In this document: positions 1-41,977 of the stretch, in pieces | Position numbering within the stretch: the first letter of the stretch is position 1 | Layout of the letters: every line of letters begins with the position of its first letter | IMG/VR virus record: IMGVR_UViG_2563366853_000004 | Span: 1 to 41,977 of that record | Origin: a virus | Taxonomy: Duplodnaviria; Heunggongvirae; Uroviricota; Caudoviricetes | Direction: 5' to 3' (one strand) | Length of the DNA: 41,977 nucleotides | Notes under the pieces: generated by a model | Told to the model about the DNA's origin: nothing | The model's database searches: none | Seen by the model: the letters and a program-made list of their open reading frames with translations, nothing else | Program-made: the position numbers and the translations under genes

Positions 1-1284
1 CTACTTCTTCGCCTCTGCAACCACTTTGCTACCCACGCCGCGGTTATTGTATTCCCACATGCGGTTGTAGTTAGTGTCATTCAGATTGCGCTGTACTTCG
101 TCGTTATCATCAACGCTGCCGGTGTTACCCGCAAATGGACGATTAGAGATCACCGCATCAGCCCACGGTTTGGCTGTGTTAAAACCTTCGTTGATGGCGC
201 TATCACGGATCACTACCTGACCGTTGGTATTGGCATCAACATCCAGCGAGCGGCCCAGTTGCGCCACGCCATCACCGGAAGCATTGAAACGGCTGTTTAC
301 GGCGAGGAAACCGTAGTAAATGTTGGACAGCGTAGCCGGTGCAAACACATACGCTTCTTGCTGGGTACGGGAGTTCACCACGCGGAATTCGGTGTTATCG
401 AACACCACTGCGCCGCGACCAGAAACGATATCCACATCCCCTTCAATATAGCTGTTGGTCACCAGCGTACGCGGCTGACGATTCGTTTCCAGACGGTTCT
501 GCACACCGCTGTTGGTGACAAAGAAGGTGTTCTGACGACCGAGAATGTTGACGTTATTGATCTGCACTTTGTCGCCATCAGTACGCAGTGCCACCGCCGG
601 ATGGTTACCCGCATCTACGCTATCGCCCAGCGTGTTTTCGATGGTCAGGTTTTGCAGTTGCAGGCCATTGTTTTGTGACCAGAAGACCGCAGAGCAGAGA
701 ACACCGATACTGTCGCTGCGTTTACTCTGGCAGCTATCGTACATATACCACGCCGGTTTACCTGGCATATATTTGCCGCGCGGGTTGACGTCGTGACGCC
801 AGTCGGCAGGGCTCATGCCACCATCAAGGGAAAGCCCAATCTTCACATCAATCGGTTTTTCACCCGTACCGTACAGAGTAATTCCACCCGGAGCGGCAGG
901 GACATACACCGTTCCCTGATACTCACCAGGCATCACGGCAATATACTGGCGCTTGTTGGTACGCTTGATAATTGCCGCATCTACCGCCGCCTGAATCGTG
1001 GTATGCGTTACACCTTGAGTACCCGCCGGGCCGACAACAAAGTCAGGTTGCGCAGGCAGGGTAATCGGGGAAGGATTCCACGCTGCCGCACCTGGTGTCA
1101 GGGATGCAAAATAGTGTTGAGCATCGAAATTCTGCGCTTCTTTTGCCGACAGAATCGGGCGCGAAGAGGTACCAGGCGCGGTTTGATCAGAAGGACGTTG
1201 ATCGGGCGGTGTTGAGCTACAGGCGGTCAGCGTCACGCCAAAAGCCAATGCCAGCGCCAGACGGGAAACTGAAAATGTGTTCAC
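1..1284 (-). CDS. ybhC: YbhC-like lipoprotein (pectinesterase-fold putative acyl-CoA thioesterase), host gene flanking lambda attB
   Basis: 427-aa ORF with lipoprotein signal (…LTAC) and GTG start at 1284; recalled as the E. coli gene immediately left of lambda attB; the att core lies 47 bp downstream of its start. Confidence 0.85.
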   Translation of the reverse strand: MNTFSVSRLALALAFGVTLTACSSTPPDQRPSDQTAPGTSSRPILSAKEAQNFDAQHYFASLTPGAAAWNPSPITLPAQPDFVVGPAGTQGVTHTTIQAAVDAAIIKRTNKRQYIAVMPGEYQGTVYVPAAPGGITLYGTGEKPIDVKIGLSLDGGMSPADWRHDVNPRGKYMPGKPAWYMYDSCQSKRSDSIGVLCSAVFWSQNNGLQLQNLTIENTLGDSVDAGNHPAVALRTDGDKVQINNVNILGRQNTFFVTNSGVQNRLETNRQPRTLVTNSYIEGDVDIVSGRGAVVFDNTEFRVVNSRTQQEAYVFAPATLSNIYYGFLAVNSRFNASGDGVAQLGRSLDVDANTNGQVVIRDSAINEGFNTAKPWADAVISNRPFAGNTGSVDDNDEVQRNLNDTNYNRMWEYNNRGVGSKVVAEAKK

Positions 1285-1330
1285 AGGTTGCTCCGGGCTA
1301 TGAAATAGAAAAATGAATCCGTTGAAGCCT

Positions 1331-1345
1331 GCTTTTTTATACTAA
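1331..1345. repeat. attL common core GCTTTTTTATACTAA, followed by the lambda P' arm
   Basis: Exact lambda att core; downstream sequence (…AGTTGGCATTATAAAAAAGCATT…CAGGTCACTATCAGTCAAAATAAAATCATTATTTG) matches the lambda P' arm with Int arm-type sites. Confidence 0.9.
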
Positions 1346-1418
1346 GTTGGCATTATAAAAAAGCATTTCTTATCAACTTGTTGCAACGAACAGGTCACTA
1401 TCAGTCAAAATAAAATCA

Positions 1419-2489
1419 TTATTTGATTTCAATTTTGTCCCACTCCCTGCCTCTGTCATCACGATACTGTGATGCCATGGTGTCCGACTTATGCCCGAGA
1501 AGATGTTGAGCAAACTTATCGCTTATCTGCTTCTCATAGAGTCTTGCAGACAAACTGCGCAACTCGTGAAAGGTAGGCGGATCCCCTTCGAAGGAAAGAC
1601 CTGATGCTTTTCGTGCGCGCATAAAATACCTTGATACTGTGCCGGATGAAAGCGGTTCACGACGAGTAGATGCAATTATGGTTTCTCCGCCAAGAATCTC
1701 TTTGCATTTATCAAGTGTTTCCTTCATTGATATCCCGAGAGCATCAACATGCAATGTTGTAGGGATGGCAATTTTTACGCCTGTTTTGCTTTGCTCGACA
1801 TAAAGATATCCATCTACGATATCAGACCACTTCATTTCGCATAAATCACCAACTCGCTGCCCGGTAACAACAGCCAGTTCCATTGCAAGTCTGAGCCAAC
1901 ATGGTGATGATTCTGCTGCTTGATAAATTTTCAGGTATTCGTCAGCCGTAAGTCTTGATCTCCTTACCTCTGATTTTGCTGCGCGAGTGGCCGCGACCGG
2001 GTTTGTTGTTATATGGCCTTCAGCTATTGCCTCTCGGAATGCATCGCTCAGTGTTGATCTGATTAACTTGGCTGACGCCGCCTTGCCCTCGTCTATGTAT
2101 CCATTGAGCATTGCCGCAATTTCTTTTGTGGTGATGTCTTCAAGTGGAGCATCAGGCAGACCCCTCCTTATTGCTTTAATTTTGCTCATGTAATTTATGA
2201 GTGTCTTCTGCTTGATTCCTCTGTTGGCGAGGATTTTTTCGTAGCGATCAAGCCATGAATGTAACGTAACAGAATTATCACTGTTGATTCTCGCTGTCAG
2301 AGGCTTGTGTTTGTGTCCTGAAAATAACTCAATGTTGGCCTGTATTGCTTCAGTGATTGCTATCCTCCTGTCTCGGCCTAATCCAAACTCTTTACCCGTC
2401 CTTGGGTCCCTATAGCAGTAATATCCATTGTTTCTTATATAAAGATTAGGGGGTAAATCCCGGCGCTCATGACTTCGCCTTCTTCCCAT
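1419..2489 (-). CDS. int: Lambda-type integrase (tyrosine recombinase)
   Basis: 356-aa translation beginning MGRRRSHERRDLPPNLYIRNNGYYCYRDPRTGKEFGLGRDRR… is essentially lambda Int as I recall it. Confidence 0.95.
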   Translation of the reverse strand: MGRRRSHERRDLPPNLYIRNNGYYCYRDPRTGKEFGLGRDRRIAITEAIQANIELFSGHKHKPLTARINSDNSVTLHSWLDRYEKILANRGIKQKTLINYMSKIKAIRRGLPDAPLEDITTKEIAAMLNGYIDEGKAASAKLIRSTLSDAFREAIAEGHITTNPVAATRAAKSEVRRSRLTADEYLKIYQAAESSPCWLRLAMELAVVTGQRVGDLCEMKWSDIVDGYLYVEQSKTGVKIAIPTTLHVDALGISMKETLDKCKEILGGETIIASTRREPLSSGTVSRYFMRARKASGLSFEGDPPTFHELRSLSARLYEKQISDKFAQHLLGHKSDTMASQYRDDRGREWDKIEIK

Positions 2490-2685
2490 TTCTGATCCTC
2501 TTCAAAAGGCTACCTGTTACTGGTCGATTTAAGTCAACCTTTACCGCTGATTCGTGGAACAGATACTCTCTTCCATCCTTAACCGGAGGAGGGAATATCC
2601 TGCACTCGCGTACCCATCGACGAACTGTTTCAAGGCTTCTTGGGCGTCGCTGGCGTGCGTTCCACTCCTGAAGTGTCAAGTACAT
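2467..2685 (-). CDS. xis: Excisionase
   Basis: 72-aa translation MYLTLQEWNARQRRPRSLETVRRWVRECRIFPPPVKDGREYLFHESAVKVDLNRP… matches lambda Xis; overlaps the int start as in lambda. Confidence 0.95.
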   Translation of the reverse strand: MYLTLQEWNARQRRPRSLETVRRWVRECRIFPPPVKDGREYLFHESAVKVDLNRPVTGSLLKRIRNGKKAKS

Positions 2686-2697
2686 CGCAAAGTCTCC

Positions 2698-2711
2698 GCA
2701 ATTACACGCAA
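2698..2711 (-). promoter_or_regulatory. pI-type CII-dependent promoter element (TTGC-N6-TTGC) at the xis 5' end
   Basis: Minus-strand sequence TTGCGTGTAATTGC, the same motif and position as lambda pI. Confidence 0.6.
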
Positions 2712-2790
2712 GAAAAGCCGCATTGATGCGGCAATGGTAGGTCTGGATATCTTGAGAAATGAACAGGCCTCATCGAGTATGAGGCTGTGG

Positions 2791-3135
2791 TTAGTCCTTG
2801 CGTAACTCGCTAATTCTTCTGTAAGTCTCTGGTGCTTTGTTTCCGTGTATCTTCATTTCAGACTTCAACAGAGCAACGAGGGAATCCCATTCGTTGAGGA
2901 TTCCTTTGAATGCCGGAACGCGCTTTGCAACCTTGTCGAATGAATCTCTGATTTCTGGAATCTGCTCAACAAGTGCAACGCATCGCCGAAAGTCTGCTGC
3001 GTCATGGGGAGCGCCGAAGTGATGACCATAGATATTCTTTTTCAGTCCACATGCGATTGAGGCAAGAGTTGCGCTACTGATGCCGACATCGCCAGTCGAT
3101 TGCCATTTCAAAACCTTCATAGCCAAATCTGACAT
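2791..3135 (-). CDS. Hypothetical protein (not a lambda gene)
   Basis: ORF with GGAG 7 nt upstream of the ATG at 3135 (MSDLAMKVLKWQSTGDVG…); same strand as the leftward operon; not recognised. Confidence 0.5.
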   Translation of the reverse strand: MSDLAMKVLKWQSTGDVGISSATLASIACGLKKNIYGHHFGAPHDAADFRRCVALVEQIPEIRDSFDKVAKRVPAFKGILNEWDSLVALLKSEMKIHGNKAPETYRRISELRKD

Positions 3136-3212
3136 TTCTTGTCTCCAATAAAAAACCGCCATCAGGCGGATTGGTGTTCTTTCAGTTCTTCAATTCGAAT
3201 ATTGGTTACGTC

Positions 3213-3524
3213 TTATTCGATGCGCAATCCTGGTATTTCGCCTTTTGATATTGCTAAGTCATAAATTTGCGCAGCACTATACCCATCTCGCATCCATGAA
3301 TCTAAGGCGCGAACAGTCTCGCTACGCTTTTTATCTTCTCTCTCATTTTTGATATCAACGAGGACATCAACGCAATTAAGGCAAATGTGGATTTTGTCCT
3401 TACATTCAATCATGGCGGCTTTACCATGATTTCCGCCACACAGTGAGCATAAATCTTCAGGGTCTGGCTGGTATTTCTGTAACGTTAGAGTGTTGAATGT
3501 TGAACAGACCATAATCATCTCCAT
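3213..3524 (-). CDS. Hypothetical Cys-rich (Zn-finger-like) small protein
   Basis: 103-aa ORF with C-x2-C … C-x2-C spacing (CSLCGG … CLNC); alternative ATG starts at 3518 and 3512; no clear SD. Confidence 0.45.
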   Translation of the reverse strand: MEMIMVCSTFNTLTLQKYQPDPEDLCSLCGGNHGKAAMIECKDKIHICLNCVDVLVDIKNEREDKKRSETVRALDSWMRDGYSAAQIYDLAISKGEIPGLRIE

Positions 3525-3583
3525 AAAACAAAACCCGCCGTAGCGAGTTCAGATAAAAGAAATCCCCGCTAGTGCGAGGATTG

Positions 3584-4789
3584 TTATTCATTGCCGATAT
3601 TCACCTTTATCGCGAACACCTTTACCGGTTTATCACCGAAGTGCGGATGTGTGATTGTCTTGATTTCATATCCGTCATACGGGACGTCAATTCTGCGACT
3701 GAAATCGTCGCGCTTCGGATATCCCTTTGTGATAATCAGGCGGCCATACTCGCGGAACATGATTCGCTTATTCCAGTAGTCATTACACAGGCGATACTCT
3801 TCCGTCTTCTCTCCGCGAATCATGGCATCGAAGTATTCACCTTTAACGGCAAGTTGCAGGTTAGCCACGGTTAACTCCTGCTTCGGTGCTGCTGGCATTT
3901 CACGCCAGTGCGTAACTGAGTGCGGATCCGGATATTCGGTGCCATCATCCCAGCGATTACCATTCCACATTGCAGACCACATCTCACCGTCTTCATACAT
4001 GACCATTACCGGAATTAACTTATCCGGCATTCGCTCACTACAGCTTATCCAACCATCCGGAGTTACCGGAGAGTTGCCAGCCAGTCTACGCAAAACAGCC
4101 TTAACCGCCTCAATACGGTCATCATCGCAATTTTCCAGCGTATCTATGCGGTCGAGCATGATGATGGCGTTATCAATATCAGGATTGCCGGTCCACTCAT
4201 TACCGCGATTGGATTCGGCAGCCTGGTTGCCACGTACTGGTTGATTCTCGGCTTTACCCTGTCTGTCGTCGCTGCATGAATGCCCTTCCAGCCAGACCAG
4301 TGCTTGTCGCATGAAATACGCAATATGCTTGCCGTGGTAATCGTCTTCATCGATGTGAAAAGCGATACTGCGGATATATTCAATTGCGTTTTCAATGGCC
4401 TCTAACGCTATCGGTGCTGGCGGAGTGGTATATAGTTTTCGACATTTGTTTATCCAACCGGCATGGTCAGGCGTGTCTGTAAAGCGCAAATCGTCTTCGT
4501 AGCCCTCACGACTACGTTCTTTCCATTCCGTCCACGGAACACCGCTATTCCAAGTGGGGCGAGTGCAGGACTGATACAGAACAGGCTCTGCTTCCAGCGA
4601 TGCCAGCACAATTCGTGCCAGCTCACGCACTACTTCCGGGGGCGCGTAACGGTCATTCAGGTCATCCCACAGGCGTAGCATGTTATCGCTACTAGGGTGA
4701 ACATCCTCGTTAGTTCCGGCAAGCGCACTAATAACCTCATCGGCTGCCTCAATAATTTTCAGAGCTTGTTCTCTGGTAATAGTGGTCAT
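3584..4789 (-). CDS. Multidomain protein: unknown N-terminal region, DUF551-like middle segment, ASCH/PUA-like C-terminal domain
   Basis: 401-aa ORF; the DGWISCSERMP…THWREMP segment resembles DUF551 of lambdoid early-left proteins; the C-terminal KGEYFDAMIRGEKTEEYR…ITKGYPK segment resembles ASCH. Domain calls are from memory. Confidence 0.6.
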   Translation of the reverse strand: MTTITREQALKIIEAADEVISALAGTNEDVHPSSDNMLRLWDDLNDRYAPPEVVRELARIVLASLEAEPVLYQSCTRPTWNSGVPWTEWKERSREGYEDDLRFTDTPDHAGWINKCRKLYTTPPAPIALEAIENAIEYIRSIAFHIDEDDYHGKHIAYFMRQALVWLEGHSCSDDRQGKAENQPVRGNQAAESNRGNEWTGNPDIDNAIIMLDRIDTLENCDDDRIEAVKAVLRRLAGNSPVTPDGWISCSERMPDKLIPVMVMYEDGEMWSAMWNGNRWDDGTEYPDPHSVTHWREMPAAPKQELTVANLQLAVKGEYFDAMIRGEKTEEYRLCNDYWNKRIMFREYGRLIITKGYPKRDDFSRRIDVPYDGYEIKTITHPHFGDKPVKVFAIKVNIGNE

Positions 4790-4799
4790 TTGTTATGCC

Positions 4800-4997
4800 T
4801 CAATACACGAAATCTGTTTTAAATTCATGGTTACATTCTGGACAGCATGTTTCGTAACCTTTTATTTCTTCACATGCCTGTTTAGCTCCAGAAAACTCCC
4901 AGAAATCTGGATCACAAAGCAGATCGAAATTGTGACCACATTTGGGACATTCGGTATCAAGTGACAGACTCCAGTAAGCAGGGGTATTTTTATCCAT
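4800..4997 (-). CDS. Small Zn-ribbon protein (double CxxC)
   Basis: AGGAG 6 nt upstream of the ATG at 4997 (MDKNTPAYW…); CPKCGHNF…CCPECNHEF motifs. Confidence 0.55.
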   Translation of the reverse strand: MDKNTPAYWSLSLDTECPKCGHNFDLLCDPDFWEFSGAKQACEEIKGYETCCPECNHEFKTDFVY

Positions 4998-4998
4998 A

Positions 4999-5187
4999 TC
5001 ACTCTCCTTTAGTGCGCAAGTGGTTTTTCCAGAGGTTTTGCGCCGCGCTGGGCTTTTTGCAAAACCCACAATCCATCATCCCGTAATATTTCATCAACCC
5101 CATCCGTCGGTTGCTGAGTCTCACCCACTGCCAGACGCCAGGAGCGTTTCTACGAACTAACAGAATCTTTGCTTTACGGTTTTTCAT
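4999..5187 (-). CDS. Small basic ORF (MKNRKAK…), uncertain
   Basis: 62-aa ORF whose stop abuts the start of the Zn-ribbon gene; weak SD; its 5' end is repeated at 5341..5360. Confidence 0.3.
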   Translation of the reverse strand: MKNRKAKILLVRRNAPGVWQWVRLSNRRMGLMKYYGMMDCGFCKKPSAAQNLWKNHLRTKGE

Positions 5188-5532
5188 CTTACTGCGTACC
5201 CTTTCTTCCGCCTGTTCTGTGACGCAGTAGGCTTACGCTTTGCGGCAAAAGCCACCTGACCAAATGGATGGAGTACCGCTATCTTATGGTTGCTAATAAC
5301 CAGCTCCACCACACGCACAGGTCGCTGTAAAAAAAGTCGTTTTGCCTTACGGTTTTTCATCGCTTTGCTCTCCTGCGTCTCTTTGCTGCTCGTCGTGCCG
5401 CTGCAATACCGGTATGGCGGCGCTTTGGTACTGGGGTGATGTTGTCAGCCATCAGGACCTGTGGCTTTGCAATTAGCGCAGAAGCCCAAAAACGAGTCGG
5501 GTACGGTAACAAGCCAATACATGCCACACGCA

Positions 5533-6087
5533 CTACTCACCTCCGTTGATGCGAATGCCTGTTGCAATGCTGTTTATGATGCTGTCAGTGCATGGGGTAG
5601 AAAGCTGGGCATCTCCAGCAATTTTCATGACATCAACATCTGCATATCGAATACCGAGGTGTATCAGACCGGCTATACCTGACTTAAGCCGAGCATTTTC
5701 CATAAACAGATCCTTTGCCCGCTGTTTTTCTGCCTCAAGCTCAACGCGCAACTTCCCTACCGTTAACGCAATATCCTCGTTCTCCTGGTCGCGGCGTTTG
5801 ATGTATTGCTGGTTTCTTTCCCGTTCATCCAGCAGCGCCAGTACGGTAGCCGGATTGGCTGCGGCGATGAATTCAGCATTGGCCTGCTGTTCCATTTGGA
5901 AATCTTCATCGAAACCGCTTTCAGGATGTGCTCCTTCAATTCTGCAAATGGGAAGATATCCAACAACTTCACGATGAATTAACGCATCATCACAATCAAA
6001 TCGGCTCTCTCCATATTCGAGCGACCATACACCACACGTTGCTTTTTCTGCCTTGGCACGCAGTGCCTGATAGTCAATCTTGCTCAC
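5533..6087 (-). CDS. Ead/Ea22-like early protein
   Basis: N-terminus [21 protein letters not shown]… and the AEFIAAANPATVLALLDE motif recalled from the Ea22-like family. Confidence 0.6.
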   Translation of the reverse strand: MSKIDYQALRAKAEKATCGVWSLEYGESRFDCDDALIHREVVGYLPICRIEGAHPESGFDEDFQMEQQANAEFIAAANPATVLALLDERERNQQYIKRRDQENEDIALTVGKLRVELEAEKQRAKDLFMENARLKSGIAGLIHLGIRYADVDVMKIAGDAQLSTPCTDSIINSIATGIRINGGE

Positions 6088-6599
6088 TGGTTGCCTCCTT
6101 TGCGAAGTTTCGCGGCAAAATCAGCCGCAACCTCTTTGACCATATTGGAAAGCGGAGTGCCACCTCCGAATTTTTCTGAGAACATCTCCACGCCCTGTGC
6201 CCGCAGTTCCGACAGGAAAGCGTCGGTGGCTTGGGTTTCGATATCGTTAATTTCAGGAAGAATCTCTTCCCATGTAGCGATATCGCCATTCAAATGCCAT
6301 CCGGCAATTCCACTGGAGTTATCCGCAACACTGCGAACGGCTTCAATAGTTTCATGCATTGCCGCATTCTCCGCTGCCAGCGCCGAAAACTTCTCGTGTG
6401 CCAACTTAACAGCCGCATCAGCCTGCTTAATTGACTCAATCGCTTTCTGGTGGTCTTCGGACAGAGCCGAAATCTTGGCCTCCGCTTCAGCAAATTTACG
6501 CACCAGATATTCAGCGTTTGTTTCGTTAACCTTTAAATCTCGTGGGATGCATTTACCTTTCAGAAAACCATCCATCTCAATTAGTGACATTTGTTTCAT
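6084..6599 (-). CDS. Hypothetical coiled-coil protein
   Basis: ORF track gives a GTG start at 6617; an ATG at 6599 overlaps the upstream stop as ATGA; overlaps the downstream gene start. Confidence 0.5.
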
Positions 6600-6760
6600 T
6601 TCTTCCCACTCCGCCACATCGCATTCAGATATTTGTTTTGATTCACTGATGGAAACGAGTTTTGCTTAAGTAATTCCTCTCTCGATGGCATTGGCTTTAC
6701 GCGTTGGCGAATAATCATTTCTGCCGGAAGAATGCCGGGATTGTATGCAAGTCCTCTCAT
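6596..6760 (-). CDS. Small hypothetical protein (54 aa)
   Basis: Hand-translated ORF below the track cutoff, coupled by ATGA overlaps at both ends (6757..6760 and 6596..6599). Confidence 0.35.
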
Positions 6761-7038
6761 GATTTACTCTCAACGAACTGGTCAATAGCCATGCTAAGTG
6801 ACACACCTAAAGTCTCGATATGCTGCTGAATATCCTGTAGCGTCTGCGCCTGAGATAACAGGATTTCACGGTTGCATAACTCTTTAACCAGATGCTCAAA
6901 CTTGCTGTAATAACCGATACGACTTAGTGTTTCTTTCCCTGCATTCTCGCCTTCTTTGATAATTCCTCTTTCGCTAAGAATCAGATCGTGTTTGGTTCCG
7001 GTGATAACGTATTTGCCGAGGTCGATGTTTAGCTTCAT
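6757..7038 (-). CDS. Hypothetical protein
   Basis: 93-aa ORF in the leftward operon; not recognised. Confidence 0.45.
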
Positions 7039-7054
7039 TGTTAATTATTCCATG

Positions 7055-7369
7055 TTAATTTATTCGTATGCCTGCTCTTTCTTCATCGAGTTTTTTTAGC
7101 TTGTATCGCATAGCCCTTACTGAATAAATTGAGCGGCAGGTTGCAATTGCTATTTCTTCTGCGGAGAACTTACCGAAAAGTGATACTTCTGCTCTTGTCC
7201 AGCGTCTTCCACGAAGTCGGCTAACAATGTCAGCGCCAATCCTTGTTGCTTTCGCCATAACTGCTTTTTCAGTCCTTTCCAGTTTTTCAGCAATAACTTC
7301 AACTGGCATTGTCGCCGATACTTCGCGCAAGAAATCGACTTCCCATTTCTCCCATGGAGTCTTTTTCAT
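7055..7369 (-). CDS. Hypothetical protein
   Basis: 104-aa ORF in the leftward operon; not recognised. Confidence 0.45.
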   Translation of the reverse strand: MKKTPWEKWEVDFLREVSATMPVEVIAEKLERTEKAVMAKATRIGADIVSRLRGRRWTRAEVSLFGKFSAEEIAIATCRSIYSVRAMRYKLKKLDEERAGIRIN

Positions 7370-7380
7370 AGGCGATACCG

Positions 7381-7869
7381 TTATTTGATAAGAAGTGAAG
7401 GTTTCCCAACCTTGAGTTGAGCACCGGGAATATTTATTCCTGCTTTTAGTTGGTGCTTGATTGCCAGTTTGTCGGCTTTAATTGTCGTTTCAAACTCAAC
7501 GTATTCAGGAGGAAGGGCGCTTGAGTCGATTATTTCTACAATTTCTGACGGTTTGCGGATTGTTACCTGGTGAATACCTGCTCGAATATTTTTCTTGCCA
7601 ACCATTTCAAGCGATGACGCTATATATGATTTGATGCTGTCAATCTTATTTTGAATTACTGCGGCTCGCTCATTCAGTGACTTTGCCTCTTCCTTGAGGC
7701 GTTCGGCATAACCAGATTCATTTTTAATGACGGAAAGAAGTTGTTCTATTTTATCGGTAAATTCTCCTTCCATGCCTTCTATTGTGTCAGCAATCATCTC
7801 TGGTTCTAAATCTGAATCCATCAATTTTGCGTATTCATTGGCAATTTCATATAGTTTGCTCACTGGCAA
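7381..7869 (-). CDS. Siphovirus Gp157-like protein (RecT-associated)
   Basis: 162-aa translation resembles the Gp157 family usually found next to RecT-type recombinases; overlaps the recT 3' end. Confidence 0.55.
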   Translation of the reverse strand: MPVSKLYEIANEYAKLMDSDLEPEMIADTIEGMEGEFTDKIEQLLSVIKNESGYAERLKEEAKSLNERAAVIQNKIDSIKSYIASSLEMVGKKNIRAGIHQVTIRKPSEIVEIIDSSALPPEYVEFETTIKADKLAIKHQLKAGINIPGAQLKVGKPSLLIK

Positions 7870-8758
7870 CCTCCAGTTTCGCTTTGCATTCTATGTAAAT
7901 GGCTTGTACGTTCTGCTGCAATTTCATTCCAGATGTCAGGCGATATGCTTCTGCAAAATATCTCTTCAAATCATCCATGTTTTCAGCCTGAGCCATTTCA
8001 TCACAAAGAAGTTGTGCTTTTTCCGTTATTTCCTGCTGGCGTTTCCGTTCATCTTCGCGGATATCTTCCTCTGATTTATGCGGCATAACTGGTTCAGTCC
8101 ACACACCTTCTTCTTCGTTTAGTACGTGAATAGCACTATCAAGACGTGATGCCTTAGGCCAATACTTGCTTGCACGCTTTACGACCGTCTTTCGCGCCAT
8201 CTCATTCCAGTGATTTACCCATGGTCCTTTATCGCTGAATGCTGCCTTGCTTGTTTTCCTTACAGCCTCAATTTCAGCCAGACTCATCTCTTCCGTTAGA
8301 TAATCACCTGCTGGCGTCTTAACTGTGCAGTAAACGCCAACGATATCACCACGATCACCGAAGGCGTTGTATTTATGGGTTGGTGCTTTATCAAGCCCGT
8401 TTGACTCATAGGTATCGTTAGCATGAACAAGTTTTGCCTGACCCCATGAGATAACACCAGACTCCATTGCAATATGGAGCAATCCCATATAGCTGATATC
8501 AAGGCAAACCATGCCATCGCGCGGAACCAGATAAGCCAGTTTGCTTGCAGGGTTTAAGGTGATGCCGATCGCCGCAACATTGATGATGGCGTTCTGTGCG
8601 CTGGTTGGATTTGCCAGTGCTGTTTTAGCCAGGTAATCATTTTTCTGGAAATACTGAATTGCAAACTGGCTTTCCTTAGCCCATGTCACCGTCTGTTCAG
8701 TCAATGCTCCGCAGAATAACTGCTCCTGCTGTTTAACGAATTCAACGATATTGCTCAT
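7847..8758 (-). CDS. recT: RecT-family single-strand annealing recombinase
   Basis: 303-aa ORF; KGPWVNHWNEMARKTVVKRASKYWP resembles the conserved RecT segment NGPWVTHWEEMAKKTAIRRLFKYLP recalled from Rac RecT. Confidence 0.8.
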   Translation of the reverse strand: MSNIVEFVKQQEQLFCGALTEQTVTWAKESQFAIQYFQKNDYLAKTALANPTSAQNAIINVAAIGITLNPASKLAYLVPRDGMVCLDISYMGLLHIAMESGVISWGQAKLVHANDTYESNGLDKAPTHKYNAFGDRGDIVGVYCTVKTPAGDYLTEEMSLAEIEAVRKTSKAAFSDKGPWVNHWNEMARKTVVKRASKYWPKASRLDSAIHVLNEEEGVWTEPVMPHKSEEDIREDERKRQQEITEKAQLLCDEMAQAENMDDLKRYFAEAYRLTSGMKLQQNVQAIYIECKAKLEVASEQTI

Positions 8759-9066
8759 GCTGCTTCTCCATAAATGTGTCTGCGTTTGAATATTGCGAAG
8801 GCATATTCAGCCTTAACTCTTTCGGTTATTGCATCCCAGAACCATTCAGCGGCTTTTTCCTGATAGTTACAATCATCATCTTCCAGCCAGTCGATAGCGT
8901 CCTTAGTGTGTTCATCTGGTTTATATGAGCGAAGCATTTCGCTTATTGGGTCGCAACGTTTGCAGAGGCGATCAACTTCACTGTTGATTCGCTCGTAATC
9001 TTCATCAGTAAAACTTGCGATTATTTGCGATATTTCACGCTTATCATTCAGAGTCAGAATCATCAT
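8755..9066 (-). CDS. Hypothetical protein
   Basis: 103-aa ORF with AGGAG 4 nt upstream; stop overlaps the recT start (ATGA). Confidence 0.5.
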   Translation of the reverse strand: MMILTLNDKREISQIIASFTDEDYERINSEVDRLCKRCDPISEMLRSYKPDEHTKDAIDWLEDDDCNYQEKAAEWFWDAITERVKAEYAFAIFKRRHIYGEAA

Positions 9067-9147
9067 CTTTCTCCTGTTCTTTGTGCTGATTGAGCATTTT
9101 GTTCATCTGACGAATGAATTCTTCGTCTGACCAGTTATCTGTAAAAC

Positions 9148-9300
9148 TCATTTCCTGCGATACCACGGAAGGTTGATAGCTGATTTCATCGCTTTATTTG
9201 CTTCAAGCCACATTTTTGAATCACCAATAAATCTGGCTATTACTGCTTTGTTCTGTGCAGCACGAAGCATCTGGTGATTAATGGCTATTTCATTGCGCAT
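9148..9300 (-). CDS. kil: Kil-like host-killing peptide (candidate FtsZ inhibitor)
   Basis: Hand-translated 50-aa ORF with GAGG 7 nt upstream; the IARFIGDSKMW segment resembles my recollection of lambda Kil; sits just downstream of cIII as in lambda. Confidence 0.45.
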   Translation of the reverse strand: MRNEIAINHQMLRAAQNKAVIARFIGDSKMWLEANKAMKSAINLPWYRRK

Positions 9301-9410
9301 AATAAGACCTCAACTCTTTTCCATCCGTCACGTAATTTACTGGTGATTCGTTCAAGTAAAGATTCGGAAGGGCAGCCAGCAACAGGCCACCCTGCAATGG
9401 CATATTGCAT
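9285..9410 (-). CDS. cIII: CIII-like FtsH inhibitor with shortened, divergent C-terminus
   Basis: MQYAIAGWPVAGCPSESLLERITSKLRDGWKR matches the lambda CIII N-terminus and core; GGAG upstream of the ATG at 9410; ends after 41 aa versus 54 in lambda. Confidence 0.75.
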   Translation of the reverse strand: MQYAIAGWPVAGCPSESLLERITSKLRDGWKRVEVLLCAMK

Positions 9411-9631
9411 GGTGTGCTCCTTATTTATACATAACGAAAAACGCCTCGAGTGAAGCGTTATTGGTATGCATATAAAAAGGCCCTCACACTGGAGGGCAAA
9501 GAAGATTTCCAATAATCAGAACAAGTCGGCTCCTGTTTAGTTACGAGCGACATTGCTCCGTGTATTCACTCGTTGGGATGAATACACAGTGCAGTGTTTA
9601 TTCTGTTGTTAGTGCCAAAAATAAAGGCCGA

Positions 9632-10255
9632 CTATGCGGCCTCGGAAGGAAGTCCAATCATCTTATTCAAATCTTCTACCCGTAAAGCAGGAAGTGCTGT
9701 ACTTGCTTTATCTGCTTCTTTTGGTAGCAATTCTTTGCTTTCAGGCCAAACTTCAATAAGTCGCTTAACTGTTGTGACTGAGTTCAAAGCAGCCCATACA
9801 TTTGATTCGATATCCTTTTTCTTGGCTTCAAGTTTTTGTTGCAATGCGCAGATTTCATCAAACCTTTTTGTTATTTCGTGTTCTGCGCTAAACATGCATT
9901 TATCTTTGGTCGGAGTAGGGAGCAATATATCTTCGCCGTTGCCGTCTTTCCCATATGAATGCCATCCAACCCTTCTGCCAGATACAGTCAGATAAATTGA
10001 AGTAGAACTAACATCGTATGAGTAAAATGAACATCCCATCTTTTCAAGTTCTTCACTTATAGCTACCAACTTGGATGATAACTGATCCACTTCCTCAGTT
10101 TTCTTTTTACCGCCAAACGCAATAACTCTGGCGTCAAGTGCAAGCTGGTTCTTTAACTTTGTTACTTCTTCAAGTTCAGTGAAAACCCCAGACTTAATTA
10201 AAGCGTTACGAGCGATTTCCTCTTTCATTCTCGTAGTTAAGCGGATTGATGACAT
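9632..10255 (-). CDS. Hypothetical 207-aa protein immediately downstream of N, AT-rich
   Basis: GAGG 7 nt upstream of the ATG at 10255 (MSSIRLTTRMKEEIARNAL…); no TM segments or recognisable motifs; occupies the ral/sieB position of the pL operon. Confidence 0.6.
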   Translation of the reverse strand: MSSIRLTTRMKEEIARNALIKSGVFTELEEVTKLKNQLALDARVIAFGGKKKTEEVDQLSSKLVAISEELEKMGCSFYSYDVSSTSIYLTVSGRRVGWHSYGKDGNGEDILLPTPTKDKCMFSAEHEITKRFDEICALQQKLEAKKKDIESNVWAALNSVTTVKRLIEVWPESKELLPKEADKASTALPALRVEDLNKMIGLPSEAA

Positions 10256-10266
10256 ATTAATTCCTC

Positions 10267-10593
10267 TCAAATAAGTGGTTTGCTGCCTAATTTCATTTTC
10301 TGGCGACCAACACAAGTCACGCCCATTTCACTGCGTGGCTTGCTGTACCATGTGCGCTGATTCTTGCGCTCAATACGTTGCAGGTTGCTTTCAATCTGTT
10401 CGTGGTATTCAGCCAGCACCGTAAGGTCTATCGGATTCAGTGCGCTTTCTACTCGTGATTTCGGTTTGCGATTCAGCGAGAGAATAGGGCGGTTAACTGG
10501 TTTTGCGCTTACCCCAACCAACAGGGGATTTGCTGCTTTCCATTGAGCCTGTTTCTCTGCGCGACGTTCGCGGCGGCGTGTTTGTGCATCCAT
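10267..10593 (-). CDS. N: Antitermination protein N
   Basis: MDAQTRRRERRAEKQAQWKAANPLLVGVSAKPVNRPILSLNRKPKSRVESALNPIDLTVLAEYH… is lambda N with a few C-terminal differences. Confidence 0.95.
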   Translation of the reverse strand: MDAQTRRRERRAEKQAQWKAANPLLVGVSAKPVNRPILSLNRKPKSRVESALNPIDLTVLAEYHEQIESNLQRIERKNQRTWYSKPRSEMGVTCVGRQKMKLGSKPLI

Positions 10594-10703
10594 CTGGATT
10601 CTCCTGTCAGTTAGCTTTGAGTAACGCGCCGTGATGCTTATCTCCACGGTTGCTGTCTTGCAGCTGCATTTCGCGCTACTCAAAGCCTTCTGCTTTGAAT
10701 GCT

Positions 10704-10734
10704 GCCCTTCTTCAGGGCTTAATTTTTAAGAGCG
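10704..10734 (-). promoter_or_regulatory. nutL (boxA CGCTCTTAAAAA and boxB GCCCTGAAGAAGGGC on the leftward transcript)
   Basis: Reverse complement of 10704..10734 gives lambda boxA and the boxB hairpin upstream of N. Confidence 0.85.
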
Positions 10735-10860
10735 TCACCTTCATGGTGGTCAGTGCGTCCTGCTGATGGCTAAATAGTACGATTTGTACTTTATCGAGTC
10801 AATACAAAATGTTCTAAATATAATTGGTTTTTTATAACACTTTGTATTTAATGGGTTTAT
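10735..10860 (-). promoter_or_regulatory. pL/OL region (leftward early promoter with candidate operator half-sites)
   Basis: Lies between the cI terminator and nutL; contains the inverted repeat AGTACgatttGTACT; operator sequences differ from lambda, consistent with the different repressor N-domain. Confidence 0.45.
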
Positions 10861-10863
10861 ATT

Positions 10864-10897
10864 TTGGAAAAAGAAAACCCGACGCTAAGGTCGGGTT
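10864..10897 (-). terminator. Rho-independent terminator downstream of cI
   Basis: Hairpin AACCCGAC-gctaag-GTCGGGTT followed by a U-tract on the minus strand, about 30 bp after the cI stop. Confidence 0.6.
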
Positions 10898-10927
10898 ATT
10901 GTTGTGTGTTTTAGAGTGGTGAGGCTG

Positions 10928-11586
10928 TTAACTAAATGTCTCTTCAGGCCACTGGCTGGCGATAACTTTCCCTACTACGGAACAGCTATCATTGCATGGA
11001 ATCATTGGATATTGCGGGTTTAGTGGCTGTAGGAACACCTGACCGCTATCCCTGATCAGTTTCTTGAAGGTAAACTCGTCACCACCAAGTCTGGCTATGC
11101 AGAAATCACCTGGCTCAACAGCCTGCTCAGGGTCAACGAGAATTAACATCCCGTCAGGAAAGCTTGGCTTGGATCCTGTTGGCGCGGTCATGGAATTACC
11201 TTCAACTTCAAGCCAGAACGCACAATCACTGGCTTTTTTGGTTGTGCTGACCCATCTCTCCGCATCACCTTTGGTAAAGGTTCTAAGCTCAGGCGAGAAC
11301 ATCCCGGCCTGAACATGAGAAAAAACAGGGTACTCATATTGTTTTTTAACGGGGGCAGATGAGTATTCGCCAACAGGTGAAAATGTACCGTCGTGGTTGA
11401 ATGAGACGTTATCAATACCAAGGTATTTAAACACCACACCAATCTCGTCAAGAGATGGATGACGAGATCCGCGCAACCAGTGACCAATTCCACCCTGCGT
11501 CATACCAAGCTCTTCAGCTAACTTCTCTTGAGTTATGCCGAGCTCTTTCATTCTGGATCTAGCCAGTTCATACCATTTCATTTTCA
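10928..11586 (-). CDS. cI: CI-type repressor: lambda C-terminal domain fused to a non-lambda N-terminal HTH domain
   Basis: The C-terminal ~130 aa ([38 protein letters not shown]…[15 protein letters not shown]) are near-identical to lambda CI; the N-terminal ~95 aa ([37 protein letters not shown]…) are not. Start is 11586 or 11580. Confidence 0.85.
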
Positions 11587-11698
11587 TACCCTTATTATTA
11601 CGCTCTGTACTAAAACCATCCATGCACAAGATGTATTTTTTGTTTGCATTCTAAAAGTACATATCGTATTATTGTTTCATGGTTACTATGGAGGGCAT
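11587..11698. promoter_or_regulatory. OR/pRM/pR divergent promoter-operator region
   Basis: 112-bp AT-rich interval between divergent cI and cro, containing AGTAC-type motifs (AAAGTACATATCGTATT) similar to the OL side. Confidence 0.55.
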
Positions 11699-11914
11699 AT
11701 GAGCAACCTACGAAAATATCGAGAGTCACTGAATATCTCTCAAACAACACTTGCTAAGGCAGTTGGATGCACACAGGGAGCTATCGGACATTGGGAATCT
11801 GGTCGTCGCTTCCCAGACCTTAAAACATGCCGTGCTCTTGTTGAGTGCCTAAACAAGTTAGGCGCAAAAGTCAGTCTTGATGACGTGTTCCCGCCGGAAC
11901 ACAAAGCCGCTTAA
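11699..11914 (+). CDS. cro: Cro-like HTH repressor (XRE family, not lambda Cro)
   Basis: GGAGGG SD; MSNLRKYRESLNISQTTLAKAVGCTQGAIGHWESGRRFP… shares the TQGxIGHW helix motif with the CI N-domain. Confidence 0.8.
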   Translation: MSNLRKYRESLNISQTTLAKAVGCTQGAIGHWESGRRFPDLKTCRALVECLNKLGAKVSLDDVFPPEHKAA

Positions 11915-11922
11915 GACATTCC

Positions 11923-11955
11923 AGCTCTTACACATCCCAGCCCTGAAAAAGGGCA
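11923..11955 (+). promoter_or_regulatory. nutR (boxA GCTCTTACA, boxB GCCCTGAAAAAGGGC)
   Basis: Exact lambda boxB hairpin and boxA-like element between cro and cII; the tR1 region follows. Confidence 0.85.
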
Positions 11956-12033
11956 TCAAATTAAACCACACCTATGGTGTATGCATTTATTTGCATACAT
12001 TCAATCAATTGTTATCTAAGGAAATACTTACAT

Positions 12034-12327
12034 ATGGTTCGTGCAAACAAACGCAACGAGGCTCTACGAATCGAGAGTGCGTTGCTTAACAAAATCGCAA
12101 TGCTTGGAACTGAGAAGACAGCGGAAGCTGTGGGAGTTGATAAGTCGCAGATCAGCAGGTGGAAGAGGGACTGGATTCCAAAGTTCTCAATGCTGCTTGC
12201 TGTTCTTGAATGGGGCGTCGTTGACGACGACATGGCTCGATTGGCACGACAAGTTGCTTCGATTCTCACCAATAAAAAACGCCCGGCGGCAACCGAGCGT
12301 TCTGATCAAATCCAGATGGAGTTCTGA
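12034..12327 (+). CDS. cII: Transcriptional activator CII
   Basis: [75 protein letters not shown]… is lambda CII. Confidence 0.95.
12042..12055 (-). promoter_or_regulatory. pRE CII-binding site (TTGCGTTTGTTTGC) within the cII 5' end
   Basis: Minus-strand TTGC-N6-TTGC repeat at the same position as lambda pRE. Confidence 0.75.
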
Positions 12328-12359
12328 GGTCATTACTGGATCTATCAACAGGAGTAATT

Positions 12360-12506
12360 ATGACAAAACAACTCAGTCCTTACCAGGACAAAATTCACAA
12401 ACACATACTACGTGATCGCTTCCTGTCCAGCTTCAAGCAGCCTGGTCGATTCCGGGCTGAGTTGGAAAAAGTGAAGCTGATGCAGAAGGAGAAAGGTCAT
12501 GAGTAA
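12360..12506 (+). CDS. Small hypothetical ORF between cII and the replication initiator
   Basis: Hand-translated 48-aa ORF with CAGGAG upstream; overlaps the O-like gene start; uncertain. Confidence 0.3.
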
Positions 12507-13359
12507 TCTTGCAACCGTAACACATTTAAGGCCTTCACAACGGCCTGTGGAGCGTTGTGTGGCAGAAGTTGAAGATGGTTATACCCGTCTTGCAAATGCC
12601 CTGTATGAAGAGCTTATCGGCGCTGATTTAACGAAAAATCAGAGCAAGGTTGCCCACGCCATATGCCGTAAAACATACGGCTACGGTAAAAAGATGGATC
12701 GCATCTCTGATAGTCAGTTAGCTCAAATTACCAGGCTGCCAAGACAGAAGGTAAACAAGGCCAAGAATGAGCTTATCGCGATGAAGGTTATCCTTCGCGA
12801 AGGCCAGCAAATCGGGCCTAACAAGAACATCGAGGAATGGCAAATCGAAGGATGTCACTACACTGGTGATAATGTCACTGCATTGGTGACAAAAAGTGTC
12901 ACCAAAACGGTGACAGCGCTGTCACCAAAACAGGGACACACAAAAGAAACTATTACAAAAGAAAAAAGAAATAATAAAAACACTATGTCCGAAAGTGTTC
13001 GGACGGAGTGTGAAAAATCACCTGACCGTCACGAAGAAACCGACAAGGCATTCGAGGAAATATTCTGGTGTGCAGGCATGCGAAAAGCCGGGAAGAAAAA
13101 CGCAGCTTCAGCATTCAGAACACAGTTCAGGGAATGGCGTAAAACTACAAGGGGTACGGCAAGCGAGTTTGCCACGATGCTGGCAGAAGACATCGCATGC
13201 AGGAATGGTAAGCAGTTCGGATTCGACAGGTTGTTACCATCGAGCTACCTGAACGGTCAGCGCTGGAACGACGAAAAGCCAGAAACCATTCAACCACAAT
13301 CCAAACCATCATCCGCAATCACCGTATCGAAAACTGGCTACGTGTTTTTCGACAGGTGA
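12499..13359 (+). CDS. O-like replication initiator (iteron-binding)
   Basis: 286-aa ORF at the lambda O position with the replication origin embedded in mid-gene, as in lambda O; sequence is not lambda O. Confidence 0.7.
12853..12990. repeat. Replication origin: four ~19-bp iterons plus an AT-rich tract
   Basis: TGTCACTACACTGGTGATA, ATGTCACTGCATTGGTGACA, AGTGTCACCAAAACGGTGACA, GCTGTCACCAAAACAGGGACA in tandem, then an A-rich stretch (AAACTATTACAAAAGAAAAAAGAAATAATAAAAACACT). Confidence 0.75.
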
Positions 13360-13466
13360 ACCATGAAATCAAAAATCAAATCGCTACTGGTCGCTGGTTA
13401 TAACCACGGCTGGTTAAGTATTTCGTTTGTCGATTTCTGGTTTAAAAATCTCAATCTGAGGGAATC

Positions 13467-15347
13467 ATGACGCCAAGTGAACTTAGCGACCTGCTTTGGG
13501 CGCAGGTTGACAGGGTGGCTCCGCACCTGTTGCCAAACGGCAAGAAAGAGGGGCATGAGTGGGTTGCCGGTAACGTCAACGGTGACAAGGGAAACAGCCT
13601 TAAGGTCAACCTTAGCGGCAAGAAAAAATGGGCTGATTTCGCTGAGGGAGACGGCGGTGACATGCTTGATTTGTGGATGTCATGTCGTGGAATTAACCTG
13701 CATCAGGCTATGCAGGAAGCGAAAGCATTTCTCGGTATCAAGGATGACGATCACCATTTCGATGCCAAACGTGAGAAGAAATTCTCCAGACCTGATCGCA
13801 AGAAAATCGCCCGCTACGTTACCAGAACAGAATCCCATCTTGAGTACCTGCAATCGCGTGGCATATCGCCAGAAGTCGTAAAGCGCTACGAGGTTGTCAG
13901 CGGCAAGGTGTGGAATGGAGAGCGGGAACTGGATGCTCTGGTGATTCCGTACAAACGCGATGGTGAGTTGTTGCAGGTCAAGCGAATCAGCACTGAGCGC
14001 CCGGACGGGAAGAAAGTCATTATGGCAGAAGGTGATTGCGAACCTTGTCTGTTCGGATGGCAGGCTCTGGACGCTGGCGTGAGGGCGGTTGTACTTTGCG
14101 AAGGCGAAATTGATTGTATGAGCTATGCGCAATACGGCATCTCGGCGTTATCCGTGCCGTTTGGTGGCGGGAAAGGCGCTAAGCAGCAGTGGATTGAGTT
14201 TGAGTATCACAATCTCGACAGGTTTGAGGAAATATTCATCTCGATGGACGTTGATGATGTTGGTCGTGAAGCCGCAAGGGAAATCGCAAGCCGACTCGGT
14301 GAACATCGTTGCCGTCTTGTTACTCTGCCGTACAAAGACATCAACGAATGCCTGATGAACGGTGTTACCGAGGATGAAATCTGGCAGTACATCGGCACGG
14401 CATCCTACTTCGATCCTGAAGAACTCTACAGCGCGCGAGAGTTTTACCAGGACACTATCAACGCTTTCTACGGCAAGCAGCAGTATCTGTTTAATCCACC
14501 GTGGGAATCTCTGGCAGATAAATTCCAGTTCCGTGAGGCCGAGTTGACGCTGGTCAATGGTGTGAACGGTCACGGAAAAACGGAGGTTGTCGGGCATATG
14601 GCACTTGAGGCAATGCGTCAGGGTGTGAAGACGTGCATCGCGTCACTTGAGCTGAAGCCAGGCATTCTCCTTAAGAGACTTACCCGTCAGGCGACGTGCT
14701 GCAAGATGCCGCCAGTGCTGGAAATTGACTCTGCATTTAAATTTTATGACGAAAGACTTTGGGTGTTTGGCCTGACCGGAACGGCGAAAGCCGACAGGCT
14801 GATCGAAATATTCGACTACGCTCGCCGCCGATACGGCATCCAGTTATTCATCATCGACAGCCTGATGAAATGTGGCATAGGCGACGATGACTATAACGGG
14901 CAGAAAGCGTTTGTTGACTCGATTTGCGATTTCAAAAACAAAACAAACTCCCACGTCATTCTCGTTACTCACTCGCGAAAAGGTGACAGCGAAGAAAAAC
15001 CAACCGGGAAAATGGACGTAAAAGGCTCTGGAGCGATAACAGACCTGACAGACAACCTTTTCATCATCTGGCGTAACAAGGCTCGCGAGAGAGCGTTACA
15101 GAGAGTTCAGAGTGGTGAAAAGATGTCAGAGAAGGACGAACAGCTACTGGCATCTCCGGCATCTGTTTTGATGCTTGAAAAACAACGTAACGGCGAAGGT
15201 TGGGAAGGTGGTGTCCCGTTGTTCCTTGACGAGCAATCGCACCAGTTCCTGCAACTTGAATCAGGATCGCCATATAGCTACATCGCCAATATGCCGAAAT
15301 CGGAATATGACGAGGCGTGGCGACAGGAAAACGTGACGGAGTATTAA
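13467..15347 (+). CDS. Bifunctional DNA primase (Toprim) and DnaB-like replicative helicase
   Basis: 626-aa ORF with GAGGG SD; N-terminal acidic motifs (VVLCEGEIDCMSY…ISMDVDDVG) suggest Toprim; C-terminal Walker A-like GVNGHGKTE and Walker B-like LFIIDSLM suggest a DnaB/RecA-fold helicase. Replaces lambda P. Confidence 0.75.
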   Translation: MTPSELSDLLWAQVDRVAPHLLPNGKKEGHEWVAGNVNGDKGNSLKVNLSGKKKWADFAEGDGGDMLDLWMSCRGINLHQAMQEAKAFLGIKDDDHHFDAKREKKFSRPDRKKIARYVTRTESHLEYLQSRGISPEVVKRYEVVSGKVWNGERELDALVIPYKRDGELLQVKRISTERPDGKKVIMAEGDCEPCLFGWQALDAGVRAVVLCEGEIDCMSYAQYGISALSVPFGGGKGAKQQWIEFEYHNLDRFEEIFISMDVDDVGREAAREIASRLGEHRCRLVTLPYKDINECLMNGVTEDEIWQYIGTASYFDPEELYSAREFYQDTINAFYGKQQYLFNPPWESLADKFQFREAELTLVNGVNGHGKTEVVGHMALEAMRQGVKTCIASLELKPGILLKRLTRQATCCKMPPVLEIDSAFKFYDERLWVFGLTGTAKADRLIEIFDYARRRYGIQLFIIDSLMKCGIGDDDYNGQKAFVDSICDFKNKTNSHVILVTHSRKGDSEEKPTGKMDVKGSGAITDLTDNLFIIWRNKARERALQRVQSGEKMSEKDEQLLASPASVLMLEKQRNGEGWEGGVPLFLDEQSHQFLQLESGSPYSYIANMPKSEYDEAWRQENVTEY

Positions 15348-15428
15348 ATGACCATCTACATCACTGAGCTGATAGCAGGCCTGCTGGTAATCGCAGGCCT
15401 TTTTATTTGGGGGAGAGGGAAGTCATGA
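15348..15428 (+). CDS. Tiny hydrophobic ORF (26 aa)
   Basis: [26 protein letters not shown]; start abuts the upstream stop (TAAATG) and its stop overlaps the ninB start; uncertain. Confidence 0.25.
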   Translation: MTIYITELIAGLLVIAGLFIWGRGKS

Positions 15429-15865
15429 AAAAACTAACCTTTGAAATTCGATCTCCAGCACATCAGCAAAACGCTATTCACGCAGTACAGCAAATCCTTC
15501 CAGACCCAACCAAACCAATCGTAGTAACCATTCAGGAACGTAACCGCAGCTTAGACCAGAATCGAAAGCTTTGGGCTTGCCTTGGTGACGTCTCTCGTCA
15601 GGTTGAATGGCATGGTCGCTGGCTGGATGCAGAAAGCTGGAAGTGCGTTTTTACAGCAGCATTAAAGCAGCAGGACGTTGTTCCTAACCTTGCCGGGAAT
15701 GGCTTTGTGGTAATAGGCCAGTCAACCAGCAGGATGCGTGTAAGCGAATTTGCGGAGCTATTAGAGCTTATACAGGCATTCGGTACAGAGCGTGGCGTTA
15801 AGTGGTCAGACGAAGCTCGACTGGCTCTGGAGTGGAAAGCAAGATGGGGAGACAGGGCGGCATGA
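15425..15865 (+). CDS. ninB: NinB (Orf-family recombination mediator)
   Basis: [56 protein letters not shown]… matches lambda NinB. Confidence 0.9.
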
Positions 15866-16038
15866 GACGACAGCGACGAAGTATCACCGACATCATCTGC
15901 GAAAACTGCAAATACCTTCCAACGAAACGCTCCAGAAATAAACGCAAGCCAATCCCAAAAGAATCTGACGTAAAAACCTTCAACTACACGGCTCACCTGT
16001 GGGATATCCGGTGGCTAAGACATCGTGCGAGGAAATGA
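15862..16038 (+). CDS. ninD: NinD
   Basis: [52 protein letters not shown]… matches lambda NinD; ATGA coupling to ninB. Confidence 0.85.
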
Positions 16039-16442
16039 CAATGCTTTTAATTCAACCTGGATTTGGCCTTAGCATCAAAAAAGGGCACATGTTTGGCGAG
16101 AAAGAGTCTCAACGAAAAATGGTGTCTATCCGGTTGCCATTTATCAGTATTTATTGGCTAAACAGGGAGGCAACAAATTATTGGTATACCTGCGCCAGAG
16201 CAGCATTTAACGACCCTGAGTGGTTTGTAGAAAACCATCACGCTGTTCGTCAGGCAAAGAGAAAGGCCAATACGACATATATGAAGGCATATCAGGATGC
16301 CTGGGAAGAACATCGTGGCCGATACCAAAAAAACATTGAAAAACTTGAATCAGAAAATATGGACCTAAGAAGAAAACTTGGTGAAGCACGTCGAGACATC
16401 GATGCTTACAAGCGACTTTTTAATGGTGAAAGCCATGCTTAG
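16035..16442 (+). CDS. Hypothetical nin-region protein
   Basis: 135-aa ORF with ATGA coupling to ninD; occupies the ninE position but does not match my recollection of NinE. Confidence 0.45.
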
Positions 16443-16611
16443 CCCATCACAAACCATTCAATACCAGAAAGAAAGCGTCGAACGAGCTTTAACGTGCGCT
16501 AACTGCGGTCAGAAACTGCATGTGCTGGAAGTTCACGTGTGCTCCGATTGCTGCGCAGAACTGATGAGCGATCCGAATAGCTCAATGTACGAGGAAGAAG
16601 ACGATGAATGA
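16435..16611 (+). CDS. ninF: NinF
   Basis: [36 protein letters not shown]…ELMSDPNSSM matches lambda NinF. Confidence 0.85.
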   Translation: MLSPSQTIQYQKESVERALTCANCGQKLHVLEVHVCSDCCAELMSDPNSSMYEEEDDE

Positions 16612-17326
16612 GTTAATAAATGGCAATGCCATCAAAATGACAAGCATTGAAATCGCTGAGTTGGTGGGTAAGCGTCATGACAATGTGAAACGTACCATCG
16701 AAACGCTGGCTAAAAATGGTGTTATCCGGCTTCCTCAAATTGAGGATTGTGGAAGAATCAATGGGTTAGGCTTAAATCAAAGTTTTTGTGTGTATGTATT
16801 CGAAGGCGAACAAGGAAAGCGAGACAGTATTGTCGTTGTAGCCCAGTTGTCGCCGGAATTCACCGCTCGTCTTGTTGACCGTTGGCGAGAGCTTGAAGAA
16901 ACTGCGGTTAATATCCCCAAAACGCTACCAGAAGCGTTGCGCCTTGCTGCTGATCTTGCTGAGCAGAAAATGCAACTGGAAAACCAGCTCGCAATTGCCG
17001 CACCTAAAGTTGAGTTTGCCGATCGCGTTGGCGAGGCCAGCGGAATTTTGATTGGAAACTTTGCAAAGGTTGTCGGTATTGGTCCAAACAAACTGTTTGC
17101 GTGGATGCGCGATCACAAAATCCTTATTGCTTCAGGTTCCCGGCGCAATGTGCCAATGCAGGAATATATGGATCGCGGCTATTTCACAGTGAAAGAAACA
17201 GCGGTCAACACAAATCACGGAATACAGATATCGTTCACCACAAAAATCACCGGGCGTGGTCAACAGTGGCTGACCAGAAAGCTGCTCGATAACGGAATGC
17301 TGAAAGTAACAGGGGAGGCTGCTTAA
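16604..17326 (+). CDS. Phage antirepressor-like protein (Rha/Ant N-terminal with KilA-C type C-terminal domain)
   Basis: 240-aa ORF; domain architecture recalled from Ant/KilAC-family antirepressors; not a lambda gene. Confidence 0.6.
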   Translation: MNELINGNAIKMTSIEIAELVGKRHDNVKRTIETLAKNGVIRLPQIEDCGRINGLGLNQSFCVYVFEGEQGKRDSIVVVAQLSPEFTARLVDRWRELEETAVNIPKTLPEALRLAADLAEQKMQLENQLAIAAPKVEFADRVGEASGILIGNFAKVVGIGPNKLFAWMRDHKILIASGSRRNVPMQEYMDRGYFTVKETAVNTNHGIQISFTTKITGRGQQWLTRKLLDNGMLKVTGEAA

Positions 17327-17616
17327 TGGCTAACCTACGCAAAGAAGCGCGCGGCAGAGAATGCCAGGTACGTATTTACGGCGTATGCAATGGCAATCCT
17401 GAAACTACAGTTCTGGCACATTACCGGATGGCTGGAATTTGCGGAACGGGAATGAAGCCTGACGACCTGATCGGCGCATGGGCTTGTAGCGCGTGTCACG
17501 ATGAAATCGACCGACGCACAATGATTCTCGACAACAAAGATGCCAGACTTTACCACCTCGAAGGCGTGATCAGGACGCAGGCGATACTGCTGAAGGAGGG
17601 GAAGATTAAGCCATGA
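17326..17616 (+). CDS. DUF1364/YbcO-like small Cys/His-rich protein (putative nuclease)
   Basis: 96-aa ORF with CxxC…CxxC/H arrangement (CQVRIYGVCNGN…CSACHDE); length and position upstream of rusA match DLP12 ybcO as I recall it. Confidence 0.5.
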   Translation: MANLRKEARGRECQVRIYGVCNGNPETTVLAHYRMAGICGTGMKPDDLIGAWACSACHDEIDRRTMILDNKDARLYHLEGVIRTQAILLKEGKIKP

Positions 17617-17975
17617 ACGAATATCAGTTTGTGCTTCCATACCCGCCGTCGGTGAACACCTACTGGCGAAGACGGGGAAGCCAATACTACATCAGCGATA
17701 AAGGCCAGAAATACCGAAAAGACGTTCAGCAAATCATCCGCCAACTCAAGTTAGACATTTTCACCAAATCACGACTCCGCATCAAAGTCATCGCAGACGT
17801 TCCAGACTCCCGCCGCCGCGACCTCGATAACATCCTGAAAGGTTTACTCGATTCCCTTATCCACGCCGGATTTGCGGAAGACGACGAGCAATTCGATGAC
17901 ATTCGCGTAATTCGTGGTGTGAAAGTACCAGGCGGACGGCTTGGAATAAAAATCACCGAACTGGAGAACGCATGA
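17613..17975 (+). CDS. rusA: RusA-family Holliday-junction resolvase
   Basis: PDSRRRDLDNILKGLLDSLIHAGF and GGRLGIKITELENA resemble the RusA catalytic motifs (DLDN) recalled from DLP12 RusA. Confidence 0.85.
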   Translation: MNEYQFVLPYPPSVNTYWRRRGSQYYISDKGQKYRKDVQQIIRQLKLDIFTKSRLRIKVIADVPDSRRRDLDNILKGLLDSLIHAGFAEDDEQFDDIRVIRGVKVPGGRLGIKITELENA

Positions 17976-18160
17976 ACGCCACAATTCAAACGATACCAGA
18001 GCTTCTTATCCAGACACGAGGCAATCAGACCGAAGTGGCGAGGATGCTTTCCTGTGCAAGAGGAACAGTGCTCAAGTACAACCGAGACAGCAAAGGCGAG
18101 CGTCACGTAATAGTTAACGGCGTCCTGATGGTCAAACAGGGCAAGAGGGGAAGACGATGA
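17972..18160 (+). CDS. ninH: NinH-like protein
   Basis: GNQTEVARMLSCARGTVLKYNRDSKGERHVIVNGVLMV resembles lambda NinH. Confidence 0.75.
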   Translation: MNATIQTIPELLIQTRGNQTEVARMLSCARGTVLKYNRDSKGERHVIVNGVLMVKQGKRGRR

Positions 18161-18780
18161 GACTCGAAAGCGTAGCTAAATTTCATTCGCCAAAAAGCCC
18201 GATGATGAGCGACTCACCACGGGCCACGGCTTCTGACTCTCTTTCCGGTACTGATGTGATGGCTGCTATGGGGATGGCGCAATCACAAGCCGGATTCGGA
18301 ATGGCTGCATTCTGTGGTAAGCACGAACTCAGCCAGAACGACAAACAAAAGGCTATCAACTATCTTATGCAATTTGCACACAAGGTATCGGGGAAATACC
18401 GTGGTGTGGCAAAGCTTGAAGGAAATACTAAGGCAAAGGTACTGCAAGTTCTCGCAACATTCGCTTATGCGGATTATTGCCGTAGTGCCGCGACGCCGGG
18501 CGCAAGATGCAGAGATTGTCACGGTACAGGCCGTGCGGTTGATATTGCCAAAACAGAGCTGTGGGGGAGAGTTGTTGAGAAAGAATGCGGAAGATGCAAA
18601 GGTGTCGGCTATTCAAGAATGCCAGCAAGCGCCGCATATCGCGCTGTAACGATGCTAATCCCAAACCTTACCCAACCCACCTGGTCACGCACTGTTAAGC
18701 CGCTGTATGACGCTCTGGTGGTGCAATGCCACAAAGAAGAGTCAATCGCAGACAACATTTTGAATGCGGTCACACGTTAG
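18157..18780 (+). CDS. Q: Late antiterminator Q
   Basis: 207-aa translation MRLESVAKFHSPKSPMMSDSPRATASDSLSGTDVMAAMGMAQSQAGFGM… matches lambda Q. Confidence 0.95.
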   Translation: MRLESVAKFHSPKSPMMSDSPRATASDSLSGTDVMAAMGMAQSQAGFGMAAFCGKHELSQNDKQKAINYLMQFAHKVSGKYRGVAKLEGNTKAKVLQVLATFAYADYCRSAATPGARCRDCHGTGRAVDIAKTELWGRVVEKECGRCKGVGYSRMPASAAYRAVTMLIPNLTQPTWSRTVKPLYDALVVQCHKEESIADNILNAVTR

Positions 18781-18823
18781 CAGCATGATTGCCACGGATG
18801 GCAACATATTAACGGCATAATAT

Positions 18824-18851
18824 TGACTTTTTGAATAAACATGGGTAAATT
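18824..18851 (+). promoter_or_regulatory. pR' late promoter (-35 TTGACT, -10 TAAATT) with overlapping qut site
   Basis: TTGACTttttgaataaacatgggTAAATTTGAC closely matches lambda pR'. Confidence 0.85.
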
Positions 18852-18857
18852 TGACCC

Positions 18858-19052
18858 AACGATGGGTTAATTCGCTCGTTGTGGTAGTGAGATGAAAAGA
18901 GGCGGCTCTTACTACCGATTCCGCCTAGTTGGTCACTTCGACGTATCGTCTGGAACTCCAACCATCGCAGGCTGAGAGGTCTGCAAAATGCAATCCCGAA
19001 ACAGTTCGCAGGTAATAGTTAGAGCCTGCATAACGGTTTCTGGATTTTTTAT
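18858..19052 (+). ncRNA. 6S-type short late leader RNA, pR' to tR' (approximate ends)
   Basis: Sequence from the pR' start to the tR' hairpin is lambda-like. Confidence 0.6.
18993..19052 (+). terminator. tR' intrinsic terminator (Q-antiterminated)
   Basis: ATCCCGAAAC…GTTTCTGGATTTTTTAT; long stem with U-tract; one stem position differs from lambda (CTGG for CGGG). Confidence 0.75.
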
Positions 19053-19563
19053 GTCTGTGCAACAGGTAAGAGCATTCTCCCTTATGGGGCTTGGCTTAAA
19101 TGCACCGAGTGCTCTTACCTTTGTGATGAATGCACAGGCTGATGTGCCGCAACTACAGTAGTGCGCGCTTTGCGGGGCTTGCTACAACCCTGAGTCGGAG
19201 TTCAGCACCGACCATCACAACGCAACGTTAAGAGTATTTGGCTAATTAAGCGAATGCCGGAAGCAGAACCGGATCACCAAATGCGTACAGGCGTCATCGC
19301 CGACCAGCAACAGCACAACCCAAACTGAGCCGTAGCCACTGGCTATCCTGGATTCATCAGTGATAGTTATGCTGCGGCCTTCTACACATGACCTTCGTGA
19401 AAGCGGGTGGCAAGAGGCTGCGCTAACAACCTCCTGCCGTTTTGCCCGTGCATATCGGTCACGAACAAATCTGATTACTAAACACAGTAGCCTGGATTTG
19501 TTCTATCAGTAATCGACCTTATTCCTAATTAAATAGAGCAAATCCCCTTATTGGGGGTAAGAC

Positions 19564-19887
19564 ATGAAGATGCCAGAAAAACATGACCTGTTAGCCGCCA
19601 TTCTCGCGGCAAAGGAACAAGGCATCGGGGCAATCCTTGCGTTTGCAATGGCGTACCTTCGCGGCAGATATAATGGCGGTGCGTTTACAAAAACAGTAAT
19701 CGACGCAACGATGTGCGCCATTATCGCCTGGTTCATTCGTGACCTTCTCGACTTCGCCGGACTAAGTAGCAATCTCGCTTATATAACGAGCGTGTTTATC
19801 GGCTACATCGGTACTGACTCGATTGGTTCGCTTATCAAACGCTTCGCTGCTAAAAAAGCAGGAGTAGAAGATGGTGGAAATCAATAA
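19564..19887 (+). CDS. S: Holin/antiholin S (dual-start MKM motif)
   Basis: [62 protein letters not shown]… matches lambda S. Confidence 0.95.
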
Positions 19888-20347
19888 TCAACGTAAGGCG
19901 TTCCTCGATATGCTGGCGTGGTCAGAGGGAACTGATAACGGACGTCAGAAAACCAGAAATCATGGTTATGACGTCATTGTTGGCGGGGAGCTATTCACTG
20001 ATTACTCCGATCACCCTCGTAAACTTGTCACGCTAAACCCCAAACTCAAATCAACAGCAGCCGGGCGTTACCAGCTTCTTTCCCGTTGGTGGGATGCCTA
20101 TCGTAAGCAGCTTGGCCTGAAAGACTTCTCTCCGAAAAGCCAGGACGCCGTGGCACTGCAACAGATTAAAGAACGTGGCGCTTTACCGATGATTGATCGC
20201 GGTGATATTCGTCAGGCAATTGACCGTTGCAGCAATATCTGGGCTTCACTGCCGGGCGCTGGTTATGGTCAGTTCGAGCATAAGGCTGACAGCCTGATTA
20301 CAAAATTTAAAGAAGCAGGCGGAACGGTCAGAGAGATTGATGTATGA
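19871..20347 (+). CDS. R: Endolysin R (lytic transglycosylase)
   Basis: [53 protein letters not shown]… matches lambda R. Confidence 0.95.
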
Positions 20348-20781
20348 GCAGAGTCACCGCAATTATCTCCGCTCTGGTTATTTGCATCATCGTCTGCCTG
20401 TCGTGGGCTGTTAATCATTACCGTGATAACGCCATTACCTATAAAGAACAGCGCGATAAAGCCAGGTACATCATCGCTGACATGCAGAAGCGTCAACGTG
20501 ATGTAGCAGAACTTGACGCCAGATACACAAAGGAGCTTGCTGATGCTAATGCGACTATCGAAAGTCTCCGTGCTGATGTTTCTGCTGGTCGTAAGCGCCT
20601 GCAAGTCGCCGCCACCTGTGCAAAGTCAACGACCGGAGCCAGCAGCATGGGCGATGGAGAAAGCCCAGGACTTACAGCAGATGCTGAACTCAATTATTAC
20701 CGTCTCCGAAGTGGAATCGACAAGATAACCGCGCAGGTTAACTACCTGCAGGAATACATCAGGACGCAATGCCTTCGATGA
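20344..20781 (+). CDS. Rz: i-spanin Rz (lambda-like N-terminus, divergent C-terminal half)
   Basis: [34 protein letters not shown]… matches lambda Rz at the N-terminus. Confidence 0.85.
20543..20728 (+). CDS. Rz1: o-spanin Rz1 lipoprotein, embedded in the +1 frame of Rz
   Basis: Embedded ORF with lipobox-like LLVVSAC and a Pro-rich segment ([13 protein letters not shown]); start at 20543 or 20549. Confidence 0.6.
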
Positions 20782-21229
20782 TAGCGATAATTTTACTCAT
20801 CATCCTTCACATCTGGCTCTGTAGACAGGGTGGTGATCACTTCTGGAGTGAATCCAGATTAAACATCTCATTGCTGATGCTTGAAGTTGAGCATCTGGCG
20901 CGCGGTAAGGGGCTGCGTTGAGATAAGAGCCAGTTCATTACAAAGCCTATCTACGGGTGGGCTTGATAATGAAACCGGAGTTAATTTCTGGTCACTAATT
21001 AACGGCAGTACAGCGAAACAACCCAAGCCAGTAAGTGGGGAAATAACACTGGCAGCCACTGAAAGATGAACCTCCTGCCTTATGGCAAAAAAGATTCTTT
21101 GTGGTGGCGGACTGATGGAAAGACATCGGTTATTGCAGAGGCCATTCAATGAGTGGTCTCGACAATGGCTTATACCCTACACGGGATAACTTAACTGATA
21201 TCCCTTTTAACGGATAAACGGAGCCAACA

Positions 21230-21472
21230 ATGGCAGAGATTATTCCCATGACTGAAGAACAGAAATTCCAGTTAGAGATTTACAAACTGGTCATGAACCA
21301 GAACGCAGCCGCAGAGGAAGCATTTCAATTCATTGGCACTGACGAGCTGAAGCTTGAGCTATTCAAAATTCACTTCCAGTCAGGCGGCGCTAATTCAGAT
21401 ATCACGATCCGCACATTTGAAGCGGTGCGTAAATCGAAGGAAGCGTTAGACCTGTTCACTACCGGAGCATAA
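21230..21472 (+). CDS. Hypothetical small protein upstream of the terminase genes
   Basis: 80-aa ORF with GGAG 7 nt upstream; not recognised. Confidence 0.5.
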   Translation: MAEIIPMTEEQKFQLEIYKLVMNQNAAAEEAFQFIGTDELKLELFKIHFQSGGANSDITIRTFEAVRKSKEALDLFTTGA

Positions 21473-21551
21473 ACATGGCAACTCAAGGTTTCGACAACCC
21501 ATCCAAATTCCGCGATGAATGGGATAAGCAAGCAGAAGGGAAATAATCAAT

Positions 21552-21977
21552 ATGGCGACTGAGAAAAAGAATGTCGGTCGCCCTTCGGATTACCTGCCGG
21601 AGGTGGCTGATGATATCTGTGCGCTGCTTGCCTCCGGGGAAAGTCTGGTTAAGGTTTGCAAGCGCCCCGGCATGCCAGCAAAGGCTACTGTATTTCGCTG
21701 GCTGTCAGAGCATGAAGAATTTAGAGACAAGTACGCGAAGGCAACTGAGGCACGAGCTGATTCTATTTTCGAAGAGATATTCGAAATTGCTGACACTGCG
21801 ATTCCAGATGCTGCTGAGGTGGCAAAGGCAAGACTTCGCGTTGATACCCGCAAATGGGCGCTGGCCCGAATGAATCCCCGTAAGTATGGCGACAAGGTAA
21901 CTAACGAGCTTGTCGGCAAAGACGGCGGCGCAATCCAGATTGAAACATCACCGATGAGCACTCTATTCGGAAAATGA
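21552..21977 (+). CDS. Terminase small subunit (Sf6 gp1-like)
   Basis: MATEKKNVGRPSDYLPEVADDICALLASGESLVKVCKRPGMPAKATVFRWL… closely matches Sf6-type TerS as I recall it. Confidence 0.8.
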   Translation: MATEKKNVGRPSDYLPEVADDICALLASGESLVKVCKRPGMPAKATVFRWLSEHEEFRDKYAKATEARADSIFEEIFEIADTAIPDAAEVAKARLRVDTRKWALARMNPRKYGDKVTNELVGKDGGAIQIETSPMSTLFGK

Positions 21978-23386
21978 CCTCGATTAATCCTATCTTTGAA
22001 CCGTTCATTGAGGCGCATCGCTACAAAGTCGCCAAAGGCGGTCGAGGTAGCGGTAAGTCATGGGCAATTGCTAGGCTGCTTGTTGAGGCGGCGCGTCGTC
22101 AGCCAGTGCGTATTCTCTGCGCTCGTGAACTGCAAAACAGTATCAGCGATTCGGTAATCCGGTTGCTTGAAGATACCATCGAGCGTGAAGGGTATTCGGC
22201 CGAGTTTGAAATTCAGCGTTCAATGATTCGTCATCTCGGAACGAATGCTGAATTCATGTTCTACGGCATCAAAAACAACCCGACGAAGATTAAATCGCTC
22301 GAAGGCATTGATATCTGCTGGGTGGAAGAAGCGGAAGCGGTAACGAAGGAATCATGGGATATCCTGATACCGACCATCCGTAAGCCGTTCTCTGAAATAT
22401 GGGTGAGTTTTAACCCGAAGAACATCCTCGACGATACCTATCAGCGATTCGTTGTAAATCCTCCCGATGATATTTGCCTGCTGACGGTGAACTACACCGA
22501 CAACCCGCATTTTCCTGAAGTTCTCCGTCTTGAGATGGAAGAGTGTAAACGCAGAAATCCGACACTGTATCGTCACATCTGGCTTGGTGAGCCAGTAAGC
22601 GCAAGTGATATGGCAATCATCAAACGTGAATGGCTTGAAGCCGCAACCGATGCGCACAAGAAACTCGGATGGAAAGCGAAAGGCGCTGTTGTTTCTGCAC
22701 ATGACCCGTCAGATACAGGGCCAGATGCTAAAGGTTATGCATCGCGTCACGGTTCGGTAGTTAAGCGCATTGCCGAAGGTCTGCTGATGGACATCAACGA
22801 GGGTGCTGACTGGGCTACTTCGCTGGCGATTGAAGACGGCGCTGACCATTACCTGTGGGATGGTGATGGTGTTGGTGCCGGGCTACGCAGACAGACAACG
22901 GAAGCGTTCTCCGGCAAGAAAATCACCGCCACGATGTTCAAGGGCAGCGAATCGCCATTCGATGAAGATGCACCGTATCAGGCCGGAGCATGGGCCGATG
23001 AAGTCGTACAGGGCGACAACGTTCGCACTATTGGCGATGTATTCCGCAATAAGCGAGCGCAATTCTATTACGCGCTGGCTGACAGGCTGTATCTGACATA
23101 TCGGGCGGTTGTTTACGGTGAGTATGCAGACCCCGACGACATGCTGAGTTTCGACAAAGAAGCGATAGGCGAGAAGATGCTGGAGAAGCTGTTTGCAGAA
23201 CTGACGCAGATTCAGCGCAAATTCAATAACAACGGGAAGCTGGAGCTAATGACTAAGGTCGAAATGAAGCAGAAGCTCGGTATTCCATCTCCTAACCTGG
23301 CAGATGCGCTGATGATGTGTATGCATTGCCCGGCATTGGTCCGCGAAGAAACAGAAATATACGTTCCCTCATCCTCCGGTTGGTAA
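21974..23386 (+). CDS. Terminase large subunit (Sf6 gp2-like, headful packaging)
   Basis: 470-aa ORF; Walker A-like GGRGSGKSWA near the N-terminus; ATGA coupling to terS. Confidence 0.85.
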   Translation: MTSINPIFEPFIEAHRYKVAKGGRGSGKSWAIARLLVEAARRQPVRILCARELQNSISDSVIRLLEDTIEREGYSAEFEIQRSMIRHLGTNAEFMFYGIKNNPTKIKSLEGIDICWVEEAEAVTKESWDILIPTIRKPFSEIWVSFNPKNILDDTYQRFVVNPPDDICLLTVNYTDNPHFPEVLRLEMEECKRRNPTLYRHIWLGEPVSASDMAIIKREWLEAATDAHKKLGWKAKGAVVSAHDPSDTGPDAKGYASRHGSVVKRIAEGLLMDINEGADWATSLAIEDGADHYLWDGDGVGAGLRRQTTEAFSGKKITATMFKGSESPFDEDAPYQAGAWADEVVQGDNVRTIGDVFRNKRAQFYYALADRLYLTYRAVVYGEYADPDDMLSFDKEAIGEKMLEKLFAELTQIQRKFNNNGKLELMTKVEMKQKLGIPSPNLADALMMCMHCPALVREETEIYVPSSSGW

Positions 23387-23388
23387 AC

Positions 23389-25515
23389 ATGGCAGAGACA
23401 TTAGAGAAAAAACATGAGCGGATCATGCTCAGGTTTGACCGCGCCTATTCTCCACAGAAGGAAGTGCGCGAAAAGTGCATTGAAGCTACGAGGTTTGCTC
23501 GTGTCCCCGGAGGTCAATGGGAAGGAGCAACGGCGGCTGGAACTAAGCTTGATGAGCAGTTCGAGAAGTATCCTAAGTTTGAAATCAATAAGGTAGCAAC
23601 TGAACTTAACCGCATCATTGCAGAATACCGCAATAACAGAATCACTGTTAAGTTTCGTCCTGGTGACAGAGAGGCAAGCGAAGAGCTAGCCAATAAATTA
23701 AATGGTCTGTTCCGTGCTGACTACGAAGAAACTGATGGCGGTGAGGCTTGCGATAATGCATTTGACGACGCTGCTACTGGTGGTTTCGGTTGCTTCCGTT
23801 TGACGTCGATGCTGGTCAATGAATACGACCCCATGGACGATCGTCAGCGTATTGCTATTGAACCAATATACGACCCGTCGCGCTCTGTGTGGTTTGACCC
23901 TGACGCTAAGAAGTACGACAAATCTGACGCGTTGTGGGCGTTCTGCATGTATTCGTTGTCACCTGAAAAATATGAGGCTGAATACGGGAAGAAACCTCCT
24001 GCTTCTCTGGATGTAACGTCTATGACCAGTTGGGAATATGACTGGTTTGATGAAGATGTTATTTACATAGCGAAGTATTACGAAGTTCGTAAAGAGTCTG
24101 TTGACGTCATCAGTTATCGACATCCAATCACTGGAGAGATTGCAACATACGACAGTGATCAGGTTGAAGATATTGAAGATGAACTGGCAATAGCTGGATT
24201 TCATGAAGTGGCAAGGCGCTCAGTGAAGCGCCGTCGTGTGTATGTATCCGTAGTGGATGGTGATGGTTTCCTTGAGAAACCTCGACGTATTCCTGGTGAA
24301 CATATCCCCCTCATCCCGGTTTATGGAAAACGCTGGTTCATTGATGACATTGAGCGTGTCGAAGGGCATATTGCAAAAGCAATGGATCCACAGCGTTTGT
24401 ACAACCTTCAGGTATCAATGCTGGCTGATACTGCAGCGCAAGACCCCGGTCAGATCCCTATAGTTGGCATGGAGCAAATTCGTGGACTTGAGAAGCACTG
24501 GGAGGCTCGCAACAAGAAACGACCAGCGTTCTTGCCGTTGCGCGAAGTGAGAGATAAATCTGGCAACATCATCGCTGGAGCTACCCCGGCAGGATATACA
24601 CAGCCCGCGGTTATGAATCAGGCATTGGCTGCATTACTACAGCAAACCAGTGCTGATATTCAGGAGGTTACAGGCGGCAGTCAGGCCATGCAGCAGATGC
24701 CAAGTAATATTGCTCAGGAAACGGTTAACAACTTGATGAACAGAGCAGATATGGCTTCGTTTATCTATCTGGACAATATGGCGAAAAGTCTTAAACGCGC
24801 TGGTGAAGTATGGCTGTCAATGGCTCGTGAAGTGTACGGTTCAGAGCGTGAAGTGCGCATCGTTAACGAAGATGGAAGTGATGATATCGCTGTCATGAGC
24901 GCACAGGTTGTTGACAGGCAAACAGGGGCTGTTGTTGCGTTAAATGACCTTTCTGTCGGTCGATACGATGTGACGGTTGATGTTGGACCAAGCTACACAG
25001 CACGACGTGATGCAACGGTTTCTGTACTGACAAATGTCCTTAGCTCTATGCTTCCAACAGACCCAATGCGCCCGGCAATTCAGGGTATTATTCTGGACAA
25101 TATCGATGGCGAAGGCCTTGATGACTTCAAAGAGTACAACCGAAACCAACTGCTGATATCTGGTATTGCAAAACCACGCAATGAGAAAGAGCAGCAGATT
25201 GTTCAACAGGCGCAAATGGCAGCACAAAGCCAGCCAAATCCTGAAATGGTTCTCGCTCAGGCGCAAATGGTAGCAGCGCAGGCAGAAGCGCAAAAAGCAA
25301 CTAACGAAACTGCTCAAACTCAAATCAAAGCATTTACTGCCCAGCAGGATGCGATGGAGAGTCAGGCAAACACTGTCTATAAACTGGCTCAAGCCAGAAA
25401 CATCGATGACAAAGCAGTGATGGAGGCAATACGCCTTCTGAAAGATGTCGCCGAGTCACAACAACAGCAATTCCAGTCACCACCACAGTCTCCGGCAGAC
25501 TTAATGCCGAGTTAA
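23389..25515 (+). CDS. Portal protein (P22 gp1 / Sf6 gp3-like)
   Basis: 708-aa ORF from ATG 23389 (MAETLEKKHERIML…), directly after terL; length and position as in P22-like phages. Confidence 0.8.
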   Translation: MAETLEKKHERIMLRFDRAYSPQKEVREKCIEATRFARVPGGQWEGATAAGTKLDEQFEKYPKFEINKVATELNRIIAEYRNNRITVKFRPGDREASEELANKLNGLFRADYEETDGGEACDNAFDDAATGGFGCFRLTSMLVNEYDPMDDRQRIAIEPIYDPSRSVWFDPDAKKYDKSDALWAFCMYSLSPEKYEAEYGKKPPASLDVTSMTSWEYDWFDEDVIYIAKYYEVRKESVDVISYRHPITGEIATYDSDQVEDIEDELAIAGFHEVARRSVKRRRVYVSVVDGDGFLEKPRRIPGEHIPLIPVYGKRWFIDDIERVEGHIAKAMDPQRLYNLQVSMLADTAAQDPGQIPIVGMEQIRGLEKHWEARNKKRPAFLPLREVRDKSGNIIAGATPAGYTQPAVMNQALAALLQQTSADIQEVTGGSQAMQQMPSNIAQETVNNLMNRADMASFIYLDNMAKSLKRAGEVWLSMAREVYGSEREVRIVNEDGSDDIAVMSAQVVDRQTGAVVALNDLSVGRYDVTVDVGPSYTARRDATVSVLTNVLSSMLPTDPMRPAIQGIILDNIDGEGLDDFKEYNRNQLLISGIAKPRNEKEQQIVQQAQMAAQSQPNPEMVLAQAQMVAAQAEAQKATNETAQTQIKAFTAQQDAMESQANTVYKLAQARNIDDKAVMEAIRLLKDVAESQQQQFQSPPQSPADLMPS

Positions 25516-25528
25516 CCAGGAGTAATCA

Positions 25529-26413
25529 ATGGAAAACGAACTGATCATCGACGGTCAGGTTATTGGCCTGTCTGAAACACAGGAAAATGCAGAAGAAACC
25601 ATCATCCAAACAGAGTCACAGCCTGAGAATGAAAGCCAGGATGACAACGGTAAAGAGGTGGCAACTGAGCCTGAAAAAACCGAAGAGACACCAGAAGATT
25701 ACGCCTTGCGTATTGGTGATGAAGAAATTCAGCTGAACGCTGACGATGATGATCACATTGACGGGCAACCTGCACCGCAATGGGTGAAAGATCTTCGCAA
25801 AGGCTTCAAAGAAACACAGAAAGAAAACCGTGAGTTGCGCCGCCAGCTTGAGGAAGCATTAGCCAAGCCTGCGGAACATCAGCAACCACAACCAGACGCT
25901 ATTCCACCAAAACCGACTCTTGAGTCGTGTGATTATGACGAACAGGCGTTTGAACAGGCATTGACTGATTGGCATGAGAAAAAAGGCCGTGTCGAACAGC
26001 AGCAGCAACAAAAACTACGTCAGCAACAGGAATACCAACAGCGTTTCCAGCAAAGGGTAGAAGCGCATAAACAACGGGCAGCCAAACTTCCTGTGAAAGA
26101 TTATCAGGAAATGGAGGCCATTGTTCTTAGTGAGCTACCACCAATTCAGCAGGAAATCATCATTCACTGTGCAGACGAAGGCTCTGAACTACTCGCCTAT
26201 GGCTTAGGTAAGAGCCAGCAATTACGCCAGCGTGTAGCCGCTGAGACAGATCCAATTCGCGCAGCATTCCTCTTGGGGCAGATTAGCAAACAGGTAAGCC
26301 TTGCTCCAAAACCAAAGAAAGCCATCAAGCCAGAGCCGGAAGTACGTGGTGGCGGTGCTGATGCGAAACAAGACGAATTCAACAAATTATGCCCCGGCGC
26401 AAAAATCGAATAA
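25529..26413 (+). CDS. Scaffolding protein
   Basis: 294-aa acidic, Gln-rich, coiled-coil-like protein between portal and coat; AGGAG SD. Confidence 0.7.
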   Translation: MENELIIDGQVIGLSETQENAEETIIQTESQPENESQDDNGKEVATEPEKTEETPEDYALRIGDEEIQLNADDDDHIDGQPAPQWVKDLRKGFKETQKENRELRRQLEEALAKPAEHQQPQPDAIPPKPTLESCDYDEQAFEQALTDWHEKKGRVEQQQQQKLRQQQEYQQRFQQRVEAHKQRAAKLPVKDYQEMEAIVLSELPPIQQEIIIHCADEGSELLAYGLGKSQQLRQRVAAETDPIRAAFLLGQISKQVSLAPKPKKAIKPEPEVRGGGADAKQDEFNKLCPGAKIE

Positions 26414-26424
26414 GGAAAAGATAA

Positions 26425-27696
26425 ATGCCTAACAATCTCGACAGTAACGTCAGTCAAATCGTTCTGAAAAAATTCCTTCCGGGTTTTATGTCAGATTTAG
26501 TTCTGGCGAAAACCGTAGACCGTCAGTTGCTGGCAGGTGAAATCAACTCCAGCACTGGCGATAGCGTTAGCTTTAAACGTCCGCATCAATTCTCATCCCT
26601 CCGTACTCCCACTGGTGATATTTCAGGGCAAAATAAAAACAACCTGATCTCAGGTAAAGCTACGGGGCGTGTAGGTAACTACATCACTGTTGCTGTTGAA
26701 TATCAGCAACTGGAGGAAGCGATCAAGCTTAACCAACTGGAAGAAATTCTCGCGCCGGTTCGCCAGCGAATCGTTACCGACCTTGAAACAGAGCTTGCTC
26801 ACTTCATGATGAATAACGGTGCGTTGTCACTTGGTAGCCCCAATACTCCAATCACCAAATGGTCTGATGTTGCGCAGACGGCATCTTTCCTGAAAGACCT
26901 CGGCGTTAATGAAGGTGAAAACTATGCTGTAATGGATCCATGGTCTGCACAGCGACTTGCTGATGCGCAGACTGGTTTGCACGCTTCAGATCAATTGGTT
27001 CGTACTGCATGGGAGAATGCGCAGATTCCAACCAATTTTGGCGGCATTCGCGCACTGATGTCTAATGGGCTTGCCTCTCGTACGCAGGGGGCATTTGGCG
27101 GAACACTGACAGTCAAAACACAGCCAACTGTTACCTATAACGCAGTTAAAGACTCATACCAGTTCACTGTAACATTGACCGGAGCGACAGCCAGCGTTAC
27201 AGGTTTTCTGAAAGCTGGTGATCAGGTTAAATTCACCAATACCTACTGGCTGCAACAGCAGACCAAACAGGCGTTGTATAACGGAGCCACACCAATTAGC
27301 TTCACTGCAACGGTTACTGCTGATGCTAATTCAGACAGCAGTGGCGATGTGACGGTTACGCTTTCTGGTGTTCCGATTTATGACACTACAAACCCGCAGT
27401 ACAACTCTGTAAGTCGTCAGGTAGCGGCAGGCGATGCCGTATCTGTGGTAGGCACTGCTAGCCAGACAATGAAGCCAAACCTGTTCTATAACAAGTTCTT
27501 CTGTGGACTTGGCTCTATCCCACTACCGAAACTGCACAGTATTGATTCTGCTGTTGCAACATATGAAGGTTTCTCCATCCGCGTACATAAATACGCAGAT
27601 GGCGATGCCAACGTGCAAAAAATGCGCTTCGACTTACTGCCTGCATATGTGTGCTTTAACCCTCACATGGGCGGTCAGTTCTTCGGTAATCCGTAA
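26425..27696 (+). CDS. Major coat protein (P22/Sf6-type)
   Basis: 423-aa ORF downstream of the scaffold gene; followed by a strong terminator. Confidence 0.8.
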   Translation: MPNNLDSNVSQIVLKKFLPGFMSDLVLAKTVDRQLLAGEINSSTGDSVSFKRPHQFSSLRTPTGDISGQNKNNLISGKATGRVGNYITVAVEYQQLEEAIKLNQLEEILAPVRQRIVTDLETELAHFMMNNGALSLGSPNTPITKWSDVAQTASFLKDLGVNEGENYAVMDPWSAQRLADAQTGLHASDQLVRTAWENAQIPTNFGGIRALMSNGLASRTQGAFGGTLTVKTQPTVTYNAVKDSYQFTVTLTGATASVTGFLKAGDQVKFTNTYWLQQQTKQALYNGATPISFTATVTADANSDSSGDVTVTLSGVPIYDTTNPQYNSVSRQVAAGDAVSVVGTASQTMKPNLFYNKFFCGLGSIPLPKLHSIDSAVATYEGFSIRVHKYADGDANVQKMRFDLLPAYVCFNPHMGGQFFGNP

Positions 27697-27702
27697 TAAC
27701 AA

Positions 27703-27724
27703 GGGGGCTTACGCCCCTTTTATG
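27703..27724 (+). terminator. Intrinsic terminator/attenuator after the coat gene
   Basis: GGGGGCTTACGCCCC hairpin followed by TTTTATGTTTT. Confidence 0.6.
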
Positions 27725-27739
27725 TTTTAAGGAAACAAT

Positions 27740-27925
27740 ATGGATCGCATGAGTGTATTCCTTGCCGCAGATAACGAATCAGGACATGTACAGGCCGTTA
27801 TCGCAGAAAAAGACTTCCAGTTTTTCGAAAAGTTGGGCTTTGTTGCCTCAGTTGATGAATTGAAACCGACCAGTAAGCGAGGTCGTAAGGCGGCAGACAA
27901 TGGCAACAGTACTGACAAAGGGTGA
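27740..27925 (+). CDS. Small hypothetical protein
   Basis: 61-aa ORF with AAGGA SD between coat and gp4-like gene. Confidence 0.4.
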   Translation: MDRMSVFLAADNESGHVQAVIAEKDFQFFEKLGFVASVDELKPTSKRGRKAADNGNSTDKG

Positions 27926-28382
27926 GATCGTCCTTTTTGCGCTTCGTAAGTTTGCTATTGCTTCTAATGCATCGCTGACTGATGTTGAGCCGCAATCAAT
28001 TGAAGATGGTGTAAATGATCTGGAAGATATGATGTCCGAGTGGATGATTAACCCCGGCGACATTGGTTACGCTTTCGCAACTGGAGATGAGCAGCCATTA
28101 CCTGATGATGAGTCAGGTCTTCCAAGAAAATACAAACACGCAGTAGGCTATCAGTTATTGCTGAGAATGCTATCTGATTACAGCCTTGAGCCAACTTCGC
28201 AAGTTCTCAGTAACGCCCAACGCTCATATGATGCCTTGATGACCGACACTCTGGTTGTTCCTTCAATGCGACGACGTGGAGATTTTCCTGTAGGACAGGG
28301 TAATAAATATGACGTGTTTACATCTGACCGATATTATCCAGGCGATCTCCCTCTGATTGATGGCGATATCCCAAACGCATAG
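27900..28382 (+). CDS. gp4-like tail accessory/head-completion protein
   Basis: [33 protein letters not shown] resembles P22 gp4 (…[24 protein letters not shown]…). Confidence 0.7.
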   Translation: [160 protein letters not shown]

Positions 28383-28390
28383 GTGAATAA

Positions 28391-29809
28391 ATGCCTATTC
28401 AGCAACTTCCGCTTATGAAAGGTGTCGGCAAAGACTTTCGAAACGCCGACTATATCGACTATCTGCCAGTGAATATGCTGGCAACCCCCAAAGAAATCCT
28501 TAACATCAGCGGATATCTTCGCTCATTCCCGGGCATTGCCAAACGCTCTGATGTAAACGGTGTATCGCGAGGAGTCGAGTACAACATGGCGCAGAATGCT
28601 GTTTATCGCGTGTGTGGTGGCAAGCTCTACAAAGGAGAAAGTGAAGTCGGTGATGTTTCCGGAAGTGGTCGTGTATCAATGGCGCATGGTCGGACATCAC
28701 AGGCGGTAGGCGTTAATGGTCAACTGGTCGAGTATCGCTATGATGGCACGGTTAAAACCGTATCAAACTGGCCTGCAGACAGCGGATTCACGCAGTATGA
28801 GTTAGGTTCGGTCCGTGACATTACGCGTTTACGTGGGCGTTATGCGTGGTCAAAAGACGGTACTGATTCATGGTTTATCACTGACCTTGAAGACGAATCG
28901 CATCCTGACCGTTACAGCGCACAATATCGCGCAGAATCGCAGCCGGACGGCATCATCGGCATAGGTACATGGCGAGACTTCATCGTCTGCTTTGGTTCAT
29001 CGACGATTGAATATTTCTCCCTGACTGGTGCAACCACCGTTGGTGCCGCTTTGTATGTCGCACAGCCATCACTGATGGTGCAGAAAGGGATTGCCGGAAC
29101 CTACTGCAAAACGCCGTTTGCTGATTCGTATGCGTTCATCAGCAATCCGGCAACAGGTGCGCCGTCTGTATACATCATCGGCTCCGGTCAGGTGTCACCA
29201 ATCGCCAGCGCGAGCATTGAGAAAATCCTCCGCTCCTACACTGCTGATGAACTGGCTGATGGCGTGATGGAATCGTTGCGGTTTGATGCTCATGAGTTGC
29301 TGATTATCCATCTTCCGCGCCACGTCCTCGTATACGACGCATCTTCAAGCGCCAATGGTCCGCAATGGTGTGTGTTGAAAACAGGCCTGTATGACGATGT
29401 GTACCGCGCTATCGACTTCATTTACGAAGGCAATCAGATAACGTGCGGCGATAAGCTGGAATCGGTTATCGGCAAATTGCAGTTCGATATCAGCAGCCAG
29501 TACGACAAGCAACAGGAACACCTGTTGTTTACTCCGTTGTTCAAAGCGGATAACGCAAGAGTGTTCGACCTTGAGGTTGAATCTTCAACTGGCGTTGCGC
29601 AGTACGCTGACCGCCTGTTCCTCTCTGCAACCACTGACGGAATCAATTACGGACGTGAGCAGATGATTGAACAGAATGAACCGTTCGTTTACGACAAACG
29701 TGTTTTGTGGAAGCGAGTCGGGCGCATCAGGAAAAATGTCGGCTTCAAATTGCGCGTTATCACGAAGTCACCTGTCACTCTGTCTGGCTGCCAGATAAGG
29801 ATTGAGTAA
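28391..29809 (+). CDS. gp10-like tail hub/head-completion protein
   Basis: 472-aa translation [38 protein letters not shown]… is near-identical to my recollection of P22 gp10. Confidence 0.85.
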
Positions 29810-30657
29810 TGGTTGATTCATCACTGAATGATCCTGTTGTGGTTCAGGCTACGCGCCTTGATGCTTCAATTTTGCCACGCAATATATTCAGCCAGTCTTA
29901 CCTACTATATGTCATAAATCAGGGAGCTGATGTCGGTGCAATCGCCGGGAAGGCAAATCAGGCTGGTCAGGGCGCTTATGATGCACAGGTCAGGAACGAT
30001 GAGCAGGATGTGATTCTCGCTGACCATGAGCAGCGAATTTCTGCTGCGGAAGCAACGCTTGTTAATCATGAGGAGCGAATCAGCCAGGCAGAATCAACTC
30101 TTCAGGAACATGAAACACGAATAGCTCAGAATGAAAGCGATATTGCCTCGCTTGATACCAGAGTTCAGTCGCTGGAATCGCAGGTTTCAGACCATGAAAC
30201 GCGCATCGATGCTCTGGAGTATGCCACTACTCGCAAAAAGTCAGAGGTTGTTTACTCTGGTGTATCTGTAACCATCCCGACAGCGCCGACCAACCTTGTT
30301 AGCCTGCTGAAAACGCTCACGCCATCATCCGGCACGTTGGCACCATTCTTCGACACCGTTAACAACAAGATGGTTGTGTTCAACGAGAACAAAACCTTGT
30401 TCTTCAAGCTGTCGATCGTCGGGACGTGGCCCAGCGGAACCGCCAACAGGTCAATGCAGCTAACCTTTTCCGGCTCTGTTCCTGACACACTGGTAAGCAG
30501 TCGTAATGCGGCAACAACAACCGACAACATCCTGTTAGCTACGTTCTTCAGCGTGGATAAAGACGGCTTTCTTGCCACAAATGGCAGTACGTTAACCATT
30601 CAGTCAAATGGTGCGGCGTTTACTGCCACAACCATCAAAATCATTGCGGAGCAGTGA
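29809..30657 (+). CDS. Tail needle protein (gp26-like coiled-coil with Sf6-type C-terminal knob)
   Basis: 282-aa ORF; central heptad-like repeats ([65 protein letters not shown]) and a C-terminal globular region. Confidence 0.75.
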
Positions 30658-31136
30658 TGGAAATAAAGCTCATCGATAATCCGGTGAAGCTTGCAGAATT
30701 CCTCAACAACCCGGCAAACACGGGAAATATCGTAGACAGTGGAGATAAATACTACATCAAGCCTGATGCGGTATATCTCGGCATCTACGAAGGATTAGTG
30801 CTGGCTGGCGTTCATGAAGTGCGTAACTTCTGGCATAGCGTTGTTGAATGCCATGCGGTGTATGACCCCGGATTCCGTGGCGAATATGCACTGCAAGGGC
30901 ATCGATTATTCTGCAAATGGCTTCTCGAAAACTCACCATTCCTTAACAGCATTACCATGGTTCCTGACACCACGAAATACGGACGGTCAATTATCCGTTT
31001 GCTTGGCGCTACCCGTGTTGGTCACCTTGATGATGCTTATACCAGCAATGGAAAGCCTGTAGGCATCACGATTTATCAGTTACCGCGCTCAAAATACGAG
31101 GAGCTAAAGAATGTTAATTTTCCAGATTGCCAATAA
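30657..31136 (+). CDS. gp14-like protein (position-based call)
   Basis: ORF track starts at GTG 30654; the ATG at 30657 overlaps the needle stop (TGATG); position matches P22 gene 14. Confidence 0.5.
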   Translation: MEIKLIDNPVKLAEFLNNPANTGNIVDSGDKYYIKPDAVYLGIYEGLVLAGVHEVRNFWHSVVECHAVYDPGFRGEYALQGHRLFCKWLLENSPFLNSITMVPDTTKYGRSIIRLLGATRVGHLDDAYTSNGKPVGITIYQLPRSKYEELKNVNFPDCQ

Positions 31137-31764
31137 GCACCTCAGCAAAGCTGTTTACTGCAAAGGTGGCAGTGATGGCGGTTCAAAAGCCCAGGCACGC
31201 GCAACTGAAAAGGGTATCGAACTGCAGCGTGAAATGTGGCAAACGAACATGCAAAACCTTGCACCGTTCACGCCACTCGCTCAACAGTACGTATCAGAGT
31301 TGCAGAATCTTTCCTCTCTTCAGGGGCAAGGTCAGGCTCTTAACCAGTATTACAACTCCCAGCAGTACAAAGACCTTGCAGGGCAGGCGCGTTACCAGAG
31401 TCTGGCAGCAGCAGAGGCAACTGGTGGATTAGGCTCTACAGCAACAGGAAACCAGTTAGCAGCAATCGCACCTACACTCGGTCAAAACTGGCTGTCAGGT
31501 CAGATGAACAACTACAACAATCTGGCAAATATCGGCCTTGGCGCTCTTACAGGTCAGGCAAACGCCGGGCAGAACTATGCCAACAACGTCAGCCAATTGT
31601 ATCAACAGCAGGCGGCAGCATCTGCGGCTAATGCGAATAAACCATCAGGATTTCAGAGCGCCTTGGGTGGAGCGGCAGCAGGTGCAGCTGCAGGTACTGC
31701 AATCATGCCTGGTTGGGGTACAGCAATTGGTGCTGGCGTCGGTCTTCTTGGTTCACTTTTTTAA
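31111..31764 (+). CDS. Ejection (DNA-transfer) protein, gp7-like
   Basis: 217-aa low-complexity Gln/Ala/Gly-rich protein with GAGGAG SD; position matches P22 gene 7. Confidence 0.55.
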   Translation: MLIFQIANKHLSKAVYCKGGSDGGSKAQARATEKGIELQREMWQTNMQNLAPFTPLAQQYVSELQNLSSLQGQGQALNQYYNSQQYKDLAGQARYQSLAAAEATGGLGSTATGNQLAAIAPTLGQNWLSGQMNNYNNLANIGLGALTGQANAGQNYANNVSQLYQQQAAASAANANKPSGFQSALGGAAAGAAAGTAIMPGWGTAIGAGVGLLGSLF

Positions 31765-31776
31765 TGGAGGTGTCTC

Positions 31777-33153
31777 TTGGCTACATGGCAACAGGCTGGT
31801 AATTCAGGCGCGCTTCTTGCCGGGTTAGGCGGCATGAACTCCAACGCTCCAAGAGCAAGTGATGCAGACGCCACGCTTGCATACATTCGACAGAATAACG
31901 AGATGGAGCGTTCAGGACGTAATAACGTTGGCTTGCAGGCTTTACAGGGCATTTCATCTGTCATGGATATGTATAAGCAGATGGATCAGCAGAAGCGACA
32001 GCAAGAGTTTCAGCAGGCTTATGCTGATGCATATACATCTGGTGACCGCGATGCAATGCGAAAGCTGGCATCACAGTATCCTGAGCAGCTTGACGCTGTA
32101 AGAAACGGCATGAAATTTGTCGATGAAGACCAGCGTTCCACTGTCGGTACACTGGCAGCAAGTGCCAGACTCGCAGCTTCATCTCCAGAAGCCATGATGT
32201 CATGGTTGCAGAACAACTCATCTGAGCTTACTCGTGCCGGAGTAGACCCTCTGGATGTGGCGAAAATGTATCAGCAAAATCCACAAGGTTTCACAGAGTT
32301 TGTTGATCACCTTGGAATGGCTGCACTTGGTCCGATTGATTACTTCAATGTTCAGGACAAGATAGCTGGTCGTGAGATTGACCGAGGCAGACTGGCAGAG
32401 ACAATCCGCAGCAATCAGGCTGGCGAGGCGCTAACAGCGCGTGGTCAGAATATCACGATGCGCGGTCAGGATTTATCGATGCAGAGAGCATCAATGAAAG
32501 GGGCGGTTGGGAATAATGAGCGTACAGTTCAGTTAGCAGATGGCAGAACTGTAACGGTAGGCGGGAAGCTTCACGGCGCTGGGGCTAATGCGTTCTACGA
32601 AGGTATCGACAACGAGGGGAATATGGTTCGCGTTCCTGCTGGTTCTATTGCCGCTCCGGCTACATCGGCAGCAAGCGCGCAGAATTACGCAATGAAGAAA
32701 GATCTTGATGCAATTTCTGGTGCATCAATTGACGATCTTGGCTTCATGACTGGCATTACAGGCTCTTCAGGTTCTCCTGCTCTTGGTGCAGATATTCGTA
32801 GCCGTGCATCTGGTGGTGATCAGAGGAAACTATACAACGCTGCACAGCGAATCCAAGGAAAGATGCAGAATCAGGGCATTGCAGCAGCCAGAGACATGGG
32901 GGCATCCGGTATCAACACCGTTGCAGAAGCAAAGATGTATTTTCAAGGTATGCCACAGGTTGATTTCTCAAGCCCTGAAGCACTGCAACAATCAATGCGC
33001 GACATTCAGCAATATACCGACAATTACAACCAGCAATATAACGTTAATGTCGGTAATGGCGGGAAGAAATCATCAAGGCAACAGCCAGCTACTCAGCAAT
33101 CAGCAGGAGGTAGCTACACGTCAAAATCAGGCATTCAATTTACGGTGGAATGA
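31777..33153 (+). CDS. Ejection protein, gp20-like
   Basis: 458-aa ORF with TTG start preceded by GGAGG (6-nt spacer); position matches P22 gene 20. Confidence 0.6.
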
Positions 33154-34991
33154 TGAAAGTAACTGCAAACGGTAAGACATTTACCTTCCCTGATGGTACG
33201 AGCACGGAAGATATTGGCACCGCCATTGATGAGTATTTTGCTGGTCAGGCTGTTCAGCAACAAACAGTTAATCAGGCCAATAATGCACCAACACGGGAAG
33301 AACCATCATTGATGCAACAAGCTGGCGATTGGCTCACTGGTGGTCAAAGTGCAGGGCAAATTGCAGAACAGGCTGGTCGTGGTCTGGTAAACATACCATT
33401 TGACGTATTACAGGGCGGCGCAAGTCTGATTAATGCAATCAGTCAGGGGCTTGGTGGCCCCAAGGTTTTGGATGATGTTTATCGTCCAGTAGACAGACCG
33501 ACAGACCCCTACGCTCAAGCTGGAGAAACAATTGGCGGGTATTTAGTTCCAGGAGTTGGAACGGCAGGAAGCATGGCTATTGGATCACTGGCAGAGGCCG
33601 CAAATCAGAAAGGTGATTTCGCACAAAATGCAGCTAAAAATGCCGGAGTTAACCTTGCCGCTCAGGGTGTTCTTTCCGCAGCAGCAAAGGGAATAGGGCG
33701 TGGAATAACGGCTATAAAAGGTGATATTGCGCCAGAAGTGGCAAAGAAAATTGCCACATCAGAATCGATGGGCGTGACACCAATGACATCTGATGTTATC
33801 CCGCCGAAAAATGCTTTCACTCGCGGACTTACTCAAGATGCTGAGGGGGCTTTGCTCGGGACAGGCTCAAAGCGAGCGGAGCAATATGCAACGCGTAGTA
33901 AGCTGGTAAGCAATTATTTTGACCGTTTTGGTGAGTACAACCCTGATGATGTGGTGAGATCTCTGACCACCACGTTAAGGGGACGGAAGGATGCCGCTGG
34001 CGCTGTTATCAATGACGTCACCAATAAAATGGGTAATGCCGCAGTTGATACCACAAATACCATGAATGCTCTGAATACAGCGATCGCAAGACAGGAACGG
34101 CTTGGGACTTCTGCCAATCAAAACCTGCTTACATCCTTGCGTAACCTACGTGAAGAATTAGCAACCCCTGCAACTGATTTGGATGTTACGTTTGATCTCT
34201 TGCGCCAGCACAGAACAGCATTTAGATCTAATGTTCAGGGAGATGCCATGGTCTTCCCCAACCAGGCAAAAGCAGCTACCAATATGGTAGAGAATGCAAT
34301 GTCAAAAGACCTTCGTAACGCAGTTGCCAAAAACCTCGGTGCTTCAGACGCAGCAAAATACCTTAAAGCAAATTCCGATTATGCAAACGTTTATAATAAG
34401 GTGCTTAATAAAAACATTGCTAACAAGCTCAACAAGGCAAGCAGTGAAGCCAGTCCTGAACTTATAAATACCGTTGTATTAAGCAGAAAACCATCTGACG
34501 TGAAACGAATCTGGAGCGCACTTGATGATAAAGGGAAAGATGCTATGCGTGCAGCTTACGTCAGCAAAATAGCGGAAAAGGCCGGTGACTCTCCAGCCAA
34601 GTTCATCACTGAAGTTAATAAGCTGAAATCTCAGTCAGGCGGTGAAATTTACAACACTATTTTTTCTGGAAAGCACATGAAAGAACTTGATGCTCTTCAT
34701 GAAGTTCTACAGCAAGCAGCAAGATCAGACACCGCAAATGTAGTAACTCAGACGGGGCAATCGCAAGCCAACAGGATAAGGACGATTGGCGCAACTACGA
34801 CTCTTGGCGTATCAATGGGGCTTGAGGCTGGTTTCGGTGCAATGATGCGCTTGTATGAATCCAAAGCAGCAAGGAATGCGCTCTTACGTCTGGCAAACAC
34901 TAAAGCTGGAACGCCAGCTTATGAAAGAGCGCTAAATCAGGCGGCTACTGCCGTGCGCCCGCTCTTAGTTAACGAAGCTACCCGGCAGTAG
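33150..34991 (+). CDS. Ejection protein, gp16-like
   Basis: 613-aa ORF overlapping the upstream stop; N-terminus [33 protein letters not shown] as recalled for P22 gp16. Confidence 0.7.
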
Positions 34992-35013
34992 CACTGTAAG
35001 CCAAGGACGGCAT

Positions 35014-35508
35014 TTATTTTATAGTTTTTATGAATTCTTTATTAAATCCCTTCGCTTCTCCGGGGTATCTTCCGAAGACAATTTTTATAAAAACAGAAAA
35101 AATAAAGATAGCAACGCTTAACAACAATTGCAGTATCATTGGAACCCAAAGAACTACAGGCTCTATATTCATGAAACCAAATATTCTTCCGGCGATCATG
35201 GCGAAGTACCACACTGTTATCAGCAAACTTAGTGGCATATGAATTACTGATATTACCAATCCAAGAGCATCAGTAATTCTGTTTTCAAATTTTTCAGGGG
35301 AAAACTTTTCTTTAAGGTAATTCAGTGCGCAGGCCTCATTCTCTGGATTTTCAGCATTTTTCCCTATAGCAATAGAAATCTCAGATATCCTTGATTCAAT
35401 TCTTTTACGTTTAATAAAACTAGAAAAAAAGAACCACGCAATCTGCAACCCTATCCCCAGAAATAGAGTTGCGGCAACTAGCACAGCGTAACTCATAGAA
35501 TCAGACAC
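35014..35508 (-). CDS. AT-rich three-TM inner-membrane protein; candidate SieA-like superinfection-exclusion protein
   Basis: AGGAGG 6 nt upstream of GTG 35508 (alternative ATG 35496); hydrophobic segments [41 protein letters not shown] and [24 protein letters not shown]; opposite strand to the late operon, at the P22 sieA position. Confidence 0.5.
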
Positions 35509-35538
35509 ACCAACCTCCTTAGTTTTGCGCAGGATACC

Positions 35539-35904
35539 ATGAAAAAAGTTAACATTGGAAACGTACCAAAGATGCTCGTTCCGCTCTTTGAGAGCGGTAC
35601 AATTGTGTTTTGTAGAGACTTTCCAGAATGGCAACGCCTGCATCAAAAACTTGGCGTTGACGTGCATGACTCGGACGCCAACGGAGCGTCTCATACAATG
35701 AGTAGCGAGAATGGTGTTTTGCATGTGATAGGCGTGTTCAATGGCAAACTATCTACTATTGCCCATGAGTGCGCTCACATGGCATTCGATATCTGCTCAA
35801 GGGTAGGTGTTGATGTTGAACCAGGAAGAGCCAACGAGACTTACTGCTACTTAATGAGCAGGCTTGTTGAGTTCTGCGAGCGACATATCAAAAAGCCGGA
35901 GTGA
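35539..35904 (+). CDS. Small HExxH-motif protein (putative Zn-metallopeptidase-like)
   Basis: 121-aa ORF containing [10 protein letters not shown]; its stop lies within a bidirectional terminator hairpin. Confidence 0.5.
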
Positions 35905-35930
35905 CCCGGCTTGATTATTACTTTTTGCTG
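35893..35930. terminator. Bidirectional intrinsic terminator between the HExxH gene and the convergent small gene
   Basis: AAGCCGG-agtgac-CCGGCTT hairpin flanked by T-tracts on both strands. Confidence 0.55.
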
Positions 35931-36097
35931 TCTGGAGTTCGCTTATCCAATACCCAGCCATGACCTGGCTTTGTTGTTGGTGGAAGCCTTTCGTTGTCCT
36001 TGACGGTTGCAAAATTGTCTTTCTTACCGCCGCGTGGGCCAACTTCTTGGTATATTCCGCCGTTTTTTCCTGTGTTTTCACCTGGTTTTTTCGCCAT
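35918..36097 (-). CDS. Small Gly/Lys-rich hydrophilic protein (59 aa)
   Basis: GAGG 6 nt upstream of the ATG at 36097 (MAKKPGENTGKNGGIYQEVGPRGGKKDNFATVKDNERLPPTTKPGHGWVLDKRTPDSKK); possible own promoter (TTGACT … AATATT) at about 36110..36150. Confidence 0.5.
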   Translation of the reverse strand: MAKKPGENTGKNGGIYQEVGPRGGKKDNFATVKDNERLPPTTKPGHGWVLDKRTPDSKK

Positions 36098-36187
36098 GAT
36101 ATACCTCAACATACACCCGTTATTGGGCGATTAAATATTGATCTCATTTTATAAGTAGTCAATATGGCCCAGGTAAATGCAAAAATT

Positions 36188-36211
36188 AACCCACCTTCAG
36201 GTGGGTTTTTT
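36188..36211. terminator. Hairpin terminator at the mnt 3' end (possibly bidirectional)
   Basis: AACCCACC-ttca-GGTGGGTT followed by TTTTTG; overlaps the mnt stop codon. Confidence 0.5.
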
Positions 36212-36448
36212 GTACAAATCCTTCAGCGTATCAAACACCATCTTCTTAACAAGCTCTGACTGCTCATCAGCGATGCGTTCCGCATCGTCTCGATAGCCTG
36301 AAATTTTGGATGGCTTTGATACAGCATCAGTCACTATCTGAACTAATTCTGAATTAAGAGAGCGGCCATTGGATTTGGCTCGCTGTTTTAGTTTTTCCTT
36401 TAATTCGTAAGGTAGCCGCAGATTAAATTGCGGGTCATCTCTTCCCAT
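36197..36448 (-). CDS. mnt: Mnt-type ribbon-helix-helix repressor (P22 immI)
   Basis: MGRDDPQFNLRLPYELKEKLKQRAKSNGRSLNSELVQIVTDAVSKPSKISGYRDDAERIADEQSELVKKMVFDTLKDLYKK closely matches P22 Mnt as recalled. Confidence 0.85.
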   Translation of the reverse strand: MGRDDPQFNLRLPYELKEKLKQRAKSNGRSLNSELVQIVTDAVSKPSKISGYRDDAERIADEQSELVKKMVFDTLKDLYKKPT

Positions 36449-36511
36449 TCTTGATGCCTCGCTTTTGTGAGTGGATCGGCATCTTATTATCTGCTGGTTG
36501 CATCCTCAATA

Positions 36512-36526
36512 AGACCACAGTGGTCT
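36512..36526. promoter_or_regulatory. Candidate Mnt operator (perfect palindrome AGACCAC-A-GTGGTCT)
   Basis: 15-bp palindrome between mnt and the tailspike start, similar in form to the P22 Omnt sequence as I recall it. Confidence 0.5.
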
Positions 36527-36594
36527 CTTTGTTTGATTAATAATGCATCACTGTGGCAATGCTGCGGCGATTCCTTGTATCTGGAGCAAATTAA

Positions 36595-39540
36595 ATGACA
36601 GACATTACAGCCAATGTTGTAGTGAGTATGCCTTCGCAACTCTTCACTATGGCGCGTTCTTTTAAAGCCGTAGCCAATGGCAAAATTTATATCGGTAAAA
36701 TTGACACTGACCCGGTAAATCCTGAAAACCAGATTCAGGTTTATGTAGAGAACGAAGACGGTTCTCACATTCCTGTTTCGCAACCAATAATCATTAACGC
36801 TGCTGGATATCCGGTATATAACGGACAGATTGCCAAATTCGTAACCGTGCAAGGCCATTCTATGGCTGTTTATGATGCGTATGGTACACAGCAGTTCTAT
36901 TTTCCGAATGTGCTGAAGTATGATCCTGATCAGTTACGACAGCAATTAGAAGACCCAGATGGAGCGAATAAATACCCAAAACTTCAGATAGCAAGATGGA
37001 GAGACAGTTATGATGTAAGAGGTTGGGGGGCTATTGGTGATGGTGTTCATGATGATACATCAGCTCTATCAGAATTACTTTCTGTTGCAACAGGTGGTGA
37101 AAAGATAGATGGGCGAGGGCTTACTTTTAAAGTATCAACTCTTCCAGATGTCAGTCGATTTAAAAATGCTCGTTTTTTATTTGAGAGAATACCGGGTCAG
37201 CCTCTTTTTTATGCTTCTGAAGATTTTATCCAAGGAGAGTTATTTAAAATTACAGATACACCGTGGTACAACGCCTGGACGCAGGATAAAACGTTTGTAT
37301 ATGACAATGTCATCTATGCGCCTTTTATGGCTGGAGACCGCCATGGTGTAAATAACCTCCATGTTGCATGGGTTCGCTCAGGAGATGACGGGAAGACCTG
37401 GACAACGCCGGAATGGCTTACAGATTTACATGAAAACTATCCCACAGTTAACTATCACTGCATGAGTATGGGGGTTGTCAGAAATCGCCTTTTTGCTGTA
37501 ATTGAGACGCGGACCGTGAGCGGAAATAAACTGCAGGTTGCAGAGTTGTGGGATCGCCCAATGAGTCGCAGCCTTCGCGTTTATGGTGGTATAACGAAAG
37601 CAGCAAATCAGCAAGTCGCTTATATTCGCATTACTGATCACGGATTATTTGCTGGTGATTTTGTCAACTTCTCAAACTCTGGTGTTACAGGTGTTACCGG
37701 GAATATGACGGTGACTACTGTCATTGATAAAAATACTTTTACAGTTACGACGCAAAATACCCAGGATGTGGATCAGAATAACGAGGGTAGATACTGGAGT
37801 TTTGGTACATCATTTCACTCGTCACCATGGAGAAAAACCAGTCTTGGAACTATTCCTTCTTTTGTTGACGGAAGCACTCCTGTTACTGAGATTCACAGTT
37901 TTGCGACGATTAGCGATAACAGTTTTGCTGTTGGCTACCATAATGGTGATATTGGTCCACGCGAGCTTGGGATACTCTATTTCTCTGATGCTTTCGGTTC
38001 TCCTGGTAGCTTTGTTCGCAGACGCATACCTGTAGAATATGAGGCGAATGCATCTGAGCCATGTGTAAAATATTATGATGGCATTCTGTATCTGACGACC
38101 AGGGGGACATTAAGTACTCAACCCGGTAGTTCATTGCACAGAAGCTCTGATTTAGGTACATCATGGAATTCTCTTCGCTTCCCAAATAATGTTCATCACT
38201 CAAACCTTCCTTTTGCCAAAGTTGGCGATGAGCTGATTATTTTTGGCAGTGAGCGCGCATTTGGTGAGTGGGAAGGAGGAGAACCTGATAACCGTTATGC
38301 AGGAAATTATCCAAGAACATTTATGACCAGAGTTAACGTCAATGAGTGGAGTCTGGATAATGTAGAGTGGGTTAATGTTACTGATCAGATTTATCAGGGC
38401 GGAATAGTTAACTCTGCGGTTGGTGTTGGTTCAGTTTGTATCAAAGACAACTGGCTGTACTACATTTTCGGTGGGGAAGACTTTCTAAACCCATGGAGCA
38501 TAGGGGATAACAACAGAAAATATCCTTATGTTCACGATGGTCACCCGGCTGATTTGTATTGTTTCAGGGTGAAAATTAAACAGGAAGAATTTGTTTCAAG
38601 GGATTTTGTCTACGGAGCCACTCCTAACAGAACGCTTCCTACTTTTATGTCGACGTCAGGCGTGAGGACGGTTCCTGTACCCGTTGATTTCACAGATGAT
38701 GTTGCCGTCCAGTCACTGACTGTCCATGCAGGTACATCAGGACAAGTTCGCGCGGAAGTCAAACTTGAGGGTAATTACGCCATTATTGCGAAGAAAGTAC
38801 CGTCTGATGATGTTACCGCTCAGAGATTAATCGTTAGCGGAGGTGAAACAACGTCTTCAGCAGATGGTGCAATGATAACGTTGCATGGTTCCGGAAGCAG
38901 TACTCCACGTCGCGCGGTATATAACGCACTCGAACATCTTTTTGAGAACGGAGATGTTAAACCTTATCTTGATAATGTAAATGCTCTTGGTGGTCCGGGA
39001 AACAGGTTCTCGACAGTTTATCTTGGCTCCAATCCTGTGGTTACCAGTGACGGAACATTAAAGACAGAGCCGGTCTCTCCTGACGAAGCATTGCTGGATG
39101 CCTGGGGTGACGTCAGGTATATCGCTTATAAATGGCTGAACGCTGTCGCTATAAAGGGGGAAGAAGGGGCGAGGATACATCATGGTGTAATCGCGCAGCA
39201 ACTTCGTGATGTTCTTATTTCTCACGGACTCATGGAAGAAGAAAGCACAACATGCCGCTATGCCTTTCTTTGCTATGACGATTATCCCGCAGTATATGAT
39301 GACGTCATTACTGGCCAAAGGGAAATGCCGCTGACTGATAATGACGGGAGCATCATTGTTGATGAGGATGATAATCCAGTGATGGTAATGGAAGACATCA
39401 TTGAGCGCGTTGAAATAACGCCAGCAGGATCTAGATGGGGGGTCAGACCTGATCTCTTATTCTATATCGAGGCGGCATGGCAGCGCAGAGAAATAGAAAG
39501 AATAAAAGCTAGGTTAGACTTAATAGAAGGGAAGCACTAA
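36595..39540 (+). CDS. Tailspike: P22-type N-terminal head-binding domain, endosialidase-like catalytic region, C-terminal intramolecular chaperone domain
   Basis: N-terminus [58 protein letters not shown] matches the conserved P22 tailspike N-domain; the central region is unlike P22 gp9 and its endosialidase assignment is from memory of CUS-3/K1F; the last ~160 aa resemble the self-cleaving chaperone domain with a candidate cleavage motif VVTSDGTLK. Confidence 0.8.
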
Positions 39541-39684
39541 ATGTTTCGTTGGCGTCAAAAATATGAACTGCTCACATAAAGAAGTAAGTACATTGGCAAA
39601 AAATATTGACGTCAACGAAATTAAATATAAAACATCATGCAGACATATTACCAATATTAATATAAGGTAATAAAAATATAATTT

Positions 39685-39711
39685 ACAAAAAAGCCCGTTG
39701 GAAGCGACGGG
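39685..39711 (-). terminator. Intrinsic terminator oriented against the tailspike gene
   Basis: GCCCGT-tggaagcg-ACGGGC followed by TTTTTTG on the minus strand. Confidence 0.5.
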
Positions 39712-39968
39712 CATTAACCGCGGTAATGGATAAATTATTAATGTTTTTAGATTGTGAACGATATCATATTGTGCGGAAGTAGTGAAGTAACCATGTAAAA
39801 TGATTGTTTCATAGCCTATGAGACACACAAGGCTTTGTGCTCTTCGATAGTTGTTAAGGCGGATCACTCTACATTCTCATCAAGCCAATCCGCCCACCAC
39901 TGCATCATTTCTCTGCGCTTATCGAGATACTGAGCATGGTTGTAAATTCAACTAACCAAGTCCGTTGA

Positions 39969-40011
39969 CAAAAAATTAGCGCAAGAGGACAAAAAATCAC
40001 CTTGCGCTAAT
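39969..40011 (-). terminator. sib/tI: int retroregulation hairpin and terminator
   Basis: Perfect 11-bp inverted repeat ATTAGCGCAAG / CTTGCGCTAAT with 15-nt loop, followed by TTTTTTG on the minus strand, directly outside the P arm of attR; matches lambda sib/tI as recalled. Confidence 0.75.
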
Positions 40012-40156
40012 GCTCTGCCTCAGGTCACTAATACTATCTAAGTAGTTGATTCATAGTGACTGGATATGTTGTGTTTTGTAGTATTATGCAGTCTATTATT
40101 TAGACTAAATCTTTCATAACATATTGATATTTACAGTGTTTTCTGTTTCTCGTTCA

Positions 40157-40171
40157 GCTTTTTTATACTAA
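40157..40171. repeat. attR common core GCTTTTTTATACTAA, preceded by the lambda P arm
   Basis: Exact core repeat; upstream sequence (…CAGGTCACTAATACTATCTAAGTAGTTGATTCATAGTGACTGGATATGTTGTGTTTT…) matches the lambda P arm; downstream CTTGAGCGAAACGGG is the host attB arm. Confidence 0.9.
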
Positions 40172-40261
40172 CTTGAGCGAAACGGGAAGGTAAAAAGACA
40201 AAAAGTTGTTTTTAATACCTTTAAGTGATACCAGATGGCATTGCGCCATCTGGCAGAGTGA

Positions 40262-40738
40262 TTAACTAAACATCGCAGTAATCGAGGCACTCGCCAGAGA
40301 GTGAAAATGAACGTTAAACCCGACCATCGCGCCGCTGGCACCTTCATCGACATCAATACGTTCTACATCCAGCGCGTGAACGGTAAAAATGTAGCGATGG
40401 GTTTCGCCTTTCGGCGGCGCTGCGCCATCGTACCCGGTTTTACCAAAGTCGGTACGCGTCTGCAAAACGCCGTCTGGCATAGCTACCAGACCAGAGCCAA
40501 ACCCTTGCGGTAATACGCGGGTATCAGCGGGTAAATTAACAACTACCCAGTGCCACCAGCCGGAGCCGGTTGGCGCATCCGGGTCATAGCAGGTGACAAC
40601 AAAACTTTTCGTTCCCGCAGGAACATCATCCCACGCCAGATGCGGTGAAATATTATCGCCATCGTAACCCATGCCGTTAAAGACATGACGATGCGGCAGC
40701 TTATCGCCATCGCGCAGATCGTTACTGATGAGTTTCAT
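40262..40738 (-). CDS. ybhB: YbhB (PEBP/RKIP-family protein), host gene flanking lambda attB
   Basis: 158-aa translation with a PEBP-like signature (…CYDPDAPTGSGWWHWVVVNLPA…); recalled as the gene to the right of attB. Confidence 0.85.
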   Translation of the reverse strand: MKLISNDLRDGDKLPHRHVFNGMGYDGDNISPHLAWDDVPAGTKSFVVTCYDPDAPTGSGWWHWVVVNLPADTRVLPQGFGSGLVAMPDGVLQTRTDFGKTGYDGAAPPKGETHRYIFTVHALDVERIDVDEGASGAMVGFNVHFHSLASASITAMFS

Positions 40739-40846
40739 TAGAATGCCTCCGGGAAACCTCGGCCTTCAGACCGGGGAGGAAAGGAGGCGGTTTTCCGACT
40801 AACTGTACTTTGCATAATCACATTTTCCTCTTTAGTATGTGAACAC

Positions 40847-41977
40847 ATGAAACGCGCATATAAATACCGGTTTTACCCGACAACTGAGCAGGCTGAGCTT
40901 TTAGCTCAGACGTTTGGCTGTGTGCGCTTCGTCTACAATTCCATCCTTCGTTGGCGTACCGATGCGTACTACGAGCGAAAAGAAAAGATCGGTTATCTAC
41001 AGGCCAACGCTCGCCTTACGGCGCTCAAAAAAGAGCCTGAATACATATGGCTGAATGATGTTTCCTGCGTTCCCCTCCAGCAGTCGTTGCGCCACCAACA
41101 AGCCGCCTTTGCTAACTTCTTTGCCGGACGAGCTGCATATCCGGCTTTCAAAAGCAAACGGCACAAACAGGTGGCTGAGTTCACTGCCAGCGCGTTTAAA
41201 CACCGTGACGGCGAGTTGTATATAGCAAAGAGCAAGTCGCCGCTGGATGTTCGCTGGAGTCGAGAATTACCATCTGCGCCGTCAACCGTTACCATTTCCA
41301 GAGATAGCGCTGGCAGGTACTTTGTTTCCTGCCTGTGTGAGTTTGAACCTGTATCAATGCCTGTTACCGCTAAAACGGTCGGCATTGATGTGGGCTTAAA
41401 AGATTTATTCGTCACCGATACCGGATTCAAAACCGACAATCCCCGCCACACCGCTAAATATGCGAAGCGATTAACGCTGCTACAGCGACGTTTAAGCAGG
41501 AAGCAAAAAGGCTCAAGAAACCGAATTAAAGCCCGCTTAAAGGTCGCCCGACTCCACGCGAAAATCGCCGATTGCCGGATGGACAATCTGCACAAGTTGT
41601 CCCGCAAACTGATTAACGAAAACCAAGTTGTTTGCGTCGAATCCCTCAAGGTGAAAAACATGATCCGCAACCCGAAGCTGTCTAAAGCAATAGCTGACGC
41701 AGGCTGGAGCGAACTTGTTCGCCAGCTCCAGTACAAAGGCAAATGGGCCGGGCGGTCAGTGGTCGCCATTGACCAGTATTTACCGTCCTCAAAATGCTGT
41801 AGTTGCTGCGGTTTCACCATGCAAAAAATGCCTCTTAATGTTCGTAAATGGCACTGCCCTGAATGCGGCGCAGACCATGATCGCGACATTAACGCGGCAC
41901 GTAATATTAAAGCTGCCGGGCTGGCAGTGTTAGCCCACGGAGAGCCTGTAAACCCTGAATCGCAGCACGCGGCTTAG
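40847..41977 (+). CDS. tnpB: TnpB (IS200/IS605-family OrfB; RuvC-like RNA-guided endonuclease)
   Basis: 376-aa ORF with N-terminal MKRAYKYRFYPT, RuvC-I-like GIDVGLKD, C-terminal zinc finger CCSCC…CPECG and RuvC-III-like DHDRDINAARNI; no tnpA nearby. Confidence 0.85.
   Translation: MKRAYKYRFYPTTEQAELLAQTFGCVRFVYNSILRWRTDAYYERKEKIGYLQANARLTALKKEPEYIWLNDVSCVPLQQSLRHQQAAFANFFAGRAAYPAFKSKRHKQVAEFTASAFKHRDGELYIAKSKSPLDVRWSRELPSAPSTVTISRDSAGRYFVSCLCEFEPVSMPVTAKTVGIDVGLKDLFVTDTGFKTDNPRHTAKYAKRLTLLQRRLSRKQKGSRNRIKARLKVARLHAKIADCRMDNLHKLSRKLINENQVVCVESLKVKNMIRNPKLSKAIADAGWSELVRQLQYKGKWAGRSVVAIDQYLPSSKCCSCCGFTMQKMPLNVRKWHCPECGADHDRDINAARNIKAAGLAVLAHGEPVNPESQHAA

Follow-up and report, generated by a model that had tools for sequence, protein, structure and literature searches.

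Positions 1331 to 40171 of the window (the whole stretch of DNA analysed, 41,977 nucleotides) very probably form a single 38.8-kb prophage, apparently intact, of a temperate P22-like podophage in the Sf6/HK620/CUS-3 lineage of Lederbergvirus. It combines a tailspike predicted to digest the K1 capsule with a lambda integration cassette, and is a new shuffle of known modules rather than a new phage type. The initial annotation had described a clean exchange between lambda and P22. Its prophage at lambda attB, with lambda-type integration, N, cII, cIII and Q functions and a P22-like virion, is borne out here; its hybrid of two phage types is not.

The 15-bp lambda core GCTTTTTTATACTAA was found only twice in the window by exact search (no occurrence is expected by chance), as the attL core (B-O-P', 1331-1345, plus strand) and as the attR core (P-O-B', 40157-40171, plus strand, from core match and junction sequence). 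No third or hybrid core was found in the window even with one mismatch allowed, and the presence of just two cores speaks against tandem prophages. The annotated flanking genes, ybhC (1-1284) and ybhB (40262-40738), both lie on the minus strand. Joining positions 1000-1345 to 40172-40520 restores the uninterrupted ybhC-ybhB site of Nissle 1917, ATCC 11775 and other strains at 100% identity; cores and flanks agree with the proposed location at lambda attB, and the proposed ends, 1331 and 40171, are exact. The sequence shows that the phage integrated between ybhC and ybhB, at the canonical attB of lambda, through Int recombination of the lambda type. This site is uninterrupted in 3492 of 5426 complete E. 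coli genomes, about one third being occupied or interrupted. A tRNA scan detected zero tRNAs in the window, hence no tRNA-linked att and, after Q, no tRNA pair like that of Sf6. The literature already describes prophages of the CUS-3 kind at this site and P22-like phages next to ybhC: the former are reported between pgl and bioA (PMC9659370), and the P22-like temperate podophage phiHS3 of E. coli HS, which has a lambda-family integrase and was shown by experiment to be inducible, pac-type and capable of lateral transduction, integrates upstream of ybhC (preprint 10.64898/2026.05.19.726188). phiHS3 has a different tailspike.

The morphogenesis block had been described as P22/Sf6-like, without Nu1, A or cos, and both points hold. 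The small and large terminase subunits (21552-23386, plus strand) are of the Sf6 gp1 type (90.8% amino acid identity) and nearly identical to Sf6 gp2 (99.8%), respectively. The former scores 151 bits against Pfam Sf6_terminase and matches solved structures of Sf6 gp1 (PDB 4dyc/3hef), and the latter matches the solved structure of Sf6 gp2 (PDB 4idh). Among the virion assembly genes (23389-34991, plus strand), portal, scaffold, coat and gp4 are of the Sf6/HK620 type (99% amino acid identity); past gp4 come gp10, a gp26 needle with an Sf6 knob, a divergent gp14 and the ejection proteins gp7, gp20 and gp16, which are P22-type (60-76%). At the nucleotide level, 21552-30659 is 96.7% identical to Sf6 and 96.8% to HK620, and the order terS, terL, portal, scaffold, coat, gp4, gp10, gp26, gp14, gp7, gp20, gp16, tailspike is kept throughout 21552-39540. 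Each structural protein aligns over its full length with a homologue from Sf6, HK620 or P22. The head, tail and terminase proteins of lambda, including Nu1 and A, have no tblastn match in the window, lambda cosN has none with up to three mismatches, and cos-type packaging genes are absent from the element. P22 terS, terL and coat also lack a tblastn match in the window, the head module being Sf6-type. Sf6 itself has a short-tailed virion and terminally redundant, circularly permuted DNA. Both features have been demonstrated for the relative Gally (PMC9928086). We infer headful (pac) packaging of the Sf6 type and a P22-like virion. The lysis cassette (19564-20781, plus strand) comprises S, R, Rz and an embedded Rz1; it had been assigned to lambda, which is right for S and R (99.1% and 98.7% amino acid identity) but not for Rz (58% to lambda Rz) and Rz1, which are P22/Sf6-type.

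The tailspike gene (36595-39540, plus strand) encodes a P22-type head-binding domain, a K1 endosialidase and an S74 chaperone. Its product is 98.98% identical to the endosialidase of CUS-3 over all 981 residues, and the GenBank record of that protein cites direct assay evidence. Pfam recognises Head_binding (residues 1-113, 222 bits), End_N_terminal, End_beta_propel (774 bits), End_tail_spike and Peptidase_S74, and PDB matches include endoNF (3gvl/1v0e) and the head-binding domains of P22 and Sf6. Because the tailspike is a predicted endosialidase, the polysialic-acid capsule of K1 strains is the expected target for adsorption and degradation by this phage.

A remnant of immI had been noticed in the form of mnt, and this gene is present (36197-36448, minus strand, 75.9% amino acid identity to P22) while arc and ant are missing: ant has no match in the window, and the arc query matches only inside mnt, as a paralogue. 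In the same region lie a P22-type sieA (35014-35508, minus strand, 92.7%), hkcC (35539-35904, plus strand), a P22-type orf59a (35918-36097, minus strand) and a Mnt-operator-like palindrome, AGACCACAGTGGTCT (36512-36526). SieA and Mnt would be the remains of the P22 immI region expressed in the lysogen. We considered and rejected a Mnt-controlled promoter for the tailspike in lysogens: the Pant-equivalent hexamers next to mnt are degenerate, and a consensus scan finds no promoter.

Is the prophage still functional? It appears intact, although point mutations in essential genes are possible. Terminase, portal, coat, ejection proteins, tailspike, lysis proteins, Int, Xis, cI, N, Q, O and the helicase align over their full length with functional homologues. 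Alternatively, it could be a defective, cryptic prophage that neither excises nor forms particles and is kept for its lysogenic-conversion or exclusion genes. Frequent decay has been reported for CUS-3-like prophages, whose insertions at this site measure 20-50 kb (PMC9659370), and arc, ant and neuO are missing here and one ORF is oddly fused. However, besides the full-length alignment of essential genes, there is no IS element inside the prophage, both att cores are perfect, and at 38.8 kb the prophage has a length usual among its relatives (39.0 kb for Sf6 and 38.3 kb for HK620). We therefore consider a defective prophage improbable.

The label 'lambda-regulated' suits the apparently intact prophage as far as the N/nut, cII/cIII and Q circuitry is concerned, but not its immunity, replication or recombination. 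N with its nut sites, cII with pRE and pI, and Q with pR'-tR' had all been correctly recognised as lambda-type. The N antiterminator (10267-10590, minus strand, 107 residues) is 91.4% identical to lambda N (Pfam N36, 91 bits). nutL (10704-10734, minus strand; boxA CGCTCTTA, boxB GCCCTGAAGAAGGGC) is identical to that of lambda, and nutR (11923-11954, plus strand, by motif match) has a boxA variant with one mismatch, AGCTCTTA, and an exact lambda boxB, GCCCTGAAAAAGGGC (11940-11954). cII (12034-12327, plus strand) is 97.9% identical to its lambda counterpart at the amino acid level, with an oop-type terminator at 12276-12303 (minus strand), and TTGC-N6-TTGC cII sites occur at pI (2698-2711), at pRE (12043-12056) and also at paQ (18444-18457). 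The last belongs to a block of Q, leader and orf-64 (18157-19076, plus strand), in which Q is 100% identical to lambda Q, pR' (TTGACT-17-TAAATT, 18823-18851, plus strand) was recognised by hexamer spacing, and the tR' terminator hairpin ends near 19052; positions 18147-19076 are 97% identical to lambda 43875-44805. cIII (9285-9423, minus strand) and kil (9148-9300, minus strand, approximate coordinates mapped from Sf6) are present as annotated. However, cIII, which carries the lambda cIII RNA thermoregulator (9365-9423, the sole Rfam match in the window at gathering thresholds), resembles its lambda counterpart over the first 33 residues alone (94%) and has an Sf6-like C-terminus. Likewise, kil is not that of lambda but of the Sf6/HK97 type (98.5% nucleotide identity to the Sf6 kil-cIII region), lambda Kil having no tblastn match in the window.

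The immunity region (10740-11920), with OL/pL, cI, OR/pR and cro, is not that of lambda. cI (10928-11587, minus strand; HTH_3 and Peptidase_S24 domains) is 70.6% identical to lambda cI overall and lambda-like (94% nucleotide identity) only in its C-terminal half (10934-11338), and cro (11700-11914, plus strand) has no match to lambda. Together with the operators and the N-terminal domain of cI, cro is 99.3-99.7% identical to vB_EcoP-720R6, Dewey and Louie, and 93% to Stx phages. From near-identity to characterised lambda parts we infer the following regulatory scheme. The heteroimmune cI/cro switch would govern pL and pR and be SOS-cleavable through the S24 domain of cI; N of lambda specificity would act at nutL and nutR; cII/cIII would drive pRE, pI and paQ; and lambda Q at pR'/tR' would switch on one late operon encoding S/R/Rz/Rz1 lysis, Sf6-type headful packaging and P22-like virion assembly.

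Replication genes comprise an O-like initiator (Phage_rep_O; 12499-13359, plus strand), 49% identical in amino acids to the N-terminal half of lambda O, and a 626-residue Toprim and DnaB-like primase-helicase (13467-15347, plus strand) in the place of lambda P, which has no match in the window. Four 19-nt iterons, TGTCAC-N7-GTGACA, lie at 12853-12938 and are unlike those of lambda; replication would use the O-like initiator at these iterons together with the primase-helicase. The nin region (15425-18160, plus strand) holds ninB (99.3% amino acid identity to lambda), ninE, an ORF (15999-16442), ninF, roi (16604-17326), a DUF1364 protein gene, rusA (17613-17975) and ninH; ninC, ninD, ninG and ninI are not found in it. 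The series had been annotated as ninBDFH, but the gene at the place of ninD is ninE.

Between pL and the xis-int pair the early left operon is unbroken, the arrangement of a single lambdoid genome. Its recombination module (7381-9066, minus strand, 97.5% nucleotide identity to Gally) comprises Gp157-like (7381-7869), RecT (7847-8758) and small (8755-9066) ORFs, which stand in for lambda exo, bet and gam, none of which has a match in the window. Homology and profile searches placed the accessory genes at 2791-7369 (minus strand) in PHROG families of unknown function. They include a DUF551/ASCH-like ORF (3584-4789, minus strand), which is an unusual in-frame fusion in a non-essential region, an Ea22-like gene (5533-6087, minus strand) and a DUF5405 gene (6757-7038, minus strand). 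Another accessory gene, between N and cIII, encodes a Nmad5-domain protein (Pfam PF18757; 9632-10315, minus strand). Ten accessory proteins, including Nmad5 and SieA, had no match among PADLOC defence models and were assigned only to PHROGs of unknown function.

How much of the prophage is lambda, and how much P22? We aligned it at the nucleotide level with lambda, P22, Sf6, HK620, CUS-3 and Gally. Only 6.5 of the 38.8 kb align to lambda; for P22 the figure is 10.3 kb, a large part of it at no more than 72-83%. Stretches matching lambda alone (at least 90%, with less than 85% in P22, Sf6, HK620, CUS-3 and Gally) are att-int-xis (1331-2716), the C-terminal half of cI (10934-11338), 18881-19076 and 19244-19313; the remaining lambda-like segments all occur in Sf6, HK620, CUS-3, P22 or Gally as well. 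It is routine for P22-like phages, which are by definition lambdoid, to carry such segments. A recent hybrid of two parents, in which a lambda early and regulatory half meets a P22 late half at sharp joints, would account for lambda segments of 97-100% identity (att-int-xis, nutR-cII, Q-pR'), for the P22-type sieA, orf59a and mnt, and for the absence of lambda morphogenesis genes. We find it very unlikely given these small shares, an Sf6-type head to which P22 terS, terL and coat show no match, and immunity, replication and recombination functions that are neither lambda's nor P22's. Moreover, the supposed lambda/P22 joint between Rz and terS dissolves on comparison with Sf6, which is collinear over 19323-30659 at 94-97%; the region is collinear in HK620 and CUS-3 too. 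Sharp joints do exist, at 39947/39948, at about 2716 and within the tailspike past the head-binding domain. The early region is much more reshuffled than the late one.

The best relatives of this Lederbergvirus prophage are Sf6, HK620, CUS-3, Gally and vB_EcoP-720R6. CUS-3 (CP000711; E. coli K1 strain RS218) shares the tailspike, the sequence downstream of it with the int 3' end (99.7% nucleotide identity), and terL, gp10, the lysis genes and the roi-rusA-ninH and cII segments (95-100%). However, its integrase is IntS-type and its site argW; it carries ant, two copies of mnt and a phase-variable neuO, and has portal, scaffold and coat of another sequence type (0-55% amino acid identity). Sf6 and HK620 share terS to gp10 at 96.7-96.8% nucleotide identity (Sf6 as far as the gp26 needle) and the lysis cassette; HK620 also resembles the prophage in its lambda-type Q (99%) and roi-rusA-ninH block, and Sf6 in its N/nutL type and kil-cIII. 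Both differ in immunity, replication genes, ejection proteins gp20 and gp16, and IntS-type integrase at argW, and have tailspikes of their own (an endorhamnosidase and, in HK620, an endo-N-acetylglucosaminidase). vB_EcoP-720R6 (ON470605) has the same site and right end (36188-40741 at 99.2%, including ybhB and bio flanks) and the same immunity-to-primase region (10681-15413 at 98.8%), but differs in its head, which is CUS-3-type, and in its Q, which comes with tRNAs. The CUVET21-PYO5 prophage (NZ_CP116948) also shares site and right end (21889-41977 at 99.95%, 1-3867 at 100%) but has another immunity and Erf-type recombination. No identical prophage was found in complete RefSeq E. coli genomes, where coverage of the early half reaches 67% at most. 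Gally (LF82) is a P22-like temperate podophage with a similar RecT module (97.5%) and head module (96.5%), but its tailspike differs, and its int and xis are only 81% identical in nucleotides. We also considered whether Gally occupies the same site, and rejected this, since the exact lambda core is missing from Gally and the identity of the two int genes is just 81%. Lambda shares the attP core, Int, Xis, sib/tI, pI, N with nutL and nutR, the 5' region of cIII with its thermometer, cII with pRE and paQ, NinB, NinE, NinF, Q with pR' and tR', S and R. In contrast, its head, tail, terminase, cos, Red, gam, rex, cro, operators, P, ren, ninC, ninD, ninG and ninI are not present in the window.

The lambda site-specific recombination module is matched in all its parts: Int and Xis, duplicated core, P and P' arms, and sib/tI. 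Int, Xis and sib/tI had been annotated as those of lambda, and rightly so. int (1419-2489, minus strand, 356 residues) and xis (2467-2685, minus strand) encode proteins 98.9% and 98.6% identical to lambda Int and Xis over their full length. They lie in a block (1331-2716, 98% nucleotide identity) that includes the P' arm and the pI cII-binding repeat TTGCGTGTAATTGC (2698-2711, minus strand); lambda homology stops at 2716. At the other end, the P arm of lambda attP (39966-40156, plus strand, 87%) retains the arm-type Int sites P1 (CAGGTCACTAAT) and P2 (ATAGTGACTG) and a sib/tI hairpin with its U-run (about 39978-40023, minus strand; -28.2 kcal/mol, z = -4.8). We assume that the Xis, IHF and Fis sites function in this 87%-identical arm.

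Directly against the lambda P arm, at joint 39947/39948, stands an 84-bp 3' end of an IntS-type integrase gene (39864-39947, minus strand), which matches the CUS-3/HK620 type; in a prophage that is 99.95% identical, PGAP likewise annotates a partial CDS here. Because this 3' end survives, the integration cassette of a CUS-3-like ancestor would appear to have been swapped out: a cassette of about 1.6 kb (sib/tI, P arm, core, P' arm, int, xis, pI) would have replaced one of the IntS/argW type. A tandem composite at attB, with a lambda-like int-xis remnant beside an independent P22-like prophage, would also leave sequence of two integrases (intact lambda int and the 84-bp stump) at a site that roughly one complete genome in three has occupied or interrupted, but we give it almost no credence, as there are two att cores and none further at one mismatch, no argW-type att beside the stump, a continuous early left operon from pL to xis/int, and an identical architecture in many strains and in vB_EcoP-720R6. 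The initial annotation mentioned neither the stump nor two other points, the CUS-3 K1 endosialidase tailspike and the missing neuO cassette.

In CUS-3 and other K1 prophages, an 843-bp phase-variable neuO cassette is flanked by two copies of the 11-bp repeat TAAATATAAAA. Downstream of the tailspike of the present prophage, this cassette with its heptad repeats is missing, and a single copy of TAAATATAAAA occupies precisely that place (39622-39632, plus strand). It is possible, though on balance somewhat doubtful, that the single-copy locus preserves the ancestral site before insertion of the neuO moron, as opposed to a later deletion between the repeats. If so, neuO would be defined as a discrete cassette, and the prophage would be a natural neuO-minus, otherwise intact K1-specific temperate phage, conveniently located at attB-lambda for testing the benefit of capsule O-acetylation to the phage, such as superinfection exclusion.

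Nothing in the features of this prophage is new in kind. Its proper label is a K1-specific Lederbergvirus (CUS-3/Sf6-like) prophage whose integration cassette is of the lambda type, rather than a lambda-P22 hybrid, and it offers a teaching case of lambdoid mosaicism, in which a swap of the integration cassette left the old integrase stump behind. The host is predicted to be K1-encapsulated now, or to have been so recently; since the phage has no neuO, it cannot O-acetylate the capsule, and any NeuO activity cannot come from this prophage. Lateral transduction has been demonstrated in the relatives Gally, an inducible podovirus with a lambda-family integrase and pac packaging (PMC9928086), and phiHS3 (10.64898/2026.05.19.726188). 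By analogy, the present phage, being pac-type, located at attB-lambda and oriented so that packaging runs toward attR, could mediate lateral transduction of the ybhB-bio-uvrB side of the chromosome.

Is this prophage a clean modular exchange between lambda and P22, as the initial annotation proposed? We ran blastn and tblastn comparisons between the window and lambda, P22, Sf6, HK620 and CUS-3. Lambda DNA homology totals only 6.5 kb of the 38.8-kb prophage: att-int-xis-pI (1331-2716, 98% identity by blastn), the 5' end of cIII together with the tL region (9318-9635), N (10292-10619), cI in its C-terminal half (10934-11338), nutR-cII (11921-12367, 98%), ninB, ninE and ninF, Q-pR'-tR'-orf64 (18147-19076, 97%), S and R with the beginning of Rz (19244-20592), and the P arm (39966-40175, 87% by blastn). 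The lambda type of int, xis, N, cII, ninB, Q, S and R is borne out by amino acid identities of 91.4-100% (Int 98.9%, Xis 98.6%, N 91.4%, cII 97.9%, NinB 99.3%, Q 100%, S 99.1%, R 98.7%). The expected regulatory sites (nut, pRE/pI, pR'-tR', sib/tI) were located as well: boxA and boxB of nutL are exact lambda sequences (10704-10734), boxB of nutR lies at 11940-11954 with a boxA carrying one mismatch, and cII-type TTGC-N6-TTGC repeats are present at pI, pRE and paQ. The cIII RNA thermometer was detected by Rfam, the pR' hexamers and an oop-type terminator by scan, and the tR' hairpin is seen in the fold of the pR' leader. Past the P arm, on the attR side, comes a sib/tI hairpin with a U-run after it, placed as in a lambda lysogen.

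All lambda head and tail proteins, as well as Nu1 and A, gave no tblastn match in the window, and lambda cosN is absent with up to three mismatches allowed, in agreement with the reported lack of Nu1, A and cos. Equally without tblastn match in the window are lambda Exo, Bet, Gam, Kil, Ral, SieB, RexA, RexB, Cro, P, Ren, NinC, NinD, NinG and NinI; the listing of kil as a lambda gene thus does not hold for lambda Kil, and of the proposed ninBDFH set ninB and ninF stand and ninD falls.

We then asked which DNA is private to lambda, that is, at least 90% like lambda and without a match of at least 85% in P22, Sf6, HK620, CUS-3 or Gally. Only four stretches pass this filter: att-int-xis, the C-terminal half of cI, 18881-19076 and 19244-19313, the last two both 3' of pR'. 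Sf6 is collinear with the window over 19323-30659, across the Rz-to-terS boundary that had been taken for a sharp lambda/P22 junction. On these two grounds we rejected a lambda-P22 hybrid: alignment of the whole prophage with the five reference phages upholds the lambda segments and an Sf6-type head, not a cross of two phage types. The element is best read as an ordinary lambdoid P22-like phage. The original observation is confirmed, and its interpretation is partly supported.

Headful morphogenesis genes had been described as P22/Sf6-like. Identity reaches 96.7% with Sf6 (21552-30659) and 96.8% with HK620 (21546-30029), terS is of the Sf6 type (Pfam Sf6_terminase, PDB 4dyc) and terL is 99.8% identical to Sf6 gp2. 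P22 terS, terL and coat give no tblastn match in the window, so within the P22-like group the head has the Sf6 type of sequence and not that of P22. Within this conserved block, the gp14 homologue (30654-31136, plus strand; DUF2824, 216 bits) is an allele that has diverged strongly: it shares only about 22% identity with the gp14 proteins of P22, Sf6, HK620 and CUS-3, against 93-98% for the adjacent gp10 and gp26 and their Sf6 counterparts. P22-type sequences are found in gp7, gp20, gp16, sieA, orf59a and mnt (78% at the nucleotide level, 60-98% in amino acids). The term 'immI remnant' applied to mnt is correct, because arc and ant are missing from the window (tblastn) while a Mnt-operator-like palindrome, AGACCACAGTGGTCT (36512-36526), is kept in the mnt-tailspike spacer (36448-36595), where the counterparts of the P22 Pant hexamers are degenerate. 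The spacer of Gally is identical.

The description 'lambda-regulated' holds for N/nut, cII and Q, but not for replication, recombination or immunity, where cro, the N-terminal half of cI and the operator block are not those of lambda. The cro gene (11700-11914) has no match in the five reference phages, and cI, with HTH_3 and Peptidase_S24 domains, resembles lambda only in its C-terminal half. The block 10740-11920 shares 99.3-99.7% identity with vB_EcoP-720R6, Dewey, Louie and vB_EcoP-683R2, and 93% with Stx-phage immunity regions. The prophage is predicted to be heteroimmune to lambda. The O-like initiator is 49% identical to lambda O in its N-terminal half; its gene contains four 19-nt iterons (TGTCAC-N7-GTGACA, 12853-12938, spaced 20-24 bp) in the layout of a lambda-style origin, although their sequence differs, and a 626-aa Toprim/DnaB primase-helicase is encoded downstream. 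The recombination genes, for RecT and a Gp157-like protein, match phage Gally at 97.5% identity. In the pL operon, between cIII and N, lies a gene for an Nmad5 (PF18757, 241 bits) 'nucleotide modification associated' protein (9632-10315, minus strand), which falls in a PHROG without assigned function and gave no match in a PADLOC search.

The lambda att core GCTTTTTTATACTAA occurs in two exact copies in the window (chance expectation zero), at 1331-1345 and 40157-40171, which confirms the proposed prophage ends, 1331 and 40171. The junctions are B-O-P' CCTGCTTTTTTATACTAAGTTGGCATTA on the left and P-O-B' TTCAGCTTTTTTATACTAACTTGAGCG on the right, flanked by ybhC (1-1284, minus strand) and ybhB (40262-40738, minus strand). 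When we removed the sequence between the cores and used the joined flanks as query, they matched over their full length at 100% identity in Nissle 1917, ATCC 11775 and others; of 5426 complete E. coli genomes, 3492 have the ybhC-ybhB site uninterrupted. Core duplication and the perfect rebuilt site therefore show that the element inserted precisely, in the Int manner, at lambda's classical attB, as initially proposed, and the sequence shows that lambda Int integrated it there.

Just inside attR, CUS-3 homology continues into the last 84 bp of a CUS-3/HK620 IntS-type integrase gene (39864-39947, minus strand), which ends abruptly at 39947/39948, directly abutting the lambda sib/P-arm sequence. 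This stump was probably left behind when an integration cassette of the argW/IntS type was exchanged for one of the lambda type; Gally has the same stump and P arm at about 90% identity.

The tailspike (36595-39540, 981 aa) joins a P22-type head-binding domain to a K1 endosialidase, with Pfam domains End_N_terminal, End_beta_propel, End_beta_barrel, End_tail_spike and Peptidase_S74, and PDB matches to endoNF structures. This predicted endosialidase, 98.98% identical to that of CUS-3, was overlooked initially, as were the integrase stump and the absence of neuO. In the alignment to CUS-3, homology continues 3' of the tailspike with CUS-3 positions 2434-1591 skipped, a stretch made up of the neuO O-acetyltransferase cassette and its AAGACTC heptad repeats. 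CUS-3 carries this 843-bp phase-variable cassette between two copies of TAAATATAAAA, whereas the window has a single copy (39622-39632) and no cassette; 39600-39650 is a neuO-empty site. In complete E. coli genomes the lambda P arm occurs both with and without neuO beside it. Of the complete genomes, 150 cover at least 80% of 38700-40171; among the matches listed, CE10 O7:K1 and ExPEC XM have neuO beside the P arm, CUVET21-PYO5, MS20659 and 998 lack it, and some have the argW/IntS arrangement.

The arrangement of the prophage is common and has been noted before. vB_EcoP-720R6, which its GenBank record places in Lederbergvirus, is 99.2% identical over 36188-40741, from mnt through the endosialidase tailspike, the stump and the lambda P arm to ybhB; the record runs on into the bio genes. 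Outside the prophage, past ybhB, a gene of the TnpB/InsQ family of RNA-guided endonucleases (40847-41977, plus strand) runs off the window end; it is a strain-variable insertion, since vB_EcoP-720R6 has bioA directly after ybhB. Lateral transduction is reported for a P22-like phage that integrates upstream of ybhC (preprint 10.64898/2026.05.19.726188), and Gally, a relative whose integrase belongs to the lambda family, was experimentally found to be a podovirus with pac packaging (PMC9928086).

Conservation is strongly asymmetric. The CUVET21-PYO5 prophage, from a dog-derived E. coli, is 99.95% identical over the late half (21889-41977), whereas coverage of the early half (1331-22000) stays at or below 67% in every complete RefSeq E. 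coli genome.

The same prophage is 100% identical over 1-3867 and differs module by module between 3867 and 21889. Identity stops exactly on a gene boundary, at a recombination joint (3867/3868) that fuses a DUF551 gene, in frame, with the ASCH-like gene after it (fusion ORF 3584-4789, minus strand, 401 aa). In related prophages the 94-aa ASCH-like gene (phrog_625) is separate; the start codon of the downstream gene here is GTG instead of ATG. Recombination appears to be concentrated in the early region.

The sequence shows a complete complement of lambdoid regulatory, replication and lysis genes and of P22-like assembly genes, all full length. From near-identity to characterised proteins and sites, we infer that the prophage would be SOS-inducible through cI cleavage, with early operons antiterminated by N at the nut sites, lysogeny established via cII/cIII at pRE, pI and paQ, and late transcription dependent on Q; DNA would be packaged by an Sf6-type headful mechanism, and adsorption would proceed by depolymerising the K1 capsule. 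The prophage is a new mosaic of a well-known phage kind, and what is particular to this copy is its combination of early modules.

What the first reader, a model, noticed from the sequence alone, without database searches (positions are those of the whole stretch)
4800..5452. Tandem basic micro-ORFs with a repeated 5' end and chained ATGA start/stop overlaps
Two ORFs begin with the same sequence ATGAAAAACCGTAA(A/G)GCAAA (minus strand; plus-strand copies at 5170..5187 and 5341..5360). The upstream one is preceded by a highly basic 31-aa peptide (MADNITPVPKRRHTGIAAARRAAKRRRRAKR) whose stop overlaps the next start. The downstream one ends exactly at the start of the Zn-ribbon gene. This looks like a duplicated leader or a set of translationally coupled regulatory mini-genes, not random ORFs.
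Basis: seen in the sequence. Interest (0 to 1): 0.4.

Follow-up and report, generated by a model that had tools for sequence, protein, structure and literature searches.

The report
Chained small basic prophage early genes
The repeated starts and ATGA overlaps belong to three real, very basic proteins of about 60 residues, two of them diverged paralogues, packed into the early-left operon of a lambda-like prophage; the layout is ordinary for such phages and the proteins' function is unknown.

Summary
ATGAAAAACCGTAARGCAAA occurs twice, at 5341-5360 and 5168-5187 on the minus strand (0.01 expected by chance), and the ORFs are joined by ATGA overlaps. It is not a duplicated leader. The repeat encodes the conserved N-terminus MKNRKAK of two paralogous genes: ORF2 (58 aa) and ORF3 (62 aa), both PHROG 1380 and 35% identical. 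Across 81 DNA variants the invariant residues change only at third codon positions. pN/pS is 0.57 in frame against about 1.0 in the shifted frames, and 0.17 at the N-terminus. The chain lies between Ea22-like genes and the integrase, in the "exo-xis"-type early-left operon. Related phages carry one, two or three family copies. Chimeric copies exist, and the same 3' joint precedes at least six unrelated downstream genes, so the conserved ends behave as recombination joints. 4-nt overlaps are common elsewhere in this window. Function is unknown: Pfam, NCBIfam, PADLOC, PDB and Rfam gave nothing significant, and AlphaFold2 confidence was low. Nucleic-acid binding is inferred from charge alone (+13 to +15). 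The finding is ordinary in kind, and the family is catalogued but uncharacterised.

The parts
5357..5533 (-). ORF1: 58-aa basic protein (net charge about +14) with a hydrophobic N-terminal half and an Arg/Ala-rich C-terminal tail. GTG start.
   Evidence: Full-length match to phrog_13831, E 2.5e-39. 80 homologue clusters, mostly 56-58 aa. Among 40 unique DNA variants, entropy summed over codon positions 1/2/3 is 11.6/11.1/20.4, and the start codon is ATG in 30 and GTG in 10. Ribosome-binding duplex is -10.8 kcal/mol at 5533 against -3.2 at 5452.
5184..5360 (-). ORF2: 58-aa MKNRKAK-family paralogue with an 'ISNHK' body and a '...QNRRKKGYAVR' tail. Net charge about +15.
   Evidence: phrog_1380, E 6.5e-23. 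RefSeq WP_000797289.1 at the matching position in H1. Within-type pN/pS 0.12. Members with this tail are followed by another family member through an ATGA overlap in every array resolved.
4999..5187 (-). ORF3: 62-aa MKNRKAK-family paralogue of type A with a '...QNRWKNHLRTKGE' tail. Net charge about +13. This copy carries R52L in the near-invariant QNRW motif.
   Evidence: phrog_1380 E 9e-40 and phrog_12350 E 1.5e-41. WP_000797279.1 at the matching position in H1 and H3, where the sequence has R52, so it differs from the window copy at that one residue. Within-type pN/pS 0.33. R52L was seen only here and in L005.
5341..5360 (-). Repeat copy 1: the first 20 nt of ORF2, ATGAAAAACCGTAAGGCAAA, encoding MKNRKAK.
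   Evidence: The MKNRKAK codons vary only at third positions across 81 variants.
5168..5187 (-). Repeat copy 2: the first 20 nt of ORF3, ATGAAAAACCGTAAAGCAAA.
4999..5055 (-). 3' joint block of ORF3 (codons K45 to stop), encoding KPSAAQN(R/L)WKNHLRTKGE* and holding the ribosome-binding site (AAAGGAGAG) of the next gene. It is conserved at the DNA level beyond what the protein requires.
   Evidence: Synonymous divergence is 0.11 in this block against 0.26-0.50 in the rest of the gene among 51 members with this tail. The identical joint ...CACTAAAGGAGAGTGATATG precedes at least 6 unrelated downstream genes.
4800..4997 (-). Downstream 65-aa CxxC...CxxC zinc-ribbon gene. Its ATG lies one base after the ORF3 stop. 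It is the next link of the chain, not part of the repeat family.
   Evidence: phrog_4173 E 2.9e-27. Only sub-threshold zinc-ribbon Pfam hits. Ribosome-binding duplex -9.1 kcal/mol.
5533..6087 (-). Upstream Ead/Ea22-like gene (184 aa). Its TAG shares one base with the ORF1 GTG. It marks the region as the exo-xis-type part of the early-left operon.
   Evidence: PF13935 Ead_Ea22, E 9.9e-33. Coordinates.

Best explanation
This is a stretch of the early-left operon of a lambda-like prophage, in the 'exo-xis'-type accessory region. It holds three real, very basic protein genes of about 60 codons, linked head to tail: ORF1 (PHROG 13831), then two diverged paralogues of the MKNRKAK family (PHROG 1380).

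Shown:
- The repeated 20 nt encodes the family's conserved N-terminal peptide.
- All three frames are under frame-specific purifying selection.
- Related phages carry one, two or three family copies, with chimeras between types. The same 5' and 3' joints adjoin different neighbouring genes.

Inferred from sequence and from published work on ATGA pairs:
- The genes are transcribed on one early message. No promoter-like or terminator-like site lies inside the chain.
- They are translated by ribosomes that terminate and restart at the ATGA or TGAnATG joints. Each gene's last codons supply the ribosome-binding site of the next. ORF3, whose own site is weak, depends most on this coupling.
- The conserved ends also act as short homologies where phage recombinases such as the RecT encoded in this operon add, delete or swap cassettes.

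Inferred from composition and position only:
- The products (net charge about +13 to +15) bind nucleic acid or an acidic host target.
- They act as dispensable early accessory factors, like other genes of this region.
For: Location:
- An S24 repressor lies at 10928-11629, RecT at 7847-8758, the Ea22-like gene at 5533-6087, and the integrase at 1419-2489. All are on the minus strand.
- 933W has the same layout, exo-orf60a-orf63-orf61-Ea22-...-xis-int, with ORF1 and one family gene after Ea22.

Coding:
- Family invariant residues M1-K7, S25, N26, K45 and N51 vary only at third codon positions in 81 DNA variants.
- pN/pS is 0.57 in frame against 1.08 and 1.02 in the shifted frames. It is 0.17 at the N-terminus, 0.32 at SNRR and 0.32 at the C-terminus.
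- Within types it is 0.12 (ORF2 type) and 0.33 (ORF3 type).
- For ORF1, third-position entropy is about twice that of positions 1 and 2, and the start alternates between ATG and GTG.

Paralogy: 35% identity, E 5e-9. Both hit phrog_1380.

Arrays, in 158 loci:
- 89 singletons, 62 doublets and one triplet (L121).
- Members with the 'AVR' tail are followed by ATGA plus another member in every array resolved.
- Chimeras with a type-A body and an AVR tail exist.
- 148 of 157 loci have ATGA at the first family start, and 114 of 157 have an ORF1 homologue ending there.

Joints:
- The identical 3' joint precedes at least 6 unrelated genes.
- The 3' block has synonymous divergence 0.11 against 0.26-0.50 elsewhere.

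Coupling:
- Ribosome-binding duplex energies are -10.8 (ORF1), -7.4 (ORF2), -4.5 (ORF3) and -9.1 (Zn) kcal/mol.
- 13 of 14 tested overlapping pairs were strictly coupled (PMC6728339).
- No minus-strand promoter-like or terminator-like site lies between 5533 and 4999. The nearest minus-strand terminator-like hairpin downstream is a weak one at 4911-4898, inside the Zn-ribbon gene.

Distant family members sit as singletons in early gene chains of a Mu-like phage (L158) and of a phage whose early operon encodes ERF and SSB (L162).
Against: - No expression data exist for these ORFs. The peptides and accessions appear in no searchable paper, nor in the supplements of an E. coli O157 Sakai ribosome-profiling study.
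- AlphaFold2 models are low confidence: pLDDT 66 and 63, pTM 0.25.
- No homology to any characterised protein, so the functional part rests on charge and position alone.
- Frameshifted or truncated alleles occur. Examples are ORF1 variant P0126, with an acidic tail, on 95 contigs; ORF2 in L063; and P0040/P0042. The genes are therefore dispensable and sometimes decaying.
- RefSeq annotation skips ORF1 in H1 and H3, and ORF2 in H3.
- The central third of the family proteins evolves nearly neutrally, with pN/pS 0.8-1.2.
- The window's ORF3 has R52L at a near-invariant residue.
- The loci are the best 80 hits from each of three searches, so architecture counts are not population frequencies.
Confidence: 0.75

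Rival explanations
1. Duplicated leader or upstream regulatory mini-ORFs. On this view the act of translating the short ORFs, not their peptides, controls expression of the Zn-ribbon and DUF551 genes downstream, as in attenuation or uORF-type control.
For: The ORFs are short and chained, and each overlaps the next start. ORF3's own ribosome-binding site is weak (-4.5 kcal/mol), so upstream translation probably does influence downstream yield.
Against: - The peptide sequences themselves are under purifying selection, with synonymous change at invariant residues.
- No terminator-like hairpin or Rfam element lies in the chain.
- The RNA folds no better than shuffles, with z-scores +0.8 and +1.2.
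- The same ORFs precede at least 6 unrelated downstream genes. Family members also occur alone in other phage types.
Confidence: 0.07
2. Spurious or decaying ORFs. On this view the region is a non-functional remnant of recombination between Ea22-type and downstream modules, and the open frames are kept by chance or by recent common ancestry.
For: Frameshifted alleles exist (P0126 on 95 contigs, L063, P0040/P0042). Annotation is inconsistent: L0068 in 933W and orf7/orf8 in VT2-Sakai are called in other frames, and RefSeq omits ORF1. The central segments evolve almost neutrally.
Against: - The excess of third-position change is frame-specific in all three ORFs. The shifted frames give pN/pS of about 1.
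- Diverged homologues at 35-60% identity keep the length, the start codon and the MKNRKAK / SNRR / SAAQNRWKNH motifs.
- The family is present in unrelated phage backbones.
Confidence: 0.08
3. The conserved ends exist mainly for nucleotide-level reasons, and protein function is secondary. They could be recombination 'linker' sequences, or an RNA element in the 3' block. Candidates for the latter are a hairpin or pseudoknot, or a recoding signal that fuses ORF3 to the downstream frame, which stays open through the block.
For: - The 3' block has unusually low synonymous divergence, 0.11 against 0.26-0.50.
- It adjoins many different genes exactly at the start codon.
- By eye, CCAGCG/CGCTGG and GCGCAA/TTGCGC could form interleaved stems in the common allele (sequence).
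- The frame of the downstream gene is open back into ORF3, and older annotations used it.
Against: - The 5' repeat shows normal synonymous divergence across the family (pS 0.27-0.42) with pN/pS 0.17-0.19, so its conservation is at the protein level.
- The 3' block folds no better than shuffles (z +1.2), and this window's own allele (CGC to CTC) breaks one stem.
- There is no Rfam match.
- The AAAAAG run upstream is absent from types B and C.
- Distant members keep SAAQNRWKNH as protein with other tails.
Confidence: 0.1

Closest known systems
Small accessory genes of the lambda and Stx-phage exo-xis region (orf60a, orf63, orf61, orf73, ea22, ea8.5, orf55; Donaldson 2021, PMC8614690)
   Same: Same genomic position: downstream of the recombination genes and Ea22, upstream of xis/int, on the early-left transcript. 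Small, non-essential, tightly packed ORFs. The review notes that a variable gene set follows ea22 in Stx phages, with full or partial duplications. 933W carries ORF1 plus one family gene at the same place.
   Different: No sequence relationship to any of the characterised exo-xis proteins. None of those is described as a copy-number-variable tandem family. No phenotype or structure is known for these ORFs.
Overlapping stop/start gene pairs coupled by termination-reinitiation (Huber et al. 2019, PMC6728339). From my own knowledge, the classic phage example is the chain of interlinked genes in the lambda ninR region (Kroger & Hobom 1982).
   Same: Co-directional genes with ATGA or TGAnATG joints, and a ribosome-binding site inside the upstream coding sequence. 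The overlap type is common in this same window.
   Different: Coupling has not been measured for these pairs. Here the last codons that carry the binding site (RAKR*, KGE*) are also part of conserved joints shared between unrelated genes.
Mosaic gene-boundary joints of lambdoid phages and relaxed homologous recombination by Rad52-like recombinases (De Paepe et al. 2014, PMC3945230, title and abstract seen). From my own knowledge, conserved 'boundary sequences' were described for HK620 and HK97 (Clark 2001; Juhala 2000).
   Same: The identical short sequence ends exactly at the start codon of at least 6 different downstream genes. Chimeric family members and one to three copies occur. A RecT gene sits in the same operon.
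   Different: Here the homologies lie inside coding sequence, at the conserved N- and C-termini of one small family. The same recombination therefore also changes the family's copy number. No recombination event was observed directly.
Arginine-rich-motif RNA-binding peptides such as lambda N (own knowledge)
   Same: The ORF1 tail KRRHTGIAAARRAAKRRRRAKR is Arg/Ala-rich and predicted helical, though at low confidence. It is encoded in the early-left operon.
   Different: The motif is C-terminal, not N-terminal. There is no sequence homology. No boxB-like hairpin partner was identified, and the gene is far from the promoter-proximal N position. This is a resemblance only.

Membership tests
PHROG 1380 (MKNRKAK small basic phage proteins, function unknown) | Full-length profile match | tested here: met
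   ORF3 E 9.1e-40 (residues 1-62 on profile positions 1-62 of 62). ORF2 E 6.5e-23 (1-58 on 1-60 of 62).
PHROG 1380 (MKNRKAK small basic phage proteins, function unknown) | Family motifs: MKNRKAK at the N-terminus, a central SN[RH][RK], and a C-terminal KP[ST]A[AS]QNR[WR]K | tested here: met
   Alignments A2 and A3. The one exception is that the window's ORF3 has L in place of R52.
PHROG 13831 (ORF1) | Full-length profile match from the upstream start | tested here: met
   The 58-aa form gives E 2.5e-39 over 1-58 of 58. The 31-aa form matches only profile positions 28-58.
Translationally coupled overlapping gene pairs (termination-reinitiation) | Co-directional genes with an ATGA or TGATG-type stop/start overlap or near-abutment | tested here: met
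   TAGTG at 5533, ATGA at 5360-5357 and at 5187-5184, TGAtATG at 5001-4995.
Translationally coupled overlapping gene pairs (termination-reinitiation) | Ribosome-binding motif located inside the upstream gene | tested here: met
   Duplex energies with the anti-SD are -10.8, -7.4, -4.5 and -9.1 kcal/mol.
Translationally coupled overlapping gene pairs (termination-reinitiation) | Downstream translation depends on upstream translation | not testable with these tools
   Needs reporter fusions with premature stop codons in the upstream gene.
Leader peptide / attenuator | Terminator or alternative RNA structure between the leader ORF and the regulated gene | tested here: not met
   No minus-strand terminator-like site within 5533-4999. 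No Rfam match. Folding z-scores +0.8 and +1.2.
Leader peptide / attenuator | A fixed regulated gene downstream of the leader | tested here: not met
   At least 6 unrelated genes follow the same ORF.
Lambda N-type arginine-rich antiterminator | N-terminal arginine-rich motif, promoter-proximal gene, cognate boxB hairpins | tested here: not met
   The motif is C-terminal. The gene lies about 5 kb downstream of the repressor and promoter region. No homology. boxB partners were not searched for.
Known anti-phage defence or characterised protein families (PADLOC, Pfam, NCBIfam, PDB) | Significant profile or sequence match | tested here: not met
   No hit above the noise for ORF1, ORF2 or ORF3.

The most novel reading that the evidence does not exclude
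The MKNRKAK genes could be a recombination-shuffled cassette array of one to three copies. Each small basic protein would have fixed N- and C-terminal 'handles' and a fast-evolving central segment that sets target specificity. The array, possibly working with ORF1, which usually precedes it, would serve phage-host or phage-phage conflict, for example by counter-defence or exclusion. Its spread across lambdoid, phiV10-type, Mu-like and P1-like elements would then reflect selection for new specificities. The evidence does not exclude this. It does not specifically support it beyond near-neutral evolution of the centre and the copy-number variation.
Probability: 0.12. Interest if true: 0.55.

Novelty: new member of a known kind. 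Interest (0 to 1): 0.22.

Why it matters
The practical value is mainly in annotation. This stretch is called differently in different records. 933W (L0068) and VT2-Sakai (orf7, orf8) use other frames or long extensions. RefSeq omits ORF1, and sometimes ORF2. The codon-level evidence here fixes the frames and the ORF1 start.

The locus is also a compact example of how lambdoid phages shuffle accessory genes at joints that coincide with start and stop codons, and of how the same short homologies can change the copy number of a small gene family. The proteins themselves are uncharacterised early genes. They are common in Shiga-toxin prophages and P1-like plasmids, so a phenotype would interest researchers working on prophage induction. 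Nothing found here predicts one.

Tried and rejected
- **Homology to characterised proteins.** Pfam, NCBIfam, PADLOC and PDB sequence searches gave nothing significant for ORF1-3.
- **Structure.** AlphaFold2 on 20-sequence alignments gave low-confidence all-helical models (pLDDT 66 and 63, pTM 0.25). I did not run fold searches because the matches would be meaningless.
- **Reach of the family.** An exhaustive profile search of 1.84 billion representatives found only 47 clusters. The three long multi-repeat hits (P0160, P0167, P0169) are repetitive junk, not relatives.
- **Species-representative genomes.** The scan found no relative.
- **RNA element.** No Rfam hit and no excess folding stability.
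- **Pseudoknot in the 3' block.** By eye I saw two interleaved 6-bp stems in the common allele. I rejected the idea for lack of stability and covariation, and because this window's own allele breaks one stem.
- **-1 frameshifting at AAAAAG.** The run is not conserved in types B and C, and the spacer is too short.
- **Expression evidence.** No paper mentions the peptides or accessions. The supplements of a Sakai ribosome-profiling study do not contain them. The exo-xis expression paper did not measure genes downstream of ea22.
- **Positive selection on the central segment.** pN/pS is 0.8-1.25, not clearly above 1, and counts are small.
Full report
**1. Observation**

On the minus strand, ATGAAAAACCGTAARGCAAA occurs exactly twice in the window, at 5341-5360 and 5168-5187. 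No further match appears even with 3 mismatches allowed. The expected number is 0.01, and the two copies lie 173 nt apart.

Each copy opens an ORF: ORF2 (5360-5184, 58 aa) and ORF3 (5187-4999, 62 aa). The basic 31-aa peptide from ATG 5452 ends in a TGA that overlaps the ORF2 ATG as ATGA. ORF2 and ORF3 overlap in the same way. The ORF3 TGA is followed by one base and then the ATG (4997) of a 65-aa CxxC...CxxC gene. The description is therefore correct, apart from small coordinate details.

Two additions change the picture.
- The frame of the basic peptide is open back to a GTG at 5533. That GTG shares one base with the TAG of the upstream gene.
- ORF2 and ORF3 are similar along their whole length, at 35% identity over 51 residues, E 5e-9.

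4-nt stop/start overlaps are also frequent elsewhere in this window. At least seven other pairs of ORFs of 90 aa or more overlap this way.

**2. Context**

The chain lies on the minus strand among these genes:
- an S24-type repressor gene (10928-11629);
- RecT (7847-8758);
- two Ea22-like ORFs (6617-6084 and 6087-5533); only 6087-5533 hits Pfam Ead_Ea22, and 6617-6084 is called Ea22-like from its position and its similarity to the gene preceding ORF1 in TL-2011b;
- a DUF551 gene (4789-3584);
- a lambda-type integrase (1419-2489);
- a host pectinesterase-like gene at the window edge.

This is the early-left operon of a lambda-like prophage, in the part called the exo-xis region in lambda and Shiga-toxin phages. 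In 933W the order is gam-bet-exo-orf60a-orf63-orf61-Ea22-like, followed by an ORF1 homologue, a single MKNRKAK gene, other small genes, xis and int. A review of this region says that a variable gene set follows ea22 in Stx phages, with full or partial duplications. It gives no function for these ORFs (PMC8614690).

No sigma-70-like promoter or minus-strand terminator-like site lies inside 5533-4999.

Near-identical DNA (99% over 610 nt) is present in 872 of 5,426 complete E. coli genomes, on chromosomes and on plasmids of about 90-100 kb. It is also in 104 phage records, among them Stx phages, phiV10-type phages, records named Escherichia phage P1 or Punavirus P1, and RCS47.

**3. Are the ORFs genes?**

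Profile matches:
- ORF2 and ORF3 both match PHROG 1380 over their full length (E 6.5e-23 and 9e-40).
- The 58-aa form of ORF1 matches PHROG 13831 over its full length (E 2.5e-39).
- The 31-aa form covers only the second half of that profile.

I collected 157 related loci plus the window and extracted 81 distinct DNA variants of the MKNRKAK family.

Codon-level evidence for the family:
- The invariant residues (M1-K7, S25, N26, K45, N51) show zero variation at codon positions 1 and 2, but clear variation at position 3.
- Pooled pairwise pN/pS is 0.57 in the annotated frame, and 1.08 and 1.02 in the two shifted frames.
- By segment it is 0.17 at the N-terminus, 0.32 around SNRR, 0.32 at the C-terminus and about 0.8 in the two variable segments.
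- Within single types, whole-gene pN/pS is 0.12 for the ORF2 type and 0.33 for the ORF3 type.

Evidence for ORF1:
- Among 40 DNA variants, summed entropies at codon positions 1/2/3 are 11.6/11.1/20.4. Synonymous variation occurs in both halves.
- The upstream start is ATG in 30 variants and GTG in 10.
- Its ribosome-binding duplex is -10.8 kcal/mol, against -3.2 for the internal ATG at 5452.
- The internal ATG is absent from several lineages: the 933W-type deletion and the FTDDMGYP and FTTDGGIP variants.

The conserved unit is therefore the 58-aa ORF. The repeated 5' end is a conserved N-terminal peptide, not a leader.

**4. Anatomy of the family and the array**

Members share MKNRKAK, then hydrophobic residues, a variable stretch, [LIV]SN[RH][RK], a second variable stretch, and KP[ST]A[AS]QNR[WR]K plus a tail. 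There are two tail types.
- '...QNRRKKGYAVR*' ends in ATGA. In every array I could resolve it is followed by another family member.
- '...QNRWKNHLRTKGE*' ends the array. It is followed, after TGAtATG, by some other gene.

Architectures in the sampled loci:

| Architecture | Loci |
|---|---|
| Singletons | 89 |
| Doublets | 62 |
| Triplet (L121) | 1 |
| Doublet plus a separate third copy (L021) | 1 |

The doublets break down as ORF2 type + A (40), ORF2 type + C (10), E + C (7) and A with an AVR tail + C (5). Bodies of type A carrying the AVR tail are chimeras, which places crossovers in the conserved KPSAAQNR segment.

The 3' joint ...CACTAAAGGAGAGTGATATG is identical in front of at least six unrelated downstream genes, and similarity stops at the start codon. 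Within KGE-tailed members this last ~55 nt has synonymous divergence 0.11, against 0.26-0.50 in the rest of the gene. That fits recent recombinational spread of the joint.

At the 5' side, 148 of 157 loci have ATGA at the first family start. In 114 of them an ORF1 homologue ends there. When ORF1 is missing, the short ...RRAKR* / AGGAGAGCAAAGCGATGA joint is still kept.

These counts come from the best 80 hits of three searches. They are not population frequencies.

**5. How it most likely works**

Steps shown:
- These are real coding frames.
- ORF2 and ORF3 are paralogues.
- Copy number varies between related phages.
- The joints are shared by different neighbouring genes.

Steps inferred:
- One early transcript covers the chain.
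- Ribosomes finishing one gene restart on the next at the ATGA or TGAnATG joints, helped by binding sites embedded in the last codons (GGAGGTGAG, AGGAGAG, AAAGGAGAG). ORF3 has only a weak site of its own (-4.5 kcal/mol), so it should depend most on ORF2 translation. In E. coli and Haloferax, 13 of 14 such pairs tested were strictly coupled (PMC6728339).
- The ~20-nt 5' and ~55-nt 3' homologies are substrates for phage single-strand-annealing recombinases, which tolerate short, diverged homology (PMC3945230, abstract). This operon encodes a RecT. Recombination between the two 20-nt repeats 173 nt apart would convert a doublet into a singleton precisely.

Function is the weakest step. All three proteins are extremely basic (net about +14, +15 and +13 by my count from the sequences). 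The ORF1 tail is an Arg/Ala-rich putative helix. I therefore favour binding to nucleic acid or to an acidic host protein, with a dispensable accessory role like that of other exo-xis genes. Nothing tests this.

**6. Negative results**

- No Pfam, NCBIfam, PADLOC or PDB relatives.
- AlphaFold2 models are of low confidence, so no fold search was run.
- No Rfam family and no excess RNA stability.
- No paper or Sakai ribosome-profiling supplement mentions these peptides.
- The family is small: 47 clusters at 50% identity among 1.84 billion representatives. Every hit that a source names to organism is Escherichia or Salmonella, or one of their phages.
- Distant members are singletons in early gene chains of a Mu-like phage (upstream of gemA and mor; L158) and of a phage whose early operon encodes ERF and SSB (L162). 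They again show 4-nt overlaps.

**7. Caveats**

- Frameshifted alleles exist: P0126 on 95 contigs, L063, and P0040/P0042.
- RefSeq does not annotate ORF1 in the two records inspected, and older annotations chose other frames.
- The window's ORF3 carries R52L in the QNRW motif, shared only with L005.

**8. Verdict**

The arrangement is a standard feature of lambdoid early operons, and the proteins are already catalogued as hypothetical. The only mildly unusual aspect is the family itself. It forms a tandem array of variable copy number, it is shuffled by recombination, and its members have conserved ends and a fast-evolving centre. Interest is low to modest.

Noticed in passing
window 4999-5187 (codon 52, about 5032-5034): This window's ORF3 has Leu in place of the near-invariant Arg in the QNRW motif (AAQNLW). 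Among 158 loci only L005 shares it. It may be a weakened allele.
   Followed up: partly
window 4800-5001; H51 (NZ_AP029607.1): The junction of ORF3 with this particular Zn-ribbon gene (MDKNTPAYW...) is rare. Only one other complete E. coli record, a 96-kb plasmid, has it contiguous. The Zn-ribbon protein itself is found mainly in Klebsiella and Salmonella phages (26 and 8 of 43 matching records).
   Followed up: partly
window 5533-6617: Two Ea22-like ORFs sit in tandem (6617-6084 and 6087-5533) and overlap by 4 nt. Only the second hits Pfam Ead_Ea22. It is another duplicated module directly upstream of the chain.
   Followed up: no
L003 3797-4084 (933W L0068); L163 (VT2-Sakai orf7, orf8): Older annotations call long ORFs in other frames across ORF1 and ORF3. 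One is a 95-aa ORF that extends the downstream gene back into ORF3, and another is a 155-aa ORF that extends ORF3 upstream. PHROGs 12350 and 9263 probably derive from such calls or from fusions.
   Followed up: partly
L002 (plasmid p1_000533), H26-H28 (P1 records): The whole lambdoid cassette, Ea22-ORF1-ORF2-ORF3-small gene-DUF551-eaa, sits in plasmids of about 92-98 kb and in records named Escherichia phage P1 or Punavirus P1. In L002 it lies near genes for DNA polymerase III theta subunit and an S24 peptidase. Early accessory modules therefore move between phage types.
   Followed up: no
window 9632-10315 (minus strand): A 227-aa ORF in the same early-left operon is a strong match to Nmad5, nucleotide modification associated domain 5 (E 1.6e-71).
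   Followed up: no
window 1-1284 and 1419-2489: The prophage integrase abuts a host pectinesterase-like gene. It is possibly ybhC, which flanks the lambda attachment site; that is from memory and was not checked.
   Followed up: no
L158 2253-2871: A distant MKNRKAR-family member lies in the early region of a Mu-like phage, upstream of gemA and mor. It is linked by 4-nt overlaps to an 83-aa and a 61-aa gene of unknown function.
   Followed up: partly

Follow-up and report, generated by a model that had tools for sequence, protein, structure and literature searches.

A RecT annealase module with Gp157 and without a phage exonuclease in a lambdoid prophage

Zheng et al. (2025, Genome Res, PMC12315714) surveyed 246 lambdoid Rec modules and record the absence of a nuclease from 84 of them, about a third, as in P22. 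Their P22 functional class, in which an anti-RecBCD protein accompanies a single-strand annealing protein (SAP) without a nuclease, comprises 46 phages, and Chi sites are reported to be mostly absent from phages with anti-RecBCD genes. HK140 is described in the same text as a combination of a RecT-type annealase (SAP-4) and a 'MuGam' anti-RecBCD protein, without a nuclease and without an SSB. Assistance of the annealase by host nucleases is the view accepted there for nuclease-less lambdoid Rec modules, with P22 as the paradigm and HK140 named (PMC12315714).

The P22 module (arf-erf-abc1-abc2) lies between kil and the ea genes and relies on host nuclease activity, and its Abc2 hijacks RecBCD. 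The modules of lambda Red (gam-bet-exo) and phi80 (gamL-rec-exo) are composed of three slots, namely a small inhibitor-type gene, an annealase gene and a partner gene. Phage Mu encodes Gam, a Ku-like dsDNA end-binding protein; its gam gene is adjoined by a small HTH gene of phrog_323 (Mu gp9) and not by an annealase gene. Mu Gam protects DNA ends, and we know of no report of a nuclease activity for it.

We analysed a window of 41,977 nucleotides, positions 1 to 41,977 of the IMG/VR virus record IMGVR_UViG_2563366853_000004. The Rec module found in it consists of a RecT annealase, a translationally coupled Gp157, orf103 upstream and the Abc1-like orf104 downstream, with no phage exonuclease. 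The locus is probably an HK140-type nuclease-less lambdoid Rec module in a P22-like prophage at att-lambda, operating by the mechanism proposed below. The module DNA was 97-98% identical to that of phages HK140, mEpX1, Kapi1, Gally, Louie and vB_EcoP-683R2. In HK140 and mEpX1, orf103, recT, gp157 and orf104 stand in the same order and in the same early-left position, likewise with no nuclease, no SSB and no Chi sites; there is essentially no difference within the module, whereas the mosaic around it does not match, this prophage having int/xis of the lambda type at att-lambda and other ea genes. The description of HK140 in print covers two module genes only and leaves orf103 and the Abc1-like orf104 undiscussed (PMC12315714).

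Compared to P22, this prophage also carries its Rec module, without a nuclease, between kil and the ea genes, with a putative Abc1-family protein (orf104) and a tiny acidic ORF in the position of arf. It differs from P22 in that the annealase is RecT instead of Erf, that no counterpart of Abc2 was found, and that the place of the RecBCD modifier is taken by the Mu Gam-like Gp157. Compared to lambda Red and phi80, the operon position and the three slots are the same, but the Exo slot holds Gp157, without nuclease homology, and the inhibitor slot holds orf103.

Gene content of the prophage and the search for a nuclease

The entire prophage (38.9 kb) lies within the window, flanked by ybhC (1..1284) and ybhB/bioA (40262 onward), so an exonuclease hidden beyond the window is not an issue. 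The early-left genes are arranged in the order N, Nmad5 protein, cIII, kil, 40-aa ORF, orf103, recT, gp157, orf104 ... xis, int, with the annealase (SAP) gene of this early-left operon placed between kil and int. The ORFs named in a preliminary description of this DNA were all found in place on the minus strand (Table 1).

Table 1. Genes of the RecT-Gp157 module, its neighbours and the early-right recombination gene
Feature	Coordinates	Strand	Description
orf93	6757..7038	-	DUF5405 (PF17399, 1.7e-5); phrog_154
orf104	7055..7369	-	basic tandem-HTH protein; by profile comparison a remote homologue of P22 Abc1 and Mu gp9
gp157	7381..7863 (ORF 7381..7869)	-	160 aa, Sipho_Gp157 family; putative dsDNA-end-binding/end-protecting RecT partner
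recT	7847..8758	-	303 aa, single-strand annealing protein (SAP-4 type of Zheng et al.)
orf103	8755..9066	-	conserved acidic (pI 4.65), all-helical protein, translationally coupled to recT
40-aa acidic ORF	9044..9166	-	arf position of P22 (between kil and Rec genes)
ninB/orf	15407..15865	+	lambda Orf-type recombination mediator, early-right operon; PF05772 NinB, 1.3e-54

By its profile matches, RecT is an annealase of the RecT family, with scores above the curated thresholds of PF03837 (E 2.9e-32, 112.3 bits, cut-off 24) and TIGR00616 (82.4 bits, cut-off 52.65); it also matched phrog_148 (3e-92). Gp157 matched PF05565 over profile positions 1-162 of 162 (E 2.4e-37, 128.9 bits, cut-off 28.6). 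These matches bore out the earlier claim that lambda gam/bet/exo is replaced here by RecT and Gp157. The start codon ATG of recT overlaps the stop codon of orf103 (ATGA). The true start of gp157 is probably the GTG at 7863, with GGAGG 7 nt upstream, which was preferred because homologues are 160 aa; with it, the beginning of gp157 and the end of recT overlap by 17 nt.

Searches with Pfam, PHROGs and NCBIfam covered all early-left ORFs, together with ORFs of the remaining early region, the nin region and the lysis genes and further minus-strand ORFs, all outside the head and tail genes; none of them matched a nuclease family. With lambda Exo and the RecE-like (DUF3799) exonuclease of SEN22 as tblastn queries, no match was obtained in the window, and no Exo/YqaJ or RecE/DUF3799 exonuclease gene, as in modules of the lambda Red or RecET type, adjoins recT. 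The statement of the preliminary description that RecE, Exo and YqaJ nucleases are absent among the neighbours stood in all of these searches, including the HMM search of the neighbouring ORFs for nuclease folds that it had proposed and that was run here with family profiles. No SSB gene was found in the module, and Gam, GamL and Abc2 were all absent from it; ninB/orf is the sole other recognisable recombination gene of the prophage. Chi GCTGGTGG was present zero times on both strands of the 38.9-kb prophage; as chance alone would give about 0.5 per strand, this absence carries little weight by itself.

We compared the module with 183 related loci, a non-independent sample with many near-identical prophages; a second scan of viral contigs, with Gp157 of HK639 as the query, yielded mostly loci already in the sample. 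Hosts of these loci include Citrobacter, Enterobacter, Serratia, Erwinia, Yokenella, Siccibacter and Leclercia. In nearly all of the loci gp157 lies directly 3' of recT, the stop codon of recT overlapping the start codon of gp157. The tblastn queries used on the window, lambda Exo and the RecE-like protein of SEN22, revealed no gene of either kind in any of the 183, and the ten commonest large neighbouring ORFs (of 156 clusters) showed no nucleases when compared with Pfam. RecT with Gp157 and without an exonuclease is an arrangement already published (2025) and common, a point missed in the preliminary description.

The same loci bear on the notion that the module is a decayed remnant, in which an exonuclease gene was lost and recT-gp157 no longer forms a working recombination system. 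This we regard as highly improbable: the overlapping frames are intact in the plaque-forming phages HK140, mEpX1, Kapi1, Louie and Dewey, and the architecture is kept across genera while identity falls to 33% for orf103 and ranges from 57 to 99% for Gp157 across the 183 loci. Maintenance of the architecture at such low identity requires purifying selection on the gene set as it stands.

Gp157, Mu Gam and the C-terminal domain of RecT

Gp157 matched phrog_253, annotated 'Mu Gam-like end protection', at 5e-54. In hhalign comparison, a deep Gp157 profile aligned to the Mu Gam profile with a probability of 83% and E 8.5e-6 over 114 colinear columns, whereas reversed-sequence controls gave E 0.22 and 0.23. 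Deeper profiles were needed for this result; when a shallow profile of Gp157 was compared with Mu Gam as a single sequence, E was 0.045. These comparisons support Gp157 as a remote homologue of phage Mu Gam, and the two proteins are of similar size (160 and 174 aa, respectively). The similarity is remote only: the Mu Gam model PF07352 did not match Gp157 at E up to 0.1, and the two belong to distinct Pfam and PHROG families (phrog_491 and phrog_2205 for Mu Gam, phrog_253 for Gp157). In the AF2 model of Gp157 (pLDDT 80), a single long helix (21-88) is accompanied by a small beta domain at the C-terminus, and the alignment to Mu Gam spans this domain. A PDB sequence search with Gp157 returned chance-level matches only.

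The literature searched contained no experimental work on a member of the Gp157 family. Zheng et al. class Gp157 as a 'MuGam' anti-RecBCD protein (PMC12315714), and orf157-like genes of Firmicutes phages share a position beside erf and sak4 with Mu gam-like ones (PMC8093625). Gp157 is handled in the field as a putative end-protection or anti-RecBCD protein of the Mu Gam type and is no chance companion of recT, which is the second point missed in the preliminary description.

Two parts make up RecT, a conserved annealase core (approximately residues 1-222) and a C-terminal domain of some 80 aa that is partner-specific. Identity to phi80 Rec amounts to 61.5% in the core and to no more than 17.8% in the C-terminal part, the C-terminal domains of the two proteins being unrelated; relative to RecTs that have Gp157 next downstream, the C-terminal part is 47-73% identical. 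The C-terminal 80 residues vary with the downstream partner (Gp157 versus Exo), whereas the core is conserved. The gene order is GamL-RecT-Exo in phi80 and GamL-RecT-Gp157 in HK639; Gp157 occupies the slot held by Exo in phi80. Gam or GamL is found alongside Gp157 in 82 of the 183 loci (about 45%), which argues against Gp157 as simply a redundant RecBCD inhibitor.

It is conceivable, if rather doubtful, that Gp157 is not primarily anti-RecBCD but a dedicated end-binding loader of RecT, which would replace Exo at host-processed ends via the C-terminal domain of RecT, while orf103 would represent a new RecBCD-inhibitor family standing in for Gam/GamL. The exact Exo position of Gp157, the co-variation of the RecT C-terminal domain with Gp157 or Exo, and the occurrence of Gam or GamL together with Gp157 but in no locus with orf103 are in favour of such a division of labour. 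However, the argument draws on gene position throughout, and the end protection predicted from homology to Mu Gam would itself be an anti-RecBCD function.

The slot before recT and the accessory genes

Among the 183 related loci, the slot just upstream of recT was occupied by orf103, GamL or lambda Gam, never by two of them together. In loci L023 and L089, the 40-aa arf-like ORF and orf103 are swapped out for lambda Gam; in these loci and in phage Dewey, this swap is the only difference between near-identical RecT-Gp157 modules. In phage SEN22, orf103 lies upstream of another cassette, in which a 189-aa protein comes after a RecE-like exonuclease.

For orf103, a structure prediction of good confidence gives an acidic, all-alpha protein with five helices and without a nuclease-like fold. 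The protein has no Pfam match, and PDB sequence searches with orf103 and its profile returned chance-level matches only and did not recover Gam. Compared by hhalign with Gam, GamL, Abc1, Abc2 and Mu Gam, it showed nothing significant; the best result was with lambda-type Gam (E 0.007, probability 6%), GamL gave E 0.15, and a short DDxxYQE motif is the only resemblance to lambda Gam. Most likely, judging from gene position alone, orf103 fills the RecBCD-control role of Gam/GamL in sister modules. For the proposal that orf103 is the RecBCD inhibitor and Gp157 the RecT loader, the replacement of orf103 by lambda Gam in otherwise near-identical modules is a point in favour, as is its small, acidic and helical nature, which resembles that of known RecBCD inhibitors. 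The lack of significant homology to Gam, GamL or Abc2 counts against it, and the different cassette beside orf103 in SEN22 suggests that the gene may be a mere flanking one.

Downstream of gp157, orf104 matched phrog_323 (2.6e-19), the PHROG to which P22 Abc1 and Mu gp9 belong; it adjoins gp157 as Mu gp9 adjoins gam. Based on hhalign, the orf104 family aligned with the Abc1 family with a probability of 96.7% (E 4.3e-10, 78 of 94 columns) and with Mu gp9 at 91.6%. This profile evidence makes orf104 remotely homologous to Abc1, the recombination accessory protein of P22; BLASTP of orf104, orf103 and orf93 against P22 Abc1 and Abc2 gave no match. By the profile comparison, the 'Abc1' label in the record of phage Gally is not an error. 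In 177 loci with a readable downstream gene, gp157 was followed by orf104 in 94 and by a closer Abc1 homologue in 17. Further downstream, orf93 is a frequent neighbour that shows no sign of module membership and no similarity to Abc2. The 40-aa ORF matched phrog_17766 (7.6e-16) and phrog_2123 (annotated 'recombinase', 5e-10), while its BLASTP match to P22 Arf, itself in phrog_2445, was limited to 12 residues (E 0.007); whether this ORF is part of the recombination module is uncertain.

The uncharacterised genes form a compact transcription unit with recT, an arrangement that would suit a novel exonuclease replacing Exo or RecE, whether orf103, orf104, orf93, the 40-aa ORF or Gp157 itself. Foldseek comparison of the Gp157 model also gave weak matches to phage proteins annotated PD-(D/E)XK or COG5377 (E 0.03 to 2). 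These fold matches, however, are far from significance, Gp157 aligns to Mu Gam over the beta domain, and neither orf93 nor the 40-aa ORF matches a nuclease family. The preliminary description had offered, as one possibility, a new partner activity contributed by one of the small uncharacterised proteins nearby; as a nuclease, this finds no candidate in the predicted all-alpha orf103, the Abc1-like HTH protein orf104 or the DUF5405 protein orf93. We consider a novel exonuclease among these genes very unlikely.

Proposed mechanism and implications

For the HK140-type nuclease-less module, which is the reading we prefer, the following mechanism is proposed. RecT would anneal single strands; Gp157, by analogy with Mu Gam, would bind dsDNA ends and shield them from RecBCD, and it would probably act as a RecT-specific partner via the C-terminal domain of RecT. 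Single-stranded DNA for RecT would come from host helicases and nucleases or from replication forks, as in the nuclease-less Erf/Abc system of P22. The module may serve in circularising the terminally redundant, headful-packaged genome and in supporting the switch to rolling-circle replication. It counts against this mechanism that capping of the ends by Gp157 leaves resection without an account. The other possibility raised in the preliminary description, that the annealase works with a host nuclease, agrees by analogy with the accepted reading of nuclease-less lambdoid modules (P22; HK140, PMC12315714).

More speculatively, and with less confidence than in the HK140-type assignment, the module can be read as a three-slot parallel to lambda Gam-Beta-Exo. 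The Ku/Mu Gam-like Gp157 would replace the exonuclease and dock on the co-varying C-terminal domain of RecT, orf103 would be an unrecognised family of RecBCD inhibitors substituting for Gam/GamL, and the Abc1-like orf104 would be a shared accessory, because related genes also adjoin gam in Mu and abc2 in P22.

The occurrence of RecT and Gp157 without an exonuclease, as originally stated, adds nothing to the 2025 survey of lambdoid Rec modules. What is added here is the remote homology between Gp157 and Mu Gam, supported by profile comparison, the exclusive slot before recT, and the position of Gp157 in the Exo slot together with the change in the C-terminal domain of RecT. The comparative details are small, testable leads on how an annealase functions without an exonuclease of its own: the exclusivity of the slot before recT, the placement of Gp157 in the Exo slot with a changing RecT C-terminal domain, and the recurrence of an Abc1-like gene beside Gp157, beside gam in Mu and beside abc2 in the P22 module. 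They bear on the choice of accessory genes co-expressed with RecT proteins in dsDNA recombineering.

Layout of the prophage and the RecT-Gp157 genes

The window holds an entire lambdoid prophage of the P22-like kind, integrated at att-lambda; at its right end the host genes resume with ybhB and, judging by position, probably bioA. From the repressor region near 11 kb, the early-left operon extends along the minus strand and, downstream of orf93, continues with Ea-type genes, then xis and int.

The preliminary description had reported a RecT-family annealase with a Gp157-like protein, and both were securely identified. RecT matched PF03837 (Pfam, E 2.9e-32) and scored above the cut-off of TIGR00616; PF05565 covered the full length of Gp157 (Pfam, E 2.4e-37). 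orf103, recT and gp157 are tightly coupled in translation: the stop codon of orf103 and the start codon of recT overlap in ATGA, and gp157, which starts with GTG and has GGAGG ahead of it, shares 17 nt with the end of recT.

Elsewhere in the prophage, the Nmad5-domain protein falls in phrog_1965, a PHROG without assigned function. Two adjacent small ORFs, both starting MKNRKAK, look like a tandem duplication; the 58-aa one had no Pfam match. In the short nin region are NinB/Orf, a 147-aa ORF that matched no family and a gene resembling Rha/KilAC antirepressors; two minus-strand ORFs, neither with a Pfam match, come next, just before Q. No NinG/Rap junction endonuclease was recognised in this region.

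Features of the prophage (window positions) and of compared loci
Feature	Position	Strand	Remark
ybhC (host)	end at 1284		left flank of prophage
int, lambda-type	1419..2489		after ybhC
xis	2467..2685		after ybhC, with int
62-aa ORF	4999..5187	-	MKNRKAK start
58-aa ORF	5184..5360	-	MKNRKAK start
orf93	6757..7038	-	DUF5405
orf104	7055..7369	-	phrog_323
gp157	7381..7863	-	
recT	7847..8758	-	
orf103	8755..9066	-	
40-aa ORF	9044..9166	-	between kil and orf103 in gene order
kil	9148..9300	-	
cIII	within 9285..9512	-	
Nmad5-domain protein, 227 aa	9632..10315	-	between N and cIII; full-length PF18757 ("nucleotide modification associated domain 5"), E 1.6e-71
N	10267..10683	-	first of the listed early-left genes
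nin region	15407..18157	+	
ybhB (host)	40262..40738		PF01161; right end
HNH_3 insertion	L001 5161..5628		phage Louie
HNH_3 insertion	L174 5537..6004		
abc1	L003 26970..27254		P22
exonuclease cassette	L004 3317..5015		Salmonella phage SEN22
gp9	L006 2483..2782		Mu
107-aa protein	L187 904..1227		before recT
126-aa protein	L271 3694..4074		before recT

Absence of an exonuclease beside recT

Employing Pfam, PHROGs and NCBIfam, we scanned all plausible early ORFs together with those of the nin region and the lysis genes (head and tail genes not one by one), and found no match to the Exo/YqaJ, RecE/DUF3799, DnaQ or HNH families. tblastn searches of the window with two queries, lambda Exo and a RecE-like exonuclease, also yielded nothing. 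The earlier statement that recT lacks a neighbouring exonuclease thus holds. It had been read in two ways, and the reliance on a host nuclease stood, being accepted for P22 and for known nuclease-less modules, while the small neighbours gave no support to a new nuclease: orf104 is a remote Abc1 homologue and orf93 a DUF5405 protein. That a nuclease is hidden among the module proteins is very improbable.

P22 Erf/Abc, which relies on host RecBCD, is the classical example of an annealase system that lacks its own exonuclease. In the survey of Zheng et al. (PMC12315714), 84 of 246 Rec modules have no nuclease gene, and the P22 functional class, with an anti-RecBCD function and an annealase (SAP) but without nuclease and SSB, has 46 members. 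Earlier work pointed the same way: a recognised recombinase was present in only 30 of 84 phage genomes having a recE-like gene (Lopes et al. 2010, PMC2896510). Modules with an annealase but no cognate exonuclease have thus been described before and are common. The region 6700-9400 itself shares 97-98% DNA identity with phages vB_EcoP-683R2, Louie, HK140, Kapi1, Gally and mEpX1. Overall, we consider it probable that this is a known, host-dependent type of nuclease-less module.

Variation of the module among related loci

We compared 183 loci bearing Gp157 of this clade: 80 near-identical IMG/VR contigs, 81 further loci whose Gp157 is 75-99% identical to that of Enterobacter or HK639, 18 species-level genomes (57-79% identity to the window Gp157) and 4 loci from Enterobacter and Serratia. 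As these loci are not independent, the counts describe a pattern rather than a statistic. With few exceptions recT immediately preceded gp157, and no gene for lambda Exo, a RecE-like exonuclease, Erf, Bet or Abc2 was found within 5-6 kb; the ten commonest large neighbouring ORFs encode methylases, integrases, repressors and DUF551 proteins. Homologues of orf103 kept their position and the recT overlap down to 33% identity. Decay of the module is a most unlikely explanation for the missing nuclease.

The slot before recT was occupied by the orf103 family (91 loci), GamL (67) or lambda Gam (15), or by none of these (10), and never by two of them in one locus. Near-identical RecT-Gp157 modules (L023, L089 and phage Dewey) differ only in the exchange of the 40-aa ORF plus orf103 for lambda Gam. 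A Lonsdalea MAG and one IMG/VR contig (L187, L271) carry other proteins in this slot, which had no PHROG match, are not orf103, Gam or GamL, and may be further alternatives. Some relatives have the usual overlap of recT and gp157 interrupted by a homing-type endonuclease gene (HNH_3) lodged precisely between the two.

In SEN22, the same orf103/orf104 flanks enclose a RecE-like exonuclease (DUF3799) and a protein of 189 aa (phrog_11517, without Pfam match), with no recognisable annealase in the cassette; this is a clean swap for the RecT-Gp157 pair. SEN22 is listed with nuclease and SSB (PMC12315714), and we equate this SSB with the 189-aa protein.

Whereas phi80 has gamL-rec-exo, HK639 has gamL-recT-gp157, with Gp157 in place of Exo. 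The window RecT shares 61.5% identity with phi80 Rec in the annealase core but only 17.8% over the last ~80 residues; to RecTs followed by Gp157, this tail is 47-73% identical. The pattern suggests that Gp157 may contact the C-terminal domain of RecT, much as Exo contacts that of Beta in lambda Red. The varying RecT tail is one concrete case of the shuffling of partner-interaction domains guessed at by Zheng et al. (PMC12315714). Because almost half of the 183 loci also carry Gam or GamL, Gp157 appears not to be merely a second RecBCD inhibitor. The combined proposal, Gp157 as partner in the Exo slot and orf103 as a new Gam analogue, is tentative and rather doubtful.

Relationships of Gp157 and orf104, and a possible mechanism

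The PHROGs annotation of the Gp157 family (phrog_253) is "Mu Gam-like end protection", and the name used by Zheng et al. is "MuGam" (PMC12315714); Mu Gam itself is placed in other PHROGs. BLASTP of Gp157 against Mu Gam gave no match and a shallow Gp157 profile no clear one. With a deep profile (150 representatives) against a Mu Gam profile (53 distinct sequences), hhalign gave a probability of 83% (E 8.5e-6, 114 colinear columns; reversed-sequence controls, E 0.2). An AF2 model (pLDDT 80) shows a single long helix with a small beta domain, and fold searches with it were uninformative. Gp157 is thus likely a remote homologue of Mu Gam, and we infer from this homology that it may bind DNA ends. 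Our literature search found no experimental paper on a Gp157-family protein; a study of Firmicutes phages reports either an orf157-like or a Mu gam-like gene as the upstream neighbour of erf and sak4 (PMC8093625).

The basic orf104 product has two HTH-like repeats and belongs to phrog_323, together with P22 Abc1 and Mu gp9. BLASTP against Abc1 gave no match; hhalign of the orf104 family gave 96.7% with Abc1 (E 4.3e-10) and 91.6% with Mu gp9, which at the profile level bears out the "Abc1" label of the Gally record. orf93 showed no similarity to Abc2. Small tandem-HTH proteins belonging to phrog_323 adjoin Gp157 in the window, gam in Mu and abc2 in P22, and this recurrent pairing suggests that Abc1-like proteins act with end-protection or anti-RecBCD proteins.

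Gp157 would bind and shield DNA ends and bring RecT to them, single strands would come from host enzymes or replication, and orf103 would control RecBCD. The window has a single copy of the Chi site (GCTGGTGG), at 40553 within host ybhB, and neither strand of the prophage (1350..40200) carries one. Such an absence fits the rule by which phages encoding anti-RecBCD functions are devoid of Chi (PMC12315714), but is weak evidence since ~0.5 sites per strand are expected by chance. The module would circularise the headful-packaged genome and support late replication. The finding as first worded was already known, and the observation itself is confirmed; modest new leads come from orf103, from orf104 and from the C-terminal domain of RecT.

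Follow-up and report, generated by a model that had tools for sequence, protein, structure and literature searches.

The Nmad5 family of phage proteins takes its name from a gene neighborhood with the aGPT-Pplase and 5-hmdU-kinase genes of thymidine hypermodification (Iyer et al. 2013, as relayed in PMC11846954). In the Pseudomonas phages M6, SN1, and PAE1 (Yuavirus), a family member of ~186 aa with the signature WPE...LN..IGLP is encoded in a cassette that also specifies aGPT-Pplase, a nucleotide kinase, a hydroxymethylase/TS-like enzyme, and a DNA polymerase (PMC9476957). The only member with experimental data is the product of CDS6 of the Dhillonvirus phages PhiSMS22 and PhiSMA8, a protein of 334 aa with an N-terminal extension. 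The phage is a virulent siphovirus, in which the gene stands by itself in the head-morphogenesis module and on the opposite strand. This gene can be deleted, and it could not be cloned in Escherichia coli, apparently because its product is toxic. In PhiSMS22, the substitution K296E leads to escape from Tmn, whereas deletion of the gene does not, and the wild-type protein gives the phage no protection from Tmn (PMC11846954). For no member of the family did we find an experimental demonstration of a role in nucleotide modification, the mentions found in the literature being based on neighborhoods or on genetic data.

Two lambda proteins also serve for comparison: Ral (66 aa), encoded by an early accessory gene of the pL operon, and the membrane protein SieB, made in the lysogen. 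The closest relatives of the gene considered here are found in the phages HK542 (gp33, YP_007151768, HK542c102), HK244 (HK24401), and mEp235 and among RefSeq E. coli prophage proteins, all of which are the same gene (97–100% identical); at the DNA level, identity to HK542 gp33, HK244, and mEp235 is 98%. The HK542, HK244, and mEp235 records call the product a hypothetical protein, and the papers found to mention HK542 or EHEC phages do not deal with the gene.

An Nmad5 gene directly downstream of N

The window, meaning the whole 41,977-nucleotide stretch of prophage DNA that was analyzed, carries an ORF of 624 nt (stop codon included) for a 207-aa protein immediately after the antiterminator gene N (Table 1). 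The N stop codon (TGA at 10269..10267, minus strand) is offset by 12 nt from the ATG at 10255, leaving 11 bases between them, and the ORF has a GC content of 40.1% (34% at third codon positions) versus 47.2% for the window and 50.2% for N. A preliminary description of this DNA had pointed out the placement 12 bp after N, the good Shine-Dalgarno sequence, the AT-rich composition (~40% GC), the lack of transmembrane segments, and coiled-coil-like stretches, and each of these observations stands. No transmembrane segment was found in the protein (highest 19-residue Kyte-Doolittle mean, 0.61), and the long helices predicted at residues 24–47, 50–72, and 127–158 fit the coiled-coil-like stretches.

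The description of the gene as unrecognised and without known motifs has to be given up, as Pfam, PHROGs, and RefSeq all recognize the Nmad5 family. The protein scores 241.5 bits with Pfam Nmad5 (PF18757; curated cut-off, 27; E = 1.2e-71; residues 4–203 on model positions 1–206), it matches phrog_1965 with E = 5.9e-84, and a RefSeq gene that is 100% identical is named "Nmad5 family putative nucleotide modification protein". There was no match in NCBIfam and none at E ≤ 1 in PADLOC-DB, which covers defense proteins and has anti-defense proteins outside its coverage. The gene is already catalogued and is nothing new in kind. It is a real gene rather than a chance ORF, because pN/pS is 0.30 over 60 distinct alleles versus 1.1–1.4 in the two shifted sense-strand frames and because an exhaustive profile search returned 2,297 clusters at 50% identity. 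Both the reality of the gene and its family membership are directly evident and are as good as certain.

Two other readings of the DNA were rejected. A longer version starting from TTG at 10315 would overlap N, and all homologues start at MSSIRLT. The antisense ORF 9594..9995 (HK542c101 in the annotation of EF120458) was dismissed as a shadow ORF, because relatives of 47–60% identity do not maintain it as an open frame and its pN/pS just mirrors that of the sense frame.

Table 1. Features of the early leftward operon, in order of transcription from the promoter
Feature	Coordinates	Strand	Basis and remarks
pL-like promoter (TTGACT-17-TACTAT)	10774..10802	−	Consensus scan; drives the operon
nutL boxB	10703..10719	−	Identical to the misc_binding feature 'Nutl' of lambda
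Antiterminator gene N, 108 aa	10267..10593	−	90.7% identical to lambda N
Shine-Dalgarno sequence GAGGA	10262..10266	−	Direct sequence reading; 6 nt upstream of the Nmad5-gene ATG
Nmad5-family gene, 207 aa (PF18757, phrog_1965)	9632..10255	−	Pfam, PHROGs, RefSeq, pN/pS, AlphaFold
Most conserved part, residues 161–207	9632..9775	−	Alignments; motif statistics; pN/pS 0.17
Intrinsic-terminator-like hairpin GAGGCCG-CATAGT-CGGCCTT + T-run	9615..9643	−	Scan; overlaps the Nmad5-gene stop codon
Two more terminator-like hairpins, between the Nmad5 gene and cIII	9440..9497	−	Scan
cIII homologue, 41 aa, MQYAIAGWPVAG...	9285..9410	−	Next operon gene after the Nmad5 gene

The family is large, strongly conserved, and restricted to phages. 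Its members occur in phages of enterics, Vibrio, Pseudomonas, Bordetella, and alphaproteobacteria, virulent phages among them, and the gene is present in 211 of 5,426 complete E. coli genomes. Only six of 72,556 plasmids carry it, all of them non-mobilizable and five of the six phage-sized; its absence from conjugative plasmids rules out a plasmid leading-region gene. Nearly all of the best 150 representatives are 190–220 aa long, so that the 207-aa protein has the size of the single-domain family (~200 aa), and the matches listed for profiles of the full length and of the C-terminal half all have PF18757 alone, without domain fusions. Two other proteins are distinct: the 'NMAD' domain of DefensePredictor is Nmad2 (PF18753), another family, and Ksap1, the Avs2 trigger of Dhillonvirus, is an unrelated 74-aa protein.

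A match to a known family of established function had been named in the preliminary description as grounds for abandoning its reading; the family is indeed known, but it is not one of established function. The remote-homology search and structure prediction proposed there found PF18757 and phrog_1965 on the one hand and, on the other, an AlphaFold model (pLDDT 88.9) for which no fold match to a solved structure was obtained.

Comparison with the pL operon of lambda

The pL–N leader region of the window is 98.9% identical to that of lambda. In the HK542 record (EF120458), the site equivalent to the promoter is annotated as pL together with oL1-3, and boxA and boxB of nutL are annotated at the same place. 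Homology to lambda DNA passes through N up to window position 10337 (lambda 35104) and restarts at 9635, which corresponds to lambda 34087, the final base of the ral coding sequence. The 3′ end of N and the Nmad5 gene thus substitute exactly for the lambda segment that runs from the 3′ end of N through sieB and orf28 to ral, and the two breakpoints bear out the ral/sieB position assigned earlier. The last ~23 codons of N, which diverge from lambda, belong to the replaced segment, and N-type proteins with differing N-terminal parts have a common C-terminal end wherever they precede an Nmad5 gene. HK542, HK244, and mEp235 show the gene at the same place after N, with the same downstream hairpin and boundary, whereas their neighboring modules differ (Erf/Abc2 in HK542 and RecT/Gp157 in the window).

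The Nmad5 gene is similar to lambda ral in being an accessory gene of the pL operon with homologous sequence downstream; the two proteins, however, are unrelated in sequence and very different in size, and Pfam assigns the 207-aa protein to Nmad5 alone. In ten related prophages, moreover, a separate ral gene lies directly upstream of the Nmad5 gene, in tandem and with a 36-nt gap (tblastn with lambda Ral as the query). Because the two genes coexist in this way, the Nmad5 gene is not an allele of ral or a positional alternative to it but an independent single-gene mosaic module of lambdoid prophages, which sits within a hypervariable accessory segment.

No promoter-like site was detected between pL and the Nmad5 gene in a consensus scan, and the gap of only 11 nt after N leaves no room for a promoter of its own upstream. 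The gene would be transcribed from pL along with N. Reading onward from pL, the scan meets no terminator-like signal before the hairpin at the stop codon of the gene; this makes it probable that the product is made immediately on induction or infection, ahead of N-dependent antitermination, and the gene is probably silent in the lysogen. Of 82 lambdoid loci, at least 52 have this hairpin (RNA fold −13.2 kcal/mol, z = −1.9) together with the Nmad5 gene. Close by, 40 nt downstream of the stop codon, the EF120458 record marks a 'Boundary sequence 4'. Farther downstream, the region of the two additional hairpins is homologous to lambda 33923–34087 and 33371–33522, and the ea10 gene of lambda is absent between the Nmad5 gene and the cIII homologue.

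These features bear on a proposal of superinfection exclusion or prophage defense, in which the protein would be an analogue of SieB made in the lysogen. The lambda segment that the gene replaces does contain sieB, yet the resemblance ends there: sieB is on the strand opposite to N in the lambda record, whereas the Nmad5 gene is co-oriented with N, lacks a promoter-like site of its own, and depends on the CI-repressed pL, and its product is soluble, without a transmembrane segment or a PADLOC match. Family members are also found in virulent phages. The exclusion function raised in the preliminary description is accordingly highly improbable.

The early accessory character suggested there fares better, being consistent with the pL operon, the hypervariable segment, and dispensability. 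At least two groups of phages can do without the Nmad5 gene, since it is split by an IS element in Stx2a phages and the Dhillonvirus homologue is deletable (PMC11846954). As to the anti-defense role suggested along with it, nothing was found that points specifically there or to an alleviation of restriction.

Genome neighborhoods and the nucleotide modification label

The Pfam scan of the window ORFs identified integrase, DUF551, Ead/Ea22, Gp157, RecT, CII, O, primase-helicase, NinB, Rha/ANT, YbcO, RusA, Q, holin, terminase, and an endosialidase tailspike; no aGPT-Pplase, 5-hmdU kinase, hydroxymethylase, or methyltransferase was detected among the ORFs of the 42 kb. The window prophage has none of the partner enzymes of the M6, SN1, and PAE1 cassette, and alignment of Nmad5 with these phages by tblastn is confined to the C-terminal ~87 residues.

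Across the family, a census of 105 same-strand neighbors at 32 loci that remained after de-replication at 70% identity, in which many neighbors lack annotation and the ORFs come from a crude caller, returned mostly replication and recombination functions: DNA_pol_A (7), the PD-(D/E)XK nucleases PDDEXK_1 (5), DUF2800 (4), and DUF3799 (1), an Enc34-type ssDNA-binding protein (4), an Rv2179c-like exonuclease (2), Sak4/AAA_24 (2), and several helicases. HMUDK_hel, the hallmark 5-hmdU DNA kinase, and MT-A70 were each found at one of the 32 loci. Individual arrangements include TS–Nmad5–Cas4-like exonuclease–...–Sak4 in an N4-like phage, primase–helicase–Nmad5–DUF3799–AAA_24 at another locus, direct adjacency to a 3′-5′ exonuclease gene at some loci, a position directly 5′ of the replication protein O gene of Vibrio phage Athena1, and an early operon with SSB in one temperate phage.

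Participation in a DNA or nucleotide modification pathway, with host enzymes or an unrecognized phage partner, would agree with the membership in PF18757, a family named from a hypermodification neighborhood, with the cassettes of M6-like and SN1 phages (PMC9476957) and the PAE1 context, and with the two single census loci. It is nevertheless very unlikely, given that no modification enzyme occurs across the 42-kb window or at most family loci and that the protein has no conserved catalytic-type residues. In addition, no hypermodified bases are known in lambdoid coliphages. The "nucleotide modification" label is probably misleading for the window prophage and for most members, because it rests on the gene neighborhood in a minority of phages.

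A conserved C-terminal element

The AlphaFold model predicts a helical bundle with a small β-sheet. The family signature is complete in the 207-aa protein, comprising RLT...NA..K.G in the N-terminal region, R..A.GG, and the C-terminal T.K.L..WPE..ELLP-(18 aa)-LN..IGLP (alignments of 22, 50, and 67 members). Residues 161–207, the best conserved portion of the protein, read T.KRL..WPE..ELLP, an 18-residue spacer, and LPA..V.(D/E)LN.(L/M)IGLP; in this motif, five positions are conserved at 94–100% and a sixth at 87% with fixed spacing in 235 members, and nowhere else in the protein is purifying selection as strong. Selection is purifying throughout, and no diversifying signal was seen. The same region is modeled with low confidence: pLDDT is below 50 for residues 183–191 and ~60 for residues 192–207, and the tail motif reaches just 44–65 in two independent models. 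Low pLDDT of the tail may reflect the limits of the models rather than true flexibility.

Alignments of 50–67 diverse members show complete or nearly complete conservation mainly of Gly, Pro, Trp, Leu, and Ala, together with R43, E172, E175, and N197, and no conserved His/Asp/Cys/Ser/Lys constellation was found. The PhiSMS22 protein, which is 31% identical over the C-terminal 100 residues, places its Tmn-escape residue K296 at R165, a conserved basic residue beside the WPE motif, and this position suggests that the C-terminal region is biologically active.

Possible functions of the Nmad5 protein

The explanation that we favor, although somewhat less than an even chance can be given to it, is that the standalone Nmad5 protein, dispensable and made early, has no catalytic activity and serves to bind a partner from DNA replication, recombination, or repair. 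The lack of a conserved catalytic-type residue set and of domain fusions argues for a non-catalytic role, and the combination of strongest conservation and fixed spacing with low pLDDT argues for a partner-binding tail. The replication and recombination genes that prevail around Nmad5 in the census speak for a partner of this kind. In the monomer, the C-terminal element (WPE..ELLP, 18 residues, and LPA..V..LN..IGLP) has a predicted flexibility, and it would dock on a conserved partner, either another protein or a second subunit of Nmad5 itself. The partner would act in DNA replication, recombination, or repair, and the protein would assist or protect phage DNA metabolism as an accessory rather than an essential factor. 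It would not modify bases itself and would work in the window phage without any DNA-modification enzyme.

Several observations go against this explanation, among them the dispensability of the gene. The lambdoid neighbors are classic accessory genes (ral, ea10, and sieB), a setting at least as typical of host-takeover or counter-defense genes as of replication factors; the Dhillonvirus copy is in the head module; and neighborhood evidence is of the same kind as that behind the possibly misleading family name.

A less likely alternative is a counter-defense (anti-restriction or anti-abortive-infection) protein, expressed immediately from pL, that binds and neutralizes, or avoids triggering, a host immune protein. 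The gene occupies exactly the sieB–ral slot in the hypervariable segment, is dispensable, and lies upstream of the first predicted terminator, which would put its product among the first proteins made; the protein is small, single-domain, phage-restricted, and without a solved fold. Escape from Tmn by K296E and not by deletion suggests that the mutant protein actively interferes with the defense, but the wild-type protein leaves PhiSMS22 unprotected (PMC11846954). Against this alternative, the family is very large and strongly conserved across phages of diverse hosts, purifying selection throughout is unlike most inhibitors of variable immune proteins, and the non-lambdoid copies are found in replication modules rather than early host-takeover clusters. 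An acidic DNA mimic of the Ocr/ArdA type is ruled out by charge (pI 6.2, net charge −1; family median pI 7.7, range 5.3–9.6), and there was no fold match; the gene is also absent from plasmid leading regions. The idea of a RecBCD inhibitor analogous to Gam or Abc2 is weakened by the lambdoid loci with an Nmad5 gene, 49 of 59 of which also carry Abc2 (44) or Gam (5), although the window prophage itself lacks both. Together with the tandem arrangement with ral, this co-occurrence argues against Nmad5 being an analogue of these proteins.

A host-takeover or toxic factor that follows a Kil-like logic, binding and inhibiting a host component of replication, repair, or division so as to shut the host down, without a direct role on phage DNA, is rather improbable. 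The apparent toxicity of the Dhillonvirus homologue (PMC11846954) fits such a factor, but that report concerns the 334-aa protein, which is 31% identical over the C-terminal half only. Expression tightly tied to the CI-repressed pL fits as well, as does a conserved C-terminal peptide in a flexible tail, which is the form of many short docking motifs. The sequence N-x-(L/M)-I-G-L loosely resembles the hexapeptide QLxLGL, by which Pol IV-type ligands bind the β clamp. A host-takeover factor overlaps with the binder of a replication, recombination, or repair partner favored above, and sequence analysis cannot separate the two.

In a further reading, which is a long shot, Nmad5 would be misnamed; rather than a modification factor, it would be a very widespread early phage protein (at least 2,000 sequence clusters), and its near-invariant, flexible C-terminal L-N-x-[LM]-I-G-L-P would dock on a conserved host replication/repair hub, such as the β sliding clamp or SSB, and redirect or shield DNA transactions. 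Were this so, the Tmn-escape mutation would alter that same interface, and HK542 and mEp235, as carriers of the lambdoid allele, would offer a tractable model.

The presence of a near-identical copy in the easily manipulated coliphages HK542 and mEp235 gives access to a large and strongly conserved family, and R165 is a ready-made site for a point mutant, derived from the Dhillonvirus Tmn-escape substitution. The position of the gene may mean that its product appears immediately on induction. If Nmad5 binds a host replication/repair hub or an immune sensor, this would explain a gene that recurs in the replication modules of many phages.

Identity, Coding Potential, and Distribution

The 207-residue ORF that the preliminary description placed directly behind N, AT-rich, equipped with a Shine-Dalgarno sequence, and lacking transmembrane segments, exists as described. 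Its ATG at position 10255 lies 12 nt from the first base of the N stop codon and is preceded, 6 nt upstream, by GAGGA; the GC content is 40.1% (GC3 34%) versus 47.2% for the window, and no hydrophobic segment is found in the protein (maximum 19-residue hydropathy of 0.61). Among 60 distinct alleles from related prophages, pN/pS is 0.30 in this frame and 1.1–1.4 in the two shifted sense-strand frames, and an exhaustive profile search with the protein recovers 2,297 clusters at 50% identity; the ORF is therefore a real gene. The pN/pS of an antisense ORF comes close to this value, for the sole reason that its codon positions line up with those of the sense frame. Since its open frame is not preserved in relatives at 47–60% identity, it was rejected as a gene and is taken as a shadow ORF.

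Over its full length the protein belongs to Pfam PF18757, titled “Nucleotide modification associated domain 5” (Nmad5), scoring 241.5 bits where the cut-off is 27 (E=1.2e-71); reportedly, Iyer et al. in 2013 (NAR 41:7635) arrived at the family by computation. It also matches phrog_1965, a family listed with function unknown; NCBIfam and PADLOC searches gave no matches. The gene is 97–99% identical at the DNA level in coliphages HK542, HK244, and mEp235, in the PhiR12 series, and in many Stx1a-converting phages, in whose records it is a “hypothetical protein” or unannotated. Among 5,426 complete E. coli genomes, 211 carry a near-identical copy, under the RefSeq name “Nmad5 family putative nucleotide modification protein”. 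The gene is thus already catalogued and not novel as an entity: the label “unrecognised” falls away, “uncharacterised” stands, and the remote-homology check leads to a known family but not to one of established function. Separately, ORFs of 88–107 aa in Citrobacter, Raoultella, and Photorhabdus match only the conserved C-terminal half (profile-search rows P0275, P0277, P0280, P0282, P0287, and P0290; several genomes, some on multiple contigs); they could represent truncated remnants or else a C-terminal module that stands by itself.

Features of the prophage and of the IS-split locus (window positions unless stated)
Feature	Position	Strand	Remark
Nmad5 gene, 207 aa	9632..10255	-	624 nt including stop codon
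Antisense ORF	9594..9995		shadow ORF
pL-like promoter	10802..10774	-	scan
nutL boxB	10703..10719	-	identical to lambda's
Lambda-type N gene	10267..10593	-	90.7% identical to lambda N; directly upstream of Nmad5 gene
Divergent N tail	10267-10337
Hairpin with T-run over Nmad5 stop codon	9643..9615	-	-13.2 kcal/mol
cIII homologue	9285-9410		41 aa
kil-like ORF	9148..9300		overlaps end of cIII homologue
cI	10928..11629
cI–pL interval	10830-10930		about 130 bp
Bidirectional terminator-like hairpin	10876..10897		between cI and pL
Recombination module	7381-9066		RecT (7847..8758), Sipho_Gp157 (7381..7869), unannotated 103-aa ORF
Lambda O-like initiator	12499..13359
Toprim/DnaB-like primase-helicase fusion	13467-15347		626 aa
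Tailspike	36595-39540
Pectinesterase-like, integrase, PEBP-family, IS605-family genes	1-1284, 1419-2489, 40262-40738, 40847-41977		end features
IS-split Nmad5 locus	L174:1238-3025 (fetched locus of Stx2_716, LC616058.1)		also 47 other Stx2a phage records

A Mosaic Module in the pL Operon

Between pL and the Nmad5 stop codon, no terminator-like signal is found in the window, so transcription of the gene together with N, ahead of antitermination, is probable. Immediate-early expression, as proposed from position, would follow from this arrangement; the reasoning does not hold for prophages in which the gene comes after ral. Past the stop-codon hairpin come two further terminator-like hairpins, then cIII and kil. 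The depositors' annotation of the HK542 immunity region agrees (pL, oL1–3, nutL boxA/boxB, N, and the Nmad5 ORF) and marks a mosaic “boundary sequence 4” 40 nt beyond the ORF stop.

Homology to lambda DNA runs through N as far as 10337 (lambda 35104) and restarts at 9635 (lambda 34087, the last base of the ral coding sequence). The last ~23 N codons and the Nmad5 gene (701 bp) thereby replace lambda's N 3′ end-sieB-orf28-ral segment (1,016 bp), and the assignment to the ral/sieB position was accurate. At 9470/9469, lambda 33923 is joined to 33522; ea10 is consequently missing. In a survey of 82 related lambdoid loci, an N-type gene is directly upstream of Nmad5 in 56, often as another allele with the same C-terminal end (the gap measures 11 nt in 32 of them and 61 nt in another 16). 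Lambda-type ral is directly upstream in ten, with a 36-nt gap, ea10 is directly downstream in 13, and one locus has the order ral-Nmad5-ea10. The hairpin accompanies the gene in at least 52 of the 82. The Nmad5 gene is an autonomous single-gene mosaic module in the hypervariable N–cIII segment. The idea of a ral allele or analogue was rejected, as ral and Nmad5 stand in tandem in 10/82 loci.

The divergent N tail (…KPRSEMGVTCVGRQKMKLGSKPLI) recurs on otherwise different N alleles wherever these precede the Nmad5 gene (56/82 loci), which places a mosaic joint inside N and indicates that the tail moves with the downstream module. The C terminus of the short cIII homologue (…WKRVEVLLCAMK) is unlike that of lambda's 54-aa cIII. 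rexA/rexB are absent between cI and pL; the corresponding interval of HK542 holds two unrelated hypothetical genes.

Elsewhere, the primase-helicase fusion follows the O-like initiator, in the place held by P in lambda. The tailspike fuses a P22-type head-binding domain to a complete endosialidase (End_N_terminal, beta-propeller, beta-barrel, tail-spike domain, and S74 chaperone), and the prophage is a P22-like podovirus specific for the K1 (polysialic acid) capsule. A lambda-type integrase with an arm-binding domain lies between the pectinesterase-like (ybhC-like) and PEBP-family (ybhB-like) genes, which flank the lambda attB region. The IS605-family OrfB/TnpB gene (Cas12f-like TNB domain) lies at the right end.

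Predicted Structure and the Conserved C Terminus

AlphaFold2 models were computed from alignments of 22 sequences (pLDDT 85.1, pTM 0.70) and, with higher confidence, 67 sequences (pLDDT 88.9, pTM 0.76). The predicted fold comprises three N-terminal helices (8–22, 24–47, and 50–72), a small beta-sheet (about 83–122), a long helix (127–158), and two short helices (163–176); pLDDT falls to 44 at residues 183–191 and is about 60 at 192–207. The structure prediction that had been suggested thus yields a confident model of an unsolved fold: structure searches returned no solved relative, and the BFVD matches are only other uncharacterised Nmad5 proteins. Most of the positions that are invariant or nearly so across 50–67 diverse members hold G, P, W, L, or A; R43, E172, E175, and N197 join them, and no catalytic-looking constellation is seen. 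Domain fusions were absent from the profile searches.

The C terminus is the most conserved part of the protein. Its signature begins with T.K.L..WPE..ELLP and continues, after a spacer that measures 18 residues in 176 of the 235 members, with L-P-A-[LVI]-x-[VT]-x-[DE]-L(99%)-N(100%)-x-[LM]-I(87%)-G(98%)-L(94%)-P(96%), beyond which only 2–8 residues remain. Purifying selection is strongest in the C-terminal region and the N terminus (pN/pS 0.17 and 0.19), and diversifying selection was detected in no region. The motif is near-invariant and fixed in spacing, yet unplaced in the monomer model, which suggests that it may fold onto a partner, be it a second subunit or a different protein. Its N-x-[LM]-I-G-L portion loosely resembles the QLxLGL type of beta-clamp ligand, which is a lead at most.

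Gene Neighbourhoods and Function

Pfam scans of the window ORFs identify integrase, DUF551, Ead/Ea22, DUF5405, Gp157, RecT, CII, O, primase-helicase, NinB, Rha/ANT, YbcO, RusA, Q, holin, terminase, and the endosialidase tailspike. Among them is no aGPT-Pplase, 5-hmdU kinase, hydroxymethylase, or methyltransferase; the prophage is without a modification partner for Nmad5. For the family, 79 diverse viral loci and others were de-replicated to 33 clusters at 70% identity, and the scan covered their same-strand neighbours up to three genes away and 80 aa or longer, 105 in all. These include DNA_pol_A (7), PD-(D/E)XK nucleases (10: DUF2800 4, PDDEXK_1 5, DUF3799 1), Enc34-type ssDNA-binding proteins (4), Rv2179c-like 3′-5′ exonucleases (2), Sak4/AAA_24 (2), Thy1 (2), dUTPase (1), MT-A70 (1), and several helicases; the hallmark modification enzyme 5-hmdU DNA kinase occurs once. 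Annotated loci include TS-Nmad5-Cas4-like exonuclease-…-Sak4 in an N4-like Klebsiella phage, primase-helicase-Nmad5-DUF3799-AAA_24, Nmad5 adjoining a 3′-5′ exonuclease with DNA polymerase A nearby, Nmad5 directly preceding the replication protein O gene of Vibrio phage Athena1, and Nmad5 with SSB in the early operon of a temperate phage. From the counts and these loci, the commonest home of the family is a replication/recombination module. Dhillonvirus is the exception, since the gene for its 334-aa Nmad5 lies singly amid head genes, on the opposite strand.

The nmad5 gene of M6-like and SN1 Pseudomonas phages lies in a thymidine-hypermodification cassette, adjoining aGPT-Pplase (PMC9476957). 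Such cassettes account for a minority of the contexts and themselves form part of replication modules. A true modification role is improbable. The tentatively preferred reading, a real possibility, is an accessory function in the replication, recombination, or protection of phage DNA; the protein would act non-catalytically, by binding a partner.

Inhibition of RecBCD was also considered. Of 59 lambdoid loci that contain the gene, 49 have Abc2 or Gam as well, and Nmad5 is therefore no general substitute for these. The window prophage has RecT and Gp157, and its pL operon lacks Abc2, Gam, and a recognisable exonuclease partner, an arrangement common to 10/59 related prophages. A DNA mimic was rejected because the protein is not acidic (pI 6.2). 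A plasmid leading-region anti-defence gene was also rejected: among 72,556 plasmids, only six carry Nmad5, none of these is mobilizable, and five are phage-sized.

The gene of Stx2a-converting phages is split at about codon 33 by an IS3-family element whose transposase ORFs encode 108 and 296 aa, and is thereby inactivated across a whole lineage of inducible toxin phages; a 152-aa C-terminal ORF remains, followed by ea10. Deletion of the Dhillonvirus homologue leaves a viable phage and gives no escape from the Tmn defence system (PMC11846954). An essential function was rejected on these two grounds. The K296E (or K216E) substitution does permit Tmn escape, and the Dhillonvirus gene was uncloneable, apparently through toxicity (PMC11846954). 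K296 of the protein from the Dhillonvirus phage PhiSMS22 corresponds in the alignment to R165, a conserved basic residue shortly ahead of WPE. Accessory position, dispensability, reported toxicity, and the Tmn genetics would fit a counter-defence protein, which is rather doubtful, and equally a host-takeover factor, which is unlikely. An exclusion role is very improbable, the gene being pL-dependent, without a promoter of its own, and its product without a transmembrane segment. Of the early accessory gene with an anti-restriction or exclusion leaning initially proposed, position and probable early expression stand, and accessory status is borne out by dispensability and the hypervariable segment; the leaning is not, given the ral tandem, the missing transmembrane segment, and pL dependence.

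The neighbourhood evidence is worth keeping, since the name Nmad5 probably misdescribes the family. HK542 and mEp235 are tractable phages in which the role of this large uncharacterised family can be studied, and R165E is a point mutant ready for that purpose.

Follow-up and report, generated by a model that had tools for sequence, protein, structure and literature searches.

A lambdoid immunity region of probable VT2-Sakai/Nil2 type in a Lederbergvirus-like prophage

Repressor, Cro and operators of the immunity region

The window analysed here, a stretch of viral DNA of 41,977 nucleotides (IMG/VR record IMGVR_UViG_2563366853_000004), is a Lederbergvirus-like prophage. By megablast, the best matches of its first 25 kb are P22/HK620-like podoviruses of E. 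coli, with vB_EcoP-720R6, 683R2, Kapi1, HK620 and Dewey reaching 36-55% coverage at 96-98% identity, and its late region holds genes for portal, terminase and a tailspike of 981 aa together with SieA-like and Mnt-like genes. In the ORF map, a host gene (427 aa) and an integrase gene (356 aa) adjoin each other at the left end, which matches the order of ybhC and integrase in a prophage of strain 2015C-4136CT1; the attachment site is probably that of lambda.

The cI repressor gene (10928..11587, minus strand) encodes 219 aa when read from the ATG at 11587 given by the ORF list; cI annotations in databases often begin further upstream, at an ATG at 11623 that lies inside OR2. The protein consists of an N-terminal helix-turn-helix (HTH) domain (coding ~11339-11587, minus strand; Pfam HTH_3, 8e-11, residues 11-58) followed by a hinge, cleavage site and S24 C-terminal domain (coding 10928-11338, minus strand; Pfam Peptidase_S24, 9e-29, residues 87-209), the domain pair of the lambda-type CI/LexA-like S24 autocleaving repressors, and its top PDB match is the lambda repressor 3bdn (E=2e-96). 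The earlier note on this DNA had described the protein as a lambda C-terminal domain (CTD) joined to a foreign HTH N-terminal domain (NTD), and this is what the alignment gives. From YEYPVF to the C-terminus, 133 of 136 residues are those of lambda CI, with changes only from S to C, from E to D and from a terminal G to S, while residues 1-84 share scattered identities with lambda CI and no likeness beyond that of a generic HTH. VQAG, GNSM and FKKL, which we take to be the Ala-Gly cleavage site and the Ser/Lys dyad established for lambda CI, are all kept in the CTD.

At the DNA level, the hinge and CTD (10934-11338) are 93.8% identical to lambda. The CTD-coding DNA of the window, of the Stx-phage copies of this region and of lambda are roughly equidistant (91.5-93.2% pairwise), and only 1-4 of the 28-35 nucleotide differences in each pair alter an amino acid. 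By this equidistance and the scarcity of amino-acid changes, the chimera is old and under purifying selection, and it is not the product of a recent cross with lambda itself. The cI of the window is identical in nucleotide sequence to that of phage Dewey.

Downstream of the right promoter lies cro (11699..11914, plus strand), which encodes a 71-aa, all-helical HTH_3 protein (Pfam HTH_3, 1.4e-12). It does not align with lambda Cro, and the fold family of lambda Cro is not its own. Cro is instead homologous to the N-domain of CI (35% identity, E=5e-13), and the two have in common TQG[GA]IGHW at the position of the recognition helix, the TQGxIGHW motif that had been noticed in both products from the letters of the sequence. 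Its PDB matches were a 'lambda repressor-like protein' (2.4e-16) and, weakly, the N-domain of P22 C2 (E ~6e-3), to which it has no close sequence relationship. An all-helical HTH_3 Cro that is homologous to the repressor N-domain and shares its recognition-helix residues is a likeness to the P22 immC and 434 switches that goes without a close sequence relationship to either, and for 434 the homology of Cro to the repressor N-domain is textbook knowledge.

Six two-fold-symmetric sites of 17 bp are predicted, three at each side of cI. On the right, OR (11596..11671) comprises OR3 (11596-11612, TATTACGCTCTGTACTA), OR2 (11622-11638, ATGCACAAGATGTATTT) and OR1 (11655-11671, AAGTACATATCGTATTA), the same three putative operators that are annotated in AP005153. 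On the left, OL (10775..10849) comprises the putative operators OL1 (10775-10791, TAGTACGATTTGTACTT), OL2 (10800-10816, CAATACAAAATGTTCTA) and OL3 (10833-10849, TATAACACTTTGTATTT). The half-site consensus is (T/A)A(G/A)TAC(A/g), with A5-C6 invariant in all 12 half-sites. Both clusters are supported by motif enrichment: AGTACN5GTACT with at most one mismatch, the stringency at which the count is informative, has three matches in the 42-kb window, all of them in OL or OR, against 0.40 expected, and none of 100 shuffles reached three. At two mismatches the 16 matches are not significantly above the 9.1 +/- 3.1 expected by chance. The lambda operator consensus (TATCACCGC..GTGATA type) has no match in the window at up to three mismatches, so that the motif search agrees with the earlier reading of AGTAC-type rather than lambda operators. 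Whereas cI, cro and OR fall within 10864-11914, the interval originally assigned to the region, the OL operators lie just to the left of it.

Operators are 14 bp long in 434 and 18 bp in P22. Measured from centre to centre, the spacings in the window are 25 and 33 bp at OL, 33 bp between OR1 and OR2 and 26 bp between OR2 and OR3. Lambda operators are spaced ~23-24 bp apart, and because of this difference the lambda cooperativity scheme may not transfer unchanged, and other operators than in lambda may form the cooperative pairs. In the literature on this immunity type, as far as we found, the operators are predicted only. The only binding data that we found were obtained with lambda CI, on operators of VT2-Sakai, a carrier of the type (PMC10742460).

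The operators are interleaved with three candidate promoters. A consensus scan identified a pR-like promoter (11643..11672, plus strand; -35 TTTGCA, 18-nt spacer, -10 TATTAT) at the position of the promoter in AP005153, and its -10 overlaps OR1. On the other strand, a putative pRM-like promoter (11594..11622, minus strand; -35 TGGATG at 11622-11617, 17-nt spacer, -10 AATAAT at 11599-11594) was read from the sequence; it is too weak for the consensus scan and has its counterpart in the 'putative maintenance promoter' of AP005153, a record whose annotation already has pR, pRM and three putative operators each at OL and OR. OR3 spans the -10 and spacer of the pRM-like promoter and OR2 abuts its -35. 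The A of the cI ATG (11587) is 7 nt past this -10, a distance that probably leaves the cI mRNA without a leader, like the lambda cI message from pRM. At the left, the scan placed a pL-like promoter (10774..10802, minus strand; -35 TTGACT, 17-nt spacer, -10 TACTAT) that overlaps OL1 and OL2.

Lambda homology resumes at 10768, just downstream of the pL-like promoter, with a pL leader bearing nutL (10681..10768, minus strand; boxB hairpin at 10704-10718) that is 100% identical over 88 bp to lambda 35496-35583 and reaches about to the pL start, going by the start position of lambda. Further left are an antiterminator N of lambda type (10267..10593, minus strand; 108 aa; Pfam N36, 1.5e-26; 94% DNA identity to lambda N) and the lambda cIII thermoregulator (9365-9423, Rfam). 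On the right, a nutR/tR1/cII block of lambda type (11921..12367, plus strand) is 98.2% identical to lambda 38247-38693; cII itself occupies 12035-12327 (plus strand), and a pRE CII box (TTGCGTTTGTTTGC, 12043-12056, minus strand) matches TTGCN6TTGC. Judged by these homologies, the early regulatory genes of the window are lambda-like. The joints of the immunity module lie in the linker between the CI domains, at about the pL +1 of lambda and immediately beyond the stop codon of cro.

Taken feature by feature, the window resembles lambda in the CI hinge and CTD, in the terminator after the cI operon, in the three-plus-three arrangement of 17-bp operators, in the pRM/pR/pL logic and in N, nutL, nutR, cII/pRE and the cIII thermoregulator. 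It differs from lambda in the N-domain of CI, the operator sequence, the Cro family, the operator spacings and the absence of rexAB. The view that the region would be hetero-immune relative to lambda within a circuit of lambda type is thus well supported by the genes and sites present.

The stretch between cI and its terminator

Only 334 bp separate cI from N. An intrinsic terminator of the cI transcript (10876..10897, minus strand), recognised as a hairpin with a T-run and made up of an 8-bp stem followed by TTCTTTTT, begins 30 nt past the cI stop codon. It shares 88.9% identity with the terminator that directly follows rexB in lambda (35799-35834), and its stem carries a compensatory change from the CCCGGC/GCCGGG of lambda to CCCGAC/GTCGGG. 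A tblastn search with lambda RexA and RexB gave no significant match (best E=4.8), and the order of cI, terminator and pL without rexAB that the earlier note described is thereby upheld.

What the same stretch holds in other phages differs: rexAB in lambda, a gene for a 348-aa protein in phi458 and nothing in the window. The phi458 insert, 1.09 kb long, sits between the cI stop codon and the same terminator, there with the lambda version of the stem, and its product is a protein of unknown function (phrog_6191) with no Pfam or PADLOC match. Among the near relatives inspected, Dewey and 683R2 have the slot empty as in the window, and it is also empty in the lambda-like prophage of strain 2015C-4136CT1. 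The stretch from the cI stop codon to the terminator is therefore a variable cargo slot whose contents would be expressed with cI in the lysogen, and rexAB is absent from the window because this slot, in front of a conserved terminator, is empty.

The slot may once have been filled, with rexAB or other cargo deleted from an ancestor, as opposed to having been empty all along. The homology of the terminator to the one after lambda rexB speaks for such a loss, as does the cargo that relatives hold at exactly this place (rexAB in lambda, the 348-aa ORF in phi458). However, no remnant of rex was detected, the terminator follows only 30 nt behind the cI stop codon, and the empty slot recurs on at least three different backbones, those of Dewey, 683R2 and the lambda-like prophage of 2015C-4136CT1. 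We regard a deletion as possible but somewhat doubtful, and the slot data do not orient gain versus loss of cargo.

The reading of the stretch as an empty cargo slot also bears on exclusion, which had been proposed to be relocated or replaced in this phage. The only recognisable exclusion gene of the window is a SieA-like superinfection-exclusion gene outside the immunity region (35014..35508, minus strand; ~164 aa), a full-length profile match to phrog_7745 (1.9e-108) with no PADLOC or Pfam match. It stands beside the Mnt-like repressor gene and the tailspike gene, which we take to be the usual late-region place of such a gene in P22-like phages, and is on this ground a native feature of the backbone and not a relocated rex. 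A tblastn search with a partial SieB query found no match, and PADLOC found none for eight early-left and late-region ORFs of the window or for the genes that phi458 and the Stx1 phage carry in the slot. With an empty slot and a SieA-like gene in its normal P22-type late position, the proposal of relocated or replaced exclusion functions found no support.

Immunity type and its distribution

The region has close counterparts in two sets of phages. From the N leader to cro, it is 99.3-99.5% identical to Dewey, Louie, vB_EcoP-683R2 and 720R6, and ~98% identical to phi458 (megablast); Dewey and Louie belong to Lederbergvirus (PMC12243541). Over cI-OR-cro, the identity is 93% with Nil2, with the Stx1-converting phage AP005153, with Stx2-II AP005154, 2851 and the PA-series Stx2 phages, and 92.8% with VT2-Sakai. 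The CI NTD matches that of the Stx1 phage (AP005153) at 81 of 84 residues, with an identical HTH that includes the TQGGIGHW recognition helix, and Cro matches at 70 of 71. All six operators occur in the same order and with the same half-site cores as in the Stx-phage copies, with 1-2 nt changed per site, for the most part within the central 5 bp and never in the A-C core. In five near-identical relatives, the operators are the same or differ by 1 nt, the single-base differences falling in OL3 and, in Dewey, also in OR2. In this set of near relatives, the replication modules differ from that of the window.

The Stx phages (VT2-Sakai NC_000902, AP005153, AP005154, Nil2 AJ413274 and 2851) have the same cI mosaic, Cro, operators and pR/pRM layout as the window, and diverge from it by ~7% in the DNA of cI-OR-cro. 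They also carry ~1.5 kb of ORFs between cI and OL, including one for a 173-aa phrog_2602 protein, and an N of another type, and the lambda-like terminator was not seen beside their OL3. The CI of this Stx-phage type, as found in an O157:H7 prophage that carries the region, is WP_001302016.1, known from Fagerlund et al. as the 'Eru2/Eru3 repressor' of Clade I. PMC8044961 names the protein of this accession 'Eru2 repressor' and equates the Eru3 repressor with it. In PMC8951638 the Eru2 and Eru3 CI proteins, again described as identical, fall in Clade I and come closest to lambda CI, with 61% identity overall, a value expected of a lambda CTD combined with a foreign NTD.

The type is common. Of 5,426 complete E. 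coli genomes, 776 (about one in seven) carry its immunity determinant (11330-11914), and counted by record, 115 lie at 99% identity or above and 566 at 90-95%. It occurs on different backbones, in P22-like phages, in Stx-converting Traversvirus phages and in a lambda-like prophage. For the CI NTD, 63 phage records stand at 95% identity or above; beneath them is a gap, with 4 records at 60-80% and others lower still. The next-nearest NTDs among the phage records listed, those of Salmonella epsilon34, g341c and phage L c2, are 54-55% identical, which makes the type a discrete one.

Several named types were considered and set aside. No classical lambdoid type was among the phage records listed, where the nearest NTD outside the type is at 54-55%, and the PDB search gave weak matches to P22 C2 only. 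The immunity region of Phi24B is reported to be identical to that of 933W, with only two left operators, and is thus of a different type. The CI types of a 2023 paper on Stx2a switch regions have little identity to lambda CI and so represent a different type.

Taken together, these comparisons make us highly confident that the region serves a lambdoid prophage of P22/HK620-like kind as its primary immunity switch (immC type) and that it is of the catalogued VT2-Sakai/Nil2/Stx1-phage/Stx2-II/2851 type. The immunity type of the window is well populated, already sequenced and annotated, and already known.

Within this type, the lineage to which the window, Dewey, 683R2 and phi458 belong might have become functionally distinct from the Stx-phage lineage through the central bases of its operators and three NTD substitutions. 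The two separate identity classes of E. coli records (115 at 99% or above, 566 at 90-95%) fit such a split, as do the 1-2 nt by which every operator differs between the lineages, mostly at positions 8-11, and the three NTD residues themselves. In phage 434, moreover, the central bases of the operator are read indirectly. Yet the two lineages have the same HTH throughout, recognition helix included, and the three NTD substitutions lie outside that helix. The half-sites keep their A-C core (positions 5-6) and most of their flanking positions, and the one Cro residue that differs is far from the HTH; operator and NTD changes of this size usually alter affinity, not specificity. We therefore consider a functional split of this kind very unlikely, and expect that the two sub-lineages would be strictly homo-immune.

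That the lambda CI C-domain has here been newly combined with an unfamiliar DNA-binding domain and unfamiliar operators into an immunity specificity not recognised before is extremely improbable: the NTD, Cro and operators do all differ from those of lambda, and among the phage records listed the next N-domain is only 54-55% identical and no classical lambdoid type appears, but near-identical copies exist in published phages and in the 776 complete E. coli genomes (megablast, tblastn), and the same chimera is present in AP005153, AP005154, AJ413274 and NC_000902, with annotated operators and a CI type already classified in the literature. The suggestion in the earlier note of a distinct, possibly new specificity accordingly gives way to a match of the NTD (81/84), Cro (70/71) and all six operators to the VT2-Sakai/Nil2 type, the kind of outcome which that note had itself named as refuting it.

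The region has little weight as a discovery. Its module belongs to a common immunity type and passes among phage backbones of lambda-like, Stx-converting and P22-like kinds. It is rather a clean illustration of lambdoid mosaicism and of the cI-terminator stretch as a cargo slot. Biochemical characterisation of the type would be useful, because the Stx2 phages of O157:H7 use this switch.

Proposed operation of the switch

From its anatomy and by analogy with lambda, 434 and P22, the region is most likely a bistable switch of lambda style in which the parts that recognise DNA have been exchanged. CI would form dimers through its lambda-type CTD and bind, through its non-lambda HTH N-domain, to the three operators at OR and the three at OL. 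Bound at OR1, together with OR2, and at OL1/OL2, it would occlude pR and pL; at OR2 it would probably stimulate the weak pRM, and at OR3 it would shut pRM off. Cro, a paralogue-like HTH protein, would be expected to bind the same operators, because it has the TQGxIGHW recognition helix in common with CI, and in doing so to shut pRM.

Repression would be established through cII and pRE, with the lambda-type N, nutL and nutR and with cIII completing the circuit. Since the lambda Ala-Gly site and Ser/Lys dyad are retained, induction should proceed by RecA-stimulated autocleavage. What the scheme takes from observation are sequence identities, domains, operator positions, the homology of the terminator and the lack of a detectable rexAB, and we infer promoter use, the order of operator occupancy, cooperativity, autocleavage and the immunity itself.

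Two further ideas, neither of which is specific to the window, concern repressor cross-talk and operator spacing. Since its dimerisation and cooperativity domain is that of lambda almost residue for residue (133/136) and its DNA-binding domain is another, CI could form mixed dimers or tetramers with lambda-type or other repressors of the same CTD in a polylysogen, and the 33- and 26-bp spacings at OR might shift the cooperative operator pair. We regard these effects as rather unlikely. Were they to occur, mixed CI oligomers would weaken both immunities or couple their induction, and a shifted cooperative pair would make the switch behave unlike that of lambda.

The stretch between cI and its terminator

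Across related phages, the stretch from the cI stop codon to the conserved terminator (10876-10927 in the window) behaves as a cargo slot. In lambda (35825-37114), rexAB occupies this slot, while in phi458 (L004 1800-2886) it holds an ORF of 348 aa and no assigned function that belongs to phrog_6191 and had no match in Pfam or PADLOC. In the window, by contrast, the slot is empty. The terminator stem differs by a compensatory change, with the G-C pair of lambda and phi458 replaced by A-T in the window.

Operator spacing and the start of cI

Measured centre to centre, the predicted OL operators (10775-10849) lie 25 bp (OL1-OL2) and 33 bp (OL2-OL3) apart, and the predicted OR operators (11596-11671) lie 33 bp (OR1-OR2) and 26 bp (OR2-OR3) apart, such that the close pair is promoter-proximal at OL and promoter-distal at OR. 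Predicted OR2 does not overlap the pR -35 but ends 4 bp before it.

Database annotations begin cI at an upstream ATG (11623 in the window), giving a protein of 231 aa with an N-terminal extension encoded by 11588-11623 (-). Because this ATG falls within OR2 and so precedes the predicted -10 of pRM, the annotated start is probably over-extended. In VT2-Sakai (L008 3901-4596), cI is annotated in two pieces, cI and a ‘c1 repressor fragment’, suggesting a frameshift or sequencing error there.

The pL operon and the replication module

In the pL operon, N is followed first by a gene (9632-10255, -) for a 207-aa protein. This protein has a full-length match to Nmad5 of Pfam (‘nucleotide modification associated domain 5’; 1.2e-71) and also matches phrog_1965, a family annotated ‘unknown function’. 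A gene of this kind is unusual at the position where, in lambda, sieB adjoins N. An Rfam match to Lambda_thermo, the cIII thermoregulator (9365-9423, -; 88.5 bits, E=2e-20), marks a lambda-type cIII start. The C-terminal end of the cIII-like ORF appears to be unlike that of lambda cIII.

Lambda O/P is absent as the replication module, and in its place (12499-15347, +) are a 286-aa O-like initiator, the first gene of the module, and a 626-aa primase/helicase fusion matching phrog_239 (4e-171).

The late region and the right end of the prophage

SieA-like and Mnt-like genes (35014-36448, -) directly precede the tailspike gene (36595-39540). The Mnt-like product carries Arc and Repressor_Mnt domains, and since neither arc nor ant is present between these genes, the Mnt-like gene resembles an orphan left from an immI region. 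The nin region instead carries an antirepressor-like gene of the Rha/KilAC kind (16604-17326, +).

Just beyond the prophage right end, after a host-like gene of 158 aa (40262-40738), lies an IS605-family OrfB/TnpB-like ORF (40847-41977, +) that bears HTH_OrfB_IS605, OrfB_IS605, and Cas12f1-like TNB Pfam domains and continues past the window’s right end.

Follow-up and report, generated by a model that had tools for sequence, protein, structure and literature searches.

The phage DNA analyzed here (a stretch of 41,977 nucleotides, referred to in full as the window) contains the early-right replication module of a P22-like lambdoid Escherichia coli phage in its ES18-type form. Taken as a whole, the module is very probably best explained as an O-type initiator acting at a homologue of ori-lambda together with the phage's own primase-helicase of the T7 gp4 type, with no P-type loader. 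From sequence, we infer only that replication from such a module would be independent of host DnaB and host DnaG. The DnaG half is the less certain of the two, because the N-terminal domain of the primase has lost all four zinc ligands. The arrangement itself is already known and therefore not a discovery: it has been annotated in ES18 and relatives since 2005 and is described in the literature. The 2005 ES18 record lists gp61 as "putative primase/helicase; similar to phage T7 gene 4" and annotates a "rep_origin similar to lambda ori", and a 2023 paper explicitly states the primase-helicase substitution.

Borders and gene order of the module

Lambda-identical DNA is present on both sides of the module, stopping at position 12367 and restarting at 15348, and the flanking cII and ninB genes are 96 to 98% identical to those of lambda. 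The "swap" thus has sharp borders, in agreement with the original prediction that a replication module had been exchanged. The same prediction placed a fused primase-helicase where lambda has P, and this also holds: the 626-aa gene occupies the place of P, and no P-like sequence was found in the window. A tblastn search of the whole window with lambda P and a P-like Vibrio phage protein gave nothing better than E 0.08, Pfam and PHROG gave no P-like match in 12360-15400, and nothing in the whole window resembles lambda P, Ren, or the lambda O C-terminal domain. The prediction erred in one respect, in that it set the 626-aa gene immediately after O, whereas a conserved 35-aa ORF (the equivalent of ES18 gp60) lies between them. 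This ORF directly follows O, and its stop codon overlaps the ATG of the 626-aa gene (ATGA). Its length and position are kept in ES18, phi24B, mEp043, Fraca, and CharmingMan; its product differs from the ES18 copy at 2 residues and has about 26% amino acid identity to the CharmingMan copy.

Upstream of O, the stop codon of a 48-aa DUF2740 ORF overlaps the O start. RefSeq labels its product "DUF2740 family protein", and its counterpart in ES18 is gp58. The left end of the lambda homology falls just within this ORF. An Rfam search of the module returned no match, and a promoter scan of the region showed no enrichment (4 seen versus 4.0 expected). The features of the module and its flanks are listed in Table 1.

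Table 1. Features of the replication module and its immediate flanks (positions in the window)
Feature	Position	Strand	Evidence or remarks
Terminator-like hairpin	12276..12303	-	Lambda-identical left flank, antisense to cII 3' end; presumably the position of the oop terminator
DUF2740 ORF, 48 aa	12360..12506	+	Between cII and O; Pfam DUF2740, E 9e-29
O-like replication initiator, 286 aa	12499..13359	+	Pfam Phage_rep_O (PF04492), aa 21-114, E 2.3e-37
Four 19-bp iterons, each an inverted repeat TGTCAC-N7-GTGACA	12853..12938	.	Start-to-start spacing 20/24/23
AT-rich, A-strand-biased tract	12939..12990	.	Presumed DNA-unwinding element
O C-terminal domain, aa 160-286	12976..13359	+	Presumed primase-helicase adaptor; left end of conserved cassette
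Conserved 35-aa ORF	13363..13470	+	PHROG 21848, E 4e-26
T7 gp4/Twinkle-type primase-helicase, 626 aa	13467..15347	+	Pfam, PHROG, PDB, Foldseek
N-terminal domain, aa 1-92	13467..13742	+	Zinc-less counterpart of primase CHC2 zinc ribbon
RNA-polymerase/Toprim domain, aa ~110-310	13794..14396	+	Best-modelled part, pLDDT 82-95
SF4 (DnaB/gp4-like) helicase domain, aa ~355-594	14529..15248	+	
Terminator-like hairpin	15377..15400	+	Lambda-identical right flank, just before ninB; taken to be the position of lambda tR2

The 626-aa protein is a homologue of T7 gp4

Profile and structure searches recovered both the Toprim and the DnaB-like domain that had been read from the sequence of the 626-aa protein. 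Pfam matched Toprim_2 at aa 209-296 (E 3e-12) and AAA_25 above the cut-off (E 2e-6), with DnaB_C just below it (E 3e-5), and PHROG 239, "DNA primase/helicase", matched at E 4e-171. In the PDB, phmmer found 5ikn_D (E 2.6e-23 over aa ~191-539) and 6n7i (E 3e-23). T7 gp4 (E 7e-21) and Twinkle (E 4e-20) were the top Foldseek matches of an AF2 model, which is of modest confidence (mean pLDDT 64.8). These matches identify the protein as homologous to T7 gp4 over both the primase and the helicase.

The catalytic residues of both halves are kept. In the RNA-polymerase/Toprim domain, K172, K182, E212, D216, D261, D263, and D291 align with T7 K122, K128, E157, D161, D207, D209, and D237, and the catalytic positions of this domain are invariant in a six-sequence alignment that spans relatives down to 41% identity as well as T7 (24%). 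In the SF4 domain, G368-x-G370-K371, E395, D464, and H502 align with T7 G315, G317, K318, E343, D424, and H465 and are invariant in the family; K371 corresponds to the Walker A lysine of T7 and D464 to its Walker B aspartate. R574 is one residue off T7 R522 in the alignment, so that it is a probable rather than an exact match to the arginine finger. As in T7 gp4, the C-terminal tail is acidic and terminates in an aromatic residue (...SEYDEAWRQENVTEY).

The N-terminal domain departs from this pattern, since only one Cys (C73) is present in aa 1-190. Zn_ribbon_DnaG gave a weak, subthreshold but colinear Pfam match (E 0.079, aa 26-92), and Zn_Ribbon_Prim, which matched T7 at E 3.5e-12, gave no match in the 626-aa protein. 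In an hhalign comparison (E 0.11), the CHC2 ligands correspond to G35, N38, D57, and E60. The zinc-ligand positions show no conserved Cys or His among 104 diverse relatives, yet a motif of the form G-x-EW...S-L-K-V...W-x-DFA...GD-L-L-D-LW is strongly conserved in this domain, with S44, D57, G64, and D65 nearly invariant across the 104 clusters. Met66, which we considered as an internal start for a gp4B-like short form, lies in this motif where most relatives have Leu. A primase N-terminal domain that is zinc-less yet highly conserved poses a small biochemical question of its own.

T7 gp4 depends on its zinc domain for template-directed priming, and human Twinkle, which is zinc-less, is without primase activity; with the zinc ligands absent, primer synthesis by the 626-aa protein is consequently not assured. 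One alternative is that the phage has replaced DnaB and P with a helicase whose primase half makes no primers, leaving host DnaG still required. The absence of all four CHC2 zinc ligands, here and across the clade, would fit this arrangement, as would the analogy to metazoan Twinkle, retrieved in the PDB and Foldseek searches, with its inactive zinc-less primase-like domain. There is also a precedent in P22 gp12, which works with DnaG (Wickner 1984, as cited in PMC8022706). However, every Toprim/RNA-polymerase-domain catalytic residue is conserved, and the strong conservation of the zinc-less domain itself points to retained function rather than decay. Moreover, DnaG normally docks on the N-terminal domain of DnaB, which the 626-aa protein lacks. 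Weighing these observations, we regard continued dependence on DnaG as unlikely and favor a protein that supplies both helicase and primers.

The origin is a homologue of ori-lambda with different iterons

As the original prediction described, iterons and an AT-rich tract lie within the O-like gene. There are four 19-bp iterons (12853-12938), and the origin is in the DNA that encodes the disordered linker of the protein. The iteron copies are TGTCACTACACTGGTGATA (12853), TGTCACTGCATTGGTGACA (12873), TGTCACCAAAACGGTGACA (12897), and TGTCACCAAAACAGGGACA (12920). When at most one mismatch is allowed, these four are the only matches to TGTCAC-N7-GTGACA in the 42-kb window; at two mismatches there are 6 matches versus 1.7 expected in the window, four of them within 86 bp. 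Both the clustering and the count relative to expectation rule out chance occurrence. Of 80 related IMG/VR loci, 79 have all four iterons. Folded as single-stranded DNA, the iterons form strong structures (z = -5.5). Among the defenses reported to sense lambda O, P, or ori are OLD and Lamassu, which reportedly respond to ori hairpins.

The resemblance to lambda extends to the layout of the origin. The lambda iterons, at 39034, 39054, 39078, and 39101, agree with those of the window in position and in the 20/24/23 spacing, with arms of TCCCTC instead of TGTCAC, so the prediction of an ori-lambda arrangement with another iteron sequence is correct. GC is 27% at 12930-12989 versus about 45 to 50% in the surrounding DNA, and ACACAAAAGAAACTATTACAAAAGAAAAAAG within the tract is nearly identical to the AT-rich region of lambda ori. 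Judged by these shared features, the origin is a true homologue of ori-lambda. DnaA boxes were considered as a further origin element and rejected, since TTWTNCACA occurs 2 times in the window versus 4.7 expected, with one occurrence near the origin (13009-13017).

The O-like protein encoded across this origin consists of an N-terminal winged-helix domain (aa ~20-115), the disordered linker (aa ~115-175), and a helical C-terminal domain (aa ~179-260). Its N-terminal domain is 49% identical to residues 1-155 of lambda O (BLASTP). The AF2 model is of low overall confidence (mean pLDDT 57.2; N-terminal domain 65-90, linker 25-34, C-terminal domain 60-83), and Foldseek with this model gave only generic winged-helix matches (E > 0.07). 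A phmmer search of the protein against the PDB gave no match. The overall likeness to lambda therefore comprises an origin inside the initiator gene, four dyad-symmetric iterons of equal spacing, a near-identical AT-rich tract, and a homologous O N-terminal domain, whereas the differences are the iteron arms, an unrelated O C-terminal domain, and a primase-helicase in place of P and ren.

Three iteron/N-domain alleles share one cassette

Comparison with related phages indicates that at least three alleles of the iterons and O N-terminal domain share one conserved cassette, composed of the O C-terminal domain, the 35-aa ORF, and the primase-helicase gene. This cassette is found in ES18, epsilon34, and Stx2 phages and has 88 to 98% DNA identity across the three alleles. 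The first allele, in ES18 and epsilon34, has lambda-type iterons and an N-terminal domain 94% identical to that of lambda O; the second, with TGTCAC iterons, is that of the window, mEp043, and Sf101; and the third, in phi24B, has GGGGTGGGGCAGGAGCTGCCC repeats and an HTH_36 N-terminal domain. The breakpoints between alleles lie exactly at the boundary of the O N- and C-terminal domains. DNA homology of the window to the Stx2 phage phi24B begins at 12975, and that to ES18 begins at 12926. A clean three-way exchange of iterons and N-terminal domain on one cassette would serve well as a textbook example of sub-gene mosaicism.

ES18 (gp58-gp61) shares with the window the order of a DUF2740-like ORF, an O-like gene with internal origin, the 35-aa ORF, and the 626-aa primase-helicase, with 88% DNA identity from 12926 to 15351, and an ES18-type region is also found in epsilon34, g341c, vB_SosS_Oslo, and the Anderson typing phages STMP5/17. 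In contrast, the ES18 iterons are lambda-type (ATCCCTCAAAATGAGGGA; ATCCCTC...GAGGGA), and the 94% identity of its O N-terminal domain to that of lambda compares with only 49% for the window. The phages mEp043, Sf101, vB_EcoP-720R6, and SEN22 carry the same allele as the window without any difference of substance, their whole modules, TGTCAC iterons included, being 98% identical (91% for SEN22).

The O C-terminal domain as a candidate adaptor

We considered whether the C-terminal domain of O is related to that of lambda O, which binds P. BLASTP found no similarity to lambda O past aa 157, and an hhalign comparison of the domain's family profile with the lambda O C-terminus gave E 0.57; neither method showed homology between the two. 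Pfam has no family for the domain. Among phages with differing N-terminal domains, it is 92 to 100% identical in amino acids. The O gene is followed by a primase-helicase gene in all 79 IMG/VR loci with enough room and in all 48 Fraca-type loci, in which the C-terminal domain is about 55% identical.

More distant members of the domain family (about 40 to 50% identical), in Vibrio phage PVA1, the D65 group, and two further loci (L140 and L148), are followed by a small P-like loader instead, so strict one-to-one pairing of the domain with a primase-helicase does not hold. The P-like identity of the 213-aa PVA1 protein is weakly supported by PHROG 109, "P-like helicase loader" (E 3e-4), and was not confirmed by Pfam. 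The adaptor role of the domain, presumed from linkage, is accordingly tentative.

It is possible in principle that the domain is no adaptor, having instead a generic function in O-some oligomerization or DNA melting, and that its linkage reflects proximity alone; the helicase would then either self-load where the AT-rich DNA has melted or be loaded by the 35-aa protein. The P-like neighbors of the distant relatives speak for this possibility, T7 gp4 loads itself without a loader, and the conserved 35-aa ORF shows translational coupling to the helicase gene. Nevertheless, three unrelated N-domain/iteron types keep the same C-terminal domain and helicase, with exchange exactly at the N/C boundary; the equivalent position of lambda O binds P; and in Pseudomonas phage AF an O-like gene abuts the primase-helicase gene without a small ORF between. 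We consider a purely generic role improbable and retain the adaptor as the working model.

Occurrence and integrity of the module

The module was found in 286 of 5,426 complete E. coli genomes (about 5%) and is 98% identical in DNA in the plaque-forming phages mEp043 and Sf101. It is a frequent, ordinary allele of the lambdoid replication module, and one that is also carried by medically relevant Stx2 phages. That it might be a decayed prophage remnant, with relic ORFs and no autonomous replication, is highly implausible: apart from the general commonness of prophage decay, nothing specific speaks for it, while all ORFs are intact and match their counterparts in mEp043 and Sf101, both of them viable phages, at 98 to 99.7% identity, the iterons are intact, and the window carries a full P22-like gene set. 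In the records of mEp043, Sf101, vB_EcoP-720R6, and SEN22, the helicase gene bears the label "hypothetical", "DNA primase", or "toprim domain-containing".

Proposed replication pathway and host dependence

In the model that we favor, O would be made from pR transcription after prophage induction or infection. As in lambda, dimers of its N-terminal domain would bind the four TGTCAC-N7-GTGACA iterons and destabilize the adjacent AT-rich tract. Next, the O C-terminal domain, which has traveled with the helicase gene in evolution, would deliver the SF4 helicase of the phage, a hexamer, to the opened DNA. Because O would bring the phage's own helicase, host DnaB, its delivery by P, and the DnaK/DnaJ/GrpE remodeling that P requires would all be dispensable. 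Priming probably falls to the Toprim domain of the 626-aa protein, and host Pol III holoenzyme would extend the primers. The O N-terminal domain and its matching iterons would together determine iteron specificity, and recombination within or close to the AT-rich tract could exchange this pair while leaving the cassette undisturbed.

A more far-reaching version of this model is one that we offer tentatively and with considerable doubt. The zinc-less N-terminal domain may be a new template-recognition module that, together with the O C-terminal domain and the 35-aa protein as adaptor or loader, forms a self-contained primosome feeding Pol III. Such a primosome would bypass DnaA, DnaB, DnaC, DnaG, and the DnaK system and would thereby escape mutations and defenses directed at the lambda O-P-DnaB pathway.

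A literature search found no experiment on the host DnaB or DnaG needs of ES18-type modules. Which host replication proteins such phages require bears on the replication of Stx phages, and hence on toxin dose, as well as on the host defenses or groP-type mutations that they evade.

Relation to other replication systems

Several known systems combine some of the same parts. Like T7 gp4 and Twinkle, the 626-aa protein has a Toprim primase and an SF4 helicase fused in one chain with the catalytic residues kept. It differs from T7 gp4 in sequence (identity about 24 to 25%) and in having no Cys4 zinc ribbon, in which it is like metazoan Twinkle; it is also tied to an iteron origin and an initiator, and its partner is presumably the polymerase of the host instead of T7 DNA polymerase. 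We noticed no polymerase gene among those of the phage.

The P22 gene 18/gene 12 system likewise has an O-like initiator with internal iterons, a phage helicase of the DnaB family, and no P, and gp18 and gp12 make replication DnaB-independent. Unlike the 626-aa protein, gp12 is DnaB-like without a primase domain and uses host DnaG.

A functional model for the predicted host independence is the IncQ plasmid RSF1010, which encodes an iteron-binding initiator (RepC), its own SF4 helicase (RepA), and its own primase (RepB') and replicates with host Pol III without DnaA, DnaB, DnaC, or DnaG. In RSF1010, however, these functions are divided among three proteins, the primase RepB' is not of the Toprim type, and primers are made at dedicated ssi sites.

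Setting and borders of the replication module

The window holds the genome of a lambdoid E. coli phage of the P22-like (HK620/Sf6-like) type, with the integrase and early-left genes on its left side and P22-type virion genes on its right. The replication module sits within the early-right operon, in the order cII, DUF2740 ORF, O-like gene, 35-aa ORF, 626-aa gene, and ninB. Lambda-like DNA borders the module on both sides: the left flank (nutR, cII, to the start of O) is 98% identical to lambda and stops at 12367, and the right flank (tR2 region, ninB) is 96% identical and starts at 15348. P, ren, and the lambda O C-domain are absent between these two points and throughout the rest of the window. 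Each flank carries a terminator-like hairpin, one at what we take to be the position of the lambda oop RNA terminator and the other presumably at that of tR2; thus, lambda regulatory signals appear to frame the swapped module. PHROG 1913 and some RefSeq phage records label the DUF2740 ORF "tail protein", which is almost certainly a propagated misannotation because the ORF is placed in the early-right operon. At gathering threshold, Rfam gives a single match in the window, the lambda cIII thermoregulator element (9365-9423, minus strand, 88.5 bits).

Features of the replication module and its borders
Feature	Coordinates	Strand	Remark
Terminator-like hairpin	12276-12303	-	lambda-identical left flank
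48-aa DUF2740 ORF	12360-12506	+	between cII and O
O-like gene, 286 aa	12499-13359	+	Pfam Phage_rep_O
35-aa ORF	13363-13470	+	between O-like gene and primase-helicase
626-aa primase-helicase gene	13467-15347	+	Pfam Toprim_2, AAA_25; PHROG 239
Terminator-like hairpin	15377-15400	+	lambda-identical right flank

The O-like initiator and its origin

The O-like protein matches Phage_rep_O with an E value of 2e-37, and its N-domain shares 49% identity with residues 1-155 of lambda O. Its C-domain showed no similarity to that of lambda O by BLASTP, and profile comparison of the two gave E = 0.57. An AF2 model of low overall confidence contains a winged-helix N-domain, a disordered segment (aa 115-175), and a small helical C-domain; the disordered segment is exactly the portion encoded by the iterons and AT-rich tract.

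The original prediction placed four ~19-bp iterons and an AT-rich tract inside this gene, in the ori-lambda arrangement with a different iteron sequence, and we confirmed all of these elements. The four 19-bp repeats start at 12853, 12873, 12897, and 12920, each forming the inverted repeat TGTCAC-N7-GTGACA, and the ~50 bp that follow are 27% GC. No other site in the 42 kb matches this repeat with one mismatch or fewer, and chance is excluded as the source of four sites in 86 bp. The start-to-start distances of 20, 24, and 23 bp equal those of lambda (iterons at 39034, 39054, 39078, and 39101), and direct alignment revealed near-identity between the window and lambda in the AT-rich tract ACACAAAAGAaACTATTACAAAAGAAAAAAG, whereas the iteron arms differ (TCCCTC in lambda, TGTCAC in the window). 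Judged by sequence, the window origin is a homologue of ori-lambda and not just an analogue.

As single-stranded DNA, the iteron block (12845-12995) is predicted to form stable hairpins (-22.1 kcal/mol, z = -5.5 versus shuffles), and the OLD and Lamassu defenses are reported to sense such ori hairpins in lambda (2026 preprint). Some O homologues of the lambda type from Salmonella and metagenomes (P0156, P0172) contain additional copies of the iteron-encoded peptide, e.g., TSLKTGDKTSLKTGDKTSL, implying five or six iterons rather than four.

A T7 gp4-like primase-helicase in place of P

The 626-aa protein was predicted to replace P as a Toprim plus DnaB-like protein, and its domain content bears this out: in addition to Toprim_2 and AAA_25, DnaB_C scores just under its cut-off, and PHROG 239, "DNA primase/helicase", matches with E = 4e-171. 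One correction applies: the gene next to O is the 35-aa ORF (product MKSKIKSLLVAGYNHGWLSISFVDFWFKNLNLRES), whose stop overlaps the primase-helicase ATG, and the 626-aa gene comes after it. Among PDB sequences searched with phmmer, T7 gp4 is matched over residues 191-539, covering the Toprim and helicase domains (E = 3e-23), and Twinkle is next (E = 7e-14). Foldseek also placed T7 gp4 and Twinkle on top when queried with the AF2 model (mean pLDDT 64.8; 82-95 in the primase RNA-polymerase domain).

When the protein is aligned with T7 gp4 and with relatives as little as 41% identical, primase residues K172, K182, E212, D216, D261, D263, and D291 (T7 K122, K128, E157, D161, D207, D209, and D237) and helicase residues G368, G370, K371, E395, D464, and H502 (T7 G315, G317, K318, E343, D424, and H465) are invariant, and R574 lies one position off the T7 arginine finger R522. 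The catalytic centre of the primase is intact, and it is under selection. The C-terminus (15303-15347; ...SEYDEAWRQENVTEY) forms an acidic tail closed by an aromatic residue, ...ENVTEY, which resembles both SSB-type tails and the T7 gp4 tail (...DTDF), through which gp4 binds T7 DNA polymerase. This tail is possibly a handle for a host replisome subunit. The tail is conserved among enterobacterial relatives.

A zinc-less primase N-domain and predicted host independence

Only one Cys occurs within residues 1-190. The T7 N-terminus matches the Pfam primase zinc-ribbon model with E = 3.5e-12; the 626-aa protein matches the CHC2 ribbon of DnaG only below threshold, though colinearly (E = 0.079). 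With hhalign, and with a DnaG sequence not drawn from a database record, we obtained a weak alignment to the zinc domain of E. coli DnaG in which G35, N38, D57, and E60 occupy the four zinc-ligand positions. Using residues 1-200 as the query, we searched 1.8 billion representative proteins with HMMER and obtained 691 clusters at E <= 1e-10, of which the best 150 are mostly ~600-aa proteins. The zinc-ligand positions hold no conserved Cys or His across 104 full-length representatives, while S44, W55, D57, F58, G64, D65, and L69 are near-invariant; a conserved, zinc-less N-domain is thus common to the whole clade.

Template-directed priming by T7 gp4 requires the zinc domain, and metazoan Twinkle, which is zinc-less, is not known to act as a primase. 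Weighing the zinc-less N-domain against the intact catalytic centre, we consider helicase autonomy of the module likely and primase autonomy probable but unproven. By analogy with P22 gp12, T7 gp4, and RSF1010, the predicted independence from host DnaB and DnaG is reasonable, with the DnaG half less secure. We found no experimental work on the module's host requirements in the literature.

Exchange of origin-recognition units and distribution of the module

The description and structural interpretation in the original prediction are correct, and the module is a common form of the lambdoid replication module that had already been annotated. It is 98% identical throughout in mEp043, Sf101, and vB_EcoP-720R6 and 91% in SEN22. 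From ~12926-12975 rightwards, spanning the O C-domain, 35-aa ORF, and primase-helicase (here, the cassette), DNA is 88-98% identical in ES18, epsilon34, vB_SosS_Oslo, and Stx2 phages including phi24B and Min27. In the ES18 record, gp59 is given as lambda gpO-like, the rep_origin is marked "similar to lambda ori", gp60 has 35 aa, and the entry for gp61 reads "putative primase/helicase; similar to phage T7 gene 4"; the epsilon34 origin-binding protein is ES18-type with a lambda-like N-domain (94%) (epsilon34 paper). The primase-helicase falls in a 90%-identity cluster of 5632 member sequences. The module is present in 286 of 5426 complete E. coli genomes, under the RefSeq names "replication protein" and "toprim domain-containing protein", and at least 79 IMG/VR contigs carry it with all four iterons intact.

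Three distinct origin-recognition units are joined to this one cassette: ES18 has lambda-type iterons and a lambda-type N-domain, the window combines TGTCAC iterons and a diverged Phage_rep_O N-domain, and phi24B has GGGGTGGGGCAGGAGCTGCCC repeats and an HTH_36 N-domain. The joints lie in or just past the AT-rich tract. Across the three units, the O C-domain is 92-100% identical in amino acid sequence, and the 35-aa ORF and primase-helicase always come next. The more distant lineage of Fraca and CharmingMan (O C-domain ~55%, helicase ~61% identical) has these three genes in the same order in 48 of 48 loci, and its 35-aa ORF retains length, position, and the motif LVAGYN-G where neighboring genes are just ~55-60% identical. 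In Pseudomonas phage AF, an O-like gene is paired with a 41%-identical primase-helicase, and the 35-aa ORF is absent.

In lambda, the O C-domain serves as the adaptor for P, and the linkage seen here is as would be expected if this C-domain were a helicase adaptor. That reading is weakened by more distant relatives (40-50% identical; motif FW-AGM-K...GFDK-HPTTYLN--RW-DE) in Vibrio phages PVA1 (L004) and D65 (L005) and IMG/VR loci L140 and L148, where a small P-like protein (motif WPPS..QF; weak match to PHROG "P-like helicase loader") replaces the primase-helicase. Evidently, the C-domain family can partner with either kind of protein and is not tied to one helicase system.

Relatives also carry insertions. 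The phi24B "P" (L002:2996-5899), a 968-aa copy of the same primase-helicase, is interrupted within its Walker A motif (GHGK|T; window 14577/14578) by 1024 bp encoding Hint and LAGLIDADG homing-endonuclease domains, which identify the insertion as an intein in the P-loop. The window's primase-helicase is intein-free, and this insertion is also present in 2 of 80 IMG/VR relatives. In 5 of 76 IMG/VR loci with a full-length primase-helicase (from L011-L090), O and primase-helicase are 602 bp apart rather than the usual 111 bp, indicating an additional ~490-bp insertion between them.
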